DNA of 42,521 nucleotides from Malacoraja senta (GCA_038087875.1 CM075994.1:11844001-11886521); one strand, 5' to 3'. Positions 1 to 42,521 are shown, numbered from the stretch's first letter. Numbers and translations: made by a program. The notes: generated by a model not told the origin, from the letters alone.

Positions 1-946
1 CTCAGTTTTAACAGTATCCCAAGAAAATATCTCAAGGAAGAAAAAAACAGATGTGGAAGAATTAAGAACCTTCCTGACACAGGAAATCTCTAATATAATG
101 AAAGAATTTAAAAAATCTTAAACAGGAGCTGAAATCTTTAAAAGATGAAATTAAAGAACAAATTAAAGATGAGGTTACAGCTTCTGTGCATGAATGTACT
201 GGAAGACTGCAAATTAACCATGGAAGAAAATATGCATCAAAATACTGAAGAAGTATATGATAAACTGAATTCGATGGAATCCAGATTTGATGCTAAGTTG
301 GAGCCTATCCTCCAGACATTAAATCAACACCACGAAGCAGTAAAGGAATTGAGGAAATTGCTGAGACGAGCACCGAAACAACAAATAAACTTATTGCCGA
401 GAACAAACGCCTATCGAAGTTATTACATCAAATAACCGAAGAATGTATTGACTTGGAGGGACGACAGAGACGTCAGAATTTAAGAATCGTAGGCGTCCAG
501 GAAGGCAGAGAGGGGAATCGTGACCCTCGCGAATTTGCTGCAGATCTGCTGAAAAAAGTCTTGAAACTGGATCAAGCACCGTTAATTGCCCGAGCGCACA
601 GAGTATCAAGACATCGCCCAGGGGTGGGCGCCCCCCAAGACAACTGATAGTGAAGGTGCAATATGACCATGTTTTGGATGATATGATGAAGATAATTGTT
701 CAAAGCAGAAACCTCGGATTTGAAGGAGACAAGATAAGCATATTTAGAGATTATCCTGTGGAAGTCGCCAAGAAGAGAGCGCTGTTTACAGAAACAAGAA
801 TACTTAAGAATATAAACAATTTGAGATATGGACTGTTACATCCCGCAACATTAAGAGTGACCTATGAGCGGAAGGAACATTTCTTCGTCAAGCATACAGA
901 GGCACTTGAATTTGCCCAGAGCATCGTGGATAAGACCGAAGATTGA
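1..946 (+). pseudogene. L1 ORF1p (Transposase_22-like: coiled coil, RRM, CTD), frameshifted
   Basis: Split over ORFs 145-435, 453-647 and 650-946, with L1 ORF1 signature motifs. Confidence 0.85.
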
Positions 947-1888
947 ATAATATTCTACACCCAACATTCACCTGAAGACAGTGGAAACTGTTATCCTGCA
1001 GAGAAGAGATGGAACTTTAAACTATCATTTTTAAGAACTGTCCCCATTCTTCTTGCAGATTTTGTCCAAGATCTGCGGGAAGAATTGGGCAATTATCTCG
1101 CTACTGATACATAAAATTTACATTTTAGTACTAATTTCTAACAATTAATTCTAATCACGAATACTAATCAATACTAATTATTGTTAACTGGACCAACTTA
1201 GAATTGATTAAAAGTATGAAATATAAGTAAAGTGTGATCCAAGTAATTAATTAATAAAATATAGGAAGTTTTTTCCTTGCTATTTTGGATATTTGGATAT
1301 TTTGGACTTTGATTACTCTTTAACAATGTTTTTTGATTACTCTTTAATACTGTTTTTTGATTACTCTTTAACAGTGACTTCCCCCTTTTTTTTTTAAATT
1401 AAAAAAAAGAGAGGAAAAATATTTTTAGCTTGCTATATGATACTAACATTTTAATTGGACACTAACAAATACTTCAATTATGGAATAAAACTATTGTTTC
1501 CCTCCCCCCCATAAATTGTCTTCATTGTAATTGAAACTTTTCTTTTAAGGAAAGTACGGAGCTAGTAATAATTTTTTTTTAACAAAAGCTACAGAAGTCT
1601 TTAGATGTTTAGCCACACTAGGGTGGCTATCACTAACTGCACTAATCATAGTTGTAGTTTTCTTCTTTTTCTACTTTTTACACGTTACTAATACAACATT
1701 TTATTACCTTTTCTATCTTATGTTATAATATATTTTGTATTTGGAATGGAATTATATGTTTTATTTAGGGAGATATGTCCGGATGAAAAACAGACGAGAC
1801 TTAGAATTCATCTACCTGAGGTTCAAGTATAAGGTAGGGTTTAGTGCGCTGAGCCATCTGCTCCAACATAGACCACTTTAATCACAAG

Positions 1889-4585
1889 ATGCAAGACGTT
1901 AATATAAAAATTGGGGGTGAAGGAATTAAATTCTGTAGCTGGAATGTTAAGGGGAAAAAACAATTTACAAAATTACATCAGATAATGGAGAAACATTAAC
2001 ACTACCTAAAGATATTAATGATAGATTTTTACAATATTATCAAAAATTGTATTCATCTAAAACGACAGAACAACCAGTAGGAATGGAAACATTTCTACAG
2101 AAATGTAATCTTACAGGTCTAGATCAGAAAGAGAGAGAATCACTAGATGTAGAAATTACGGTAAAAGACATCGAGGAGTCAATTAGATCTCTAAGAAATG
2201 GAAAGGCCGCAGGTCCTGATGGTCTAAGCTCTGAATTTTATTAAAAAATTTACGATCTGATTTCTCCACGTCTACAGAGACTTTACAAACAAGCTTATAC
2301 TCAACAGAAACTTCCAGAAACTCTAAATGAATCTACAATCATACTTATACCGAAACCGGATAAGGACCCTGAAGACCCAGGTTCATATAGAGCAATAGCT
2401 CTCTTAAATACTGATCAGAAAATATTAACCAAAATCCTATCTCATAGATTGAGCTTAGTGATTAACAAATGAATACACCCCGACCAAACTGGTTTTATTC
2501 CAAAACGTTACTCATTTTATAATTTGAGAAGACTATTCAATATTATATATACAAATAGAATTCCAAATGCAGATCCAGCAATTATTTTGTTAGATGCTGA
2601 AAAGGCATTTGACCAGGTAGAATGGACATATTTATTTTCGGTAATGAAAAAATTTCAATTGGGAGAGAAGTACTGTACATGGGTTAAATTGTTATACTCA
2701 AACAGCTAGAATATTAACAAATCAAATGTTATCAGCCAAATTTAATCTTTCTAGAGGTTGTAGACAAGGATGTTCATTATCCCCACTATTATTTGCTCTT
2801 GCAATTGAACCATTAGCAGAAAGCATTAGAAACCATCCAGGAATACATAGATACAACACTAGAGATACAAGGAATACAATTTCCTTATATGCAGATGATG
2901 TATTAATACATATTACAAAGTTAGAAACTAGTATTCCAAATCTATTAAATCTAATAACACAATTTGGTCAGTTCTCAGGATATAGGATTAATTGGAATAA
3001 AAGTGAAATCATGCCAATAACAAAATTCAACTTAAATACAATACAACAATCCCCTTTTAAAATAGTTAAAGATAAACTTAAATATTTAGGAATCTATGTA
3101 ACTAAGACATATACCTCTTTATTTAAACAAAATTTTCCATCCCTTCTCAATAAATTACACAAACATATTCAGTACTGGAAAACACTTCCTATTTCAATGC
3201 TTGGTAGAATTAATGCTATAAAAATGATTTTCTTACCGCAACTACTATATATATTTAAATTAATTCCGATATATATTCCAAAAAACTTTTTCAAAAAAGT
3301 CGACTCCATTGTTACAAGCTTTATTTGGGATTATAAGAATCATAGAATAAGTAAAAAACAATTATGTAAGTCAAAGAGCAACGGAGGTTTGGCCTTGCCA
3401 AATTTCTTATTTTATTTTTGGGCAGTCCATATTAAAAACATGAATTTCTGGCTGGAAGAAATGGACCAACAACCAGAATGGTTAAGGATGGAAAAGGAAG
3501 ACTGTTTACCTTTTGAAATAGGTTCGATTATATTTGCTACCACAAAATTGCATAAAAAAACCTATAAGGAAAACCCTATAATACATAGTGGAATACGAAT
3601 TTGGAAACAATTAAAAAAGGCTTTAAAACTGAATAATATACCACTATGTCTTCCCATTGTAAATAATCCTCTATTCAAGCCATCCATATTGGATAGAGGC
3701 TTTATACAATGGAAAAATTATGGAATTAAAAGGATTGGACATCTTTATAGGGAAGGCATCTTTCTGTCATTTCAAGAGTTACAACAGAATCATGGACTAC
3801 ACTCAAATAACTTTTTCAGATATTTACAAATTAGAGATTATGTTAAATCCAATACACAAGTTTATAGGACTAGGGAACCAGAAATTCTTGATGAATGTTT
3901 GAATAAGCATCCTAACACTGAAAAATTAATAGCTTATATTTATAACTTTCTCCTAAATAACGAGGTACCACCGATGGAACTATATAGACATAAATGGGAA
4001 AATGAGTTAGGTTATCCTATTACGAAAGATATTTGGGACGAAAGTTTACAACATATACATCAATGTTCGTTAAATGCCAGACATGCTTTAATACAATTTA
4101 AAGTCTTACACAGATTACATTACTCCAAAATAAAACTAAATAGAATTTTCCCACATATCTCTCCTATATGTGATAAATGCCTGCATCTAGAGGCCAATTT
4201 AACACATACCTTTGCAAATTGTATAACAATTAAAAATTACTGGACTGATATTTTTCAAATAATTTCTGAAGTTGTTAATACCAAATTGGCTCCAGACTTA
4301 AAATTAATAATACTTGGGATATCAGAACGAAGTTTAACACTCACAACAAGCCAAAGAAACTTCCTTGACTACAGTATAATAACTGGGAAAAAATTAATAT
4401 TAAAATTCTGGAAAGGCCCTACAACCCCCACAATTAAAATGTGGATTGTGGAAATGTCGGAGACCCTACATCTAGAAAGAATTAGATTTATCTTAATGGA
4501 CAAGCAAGAACTTTTTGTTAAAATATGGGCTCCATTCATTGCCTATTTGAAGGGATATGGTGGCCCAGCGCGAAAGCCCGACTGA
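1889..4585 (+). pseudogene. L1 ORF2p (RT plus C-terminal Cys-rich domain); endonuclease deleted, stops and frameshifts
   Basis: ATG 1889 gives MQDVNIKIGGEGIKFCSWNVKG and then jumps to the post-EN linker; RT motifs in ORFs 2047-2244, 2524-2709 and 2726-4585; CDKC..H..C knuckle near 4170-4220. Confidence 0.92.
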
Positions 4586-5278
4586 AGCTTGAACTCAGGA
4601 TTAGATGTAATTATATTTCATAACCTACGAACTTATCTCCTATGACGTATTATAAGTAATTCATTCCACCTCTTTTTCTTTTTTGATATTGTAATTCTTC
4701 TTTCTCTCTATTTTTCTTTTTCTATCTATATAAAAAAAAAACACTAGAAGCAGAATTAACTGACAATTGAAAAATTTAATAATGTATGAGTGATTGATGT
4801 ATATGAAAAGTTTTTTCTTCTCCTATTATAATATGTTACTCTACATTATAATATGTTTGCTTCTAATAAAAATTTATATCACAAAAAAAAAAAGACATAT
4901 GACAGAAGAAGTGAATGTTCAGTTTGCTATTATGCAGTCATGTTGTAGCATAGTTTACAGTGAATAGGATTTGCAGTGGCATTAGCTGGATTATGTTTAT
5001 TGTATATTTTGCCCTATATGTTTCACTGTATCAGAAGATTTGTTTATTTCCATCGAAATGTATATTTCTGTAAAGGACAGTAATTTGTGTATCTTCCTTT
5101 TCCTTCATAGTTTTCACTCTTTTTCAATGACAAGAATGTGACAGCACTGAAAAGTCATTAAACTTGGGAGCGGAGATGCTAACTTCCTGACTCGCATTTC
5201 GTTATTGAATCAAGTTTGACTGGCTGTCAATTTACGTTCTACTGCTCACAAACACGTAGGGAGGACAGTTACGACGTT

Positions 5279-5376
5279 TGTTTTCTCGGGACTTGCCTGC
5301 GCATCCATCTTTTACCTCATGGATTCCAGCTCCGGTTCCAGACATCCCAGTTCAGACCCAACCCGGACTACAGGGA
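5279..5376 (+). mobile_element. Penelope-like element N-terminal fragment, left part
   Basis: CFLGTCLRIHLLPHGFQLRFQTSQF aligns with CFLGACLRLHLIPHGFQLQFPTSQF in the full Penelope ORF at ~36366-36460. Confidence 0.85.
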
Positions 5377-5679
5377 GGTTACACGGCTGTCGAGGTCACG
5401 ACCCGTGACCCGTACTGTTGCCACGCAACGCCAACTGGAGTACACGCGGTGAACTGCAGGTAAGCACTCACCATGGCTTCCAATGTAGCGAGCCCGTCCT
5501 CTGCCCCCGTATCCGTTCAATTGTCGCAATTTGCCTCAAATCTAACAACTGAGGAGTACGAACAATATGTGCAAAAAGTCTCCTTGAACGGTATTGATCC
5601 TTATTTAGTGCATGAAGCTGAGAGATCCCGTGACATCTCCCAACTGCCAGAACATAGTTCCATGGACATCATGGCCTAC

Positions 5680-5737
5680 TAAAGCGACTTTGAGTCCTGA
5701 AAAGCACTATATAAATAAAATCTATTATTATTATTAT
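5680..5737 (+). mobile_element. Short L2/SINE-type 3' tail insertion ending in (TAT)n
   Basis: AAGCGACTTTGAG...ATATAAATAAAATC(TAT)n with TAC on both sides; removing it restores DIMAY-LIST in the host ORF. Confidence 0.7.
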
Positions 5738-6410
5738 TACCTCATCTCAACGCAAATTCCATACACAGCAAAGAATTTTCAGGCCAACAAGTCATCTGAG
5801 ACTTACAATCAGTTTGCTAATGGTTGGTTACACGACACTAGTGTATACATCGCAAATAATTCTCCAGACTTACGAGTGGTGTGTGGAAAAGTAAGTTTTC
5901 TATCATTATGCTATTACTTACTTATGTTATTTATGCTATTACTTATTGGAAGCTATTTTAACACTTTTTCTTTTTCTTTTCAATTATCCTCGTACCACAG
6001 GTTCTGCACTCATAAGCTGTCGGCGTGAATTCTAAGCCATTGATGCCATGGGTTATTGGGACAAATGGCCAGATATACAGTGCCCACTGCGATTGCAAGG
6101 CAGGGCTCGGAGAAGTTTGTACCCATGTAGTGACGGTTCTCTTTGGTATTGACTGGAGTACAGATTAGTGAGAAAACAGTCACCCAGGTCAAAGCATATT
6201 GGATGGAGCCAATGAGAAAGCAGGTTAAAGCTGCGCCTGTCAGCAAAGTTAACTTCTCTCCAGCAGCACAGAAGAAAAGATGGCTTGATGCTACCATAGA
6301 TGGGACTGAGCCGAAACAGCAACAAACCAGAGATGAAGCTCCATCAATGTCACCCGCTTCTTGTCGAGCATCGGAGTTGCTGCAGGACAAAGTACTGAGT
6401 GGACTTTTGT

Positions 6411-8372
6411 TATGCACGTGCCATCAGGGTAGGCAAGATAGGCACTGCCTACCCTGACTAAAATTATAAAATGGTAATTATTAAATATAAATAGTAAAGG
6501 CACGGGAGAATTATGACTACCTAAGTAGGCATAATTCTCCCATGCCTTTCATCCGCAGTACATGTAATACGCGAAAGTATGTGCCGTCGACGCTGCTTCA
6601 ACCCTTCAATGACAAGGGGAGCTGAATCTAGCTGAAATTCTGCCTTTACACCGTGGTCTGCGCATGTGCAGCGCAAGTTTCTTGGCGGGTTTTTCAAACA
6701 TGGATCGTCCTTATCTTAAGAGTATCTTATGAAACAAAGAGAGAACGTAGTTCGTGTACAAATAATGTGGTAAGTAGATTTCTTTGAGCTTTATGTTTTT
6801 AAATACCGTATTTCCCAGCAATGAAGACGCTATTGTTTACCCAGAATATAAGGCACGACAATTTACCAGCAGGCCGAAGGTTAGGTTGTTAGCCAAGAAA
6901 GATAGACTGGGCTGTTCCTCAGTACAGCAACATCAAGAACGATGTTGGTGTACTGAGGGATATCCAAGTCTATCCCTCATTGCTGGCAGCTGATGGGAAG
7001 CGGCTGTAGAGTGGGAAGCGGTCGTAAAAGGACAGCGCCGCTGGGGGGTTGGGGGAGAGTTCCTTTCACAGCATGTGGGCAGTCTGGCCAGGAGTAAAGT
7101 TGCGGGGAGGGCAGGAGCATTGAGAAGAAGGGGGTCGCGGATCATGCCAGAAACTCACTCATTCACCGCTTCTGCAGCGTACCGGGCGCTGAGTCACCGC
7201 ATTGTGGCCGGGGAGGGAAGTAGCTCAGGTGACTGCGAGCGGACGCCGGGAACGGACTGCGGAACCGGCCGCTGCCTCAGCTCCTTCTGCGACCTGCTCA
7301 CCTCTGGCAGTGCTCTGTGTCTGAACACCTTTCTCCTGCCACTCGCTGGCCTTGCTCATGTCAGCCGCTTCCTGCAAATCCTTAAATTCCGACTGCAGTC
7401 GGGAGCAGGACATGGCCTCCCTTGCTGCGCTGGGTGACACTGCATGGTATTCACTGCCCGGTCCGTGTCTTTCAATGTAGATCGACAGTGAGGGGAACAG
7501 CTCAAGAGTGGGTCTGCGGGCGATGGATAACAGGACAGCAGGCGGTGGAGCTTACTCCTGTGTCAGCGCGAGTAACCTCAATTGGCCCTTGTTCGCGCTG
7601 ACACAGGAGTAAGCTCCACCGCCCACTGTCCTGTTATCTGCCAGAGGTGAGCGAGCCGACAGAAAGCGCAGGTGTCGGCCGGTTCCGCTGCCCGGTCCCA
7701 GCGGCCACTCGCAGCCACCCGAGCTAATTCCCTCCCCGGCCACAATGTGGGGGCTCCGCGCCGGGAGCGCCGCGCCCGGAGCGCCACGGCAGCGGTGAGT
7801 GAGTGACTGGCATGATCCTCGACCCCCTCGTTCTCAACGCTCCTGCCCGCCCCGCAACTTGGCCAGACGCCCCACACGAATGTGAAAGGAACTCTTCCCC
7901 CCAATTGGTTCCTTGAACTAGTATTGTCATTCAAAAAGTTCACAACTAATCTAACTTGTCCCGGTGTGCTCCTGCTTTTCCTGCCATCTCTCCACCTGCC
8001 ACCCTCCACCCATTCAGTGATCCACCCATTCAGTAATTCAGAACGAAGGAGATTTGGAAGCCTTGGGCAAATTGAACTGTTACTTTCTTTATTTTTATTT
8101 TTTATTTTTTTGAGCATGAGAAATTCTATGTCCTGCCAGCCTTCTTTCAAAATGTAGCAACTCAAAATGGGGGTGCCTCTTCTACGCAGGTGCGTCTTCA
8201 TTGCCGGGAAATACGGTACTTTATTAAGAGATATGGCTTTTGAAGACAAATTACTTTATAAAAGTCGACTGACAGCTGACGGAGAGGAGAACAATCTGCG
8301 CATGCGCGGTTTAAGATTTTTTTAAAGCTGACTGACTGCCTACCCTGAGTATTTACTCACGGCACGTGCCTG
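6411..8372. mobile_element. Non-autonomous DNA transposon (~550 bp of its own sequence), TIR YAKGCACGTGCCRT, 2-bp GT duplication
   Basis: TATGCACGTGCCAT at 6411 versus reverse complement of the right end CAGGCACGTGCCGT; subterminal TGCCTACCCTGA near both ends; excision restores the frame GLLSLMTTRLAILS. Confidence 0.8.
6806..8216. mobile_element. Tc1/mariner-pogo-type MITE with 25-bp TIRs and TA TSD
   Basis: TA|CCGTATTTCCCAGCAATGAAGACGC ... GCGTCTTCATTGCCGGGAAATACGG|TA (1 mismatch). Confidence 0.9.
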
Positions 8373-9803
8373 GTCCCTGATGACAACACGATTGGCCATA
8401 CTCAGCTCTGTTGACCCTTATGCGGCAAGATTTGATTCTGCTGAGACTTATAGAAATTCCACCCATTTTACAGACTTAACGGACAAAGACACATTCACCT
8501 TAACATATGCTGATCTTCTAAAGAGATGTGCAGATGTTGATTATTCTGTTACGGAAGAGGGGGCAAAGAATGTGGAGGCACACACTCGTGAGCAAGCCAA
8601 ATCAAATCTCTGGTTTCGGTATCAGGCAGGACGCATAACAGCATCAAAACTGAAAAGTGTTTGCAGGACAAATACAGGTTCTCCTGCAATTAGTGTGATC
8701 AAATTGGTGTGGTACCCTGATCTGTGCAGATTTAGCACTGAGGCAACAAGATGGGGCTGTGATTATGAACGGCAAGCAAGACAAGCTTATGAGGATTATA
8801 TGTATACTGAACATTCCGGTTTCATAATGAAAGACTCAGGACTGATCATAAACCCCAAGTATCCTCATTTGTGTGCAGATGGACTGGTTCAGTGTGCTGA
8901 GCATTGTTGCGGGGATGAGCATTTTGGTGTTTTATGAAATTAACTGTCCGTTCTGTAGTAAGAAGGACATGTCTTTAATGTCAGCTGCGGAGGGCGAACA
9001 GTTTTGTCTTCAGAATGTGAATGGTGAGCTTCATCTGTCCAATGAGCATGCTTACTACTACCAGGTCCAGGCCCAAATATTTGTCTCAGAGAGATAGTTT
9101 TTCGATTTTGTGGTTTGGACCAGTGATGGCGTTCGTCCCCATATAGAGTGTATCGTGGGTAATTTTTGGACAGATGTTGTAGCTGCTGCCACTCAGTTCT
9201 TCAATTTAGGCGTGTTACCGGAGCTTGTTGGCAAGCATTTTACAAGTCATCCCAAAATATGTCAGAGAATGTCATAGAGAACGATGACCAGGATGAACAA
9301 AAATGCTGCTATTGTCAGGAGGGGGAAAGTGGGAAAATGATCATGTGTGATAACCTAAAGTGTCTTATTTCGTGGTTTCATTTTGAATGCCTGAAATTTC
9401 CAGAAAATTATGAAACACCAAAAAATATGGTTTTGCCCAGATTGTAGGCTGCTCCCAAAATCAAAAAAGAAAACCTCCCAAAAAGAAATGAACGGCAAGT
9501 GTTGAGCTGAACATGTTTCTCTTAAATACCAAATCTAGCATTTGTATACCACGTTTGCCTTGCACTGCATCAAGCCACGTAATAGGCTATTTTACTTTGG
9601 AGTCACGTGAGTGACTACGTGAAAAACTCGTCCAGCACGCGTGCGCGCATTAGCGTTCACGCAATGCAACAGCGACGAACGGGAGTACAGGTGCTCCCGC
9701 TACAAGTTTAAAAAAGCGGACCATCAGGTAAGTACTTACTCTGAGGTCGTACTTAGGAAGCTTTGCTCTGCTTTGTGCATTCCAGGTTGAAGAAGCTGGA
9801 AAA

Positions 9804-11050
9804 ATGAGCAAAGCACGGCAAGGGAAAAAGACCGCCCCCCATTCGACTCCAACAGAACAGGAGTGTCCCATCAGTGGGGGGCGAGAGGCGGCACCTGGAC
9901 CGCACAAGCTGCGGTCCACAATCATTAAGACCGAGCCGAGCCCAGTACCGCTAGCGCAGCCTGAGCAACAGCAGCGGACTGGAGGTAAATTAAAACGAAA
10001 AACTGACCGGCCGGTGATATCAGATAACTCCGATGAGGAGGACTCTCCGCCTGAGAGCGGCAGAGGTAGCCGCCTGAGCCGCATGGAAAGGCTCATGGAG
10101 CAAATGCTCCAGCGAGACTTGCTTCGGGAGCTGGAGCAGTCTCGCCAACGGAATTCAGGCACTCCCACACCAGTGCCTTACAATGCAATGGCCATCGCTT
10201 CCCCCTCAGCCGAGGGCAGCGTTGGCGACCAGGGCTGGGCTGGTCAGGAACAGGGGTCATTGGCCGAAGATATCGGGAGTACGCATGGGGTACAGGACCA
10301 GGAAGAGCTGCTGGGTGCGGTGAATCGCTACGTGGCTACACCACGAGCAGGGCGGCCATTGCAGCCAAGACTGGTGGCCAGCATTGACTACCTGTCCCTC
10401 AAACCCCTACAAGAACAGGTAGTCAATGAGGCACTAGAACTCTACTCGCCTCCGGATAACTGCAGTTCACTCAACGTACTGGCCGTTAACAGCCAAATCT
10501 GGGGGTACGTTGGACAGAGTATCCGGAACCAGGAGCTAAAATTACAGCGTATCCTCAAGCTCCTGACGACAGGTATAACATCCTATGCTCATTCCGTGGA
10601 TGGGGTGGATATGACCACCAACCAGCAAGACACTCTGGCTCTGCTGTGCAACACTCAATATGAGATAAACAACCTCCGCAAGGAGATAATAAGACCTGCC
10701 CTCAATCCCAAATAGGCAGGACTGTGCAAAACACCGGCGTCAGAGCCACAGATCCTGTTATTTGGAAAGGACAAGTGAAAGACCTGGAGGAAGAGTCCAA
10801 AGCATTCGGCCTCATGAGGGCAGGCCCCGGAATGAGCAGACCCACACAACCCAGACGGCAGCACCCCACCGCGTCCGCCAGTCGACATCAAACTTATGGG
10901 ACTGGTGAAAGCTCGGTGTCCGCATACCATCCCCGAACCTCTTTTAGGCCAGGGCCCAGAGCGGACCCCATGGAAAATGCGCCACCCCCAACCAGCAGTA
11001 CATCCAGCAGTTCAACGATGGATGAAGAAACCAAAGAAAGGAACACTCCC
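9804..11050 (+). pseudogene. DIRS gag-like ORF1 with internal stop at 10713-10715
   Basis: 303-aa ORF with PPDNC..L.V..VN..IW and LRKEIIRPALNPK motifs; continues AGLCKT...LLFG after the stop. Confidence 0.75.
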
Positions 11051-11129
11051 ATAACTATGGAGGTAGGTGGGTCTGGTTCCTACCAGCATATAAAAAGTGG
11101 GGGAACTGTACTAACAGGGGGGGAGATTA

Positions 11130-12930
11130 CACCTGTTCATTGAAGCATGGAGGTCTATCACGAATGATAGTTATATACTTAACAGTATTCGTGGATACAA
11201 AATAGAGTTCATTCAAAAAAATATGCCACCAGTTCAGCATGTACCCCAAAAGGTCTTTACCCTCTCAGTCAAAGAAAAACTAGAGGGTCAAGCAGAACTG
11301 GTGAGGTTACTTACAAAGGGTATCATTGAGAAATCCAAACATGGACCTTTGGAATTTGTCTCAAATATATTTACCAAAAACAAAAAAGATGGTGCTTGTC
11401 GCATCATCATTGACTTAACCTCACTAAATACCTTTGTTAAGTATATACATTTCAAAATGGAAACATTTGTAACTGCCAACCAAACGAATTTCCAAAGGAT
11501 ACTTTATGGCAAGCATTGATTTAAAAGATGCCTACTATACAGTACCCATTCAAAAGGGTCATCGCAGATACCTGAAATTTACCTGGATGGGGCAACTATG
11601 GCAATTTAAAGCATTGCCTAATGGGTTAACATCAGCCCCAAGACTATTTACCAAGATATTAAAACCAGCCTTGGCAACATTAAGAAAACAGAGACATATT
11701 GTCATGGCATATCTTGATGATATTCTAATAGTAGGCAAAACCATGGAGTTGGCTAAATCAGCTGTATTAGCTACCAAACAATTGTTTGAAACCCTGGGAT
11801 TTGTCTTACATCCAGATAAATCTAAGTTGACGCCATCAACAACTATGGACTATCTGGGATTCACAATTAACTCAGTCCACATGTCTGTAACGTTGCCAAA
11901 AGATAAAACAGCAGAATTGGCACAGACGTGTAACAATTTAATGGTTAGCGATCGACCAACCATCCGACAAGTGGCAAGAGTAATTGGCAAAATTTCCAGC
12001 TACACAATTTGGACCTCTGAACTATCAAAACCTACAAAGGGCAAAAGTACAAGCGTTAAAACGACATGCAGGTCACTTTGACCGAACCATGAAATTACCC
12101 ATTGAAGCAATATCAGAGTTACAGTGGTGGATAGAGCACATTTGGCATAGTTCCAGCCCTATCATCATCAATAATCCAACGTTAACTATACAAACAGATG
12201 CCAGTGCTCAAGGCTTGGGAGCAACTAATACCATATCCAGCACAGGTGGTAGATGGACTAACCTAGAATCATCTTTACTACAAACACTGGGCATAAATTA
12301 TTTGGAAATGTTGGGTGCGTTATATGGTTTAAAAGCATATTCTACGAATATGCACCATTTGCATGTTCGTTTACAGATTGATAATACCACGGTGGTGGCC
12401 TATATTAACCATATGGGCGGAATAAAATCGATATCATGTCACAATTTGGCAATGGTGTGTCGATCGACATATTTGGCTATCAGCAACTTACCTACCAGGT
12501 AAGCTAAATACAGAGGCAGACACCAGGTCACGCAAATTGAATGATAACACCGAATGGATGTTAAATCCTAAAGCTTTTGCTAAAATTACAAAGCAATATG
12601 GCACACCAGATATCAATCTCTTTGCATCCAGACTAAATCACCAGGTACCAATGTATGTCGCTTGGGAACCAGACCCTGAGGCACCAGCGATAGATGCATT
12701 CGCGCTGCTGCCTCATCAGTAGGGTACTACGCAAAATACAGATGGACTCTGCTTCAGGTATTTTGATAGTACCCGACTGGCCTACACAGCCATGGTACCC
12801 AGTGGTCCTCGACATGGTCATCGAAACTCCTATGGCCTTTCCCATTAGCCCAGACCTATTGACTCACCCGGTATCAGGCATAAGTCATCCATGCCATGAC
12901 AAAATTAACCTACTGGGTTGCAGATTATGA
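11130..12930 (+). pseudogene. DIRS RT-RNaseH-methyltransferase-like ORF, frameshifted
   Basis: IDLKDAY, LPNGLTSAPRLFTK, YLDD, YLGF; TDASAQG, INYLE, IDNTT (RNaseH); NLFASRLNHQ, IVPDWPTQPWYP (MT-like). Confidence 0.9.
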
Positions 12931-13903
12931 AAAGACCACTGCTGGGCCTGGGATTGTCTGACAGGACCATCAACACGATGACAGCGTCCCACCGTATGTC
13001 CACCAGGAAACAATACCTATCGAGCATCAGGAAGTGGGAAAGATACTGCTCGAATACTGGGACAACATACTCATCTACAACCATAACCAATGTACTGGAG
13101 TTCCTGGCTGGCCTTCACCATAATGAAGGACTGAGCTACAGCGCCATCAATACTGCCAGAAGTGCTCTGTCAGCCTACTTAAAACAAGCACCAGGACAAT
13201 AGGCCATAGGGTCTCACCCGCTGGTGATCAAACTCATGAGGGGTATATTCAACTCCAACCCCCCTAGACCTAGGAACACCCAAATCTGGGATGTCAGTGT
13301 GGTCCTGACATACCTAAGGGGGTGGTCACCAGCCAGGTCTCTCACCCTGGAAGAGCTAACCCTGAAAACGGTCATGCTGATGGCACTAGTCTCAGCACAA
13401 AGAGTCCAGTCCCTCCACTTACTGCGACTGGACAACATGGTTATAACACCAGACCGGGTCTCATTCACCATTCAGGAGCTGATAAAGCAGAGCAGGCCTG
13501 GAACTTCAGGCATAGTTATGGATTTCTGGCACACCCACCTGACCCACGGTTGTGTGTCTTGACTCACATACTCACTTACATCAACACAACAAGAGATTCC
13601 CGAGGGAGAGAAAAAGCCTTATGGGTCAGCCACAAGGAACCTCATGGTCGGGTGTCGAGCCAAACCATCTCAAGATGGCTCAAGCAGGTACTGGGAGCTG
13701 CTGGAGTAGATACTGACGTATATACATCTCACTCCACCAGGGCAGCATCCACATCGGCGGCTAAAAGGATGGACGTGCCACTGGACCACATCCTGGCTGC
13801 AGCGGGGTGGTCCATGGAGAAAACGTTCCAAACGTTCTACAACAAACCGCTAGCAGAACCTGTGTTATTTGCAGAAAGAGTTTTAGAATCTGCAAATATA
13901 TAA
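12927..13903 (+). pseudogene. DIRS tyrosine recombinase, with a stop at ~13200 and a frameshift at ~13530
   Basis: SYSAINTARSALS, WDVSVVL, SAQRVQSL, HSTRAASTS, AGWS...FYNK. Confidence 0.92.
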
Positions 13904-14068
13904 TTTAAGCCCGGGGGAGCATTTTTCTTTTGTTATTGTTTAATAAATACCATTATTGTTTACAAACAGATTCATGGTTGATTACGATAATATACTTCCT
14001 CCCTTGAATGACTTCGGCAGCGAGTGAAGTATGAACTGTTACACGGTTTGAAATCACAGAGCTTTAAA

Positions 14069-14179
14069 TTCTTCACGTAGTCACTCACGTGACTCCGAAG
14101 TAAAATAGTAAGATTAAATGAGAACTTACCAGTTTGAAGTTTGATCTGTATTTTATGAGTTACGATGAGGGATTACGTG
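14069..14179. repeat. DIRS internal complementary region (ICR)
   Basis: First ~40 nt are the reverse complement of the left terminus; the remainder is the reverse complement of the right terminus (14324-14405). Confidence 0.92.
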
Positions 14180-14581
14180 CCCTCCGCTCCCACCCTCAAT
14201 TATAGAGATCAACTGGTATCTTAGTTCTCCTTTTCTTTACTATGTTTATTTCAATTATTGTGTTTCCTGTGATTCCACACCGCTGCTTTGAAGTATGCCG
14301 CGCATGCGTGCTGGACGGGTTCTTCACGTAATCCCTCATCGTAACTCCTCATAAAATACAGATCAAACTTCAAACTGGTAAGTTCTCATTTAATCTTACT
14401 ATTTTGTGTTCACTTTAAAAAACACCAGTCTGTTTTTTAAACTGTTCTAATTAAGTTTAATGTTAAGGATTTTAAAGTGCACTTTAACTTCTGTGTTTGT
14501 TATTCAATGGTTTGGCAATTACTTGCAATTTCATCCATAATAAATGCCGATGAGCCAAGTAACTTTTTTGGAAGTTTTTAT

Positions 14582-14654
14582 TGTTCGTATATACCCCATA
14601 GGAAAGCACAACCCACTGTTCGTATATACCCCATAGGAAAGCACAACCCACTGT
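14582..14654. repeat. Perfect 35-bp tandem duplication
   Basis: TGTTCGTATATACCCCATAGGAAAGCACAACCCAC x2. Confidence 0.95.
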
Positions 14655-14658
14655 GGGA

Positions 14659-15583
14659 CTAAGGATTTATTAAGTTGAAAAGTGCACAACAGATCGTTGC
14701 AATTTTATAAATTTGAGGTACTTGACTTTCAGAGTTGGTCATCAAGTACGCAAGATCTTCATGAGGTGCTGCAAGTCGTAGCTTCATCAAGATGATCAGC
14801 AACTGCTGAAAATGTGTTAGTGAATGTCTAGTGGGGAGCTTGTCCTTAACATAATTGAAGACCAACATCAAAATGGCAAACGTTGGTAAACCCGTGTGAA
14901 ACTTAAATCTTTTTGTCGTCCTTGGAAAAACGTTCTAGTGTAAACTTAATTTGGGCTGCTTCTTGTCTTGCTTTAGCGATCTCTTTATTGTTATTGTCTG
15001 CTTGTGCTTCCAGTCTGCTGCACACAGGTCTGTTTGTGTTGATGTGTCCATTGTCTCTTTGACTGGTGTTTGTGTTTCCATGTCAAGTTAAACACCCACT
15101 CCCTTACAAAGATATTGTCAATTTGCTGAGGTTGATTATGTCCAATTAACAGCTAACAATTATGCCATTCCTTGGCTTGCACCTGAGTAAAATGTAATTC
15201 AAAACCCACGTATGGTTTGCGATTTTTTTAATGATCAATTTAGCTTCATAAGCTTTTTCTTTTTGCATGTAAAAACCCACTTGACGCCATGGGCGATTTT
15301 AAAATTTATCACTTCTGAAAATTTAGATACCAAACGAATCAAGAAAAATCACAAATAATGCCTTAATGTTGATGAAATGCAGTGAGCGAACGCAATAATT
15401 ACCAATATTTTTAATCTTGATATCTGCACGGCCAATGTTCGCCAACCACTTTAGCTGTTGTACCTTCAGCTCTCGCTTCTCCCTACCATCATTTCTCTTC
15501 ATTTGTGGAATTCTGAAGTAGGATAAATGTCTCTCACGGTTACCCCAATTTCCACAATTATTTACAGCGCAAAAATTGACCAT
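14659..15583 (-). pseudogene. ISL2EU transposase remnant: THAP, HTH_Tnp_4-like region and extreme C-terminus; DDE core missing
   Basis: MVNFCAVNNC..YFRIP..W..V.SLHF (THAP); FHTGLPTF, FQQLLIILMKLRL..EDLAY (HTH) joined directly to KIATICCALFNL. Confidence 0.8.
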
Positions 15584-15715
15584 TTTGGCAGTTCTAACGT
15601 AAGAAATTACACGTTTTGAGTATTAACAGTGTATGCCGTAGGCTGCCATGTCCTCCACATGGATTGAGTTGCTCCTTGCGTCACGCCTTTCGACCGGATG
15701 ACCTTACGTGCAACC

Positions 15716-15931
15716 GACAGCCGATCTGCCATTTTTCACAGCAGTGCCCTGCGTTCTACATTGGCTGCGATGCGCCGGCACAAAAGGCCCTCACGCTGAC
15801 TAACCCACACCTGCAACGGACCCCAACTGCACTTTATCCAATGCCAGATCCATGCCCTCAACAAACACTTCCTTTCCTACGTGGACTCCACAAAAGGATC
15901 GCAAACTTGCTCACCTCCAGACCGGCCCATC
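15716..15931 (+). mobile_element. Penelope-like N-terminal fragment, right part (continues 5279-5376)
   Basis: GCGATGCGCCGGCA, ACCTGCAACGG..CCAACT..ACTTTATCC and related blocks align with 36464-36705. Confidence 0.85.
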
Positions 15932-16600
15932 CAGAGCTGCCAAGTAGTACGTATTTTCCGTATTTCGTACGGAAATCTGATAAGAATACGGAAGTACGAT
16001 TTTGCGTTCTTAAATTCGGATTTAAAAATAAATCCGACCATAGATTATCGTAAGCCATAGTAAACGCGCCAGTTCATCGTGTGGGGAAGCCCAGCGAGTG
16101 AGCTCAATGACGCAGGTAATTGTCAGATCATCCAGACCCCGTAACCCTTGCCCTGTCATTGCATTCTCAGATTGAGAACTAGCGCATGCGACATGTGTGC
16201 TTCAAACCATCTGTGAAAATGTACATGTTTTTTTCTCTTCCTATATCCACGCAGTCTGATACTGCTCACAGTGGCTACACGATGTAGATTGTGTGTTTTT
16301 TTTATTGTTTTTATTTCATGTAACATGTTTCTTTGTTTTTCTCTTTATGGCAAATAAAAAATAAAGTGAATTTTGTTGTCACAATTATGTGCGTGAGTGT
16401 TTTTCTTCGTGACTATTCATCATCTACATTATATTGGTTATAATACAATGTGCAATGAGAATACTGTTGTTAAACTGGAAATGTTTAAGTTACAAAGAAA
16501 ATGATGGGAAAATGTGGAAGATGATATTTAGGTTCATGAGAAAAATAAAGTATGGATTTTTTAATATAATAGTTCTAATTTTTTTTAATTTTATTTAATA

Positions 16601-17186
16601 CTAGACCAAGAGCAGTTGAGTCTGGACGTCGAACGTGCTTCAGACCCCGGGGTCTGGTTCCTGAACGTGCTTCAGCGTCTTGACGGCGTGACAGGGTCTT
16701 GAGCCAGCGTGAGAGAGCCGGCCCGGGGGGGTAGTTGAGGAGAGCCGGGCGGCAGAAGCGAAAAAATAAAATGTCGGCGTTTTTGGAAGAGAGCCGGGCG
16801 CTTGAGCCAGCGTGAGAGAGCCTGCCCGGGGGAGGGGTAGGGGAGGAGAGCCGGGTGGCAGCTGCGAAAATCGCTAGCGACAAGAAGAAAAATGTCTGCG
16901 TTTTTGGAGCAGAGCCGGGCGGCAGCAGCCGTTATGGTGGCTGGCCAGCAGGAGGCGACAAAATGAGTGAGTGGGGGGGGGGGGTGGATTTTATTTAAAA
17001 ATGTGAACATAAAAATGTCTAAATCTAATAAGGAGTGTGTTAGAGTATGTAAAAGTGTAATGTCTAGCGCAATGGAAAAAAACGTTTTTGCGTGTGGTTT
17101 TGGCGGAGCAAGGAATCAAAGGCCAAATGTGACCCACAAATAAATAAACACATCCACACACACACAGAGTTTTAAAAGTATATAGA
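16601..17186 (-). mobile_element. Non-autonomous Helitron-like element
   Basis: Minus strand begins TCTATATAC and ends TGGTCTAG, inserted between A and T with no TSD; internal GAGAGCCGG and TTGAGCCAGCGTGAGAGAGCC repeats; 3' hairpin degenerate. Confidence 0.7.
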
Positions 17187-17639
17187 TTTAAAGAGAATTG
17201 AAGATACATTTATAATACAAAAGGAAAGAATATGAAATCTACATGGAAGTTTTAGTGATAATAGTAATTTGACTGATAACCCTAAAAAAAAACCAATAAC
17301 AACAACAGATGTTTTGTTGCTCAAAACATTGGATTAGACAATCATCGAGTGTTTGGTTCGGGAATAAAATAAGGCTGTAACCCCCATTATCCAGACAGTT
17401 TGCAGACGCGCGCAGCAGCTACATACTTGAGCAAACAACGAGTCACCGCTGTACCGGCCGAGGTGCAGTGGGCGGGTGGGAACAACCGAGATCGGCCCGA
17501 GAGCTAGAGAGTCGGGGCTTCACGGGCGCTCGCGCGGCATTACGTACGTGGCGTGGTGGATGCAAAGCTGTTTCAAGTCAAGGGATGAGGCGCGACAAGA
17601 TTAGAAAGAATAGGGATTAAAAATGCAAAGTGGCTTCTA

Positions 17640-20600
17640 CATCATCGTCTGGAGCTAAAAGCAGGAAGCAGCCGTTCAAACAGCAGCATACAGAGATGGC
17701 AATGTATTGTTCAATCGACAAGGGATGGTTTCAGCGCGAGGTGCACGCTTTGTTGTTGTGACTTTTTGGTCGGCCATGGAGGGGCTAATGACATTCGAGC
17801 ACACATTCAATTGAAGAAACACAAGTCTGCTGTTGAATCATCGTCAAGCTCTGGCAGTATTGCCCATTTTTTTCAGCCCAGGGATTACCAAGTAATCAGA
17901 GGAGAGACTCTCATGACTCAGTTTCCGATAGAACACAATGTGCCCTTTGCTGCGTCGGATCATCTCACTGATCTGGTTAAGATGTTTCCAGTTTGGTGCT
18001 GAAGATGTTCCCCCAGTGCAATAGCGGCAAAGTTTTCCTCACGCCGAACGAAGTCTACAGCCATAGGAAGAACCTTGGGTCAAGAAACAAAAGGTGAGGC
18101 TAAATAATAATTAAATCGAACGTTAGTTTATATAATTTAGTGCGATTCTGTAGAGTGTGATTGTGCAATGTAATCCCACATGTGCAATTTTAAGTTTGTG
18201 TGGATTTAGAACACTATTTGTGTTTACTGGCATGTCGGGAACATGACCCATGTCACTTTATTAGATAATATACATGGCATGTAGGGTATATGACCGATGT
18301 CACTTTATTTCAAGTAATACATGGCATCTAGGGTACATGACCAATGCCATTTTATTTCAAATAAAATGCTAAAGATGCCTTGATATGTTGGGTATAGGAC
18401 CCATGTCGATGTCAATTAATATAAATGCAGAGGGTGGTATGTCCTTTAGTTTTTAATCTAGATATTGAGATGTCAGTGCATGTATTTTTAAGTATACTGG
18501 AGTGGATGTAGACTATGTGTGGTTTGATTTTACACAAGCGCCTTAGCTGGAAGTTTAATCTTACACATTTTTATTTTTGTTTCAGGTAACATCATTGGTA
18601 AGATTAAGGACAAACCTTTCTCCTCGTCAACTGACGGCATCAGTGACAGGGGAGCAGATGGAACAGTTGTATCTAATTGTCGTCCGCTATTATGATTACA
18701 ATGTGAAGCAGGTCATCAGTGCTCTTCTGGAAATCGCAACAGCAAAAGAAAGTTCAACTGGAAAGAACATCTTCAAACTGCTAGATGATGTACTGAAGCA
18801 GTATAGCATTCCTTGGAAAAACATAATACGTTTGGTGCTGACAATGTGGCAGTTTTGATGGGCATCCACAATGGCGTAGTGGCTTTTGTCAAGAAAGAGG
18901 ATCCAAATGTGTTTGTTCTTGGGTGCCCATGTGACATACTGCATCTTGCAGCAGGGAAGGGGGCTAGAGAGTTGCCATTCTCGCCTGTTGATTTTCTGAT
19001 CCTGATATACTACTACCTTGAAAAATCCAGCAAGAGACACAAGGAGTTCAAAGAAGGACAAAGCCTCTGCAGCATTGAAAATCACGCCATACTGAAGCAC
19101 GTATGCACAAGATGGTTCTCTCTTCAGAAATCTCTGGACAGGCTTTTGGAACAGTGGGCTGCTCTTGTGGAATATTTTCGCAGAGAACAGCTTGGAGGAG
19201 AGAAGAGACTGAGTGAAGGATTATCCTGGTCCCCCCCACCAAGAAACAAAAACTTGCAACTGCATGTACTGTGTCAGGATCAAAGAGCAGCAGATCAGAC
19301 AGTTCAAAGACGTTGAAATTGACATCAAAGTCTTCTGGTGCTCCCAGCCAAGTAGCTGTTTCTACAACAAAACCCCATCGTTGTCTCATGGAGATCCTTG
19401 TTCTTCCCAAAAGGCTTCTACAGTGCCATCTACATGCTCTGGTAGTACTAGAGCTCCGGGTTTGTAGAAGAAGACAGTACCTGCAGCAGACCAGGCTGTT
19501 CTAGCAGAAATGTAGTTAGTACATACAAGGCTACTCCAACAAACAAAAGTGATGTTCTCAAAAAGCAGACTATTCCTGCTCGGGTTCGAATTCCTAGCTC
19601 TTCTAAAGAGAGCTGAAAAAGCACACTGAAGTAAAAAGACAAAGTTAATGTTCAAGCAAAAGCAACACCTCAGCTGTTTGCTGGTATAAAGGATGGTGTG
19701 AAAAGGAAAGCTTTGGCTGAAAGGCATGTGAAAACATCTGCCCTGTCCAAAGCAGCCTCTAGCCATACCACACTGACTCAAGACAGGAACAAGTTGTACT
19801 GCTTATTTTTTCTGGACACAATACCGCTGTTCAATAGAGTAAATTTGGACTTCAAGAAGAGTCACCCAAAGTTCATGTTTTGCTCGACATCTTACAGAAT
19901 TTACTTCATCAAATTCTCCTGCGATTTGTCAAACCAGGGGTACTTCTGAAAGCTACAATGCTGGACAAGTGTGACTACAAAAACCGTGAGAATCAACAGG
20001 AAGATGAAGATCTGATAGTGGGTACAAAAGTGAGGGCATTTCTCTGCAGTGGACAGTTCCGAAATGAAGAGAAAACAGAGTTTTTCTCTTCTGTGAGGGA
20101 GTATTTTGAGGCCTCCTGTAACTACATTCTCATGACGTTTCTCATGCAGGATGAGGTACTCAAGCATGCCAGAGTGGCTAACACTGCAAAGCGAGTGGAC
20201 ATGACATATTCTTCAGTTCCCTACTTTGTCAACAGATTCCATGATTTACTGGAAATTGAACATGAGCTGGAGATGGAGTTTGCAGACTACCAGGTTGATA
20301 GCTTGGATGGTGTGATGCTAGATGAAGGAGCTGACTCAGTGTGGACACAGATATCCTCCCTGAAGGATAAATCAACTGGCAAACAGAAATATCCCCATTT
20401 GTCAAAGGTAATGCTCACCTTTCTCTCATTTGTACAAAACAACGGAACAGATGAGCACATATTTAGTTTGGTCGGAAAGAATGCTACGGCGTTGAGGCCA
20501 AGTCTTTCAACATCAACGTTATCAGACATTATGACTCACAAGTTCTTGAGTCAGGCCATGGGGAAATGTTGCTACCAAATGACTTTCAATGATAAACTTC

Positions 20601-20644
20601 TGGACAAATGCAAGAAAGCAGCTATGACATATAATACACAATAA
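17640..20644 (+). pseudogene. hAT transposase with intron 18094-18585; frameshifts and stops
   Basis: CTLCCCDFLVGHGGANDIRAH..H zinc finger; EHNVPFAASDH; GT..AG intron joins in frame to PFSSSTDG.SD; FGADN, GCPCDILHL, TRWFSL; C-terminal YPHLSK..EHIFS dimerisation-like motif. Confidence 0.85.
18228..18365. repeat. ~47-bp imperfect tandem repeat x3 inside the hAT intron
   Basis: TGGCAT(G/C)T.GGG.A.ATGACC.ATG.CA.TTTATT repeated three times. Confidence 0.75.
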
Positions 20645-21325
20645 ACTGAATGAACTGCAGCAAAGTGAAATGAAAGTGAATATTGTGCAGATGATGTTCT
20701 ATGCCCACTTTATGTTACCAAATGACTTTCAATTATGTCACACACATCACACACAACAGGTCAGTGTGAAATTGTCATTAGAAATGACTAACTTTATTGA
20801 ATACAAGTTATTCACTTGGGTATAATAATACCTTTAAAGTATTTTTTCCATTTTTTTTTTAAACAGGTCCAGATTGCATTCTTCCTTTCTGAAAGTATGT
20901 AATTGAATTCATTTTAAAATAGCATTTACTGTGATGTTGCAATTACTTCTCAAATATACTCTCCCATGACAGAGTACTAGGAGATATTAACATCTAAGAT
21001 GTTCCAAGAGTTATGTTGTGCAGCTATGAAAAATATATAATTTCAACATGTTTATCATGAAAAATTGACAGGCTCAACACATATAATTTCTTTAACAGGA
21101 TGCATTCAATATAGTTGAATGCACTGTCAAGTGAGATGCATAGAAGACATATCAATTGATAGCAAAGTTATGCATTCTTGTACTCTTACATGGGTGTGAC
21201 CGCACATAATACATTAAAAAAATGTCAGCAAAATGGTACCGCGTAAAAATACTGATTTCCCTAGCAAAATACTGATTTTCAGGTAATAGAATACTGAAAT
21301 GCTCTGACAAAACTTGGCAGCTCTG

Positions 21326-21497
21326 TGTATGTCTTTGGAGTGTGGGAAGAAACCGGAGCACCCGGAGAAAACCCACGGGGTCACGGGGAGAATGTACAAA
21401 CTCCGTACAGACAATACACGTAGTCAGGATCGAACCTGGGACCCGGGTCTCTGGCACTGTAAGGCAGCAACTCTACTGCTGCGCCACCATGCCGCCC
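21326..21497 (-). mobile_element. tRNA-derived V-SINE/HE1-like SINE, 5' part only
   Basis: Minus strand GGGCGGCATGGTGGCGCAGC (A box), GGTTCGATCC (B box) and the V-domain-like GGGTGCTCCGGTTTCTTCCCACACTCCAAAGAC. Confidence 0.85.
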
Positions 21498-21499
21498 TA

Positions 21500-22937
21500 A
21501 CAGTGACTTGGTTGTATAGATTCAGAACTAGCTTACTGATAGAAGATGGATGTGGTGGAAAGACTATATTTAGGCTGTGGTCTGTGACTAGTGGCATTCC
21601 ACGAGGATTTGTACAGGGACGTCTGCTGTTTATAAAAATACTTGGAGCCAAGCATAGACAGTTTGTTTAGTATGATTGCAGATGACACCAAGATTGCTGG
21701 GGTTTGGACTGTGAGGAAGGCTGCCAAGATGTACAATTGGATATAGATCAGCGACAGAACAGGTTCGAGAAATGGCAGATGGAGTTTAATTCAAACAAGT
21801 ACAAGGTGTTGCACTTTGTGAGATCAAATGTAATGAAAAATATACAATAAATGGCATGACCCTTAAGAGCATTGATGTACAGAGGGATCTTGGGGTCCAA
21901 GTCAATGAATCCCTGAAAGTGGCAACACAAGTAGAGAGTGGTAAGAAGGCATATGGTAGGTTTGGTTTAGGTCAGGGCATTAAGCATAGTAGTCAGGAAG
22001 TCATGATGCAGTTTTATATGAGTTTGGTTAGGCTACATTTTGAGTATAGCGTGCAGTTCTGCTCAGCCCATTACAGGAAGGATGAGGTGGCTTTGGAAAA
22101 TGGGCAGAGGTTTACCAGAATGGCGCCAGAACCCTGGAGGTTGCAGGGAGACCTGACCAAGGTTGACCTGGTCGGGCCGGCGTTGGAGCCTCGTTAGTCG
22201 ACGAAGCCCGTGGTCATCAGTGCCTGGGGCTGCAGAGCCCACGGGTGGGGCCTGGGTCGGCACAAAGTAGGCGTCCGGAGAGGGCCCGGCAGCGTTAGTG
22301 GAGAGGTCGGTGCGGCAGTCGATGATGGCGCCGACCGATGGACGAGGACGGACACGTGGAAGTGAGGATGTTTCTGCCGAGGAAAGGAATAAAGGAGGAC
22401 CTGGCGTGGGGGGACTGCCATGAGGGAGAGGGGTAGAGCAATGGGGATCCAGCATTGGGGGGACCCACATGAGGGAGGGGGAAGAACAATGGAGGACCCG
22501 GCGTGAGGGAACCGCCGTGACGGAGGGGGAGGGGGGGAAGAAAGGAAAAACAAAGGGGGACCAGGCGCGGGGGATTTGTAACTTTGTAAGCGCCCTTTAT
22601 GGGCGACTATTTGCGTATCTTAGGTATGCAAGCAAAGAATTTCACTGTGACAAGTTACATGTGACAATAAAGTATTCAATTCAATTCAATTAGAAGAATA
22701 TAAAGTTACGAGAGGCATAGATAAGGTCGACAGTTAGAAACTTTTTCCCAGGATGGAAAAATCAAATACTAGAGGGCATAGCTTTAAGGTGAGTGGGGCA
22801 AAGCTTAAAGGAGATGCGCTGGGCAACTTTTTTCTTTATGTGCAGGTAGATCCAAGATGGTTTTGGCAGCATGTTTAGCATAGACATTGTAGGCTGAGGG
22901 GGTTTGTTCGTGTGCTGTACTGTTCTATGTTCTATGT
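21500..22937 (+). mobile_element. CR1 LINE 3' fragment, interrupted at 22157-22690
   Basis: VTSGIPRG, ADDTKI, QRDLGVQV, LVRLHFEY.VQF; LQGDL|IEEYK rejoins across the insert; TRGH motif; 3' (TTCTATG)n tail. Confidence 0.88.
22157..22690 (+). mobile_element. Retroposon 3' fragment (unclassified SINE or LINE 3'UTR) with AATAAA and (ATTCA)n tail
   Basis: GC-rich body ending GAATTTCACTGTG..ATGTGACAATAAAGT(ATTCA)3; precisely interrupts the CR1. Confidence 0.65.
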
Positions 22938-23142
22938 ATGACGCACAGGTGGTATCCTCATCCCAGAGATAGCCTCTGCTGTCCTACTTTCCACAGCTGC
23001 TGTAAAGTGTTGCTGCTTTACATACGTCACTCTTCAAATGTGTTATTCATTATACAGTTCAATATTCTATATTGTACAATAATTAGTAAATGTACAGTAT
23101 TATTTGATTATTACTCTTCTGTAATACACAGCACTGTATAAA

Positions 23143-26060
23143 TCTCCAACAAGATCCCACTACTGGCCACATCTTCCCATCTCCACCTCTTTCTGCATAC
23201 CACAGAGACCGTTCCCACTGCAACGCCCTGGTAAACTCGTCCTTTCCCACCCAAACCACCCCCTCCCTAGGTACTTTCCCCTGCAACCGCAGGAGATGCA
23301 ATACCTGTCTCTTTACCTCCGCCCTCGTCTCCATCCAAGAACCCGGACAGTCTTTCCAGGCGAGGCAGAGGTTCACTTGGATGCAGCAATCATTGACCTA
23401 CCAGCATCACCAGCCAACTACGATGTCTTTATAGAAATGATGAAAAAATCCTCTAGGAAGAACATCCCAGAGGATGCCAAGTAAACTTCATCCCCGGACT
23501 GTCAGAGGAAGCTAAGGAACTCCATAAGGAATACAGCAACTGATTCCAGGCTAATTCCTTTGGAGATGATACTCTGATAACTGGGGAATGAATTATGAAA
23601 GCAGCGTCAACCAAGTGACGTTGGAGGTGGCAAGAGCTGATCGAGTCTACAAACATGACTCAAAACAGCAGGAAAGCCTGGAAGACAATAAGGATATTAT
23701 GAAACGACCACACAAAACCTCAACCCCGATATGATGCCACAGCAGACCAAGTTGCTCATCAGCTCCTTGTGAACAGTCGAGGAATCTAGACCACCACCCT
23801 GGTAGAGCTAAGGTCCCTAAGACAACAGAAGATCAACAAGGGGATACTAACCTTACCAGACCCTTCACTGTGGGTGAACTCCTCCTTGTAATGAAGAACA
23901 ACAAAGCAGCTGGACATGATGACATTCTATGTGAACAAGTCAAACACCTAGGACCAGCTGCCAAACAGTGGCTTCTTGACCTATTCAACAGTTGTCTCAG
24001 AACGAACAAGCTACCAAAGATGTGGAGACGAGCAAAGATAGTGGCTATACTGAAGCCTGGAAAATATCCAGCCGACCACAAGAACTTCCGACCCATCTTC
24101 CTGCTCGGTCACGCATACAAATTATTTGAGAGGCTAATCTTGAATCGACTGGGCCCCATCACGGCCAGCAGCTTATTCCTGAGCAAGCAGGCTTCAGACC
24201 TGGAAAACCCTGCACAAGCCAGCTCCTGAATCTGACCCAATTCATTGAGGATGGATATGTGATAGGACTTATTACTGGTGCCACTTTTGTAGACCTGTCA
24301 GCGGCTTATGATACAGTCAACCATCGAATACTTGTGCAAAAGCTATCCAAGATCACAAAGGATGCAAACCTGACAGCTCTGATCCAAAACATGCTGGAGA
24401 ATAGACGCTTCTTTGTAGACCTCAGGGGTGATCGCAGCAGATGGCGCAGACAAAAGAATGAGCTTCCTCAAGGCAGTGTTCTTGCCCCTCTGCTTTTCAA
24501 CATTTACACCAACGACCAACCAATCCATCCAAGCACCAGGAGCTTCCTGAATGCTGATGACCTCTGTATCGCATCTCAGTGTCAGTCCTTCGCAGAACTT
24601 GAGACGGCCCTCACTGAAGCGTTAAGACGGCCTTACCAACCACTATGCCCTATATCATTTACGGTCAAACCCAGACAAAACACAAATTAGCGCCTTCCAC
24701 CTTAAGAACCGTGATGCGAACTGCAAATTAACTGTTCACTGGTATGGGAAGAGTCTAGCCTACTCAGCCAATCCCATGTACTTAGGAGTTACTCTGGACC
24801 GCACCCCAAGCTACAAAGACCATGTTATCAAGACAAAAGCAAAGATAGTAGCCAGAAACAACATGCTGAGAAACCTGGCCAGCTCTAAATGGGGATGAGA
24901 TCCAGGAATCATCTGGAATACTGCCTTTGCTGGGGACGTTCTTCACACATTGGATCCGGTGCTAAACGCAGCATGCAGAACCATCTCTGGTTGCATCAAA
25001 CCCACACGAGTTGACGACCTGTGCCTGCTGTGTGGTATTGCACCCACTCCAATCAGAAGAGCAGTATCATCAAAAGTGGAATGCACCAAGCAGGAGGATG
25101 ACCCTCATCACCCACTCTTCCAACATGTCCAGGCACCAAAGAGGTTAAAATTCTGAAATAGCTTCCAACATGCAGATCAACCCAAATGATAACCTGTAAG
25201 ATAGATGCTTGGGTAACACACCTACAATCTAAACCACACACATTGACACTATAGCCTGACGAGTCCCTTCCATTGGGATCGCAGGAGCCAGGGCCAGTCT
25301 GGCTCTGCCTCAAACACCTAAGAACACGGGTCGGACGACGGAAAGCCCTCATGCAGAAGTGGGGGTACAACAACGATGACCCAACCAAATGTGACTGCAG
25401 GGAGGCAACCCAAACTATGCAGCACTTACTTACCTGCCCCCTCCTCCCAGAGCCCTGCAAACCAGAAGATCTCAATGCCTTCAACCCATGTGCCACAGCC
25501 TTCGTTATGCAGTGGCTTGGAAAAGTGTAGCGACACAACAAGAAGACGACTTGCACCTCCTCCAACCTCATCTCCTGTATCCGCTGTTCCAGGTGTCAAC
25601 TTCTGTACATCGGTGAGACCAAGCGCAGGCGCGGAGATCGTTTCGCTGAACACCTCCGCTCAGTCCGCCTTGACCCAACTGATCTTCCGGTTGCTCAGCA
25701 CTTTAACTTCCCCTCCCATTCCCAATCTGACCTTTCTCTCCTGGGCCTCCTCCATTGTCAGTGAGGCCCAGCACAAATTGGAGGAACAGCACCTCATATT
25801 TTACTTGGGTAGCTTACACCCCAGTGGTATGAACATTGACTTCTCTAACTTCAAATAGCCCTTGCTTTCCCTCTCTCTCCATCCCCTCCCCTCCCCATTT
25901 GTCCCACCAGTCTTCCTGTCTCTGACGACATTCCATCTTCGTCCTGCCCACTCCCGACATCAGTCTGAAGAAGGGTCTCGACCCGAAATGTCACCCATTC
26001 CTTCTCTCCAGAGATGCTCCCTGTCCCGCTGAGTTACTCCAGCATTTTGTATCTACCTTC
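23143..26060 (+). mobile_element. Penelope 3' fragment (Cys linker, GIY-YIG, tail), split by a LINE at 23380-25548
   Basis: PCNRRRCNTC, then after the insert LISCIRCSRCQLLYIGETKR; tail homologous to 35946-36155. Confidence 0.9.
23380..25548 (+). mobile_element. 5'-truncated Vingi/Ingi-like (I group) LINE with 5-bp TSD ACTTG
   Basis: KAAGHDDI, FVDLSAAYDTVNH, LPQGSVLAPLLFNIY, ADD, C-terminal CDC..QTMQHLLTC; very short 3'UTR with AAG repeats; ACTTG at 23375-23379 and 25549-25553. Clade assignment is from recalled motifs. Confidence 0.75.
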
Positions 26061-27365
26061 CACTGTACATAGCTTGTTTTGATAACAACGTATCAGGATC
26101 ACATCTCCATTATGTTGTAATGACACCATGGAGCACTGTTTCGTTTAGCGCATCTAGATTGTATGGGGGTGTATCGGCTTAGGGAAGGGTGGCACCTCTG
26201 GTGGGGGAAGGAATGAGATTTCTTCGTGGATCCGTCTAAATTTTAATCTGTCTAAATCTCCGCTATAAATGGCTTTACACGAGACAGTGAGCAGCTGCAC
26301 CGATGGTTGAGTGCGTGAGTTGATTTTAGCGGAAAGCGTGTACATGGGTGCGGGTCGACCCGTCTTTGCATGAGCATCTCTCGGGCTAGTGCTCAGCTCC
26401 GCACATGTAGAGTAGCGGTTTCGCTCTGTCCCCAGGCCTATCGCACCGGGGTTGGGGCGGGGAGCGCAGAGTTACGTACACGTACACAATGCTCACACTG
26501 TAACTGTACTGCCTTGGTACGTGCGTGCGCTCTCCATCCACCTAGACTCTGCGGAGCTGACAATACAAAATGTATCAGCATGCATAAGTATGTAATTTTC
26601 AGCGAGTCACGCGACGAGGCGATGGCGTTCACAGATGTGAACTCGTGGTAGTTACCAACTTTCGACGAGGACTGGGAACTCGCGGCGGTCGGTACGTACC
26701 TGAGCCAGTGATTGCAGGGTAGGGTCCCCGGTGGAAATACATAAATGAACAACTCTATTAAGAACAAAAAAACCTGGACCAGACAGTATAAAGACAATCT
26801 AGGTGATAACGGCCATCATAACATCATGACTAGGAAACATGAACAGTCACGATGACATACACATAATTGTACAAGTACACATTGCATCGTTGACACAGCG
26901 CCTATTAATGACGTAACAAATATGCCGGAGTTCCCAATCCTACGATCGACCGCCGAAATCACGTGTTCACACAGGCAACTCGCCGCAACAGCTCGATCGT
27001 CGAATGCGGCGTTTCAACATGCAAATCCCATAGACGATGAAACTGGAGTCGTGGTACCTGGTCAAACTTTAGCTAACATTTTCACCATGGATCGGATGGA
27101 CAAGTACAGGGCAGGTGAGACGCAAGTGAATGTGCCTCTTAGTGTCCGAAGTCTAACGATGCAGGTAAGATACGTAATTTCAAATCTAAACTAGAGTAAT
27201 CACGACAGTTCTTGACTATCTGAAAATTTTGTTCAAAACTGTCGGGTCTACTCTAAACCTATGTATATTTGATCATTACTTGATATGAATATTTTAAATT
27301 AGTAAAATACAGATAAGTAAAAATTTGGAAGGAAAGTCAAATGATCAGGTGGCAATTCATTTACT

Positions 27366-27557
27366 TGTGGCGGTCCCTGGGGGTTAGGCCACTCCTTCGG
27401 TCATCCCCCTCGGCTTTTGACGGACAGGGACGATTGTCTGCCCACGGGGTTTCCCGGGTCCTGCTCGGAGGCGGTGGTGTGTTCTCGAGACTTCATTAAA
27501 CTACTTCTGAACCTGCCTGGCGTCTGGCCTTATCCTGACCTCGTCCAGGTCGCTACA
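27366..27557 (+). repeat. Gypsy 5' LTR (192 bp)
   Basis: TG...CA ends with 7-bp inverted termini (1 mismatch), internal ATTAAA, PBS two bases downstream. Confidence 0.85.
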
Positions 27558-27559
27558 AC

Positions 27560-27574
27560 TGGTGACCCCGACGT
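27560..27574 (+). promoter_or_regulatory. Primer-binding site complementary to the tRNA-Trp 3' end
   Basis: TGGTGACCCCGACGT matches the recalled tRNA-Trp 3' end ...ACGUCGGGGUCACCA. Confidence 0.8.
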
Positions 27575-30541
27575 TCATCACACATCGTGATGGATAACAA
27601 CGCTGTTGCAGTAAAACTCCCGACTTTGTGGACCGAAGAGCCTGATATCTGGTTCCAGCAGGCAGAGACACAGTTTGGTCTGCGAGGGGTAACGGTAGAC
27701 GAAACTAAATACTTTTACGTGTTCAGCGCTCTTGACCAGGCGACTGCGAGGCGGGTTAAGCCTTTCTTCAGCCACCCCCGTTAACTAACAAATATAAGGG
27801 CCTTAAGGACCTCCTTATCAGATTTGGCCTTAGCGAATCTGAGCGGGCAGCTCGGATTCTCCAAATGGACGGTCTGGACGACCACCGGCCCTCCTGGAGG
27901 ACATGTTCGCCCTAATGGGCAACCACCGGCCTTGTTTTCTATTTAAATATGCTTACCTTCAGCAGCTCCCATCCGACATCCGCCGGCAGCTCACCACCGA
28001 TCCCTTTGATGACACGCAGGCGCTGGCTGAGCGCGCCGACCAACTGTGGATGTCCCGTCAGCAGGACTTGAAAGCATAACCCTCCTTCCCGCGGCGTCGG
28101 GAGGCGCGGAGCAGGTCGGGGCCGCTATAGACCGCGTCTCCGCTGCTCCCGGACGGCCCCAGCGGCGGAATCCGGCCGCCATTCCAGCGCAGGCACGTCG
28201 TTCCAACAGGGCCTGCCTGCAGTTCCACCCGTCGCCAGCAGGTCGCTATGGCTCAAGCCAGCCAACTTCACCTGTAGTTCCACCAGACGCCAGCAGAGGG
28301 GGTTGGTGCTATTATCACCGCCGCTGGGGAGCTGCAGCAAGGCAATGTCACCCCCCCCCTGTGCATTCCCGGGAAACGCAGGGGTCGCTCGTCAGTGATT
28401 CCTTCGGCGGTCAGCCATATTCATCGCGTCTTCGCCTGGGATCGCTGCACCGGGAGTCGGTTCCTCGTAGACACTGGGGCTGAGGTGAGTGTGCTGCCTC
28501 CCTCCATCGCTGACATCCGTGCGGGCAAACGTGGCCCCCTACTCACCGCGGCGAACGGGAGTGCTATTCGCACCTACGAAGCTCGCACCATCTCCCTCAA
28601 CTTTGGCCGCAGCTGCTTTTCGTGGGAGTTTGTCATCTCTGACGTTTCCCAGCCGCTGCTGGGCGCCAACTTCCTTCGAGCCCATTCGCTCCTCGTGGAT
28701 GTCAAGCGGCGGCGTCTGGTGCACTGCGTCAAGCTGGAGCCAGTCTTCCTCCGCGTTGTTGATCCGGTTGCCCGCCCTGATTGTCCTGTCATCCGTGGAT
28801 GCGACTGCCGCACGCATCCTGGATTTTCCAGTCATCCTCGAGCCCCACTTCCGCTCCTCTGCCCCCAAACACGGAGTGGAGCACCATATTCTGACTACTG
28901 GCCCACCCGTGCACGTCATCTCGCGCCAGACAAGCTCCATCCAGCTCGGGAGGAGTTTCGCCTGTTGGAGGCGATAGGCATCGTGCGCCCCCCGAAAGCC
29001 CATGGGCGTCACCATTCCACATGGTCCCCAAAGCGGGATGGGGCTGGCGCCCGTCTGCGGATCACCGTCGTCTGAATGATGCAACCATCGCCGACAGGTA
29101 CCCGGTCCCGCACATTCAGGACTTCAATGCCCATCTGGCCGGAGCATCAGTGTTCTCCAAGGTGGACCTCGTGCGAGGGTACAACCAGATTCCGGTCCAC
29201 CCCGACGATATCCCCAAGACTGCCATTATAACACCGTTTGGACTGTTTGAATTTGTGCGGATGCCGTTTGGTTTGAAGAACGCCGCGCAGGCCTTTCAGC
29301 GGCTTATGGACTGTGTGTGTCGTGGCCTGGACTTTGTATTTGTGTACTTGGACGACATACTCGTGGCCAGCCGCATGCGGCAGGAGAACTGCATTCACCT
29401 CCGTCAGCGCCTCAGTGATTTTGGGTTGGCTATCAACTCGTCTAAGTGCCGTTTTGGGGTGACGGCCATCGACTTCCTTGGCTCCCGCGAAACTCCACTT
29501 GGGGTTGTGCCTCTGCCGGCCAGGATGGACACTGTCCGCCGGTTCCCCCGACTGTCCACAGTTAAGGGCCTCCAGTAATTCATGGGGATGGTCGCGTTTT
29601 ATCACCGCTTCTTGCCGGCAGCGGCCGCAATCATGTGTCTGCTTTTCCACCTGATCGCTGGTCATCGTGAGATTGAGTGGTCCGACGAAGCAGCTGGGGC
29701 CACGATGCTCGTCCACCCCCGCGAGTATGCCCCGACCGCCCTGACGGTGGACACTTCTGAGGTTGCGGTTGGGGCAGGCAGCTACATACTGTTATTTCAT
29801 ATACTGTTCTAACATCAGAAGTGGCTTTTGTTGGGGCTTCACTTTTGAGGTTCAAACTAGAGAATTATTTCAGAACTGGATAATTATTCATTGCATCAGC
29901 GCCTATCATGGCATCATGTCACCCTTGCAAGCATGGTGCTTACTGCGTAATTATCCCAGTAGACGTTGGGCAAAACAAGTTTTTCTCAAACACATATACA
30001 GATTTGCAATTAGGGCCCTGTAAATATTACATTCAAATATATTTAATGAAAGATTTGTTGAGACTTCCACAAAATTACTTACCCAGAAAAAATGTATTTG
30101 ATTACATCTTGGATAAGTGGGACCATATCACCATACATTACAGACACAGTCTGCATCGTCATAGGGATAAATGCAATGTAAAATTGATACTGCATTTTGT
30201 TTTATGTTTGTGTTTTGCATTGTTGAATTTTTAGCTTGAATGTTGAAGGAATCTTTAGTATTGGTCAGACCTCTAAATTATGAAATTGTATTTTTAATGT
30301 TAATCAGACTTTTGTGTATCTCTTTTCAGGGACTTCTTCTCAGTGTGATGGCAGAGCATTCACTAACATTCACGGTGGTATCAGTGATTGACCTTGCTAA
30401 ATCTCTTGCCACTGATCCTAAAGCATTGGACCGCTTATCCATGGACAGAACAAGTGCGTCGTACAAACTTCGGTTTGGAGATGCGCGAACATTCCTAGAA
30501 TACACAGTAGAGCATCTTCAGTCGTTTGTTTCACTGAATAT

Positions 30542-30878
30542 CAGGATCCGGAACACCACCATATGTGCAACCCTTGGTATGGAATTAACCATTCTGGACA
30601 GAATTACAACAAAAAGACTACGTTACTTCAGCCATATCCAGCGAATGCCACCATCACGCTTTTCCAATCTAGCATTTGAGGCACTTGTCCATGGAAACCG
30701 TCCAAGAGGAAGACCACCAACGAGATGGAGTGACTGCCTGAAAGCAGACGGCATCAAAATGAACATCAACTCTCTGGTCAGAGCTAGCAGGCTAGCTAAG
30801 GACAGGAGTGGCAGGACATCATGAACCAGATGGCACCATTCAACCCGAAGTTGGAGTGAACAACATAGATAGATAGAT
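30542..30878 (+). mobile_element. RTE-clade LINE extreme 3' fragment with (TAGA)n tail
   Basis: RLRYFSHIQRM..GNRPRGRPPTRWSD; removal rejoins the host transposase as NI|DEST. Confidence 0.85.
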
Positions 30879-32995
30879 TGATGAGTCAACTTTCAACAAT
30901 GATGAAAAGATCCTGGCTGTGTTAGTGTCTTATTTTTCTCTGACACTTCATCGTGTTGCTGTACATCTTCTTGCATCAGTGTCAGTGATTCGAGCAAACA
31001 CACAATCTCTCGTCGAGAAACTTGATGAGTTAATGACACAACACAGACTACCGTGGAAAAATCTCATGTCTGTATTTATGTATTTATGGACGCAATGCGA
31101 GGATCAAAGAGTGGTTTGGAACTCCGACCCTGGAAGGAGAGAGCACCTCACCTTCTTGATATTGATGGGGACATATGTCATCATGTCCATAACGCAACTA
31201 AAAAACTGTGCAAACCTTTTGCCTTCTGGGTAGAAGGGTTGTTCGGATATGTCCACGCAGACTTCAAGTGGTCGCCTGACTTCCGTAGTGCATTGTTGAA
31301 CATTGGCCAATTGCTTGAAGTCAAGTTTACCGTGCCAGAGGGTTTCATTCCTCATCTCAGGTTGTCATGTTATGAAGTTAACATGGAGGAAATTGTGAAC
31401 ATTCAAGCAGAATGTGCAAAGAAGCTGATGACTGCTGATGGCAAGAGAAAAGACAGATGTGTGGACAAACTCTTTTACAAGCGGACAAAGACACAGTCCA
31501 TCCTGGGCTTCTACTGTGCTTCTATGCCAATGCTGAAACAGTATGTTTGTATGTTTCAAACATCAAGCCCCCAAGTTCACAAGCTGAATAACCGGCAGGT
31601 TGAACTTTTCCAGGAATTTCTTGCTTGTTTTATTAAGCCAGAATGCTGTGTGAACTTGTCAGTACAGGTCCTGAAAGACCCGTCAAGACTAAATCTGGAT
31701 GACAAGGCAATTAGACTGAAGCCAAGAGATCTATTTCTGGGGACTGTAGCATCAAAGCTCATTGGAAAGGACTCAACAACATCTGAACTACTCTCAACTT
31801 GAGGAAGCCTTTGTACATGTGTGGGAAGTACCTGCAAGCCAAGCTTCCACTTGACAACAAACTGTTGAGATGTATGTCAACGCTTGATCCTCTGGCCAGG
31901 GCAAACTGTGCTACCATGAAGTACATGCGAAGACTACCAATACTTGTCAGTAATGTTGTTACTGAAGAGGAGCAAGAGGTCTATGGCAAGGAGGTCCTTA
32001 GATGCCAAGTGAGTCACCATGTGGCCCGTGCTGTTGATGGACAAAATGTTCCAATAGCACTTGATGCGTGGTGGGCATCTGTGGCTGATTTTAAGATTTT
32101 TCTACAGCTTTGCAAAATGGCATTTGCTACGAGTTGTTTTCATGGACCACAGGTGGAAGGATCATTCAACGTGATGGGAGATGTTATAGATCCCAAGTCT
32201 TCTTGCATGAATGTCAGTACATACTCGGCAATCAGTACATACTCGGTGCCCAAGAAAAGTAAGGTAACGCGCCTCAATGACTATCGACCAGTGGCACTAA
32301 CGCCTGTGGATGAAGTGCTTTGAGAGGTTGATCATGGCGCAAATCAACTCCTACCTCGACAAAAACCTGGACCCACTGCAGTTCGTTTACTGCCACAACA
32401 GATCAACGGTGGATGCGATCTCGCTGGCCCTCCACTCCGCTCTGGACCACTTGGACAACAAAAACTCATATGTCAGGCTGTTATTCATTGATTACAGCTC
32501 GGCATTTAATACAATCATCCCCTCCAAGCTGGTTACCAAACTCGCAGAACTGGGTCTCTGCGCATCCCTCTGCAATTGGATCCTCGACTTCCTCATTTAC
32601 AGACCAGTCTGTTCGTATTGGAAATGTGTCAGACTCGATAACAATCAGCACGGGAGCACCTCAAGGCTGCGTGCTCAGCCCCCTGCTGTACTCACTCTAT
32701 ACTCATGACTGCGTAGCCGGTCATAGTGCGAACTCCATCATCATCCATCGCTGACGACACCACTGTTGTGGGACGTATCACTGATGGGGATGAGTCAGAG
32801 TATGGAAGAGAGATCGAGCGACTGTCCATATGGTGCCAGCACAATAACCTGGCCCTCAACACCAGCAAAACCAAGGAACTGATTGTGCACTTTGGAAGGA
32901 GTAGGATGGGGACCCACAGTCCAGTTTATATCAACGGGTCGATGGTTGAAAGGGTCAAGAGCTTCAAATTCCTGGGCGTGCGCATCTCTGAAGTG

Positions 32996-35945
32996 CACCG
33001 ACCTCCACGTCGATGTTGCCGCCGACCTTCACCTGCCTACCGATGACGCCCAGGCTCGCCGCTTCTACGGTAACTCGGACTTCCTTCCCCTCGCCGATTC
33101 CTCCGAACCTCGCCGCCCCCCGGGACCTCCCAGCATCGCCGCCGGACCGGGCCCACTCTACACGGCCGCCGGACCGGGGATCCACGAACTTGGCCGCCGC
33201 ACCGCACCCTATGCACCCCGTCGCCTCACCGGGCTGGTCGAACCGCACCGCCCCACCGACCATCCGCCTACCGGGACCTCCCACGCATCGCCCGCGGACC
33301 CCGACTCTACTGCCCACGGACCCCGACCATCGGGTCCGCCGACCCTCGCCACTGCAACGCCCTCCAGCCCCACCGACCCCGACTCCACTGCCCACGGACC
33401 CCGACCGTCGGGTCCGCTGACCCTCGCCACTGCACCTCCCTCCAGCAGCCCGCAGCCGTCGCCTTACCTGCAAACTGGACTCTGTACTGGGCCTGAAGCC
33501 TCCACGCTGCTCACTCCCACTCTCCTGGGTTTGACTCCACTGGGTCCTAGCGCTAGTCTGCCTAGCCCTGGTTATCTCAGTAGCCGTTCCACTGATTCTT
33601 CCCCATCCCTCTCCAACTATGGGACCACTTCTCTTCCACACCCACACCACTGCCCTCTCACCCCCCCACCCCCTGACCACCCACCACCCCCCCACCACAC
33701 ATCGCCTCGTCCCCATTCCACCCACCTGCCTTCCTCCGGCCCCAACCCCCATCCCTGCCGGGTGTTCACCATCCCCCCCGACCTCCCCCTCTCTGACATC
33801 GAACGGTCTGTCCTCAGCAGAGGTCTTACCTTTGTCCCCCTCCGTCCCCATCTCAATGAGTTCCGTGCCCTCCATGACTTGGAACGCTTCTACCGTCGCC
33901 TCCGCCTCACAGCTCACTTCCATGGGAAGGAGTCCTCGCTCCCCACTGATGACCCCTTTTCCCGTCTCCAACGCACCCCATCCTCATGGAACCCCCCTCG
34001 TAGCCTTCCGGCTTTAGAACTCTTTATTAAAAACTGCCGCCGTGACATCAACCGCCTCAACTTCTCCACTCCCCTGTCTCACTCCAATCTCTCCCCCCCT
34101 GAACGCACTGCCATCGACTCACTCTGCAACAACCTAGATTGGGTTATCAAACCCGCCGACAAGGGAGGTGCCGTGGTAGTCTGGCGCGTCGACCTCTACA
34201 AAGCTGAGGCCACGCGCCAACTCTCGGACACCTCTTCCTACTTACCCTTGGACCATGACCCCACTGACGAGCACCAGGCCACCATCTCCAGCACCATCAC
34301 CAACTTCATCCACTCCCACGCCCTGCCCGAACGAGCCTCCAACCTCATCGTTCCCCAGCCCCGCACAGCCCGCTTTTACCTTCTCCCCAAAATCCACAAA
34401 CCTGACTGTCCCGGTAGACCCACTGTCTCTGCCTGTTCTTGCCCCACCGAACTCATCTCCACCTACCTCGACTCCATACTATCCCCCTTGGTTAAATCCC
34501 TCCCCACCTATGTTCAAGACACCTCAGACACTCTCCGTCATCTCCGCGCATTCCACTCTCTAGGCCCTCACCCCCTCATCTTCACCATGGACGTCCAGTC
34601 ACTGTACACCTCCATCCCCCACCAGGATGGTCTCAAAGCCCTCCGTTTTTTCCTCGACCGTAGAAGCAATTTATACCCGGCCACTGACACCCTCCTCCGC
34701 CTAGCGGAGCTGGTACTTACACTTAATAACTTTTCATTTGACTCCTCCCATTTCCTCCAAATACAAGGCGTAGCTATGGGCACACGCATGGGCCCCAGCT
34801 ACGCCTGCCTCTTTGTCGGGTACGTAGAACAATCCTTGTTCAATGCGTACCAGGGCCCCATCCCCGACCTCTACCTCCGCTACATCGATGATTGTTTTGG
34901 TGCCACATCCTGCACCCACACACAACTGACTGACTTCATCCGCTTCACCACCAACTTCCATCCGGCACTCAAATACACCTGGACCATTTCCGACACTTCC
35001 CTACCATTCCTTGACCTCACTATCTCCATCGCAGGTGATAGACTCCTTACCGACATCCACTACAAACCTACCGACTCCCATGGCTATCTGGACTACACTT
35101 CTTCCCACCTTGCTTCCTGTAAGGACTCCATCCCACACTCCCAATTCCTCCGTCTACGCCGCATCTGCTCCCAGGATGAGGCGTTCCACACCAGGGCATC
35201 TGAAATGTCCTCATTCTTCAGGGAACGGGGGTTCCCCTCCTCCACCATAGATGAGGCTCGCACCAGGGTCTCTGCCATACCCCGCAACACTGCTCTCTCT
35301 CCCCATCACCCCACTCACAACAAAGGCAGAGTCCCCCTAGTCCTCACCTTTCACCCCACCAGCCGTCACATACAACAAGTGATCCTCCGTCAGTTTCGCC
35401 ACCTCCAACGTGACCCCACCACTCGCCACATCTTCCCATCTCCCCCTATGTCTGCCTTCCGCAAAGACCGCTCCCTCCGTAACTCCCTTGTCAATTCTTC
35501 CCTTCCCTCCCATACCACCCCCTCCCCTGGTACTTTCCCTTGCAACCGCAAGAGATGCAACACTTGTCCCTTCACTTCCCCCCTCCACTCCATTCAAGGA
35601 CCCAAGCAGTCGTTCCAGGTGCAACAGAGGTTCACCTGCATCTCCTCCAACCTCATCTATTGCATTCGCTGCTCTAGATGCCAGCTGATCTACATCGGTG
35701 AGACCAAACGGAGGCTTGGCGATCGTTTCGCCGAACACCTCCGGTCGGTCCGCAATAACCAACCTGAACTCCCGGTGGCTCAGCACTTCAACTCCCCCTC
35801 CCATTCCGTATCTGACCTCTCTGTCCTGGGTCTCCTCCATGGCCACAGCGAGCAACACCGTAAATTGGAGGAAATGCACCTCATATTCCGCTTGGGCAGT
35901 CTACATCCTGGTGGCCTGAACGTTGAATTCTCCCAATTCTGCTAG
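32996..35945 (+). CDS. Penelope RT-GIY-YIG ORF, copy 1: open but 5'-truncated, no native start
   Basis: KPADKGG, LPKIHK, DVQSLYT, GVAMG, RYIDD, FLD, YKPT, CNRKRCNTC, LIY..YIGET..RFAEH; no internal stops. Confidence 0.85.
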
Positions 35946-36061
35946 CCCTGGCTGTCCCCTCCCCTTCATCAGCCATCTGGTTGTCTCCTCCCCTCCCCCA
36001 GCCCTCGGGCTCCTCCTCCGCCTTTTCCTTTTTTCCTTTCTTCTCCCCACCCCCTATCAGT

Positions 36062-36090
36062 CTGAAGAAGGGTTTCGGCCCGAAACGTTA
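36062..36090 (+). ncRNA. Minimal hammerhead-ribozyme-like core in the Penelope tail (also 39953-39981; variant at 25965-25992)
   Basis: CTGAAGA-A-GGGT(TTCG)GCCC-GAAACGTT; minimal hammerheads are known in Penelope pLTRs; helix I looks weak here. Confidence 0.55.
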
Positions 36091-36224
36091 CCAATTTCCT
36101 TCGCTCCATAGATGCTGCTGCACCCGCTGAGTTTCTCCAGCATTTTTGTGTACCTTCGATTTTCCAGCATCTGCAGTTCCTTCTTTAACACTTTGTCTAC
36201 TCCACTGCGAAATCTCGTCAAGGT

Positions 36225-39200
36225 ATGCCTACTTTGAAGAAGTTCTCCTCCTCTCTCCGGAGACTGTTCCACACCCAACTCGCTAACTGCCTCATCTCTG
36301 TGATCCCCCCTGCCCTCCAACTCTACGACCACATCCTTACCCAAACTCGATACCACAGCCACATCTGCTTCCTCGGGGCATGCCTGCGCCTCCATCTCAT
36401 ACCTCATGGCTTCCAGCTCCAGTTCCCTACTTCCCAGTTCGGACCTCAGCCGGACTATCGGTACCGACTGGCTATCTACCGGCATACCCAACAATTCTCC
36501 ACCCGGGCACTGAGATCCACACTGACTGCGATGCGCCGGCACCAGCAGGACCTCGCATGGACCCTCCCGGAACTTCGGGCCTCACTCACCCAGACCTGCA
36601 ACGGTCCTCAACTATACTTTATCCGCCGGAAGATCCACCTCTTCAATAAAAGATTCCTGGCCCACCTCAACTCCACCAAGGACCTTAAATTAGCCCGCCT
36701 CCAGGCCGCTCCCGCCGCCGACTCTCCGCGACTCGACCGCCCGCAGGCTCCGGGCCCCAACTCCGGCCCGCATCGCCTGCCCCGGTCCCGCGACGCCATC
36801 TTGTCCACGGTGAGCGACTCCAGTACTCACCAGGACGCCATCTTGTCCACGGGGAGCGCCTCCAGTACTCACCAGGACGCCGCCTTCACCGACCTCCACG
36901 TCGATGTTGCCGCCGACCTTCACCTGCCTACCGATGACGCCCAGGCTCGCCGCTTCTACGGTAACTCGGACTTCCTTCCCCTCGCCGATTCCTCCGAACC
37001 TCGCCGCCCCCCGGGACCTCCCAGCATCGCCGCCGGACCGGGCCCACTCTACACGGCCGCCGGACCGGGGATCCACGAACTTGGCCGCCGCACCGCACCC
37101 TATGCACCCCGTCGCCTCACCGGGCTGGTCGAACCGCGCCGCCCCACCGACCATCCGCCTACCGGGACCTCCCACGCATCGCCCGCGGACCCCGACTCTA
37201 CTGCCCACGGACCCCGACCATCGGGTCCGCCGACCCTCGCCACTGCACCGCCCTCCAGCCCCACCGACCCCGACTCCACTGCCCACGGACCCTGACCGTC
37301 GGGTCCGCTGACCCTCGCCACTGCACCTCCCTCCAGCAGCCCGCAGCCGTCGCCTTACCTGCAAACTGGACTCTGTACTGGGCCTGAAGCCTCCACGCTG
37401 CTCACTCCCACTCTCCTGGGTTTGACTCCACTGGGTCCTAGCGCTAGTCTGCCTAGCCCTGGTTATCTCAGTGGCCGTTCCACTGATTCTTCCCCATCCC
37501 TCTCCAACTATGGGACCACTTCTCTTCCACACCCACACCACTGCCCTCTCACCCCCCCACCCCCTGACCACCCACCACCCCCCCACCACACATCGCCTCG
37601 TCCCCATTCCACCCACCTGCCTTCCTCCGGCCCCAACCCCCATCCCTGCCGGGTGTTCACCATCCCCCCCGACCTCCCCCTCTCTGACATCGAACGGTCT
37701 GTCCTCAGCAGAGGTCTTACCTTTGTCCCCCTCCGTCCCCATCTCAATGAGTTCCGTGCCCTCCATGACTTGGAACGCTTCTACCGTCGCCTCCGCCTCA
37801 CAGCTCACTTCCATGGGAAGGAGTCCTCGCTCCCCACTGATGACCCCTTTTCCCGTCTCCAACGCACCCCATCCTCATGGAACCCCCCTCGTAGCCTTCC
37901 GGCTTTAGAACTCTTTATTAAAAACTGCCGCCGTGACATCAACCGCCTCAACTTCTCCACTCCCCTGTCTCACTCCAATCTCTCCCCCCCTGAACGTACT
38001 GCCATCGACTCACTCCGCAACAACCTAGATTGGGTTATCAAACCCGCCGACAAGGGAGGTGCCGTGGTAGTCTGGCGCGTCGACCTCTACAAAGCTGAGG
38101 CCACGCGCCAACTCTCGGACACCTCTTCCTACTTACCCTTGGACCATGACCCCACTGACGAGCACCAGGCCACCATCTCCAGCACCATCACCAACTTCAT
38201 CCACTCCCACGCCCTGCCCGAACGAGCCTCCAACCTCATCGTTCCCCAGCCCCGCACAGCCCGCTTTTACCTTCTCCCCAAAATCCACAAACCTGACTGT
38301 CCCGGTAGACCCACTGTCTCTGCCTGTTCTTGCCCCACCGAACTCATCTCCACCTACCTCGACTCCATACTATCCCCCTTGGTTAAATCCCTCCCCACCT
38401 ATGTTCAAGACACCTCAGACACTCTCCGTCATCTCCGCGCATTCCACTCTCTAGGCCCTCACCCCCTCATCTTCACCATGGACGTCCAGTCACTGTACAC
38501 CTCCATCCCCCACCAGGATGGTCTCAAAGCCCTCCGTTTTTTCCTCGACCGTAGAAGCAATTTATACCCGGCCACTGACACCCTCCTCCGCCTAGCGGAG
38601 CTGGTACTTACACTTAATAACTTTTCATTTGACTCCTCCCATTTCCTCCAAATACAAGGCGTAGCTATGGGCACACGCATGGGCCCCAGCTACGCCTGCC
38701 TCTTTGTCGGGTACGTAGAACAATCCTTGTTCAATGCGTACCAGGGCCCCATCCCCGACCTCTACCTCCGCTACATCGATGATTGTTTTGGTGCCACATC
38801 CTGCACCCACACACAACTGACTGACTTCATCCGCTTCACCACCAACTTCCATCCGGCACTCAAATACACCTGGACCATTTCCGACACTTCCCTACCATTC
38901 CTTGACCTCACTATCTCCATCGCAGGTGATAGACTCCTTACCGACATCCACTACAAACCTACCGACTCCCATGGCTATCTGGACTACACTTCTTCCCACC
39001 CTGCTTCCTGTAAGGACTCCATCCCCCACTCCCAATTCCTCCGTCTACGCCGCATCTGCTCCCAGGATGAGGCGTTCCACACCAGGGCATCTGAAATGTC
39101 CTCATTCTTCAGGGAACGGGGGTTCCCCTCCTCCACCATAGATGAGGCTCGCACCAGGGTCTCTGCCATACCCCGCGACACTGCTCTCTCTCCCCATCCC

Positions 39201-39836
39201 CCCACTCACAACAAAGGCAGAGTCCCCCTAGTCCTCACCTTTCACCCCACCAGCCGTCACATACAACAAGTGATCCTCCGTCAGTTTCGCCACCTCCAAC
39301 GTGACCCCACCACTCGCCACATCTTCCCATCTCCCCCTATGTCTGCCTTCCGCAAAGACCGCTCCCTCCGTAACTCCCTTGTCAATTCTTCCCTTCCCTC
39401 CCATACCACCCCCTCCCCTGGTACTTTCCCTTGCAACCGCAAGAGATGCAACACTTGTCCCTTCACTTCCCCCCTCCACTCCATTCAAGGACCCAAGCAG
39501 TCGTTCCAGGTGCGACAGAGGTTCACCTGCATCTCCTCCAACCTCATCTATTGCATTCGCTGCTCTAGATGCCAGCTGATCTACATCGGTGAGACCAAGC
39601 GGAGGCTTGGCGATCGTTTCGCCGAACACCTCCGGTCGGTCCGCAATAACCAACCTGAACTCCCGGTGGCTCAGCACTTCAACTCCCCCTCCCATTCCGT
39701 ATCTGACCTCTCTGTCCTGGGTCTCCTCCATGGCCACAGCGAGCAACACCGTAAATTGGAGGAAATGCACCTCATATTCCGCTTGGGCAGTCTACATCCT
39801 GGTGGCCTGAACGTTGAATTCTCCCAATTCTGCTAG
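36225..39836 (+). pseudogene. Penelope full-length ORF, copy 2 (~1203 codons) with a single nonsense codon TGA at 37293-37295
   Basis: ORFs 36225-37295 and 37422-39836 share a frame; copy 1 has CGA at the equivalent position 33402. Confidence 0.92.
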
Positions 39837-40104
39837 CCCTGGCTGTCCCCTCCCCTTCATCAGCCATCTGGTTGTCTCCTCCCCTCCCCCAGCCCTCGGG
39901 CTCCTCCTCCGCCTTTTCCTTTTTTCCTTTCTTCTCCCCACCCCCTATCAGTCTGAAGAAGGGTTTCGGCCCGAAACGTTACCTATTTCCTTCGCTCCAT
40001 AGATGCTGCTGCACCCGCTGAGTTTCTCCAGCATTTTTGTGTACCTTCTCTGAAGATCTTTCCTGGTCCAAGAACACTGATGCTATTATTAAGAAAGCAC
40101 GTAG

Positions 40105-42521
40105 CGTGGAGCTAGTAATATTTTTTTCTAAGGCTACGGAAGTCCTTAGATGGCGAGCCACGCTAGTGTGGCTATCACTAACTACACTAATTGTAGATGT
40201 AGTTTCTTTTTTTTTCTTGCACTTTACCAATCCTTTATTTTTTTACTTTTTTTATTTTTTAATTAACTACTATCTTAAACTTGAATTGAATTATGTATTA
40301 TTTATGGAGATATGTCCGGGAGGAAGATTTATTAGATTTAAAACTCATCTGTCCTGTGTTCGGGTGGAATGTCTGGTTTACTGTGCTGAGCTATCTGCTC
40401 TTTTATAGACTTTCCCAACCATAAGATGCAAGACGTTAATAGAAAAAACGGGGGTCAAGGAATTACTTTTTGTATCTGAAACGTTAAGGGAATTAATGAA
40501 CCAATCAAGAGAGGTAAAGTATTAGCACACTTGAAGTCACTCAATGCAGATATAAAATTTCTTCAGGAAACTCACCTTAAAAACGAAGCACAACATAGAC
40601 TGAAAGCAAAATGGATTGCTGAAAAGTATCATTCCTCATTCTCCCATAAGGCCAGAGGGGTCACAATTTTAATTCGTAAAGGTATACCTTTTAAACACAT
40701 ATCAACTATTGCGGACATTAATGGTAGATATATTATACTAGTGGGTGAATTATATCTAAAAAAAGTGATTCTTCTCAATGTTTATGGACCAAATTTTGAC
40801 AACCCTTTGTTTTTTAAGAATACACTTAATACTATCCCAGAACTCACATAACATAATTTGATAATTGGTGGAGATTTAAATTGTACACTAGATTCTTATC
40901 TAGTTAGATCATCAAGACAAAGAAAACTAAGATCCAATACAAGTGAATTATTAAATTCATACATTAATACTACTAATATTAATGTTTGGAGAACTGAAAA
41001 TCCATCCGGAAGGGAATATTCATTCTACTCACCGGTACATAAAACCTATTCAAGCATAGACTACTTTTTAGTAGATTCTAAACTTATCCCGTTTATTTAT
41101 AATTCGAAATATCATAATATTATAATTTCGGACCATGCTCCTTTAACATTTATGATCAAACTAAGTGGAATGACTGACTAAGTGGAATGACTGAGAAGCA
41201 GACACAATGGAGACTTAATCCTCAAATTTTAAATGATAAAGCATGTTACGAATATCTTATCACACAGATAAATATGTTTTTCGAGACCAATGACTGCCCT
41301 GAAATATCCGCCTCCCTCCTTTGGGAAACATTTAAAGCATTTATACGAGGAGCGTTAATCTCCGCGCAAGCCTTTCGTAATAAAGAGAATCGCGCCAAAC
41401 AAGATATTGGAAATGGAAATAAGACAGAAATTAGATATGGAAAATGTAATCGCGCCTCTACGATAATACATAATAAAATTGCTGCTCTCAAATATAAGTA
41501 AACCAAATATATTCAGATCAAATCATAAAACTTTATCAAAATACTAAACAACTACACTTTTGAGTTCAGTGATAAACCACAAAACTACTGGCCGTCAACT
41601 CCGGAAACAGGAAGGGAAAAAACAATTTATAAAACCAGATCAGACACGGAGAAATACTAACATTACCCAAGGATACTAATGATAGATTTTCTCAATACTA
41701 TCACACTTTACTCAACCAAACGACTGGGTGTTCTGCAGGAATGGAATAATTTTTACAGAAATGTAATCCTACAGGTTTAGATCTGAAAGAGAGGGAATTA
41801 TTGGGGACTGAAATATCAGTAAAAGATATTGAAGAATCTATTAGTTCTTTGAAAAACGGATATGCCGCTGGCCCTGATGGTTTAAATAGTGAATTTTATA
41901 AAAAAATGTCATGATCTGCTCTCCCCACGCTCACAGACATTATATACTCATGCCTTCACGCAACAGAAACTACCAGAAACCTTAAATGAATCAACAATAA
42001 TACTTATACCCAAAACGGATAAGTACCCTGAAGACCCAGGTTCATAGCGAGCAATTGCTCTCTTAAACACTGATCCGAAAATATTAACCAAAATTTTAGC
42101 CCATAGATTAAGTTTAGTGATCCATAAATTAATACACCCCGATCAAACAGGCTTTATTCCAAAACGCTATTCATATTATAATCTGAGACGATTATTTAAC
42201 ATTATATACTCAATGGAATAGCTAATGTAGATCTAGCAGTCATCTCGCTAGATGCTGAGAAAGCATTCGATCAAGTGGAATGGCCCTATTTATTTTCGGT
42301 GATAAAAAAATTTCAACTTGGTGAGAAGTTTTGCACATGGGTTAAGCTTTTATATACTAACCCAACAGCTAGAATAATGACAAATCAAATGTTATCAACA
42401 AAATTTGATTTATCTAAAGGTTGCAGACAAGGATGCCCGTTATCCCCGTTATTATTCGCCCTTGCTATCGAACCATTAGCAGAAAGTATTAGAGCACATC
42501 CAGAAATATATGGGTATAATA
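40105..42521 (+). mobile_element. Second L1 of a related subfamily: spacer plus ORF2 (EN and start of RT) from ATG 40426, decayed, runs off the window
   Basis: NVKG, FLQETH, NVYGPN, IGGDLN, IDYFL, SDH (APE endonuclease); [19 protein letters not shown]; spacer homologous to 1558-1890. Confidence 0.93.

Follow-up and report, generated by a model that had tools for sequence, protein, structure and literature searches.

A 140-kb co-oriented transposon nest in Malacoraja senta, present in about 24 diverged copies, resembles a unistrand piRNA cluster in layout

Composition of the window and limits of the co-oriented domain

The window analysed here, a stretch of 42,521 nt of Malacoraja senta DNA (C18:11,844,001-11,886,521), is the terminal stretch of the 11.9-Mb contig C18, which carries no sequence to its right. 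Nested transposable elements (TEs) fill nearly all of it, as the earlier note had claimed and as reading frames, Pfam domains and sequence inspection confirm (Table 1). Pfam matches in the window comprise reverse transcriptase (RT), endonuclease, GIY-YIG, integrase, protease, YqaJ and THAP domains; the tested ORF pieces of the hAT, RTE and CR1 elements gave no Pfam match, and the labels CR1, Vingi, RTE, Rex and hAT are putative, taken from characteristic motifs and the names given in the earlier note and not from a TE library. Rfam and tRNA scans returned no matches.

Table 1. Annotated features of the window, with positions counted from its first nucleotide
Feature	Position	Strand	Basis or remark
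Window, right-hand part of the ~140-kb co-oriented TE domain, up to the contig end	1..42521	+	
L1-type LINE, ORF1/ORF2 broken, A-rich tail	1..4890	+	RVT_1 2.9e-18 at 2648-4582; sequence
Penelope ORF1 fragment, left half, split by ISL2EU	5276..5374	+	tblastn; uninterrupted in related L014 copy
ISL2EU-like DNA transposon with nested MITEs and DIRS	5375..15714	bidirectional, uncounted	Pfam; ends inferred from the split Penelope
MITE-like insert, 30-nt terminal inverted repeats	6801..8221	no strand	
DIRS: gag, RT, RNase H, tyrosine recombinase, inverted ends	9587..14405	+	
Penelope ORF1 fragment, right half	15715..15932	+	same element as 5276-5374, interrupted by ISL2EU
hAT-like DNA transposon 1, 13-nt inverted ends	15932..21324	+	putative label, no Pfam match
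Non-coding Helitron-like piece inside hAT-like 1	16600..17187	-	strand from TC...CTAG termini
SINE	21326..21500	-	
CR1 3' part	21520..22940	+	
Short retroposon, AATAAA and (ATTCA)n tail, inside CR1	22140..22690	+	sequence
Penelope 3' part, split by Vingi-like LINE	23141..26060	+	
Vingi-like LINE	23386..25548	+	RVT_1 8.1e-17
Gypsy-type LTR retrotransposon fragment (protease, RT), truncated, frameshifted	27360..29770	+	Pfam
hAT-like DNA transposon 2 fragment	29770..32230	+	putative label, no Pfam match
RTE-like 3' fragment inside hAT-like 2	30540..30870	+	putative label
Rex/Babar-like LINE fragment, split by tandem Penelope	32230..40100	+	RVT_1 2.4e-9; paralogues with joined empty site
Young tandem Penelope, two copies 99.6% alike, RT and GIY-YIG	32994..40046	+	
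Second L1, interrupted by the contig end	40100..42521	+	

Strands were read from reading frames, except for the SINE, the Helitron-like piece and the ATTCA-tail retroposon, for which the termini or the tail were used. By hand we tallied 14 insertion events on the plus strand (two L1, three Penelope, DIRS, two hAT-like, CR1, ATTCA-tail, Vingi-like, Gypsy, RTE-like and Rex-like) and two short non-coding events on the minus strand (the Helitron-like piece and the SINE, relatives of which gave 57 matches in 700 kb of control loci), with a two-sided p of 0.004, also computed by hand. The earlier note had counted 15 against two (p of about 0.002); its L2-type tail could not be located, and the remainder of the count stands. 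The MITEs were left out of the tally, as was the ISL2EU element, which encodes YqaJ on the plus strand and THAP and HTH_Tnp_4 on the minus strand and is thus bidirectional, as described earlier. An automated pipeline, which over-splits elements, gave 18+/2- for the window (p = 0.0004). Taken alone, 14:2 could be a scan-wide chance result, but the two adjacent 40-kb tiles upstream repeat the bias in the same pipeline (19+/2- and 19+/0-).

The one-way domain is about 140 kb long, extending from a left edge near window coordinate -98,000 to -100,000 (C18 ~11.745 Mb) to the contig end. Between anchors shared with its paralogues it holds 60+/5- hit clusters, and its upstream plus-strand elements comprise L1, CR1, Rex, Penelope, DIRS, an RNase-H-bearing LINE, L2-like pieces, Gypsy, BEL/Pao, Tc1 and other LTR-type elements, the single long minus-strand element being a 4.6-kb Gypsy. 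The earlier note had proposed that the strand bias be compared with the flanks and the genome background. The bias continues for about 100 kb upstream of the window, and beyond about -100 kb the strands are mixed (32+/30- across 100 kb). All 11 control windows of 40 kb with matches were likewise mixed (majority fraction 0.50-0.63, smallest p 0.18), a number too small to rank the domain genome-wide; 12 had been chosen, five on C18, five at chromosome ends and two upstream, and the C14 end was dropped as it had no matches. The query set, separate ORF pieces from the window and its upstream region, was applied uniformly everywhere, and its origin in the domain inflates the family diversity seen there and leaves the strand calls unaffected.

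To the left of the edge, rhodopsin-family GPCR genes of two exons each form an array; their candidate first exons are located ~2-4 kb from the second exons. The 20 kb between these genes and the edge contains elements on mixed strands, with young long insertions on the minus strand. Both this GPCR family and the repeats resemble those of cartilaginous fishes. The block at the left edge is no more conserved than its neighbours. Of the 215 ORFs scanned, those inside the domain gave no non-TE Pfam domain apart from one match below its cut-off (7TM_GPCR_Str, E 0.0077, antisense to an ISL2EU ORF), and we found no coding host exon, although small or non-coding exons would escape such a scan. A telomere-end effect was rejected as the source of the bias, given that the four other chromosome ends with matches are mixed; a telomeric retrotransposon array was likewise rejected, each copy carrying 14-17 family labels and no TTAGGG run being present in the window or the loci retrieved by then.

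Copies of the nest and their later insertions

The whole nest is a segmental duplicon with about 24 diverged copies. A left-edge probe matched 24 places on 22 contigs, all 24 candidates being scored, and among the junction probes one gave 11 full-length matches at 98-100% identity, another matched 20 places at 93-100%, and for another 18 of 19 matches were long. The paralogues are colinear at more than 90% identity over more than 10 kb and share junctions. Two contigs hold two copies each (C4046 head to head, C2694 converging), the GPCR array has been amplified along with the nest in several copies, and inverted arrangements and mosaic relationships occur among them. All copies except that of C18 sit on unplaced contigs: judging from the sizes of the sampled contigs, which run from 396 down to 7 Mb for C1 to C22 and are below 1 Mb from C27 onward, the length of C18 suggests a small chromosome, and those of the remaining copy-bearing contigs suggest unplaced pieces.

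Of the other copies, three were retrieved nearly whole (3/23), together with parts of about a dozen more. The C18 copy aligns with that of C2424 over 97 kb at 97.6% identity, and with those of C5414 and C2794 over only ~42-50 kb of the 140 kb, at 94.6%, so that most of the biased material is unshared between the two clades. At the right, ten copies depart from the shared sequence at or before window position 42199 and are mixed thereafter; C750, C5414, C5419, C2794 and the second C4046 copy retain the last L1, and four copies continue past 42521.

Each well-covered copy repeats the one-way orientation. Over-split hit clusters between the shared anchors number 72+/6- in C5414, 61+/4- in C2794 and 71+/6- in C2424, and 94-99% of the annotated bases lie on the plus strand in these three and in C18. 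Outside the left anchor, the strands are mixed in the copies (+/- counts of 30/29, 13/14, 20/15, 17/14, 18/16 and 8/4), and in the five copies with sequence on both sides the edge is sharp to within a few kb. Other copies contribute P elements, a PIF1 Helitron and another hAT on the plus strand, so that the plus-strand classes in the domain and its copies include LINEs, Penelope, DIRS, Gypsy, BEL, Tc1, P, hAT and the PIF1 Helitron.

The bias has continued to act after duplication, as follows from the orientation of both the unshared and the copy-variable insertions. Clade-specific material, ~100 kb per clade, is as strongly biased as the shared core. Copy-variable insertions of at least 700 bp, curated by hand from indel tables, are 25+/6- (n = 31, p = 0.0009), a few of which could be deletions in the other copy; the count leaves out gaps without TE matches, gaps that may reflect a deletion inside an element common to both copies, one gap of CR1 within CR1, a Helitron that could not be polarised, ISL2EU and most elements in large gaps open in both copies. 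Within the window, the DIRS site is empty in C5414 and C2794, and the tandem Penelope site is empty in 14 of 14 other copies examined. Comparable events to the left of the edge are 2+/3- (Fisher p 0.09 against 25+/6-). The six minus-strand insertions among the 31 include an L1 of 5.8 kb, flanked by a 16-bp target duplication, and a Gypsy of 4.6 kb, whereas the core common to both clades contains only two minus-strand pieces, of 54 and 175 bp. Old and young insertions share the bias, as the earlier note had stated, and the comparison of the old core with the young set (21+/0- versus 25+/6-, p 0.07) gives a hint that the core is the purer of the two, as slow purging predicts. A similar hint, that copies without the right end may be decaying, comes from their copy-variable insertions (6+/4-, versus 19+/2- in the others, p 0.07). 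CR1, L1, DIRS and Penelope have each inserted repeatedly, and a strict one-hit trap would not predict such repeats.

Candidate causes of the one-way orientation

We consider it somewhat favoured that insertions have been selected for an antisense position relative to a single long transcript of the minus strand, and that this transcript is likely the precursor of a unistrand piRNA cluster. By analogy with clusters of flies and mammals, in which TEs lie antisense to the precursor, the transcript would be minus-strand (PMC10643416, PMC10495008, PMC11615739). It would run from beyond the C18 end, where its promoter would lie, to about -98 kb, and the germline RNA would be processed into antisense piRNAs. 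Insertions would land on both strands, and those antisense to the transcript would be retained, adding silencing sequence and leaving it intact; sense insertions would bring poly(A) and splice signals and would slowly be lost. Segmental duplication would then have multiplied the trap, each copy building its own TE catalogue. Retention by selection is favoured since unrelated integration chemistries are unlikely to prefer one strand and since long minus-strand insertions occur only among the young events.

The main rival, which would give a similar pattern and to which we assign a real yet clearly smaller likelihood, is that the domain forms a giant non-coding intron, or a read-through unit, belonging to a multi-copy gene or lncRNA on the minus strand; sense insertions would have been purged as truncating, and no piRNAs would arise. 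LINE and LTR elements in introns lie preferentially antisense, which has been attributed to selection against sense insertions, and 30% of mouse full-length LTR elements near exons are in sense (PMC3088655). Co-orientation of TEs in introns arises in a like manner; going by this one figure it is weaker than in the Malacoraja senta domain, in which no host exons were found. AATAAA is rarer on the minus than on the plus strand in three of four domain sets (62 vs 96, 81 vs 114 and 88 vs 151; 36 vs 27 in the window, and 139 vs 146 in the controls), a shortage that follows from TE orientation itself. The earlier note had named an intron of a minus-strand host gene as the chief alternative. The domain as an intron of the flanking GPCR genes is rejected, their candidate first exons being local; these nearest minus-strand genes have short first introns, and the mixed 20 kb before the edge carries young long minus-strand insertions. 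To the right, no upstream read-through host gene was found in the flanks of up to ~20 kb of 14 copies (~120 kb in C2862), C18 itself ending there. DNA transposons are biased as well, and the low number of short SINE and Penelope pieces (0-3 per 40-kb tile in the domain, 1-30 in the controls) suggests newer, larger inserts and not an old intron.

Insertion-stage or local mechanics with no silencing function, such as plus-strand transcription, a fixed direction of replication forks or the loss of inverted copies, appear improbable. Many insertions are nested within co-oriented hosts, and L1 orientation is linked to fork direction in humans, both of which would fit; the bias, however, covers endonuclease-dependent, tyrosine-recombinase, DDE and rolling-circle elements alike, nested regions elsewhere (four chromosome ends included) are unbiased, and same-strand neighbours make up at most half of the pairs in 10 of 11 controls. 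The sharp edge in five copies and the restriction of long minus-strand insertions to the young events also stand against mechanics. A weak A>G excess on the plus strand counts for it: polarised substitutions are 114 A>G versus 73 T>C (p 0.01; with a mis-aligned copy still included, 119 versus 74, p 0.006), this pair being one of six substitution classes compared. The difference falls to 54 versus 43 (p 0.42) without clustered changes, and the unpolarised counts are 229 versus 234. In mammals an A>G excess marks the coding strand, and the excess, weak as it is, would make the plus strand the coding one, opposite to the preferred reading.

We regard as still less probable that a nest of chance origin, or one shaped by selection in the past, was multiplied passively in heterochromatin, with copies inheriting a bias on which nothing acts now. 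The unplaced contigs, inverted arrangements and mosaic relationships of the ~24 copies would suit such a history, as would the possible decay of copies that lost the right end; the overall orientation of the copy-variable insertions and the equally biased clade-specific material speak against it. Least probable of all is that the copies are assembly redundancy (haplotigs), leaving only a single-locus bias as real. Over their right ends, several copies agree at 99.3-99.9% and could be alleles, and all but one are unplaced, but about seven lineages differ by 1-5% and also by insertions that add up to tens of kb and carry target duplications, two contigs hold two copies each, and a diploid has two alleles per locus.

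A minus-strand precursor would be expected to start at the right, where ten copies lose their ends; we found no promoter common to all copies. Two promoter candidates were rejected: a CpG island at ~117.9 kb of C2862 is part of another high-copy family (532 candidates), and a right-edge module in C5414, C5419 and C750, presumably of YY1/CRE/ETS-like motifs, lies inside a Helitron with 1185 candidates. Contigs assembled from run X1 span the SINE-CR1, CR1-Penelope and Penelope-Vingi junctions at ~92-94% identity; they give no strand, and as X1 may be DNA they were not counted; runs X2 and X3 look like DNA.

Relation to known clusters and implications

The earlier note had read the window as a candidate unistrand piRNA cluster or transposon trap. 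On sequence grounds this reading may be kept for a bias that is regional, ends sharply at the left, covers many classes, is absent in controls and recurs in later insertions; it has to be amended in that the window is only about a third of a 140-kb domain with ~24 copies, and in that the bias of flamenco, the model it named, is reportedly due to Gypsy alone. The domain looks like a unistrand piRNA cluster by likeness in layout.

Flamenco and flam-like loci are large gene-free TE nests, 71-79% antisense in three species, and a duplicated flamenco of D. simulans has kept the bias with TE content no longer syntenic with the original (PMC10643416, PMC10495008). The Malacoraja senta domain is also a large, gene-poor, TE-dense nest with a strand bias above background (the 11 control windows), and its copies, like the D. 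simulans duplicate, have lost TE synteny and kept the bias. The flamenco bias is reported as due to Gypsy/ERV elements alone (PMC10643416), unlike that of the present domain, in which LINEs, Penelope, DIRS, LTR elements and DNA transposons are all biased, 94-99% by length lies on the plus strand, and the long minus-strand element in C18 is a Gypsy. The transcript, promoter and piRNAs of flamenco have been demonstrated, whereas the Malacoraja senta domain is known from DNA alone; it has ~24 copies, compared with two for flamenco. Mammalian piRNA clusters have reportedly expanded by duplication.

Among vertebrates, the mammalian pre-pachytene piC-DoG clusters are unistrand, pack TE fragments densely in antisense along stretches from tens of kb to above 100 kb, and are proposed to be under purifying selection (PMC11615739). 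They share with the Malacoraja senta domain a one-way antisense-TE layout at large scale; they differ in being read-through of a known upstream gene, none of which was found to the right of the domain, and the accessible part of the same paper describes no amplification of them. Most piRNA clusters of the axolotl are unistrand, and their median length is ~10 kb, compared with ~140 kb here (PMC7618676); those of cichlids lean towards a dual-strand layout, with LINEs and DNA transposons depleted in them (PMC11753138). Piwi pathway genes are reported in elephant shark (PMC7618676, PMC11753138), and Piwi-domain exons (Ago or Piwi) are present at two loci in our data. Our literature search, thin on subscription papers, brought up neither a map of piRNA clusters in a shark, ray or chimaera nor a unistrand family that is multi-copy and covers all TE classes.

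We offer, tentatively and by analogy, the broader possibility of an amplified flamenco-like master locus in a cartilaginous fish: ~24 unistrand piRNA clusters of 140 kb, acting as antisense traps for all TE classes, each with its own catalogue, in which copies without the promoter end begin to accept sense insertions. With ~24 copies, any uniquely mapping piRNAs would have to be traced through copy-specific junctions and variants.

Whether the antisense content of clusters originates from selection or from insertion bias is stated to be an open question (PMC10495008). Independently filled paralogues allow the bias to be measured from one genome, by comparing young with old insertions, the inside with the outside of the edge, and intact with truncated copies. 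If the master-locus proposal is true, the copies without a promoter end would offer a ready-made natural experiment for testing the trap model in a vertebrate, and the domain would represent a large master locus covering every TE class in a vertebrate, one recognisable from DNA sequence alone.

Transposon classes and their orientation

Independent insertions of the ISL2EU/Harbinger type carry their DDE or THAP part on the minus strand, opposite to all other classes in the domain (see table; L-numbers denote fetched sequence pieces with local coordinates). One L1 on C18, the contig that holds the window, has an open 1271-aa ORF2 and is private to C18 relative to the domain copies compared. For a stretch of about 1.3 kb common to the copies (window 26060-27350), no TE or Pfam label was obtained, and parts of it have opposite-strand matches to a repeat found in L036 and L037.

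Location of features in the domain, its copies and other loci
Feature	Location	Strand	Remarks
ISL2EU/Harbinger-type insertions	window 5375-15714; L155:5547-6143; L133; L153	DDE or THAP part on -	in domain
Gypsy of C18, integrase region	L020:8223-10000 + L021:1-1100	-	~590 bp tandem repeat
L1, open 1271-aa ORF2	L017:2174-5986		15-bp target duplication
Helitron with PIF1 helicase	L112:935-6890; L107:6430-10000		right edge of three domain copies
CpG island	L094:6810-6980	-	YY1-like and CCAAT motifs, short ATG exon, GT donor
Rhodopsin-family GPCR gene array	L006:117-983, L007:9226-9897, L009:7031-7993, L011:8639-9583		left of domain; two exons each
Domain unit, two copies	G000 (assembly):C4046, 174.8k + 308.3k		mutually inverted
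Domain unit, two copies	G000:C2694, 54.2k + 210.6k		mutually inverted
Actin-family open frames, at least 7, long	L123-L126, C1 76.33-76.58 Mb	all on one strand	tandem cluster

Promoter-like modules and other loci

The right-edge Helitron, a member of a high-copy family, contains a promoter-like module with YY1/CRE/ETS-like motifs as well as a satellite of 70 bp. The CpG island likewise belongs to a multi-copy family, with 39 of the 40 matches listed located on unplaced contigs. At the end of C14 (L075-L078), no TE matches were found in the last 40 kb; this stretch starts with a simple trinucleotide-type repeat.

Flanking GPCR genes and paired copies

A genome-wide search for the rhodopsin-family GPCR array yielded 937 candidates, and the array left of the domain was amplified together with it. 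A fourth piece resembling a GPCR first exon lies at about -125.6 kb (left of the window start); its second exon was not located. The copy pairs on the contigs C4046 and C2694 form a palindrome-like amplicon structure.
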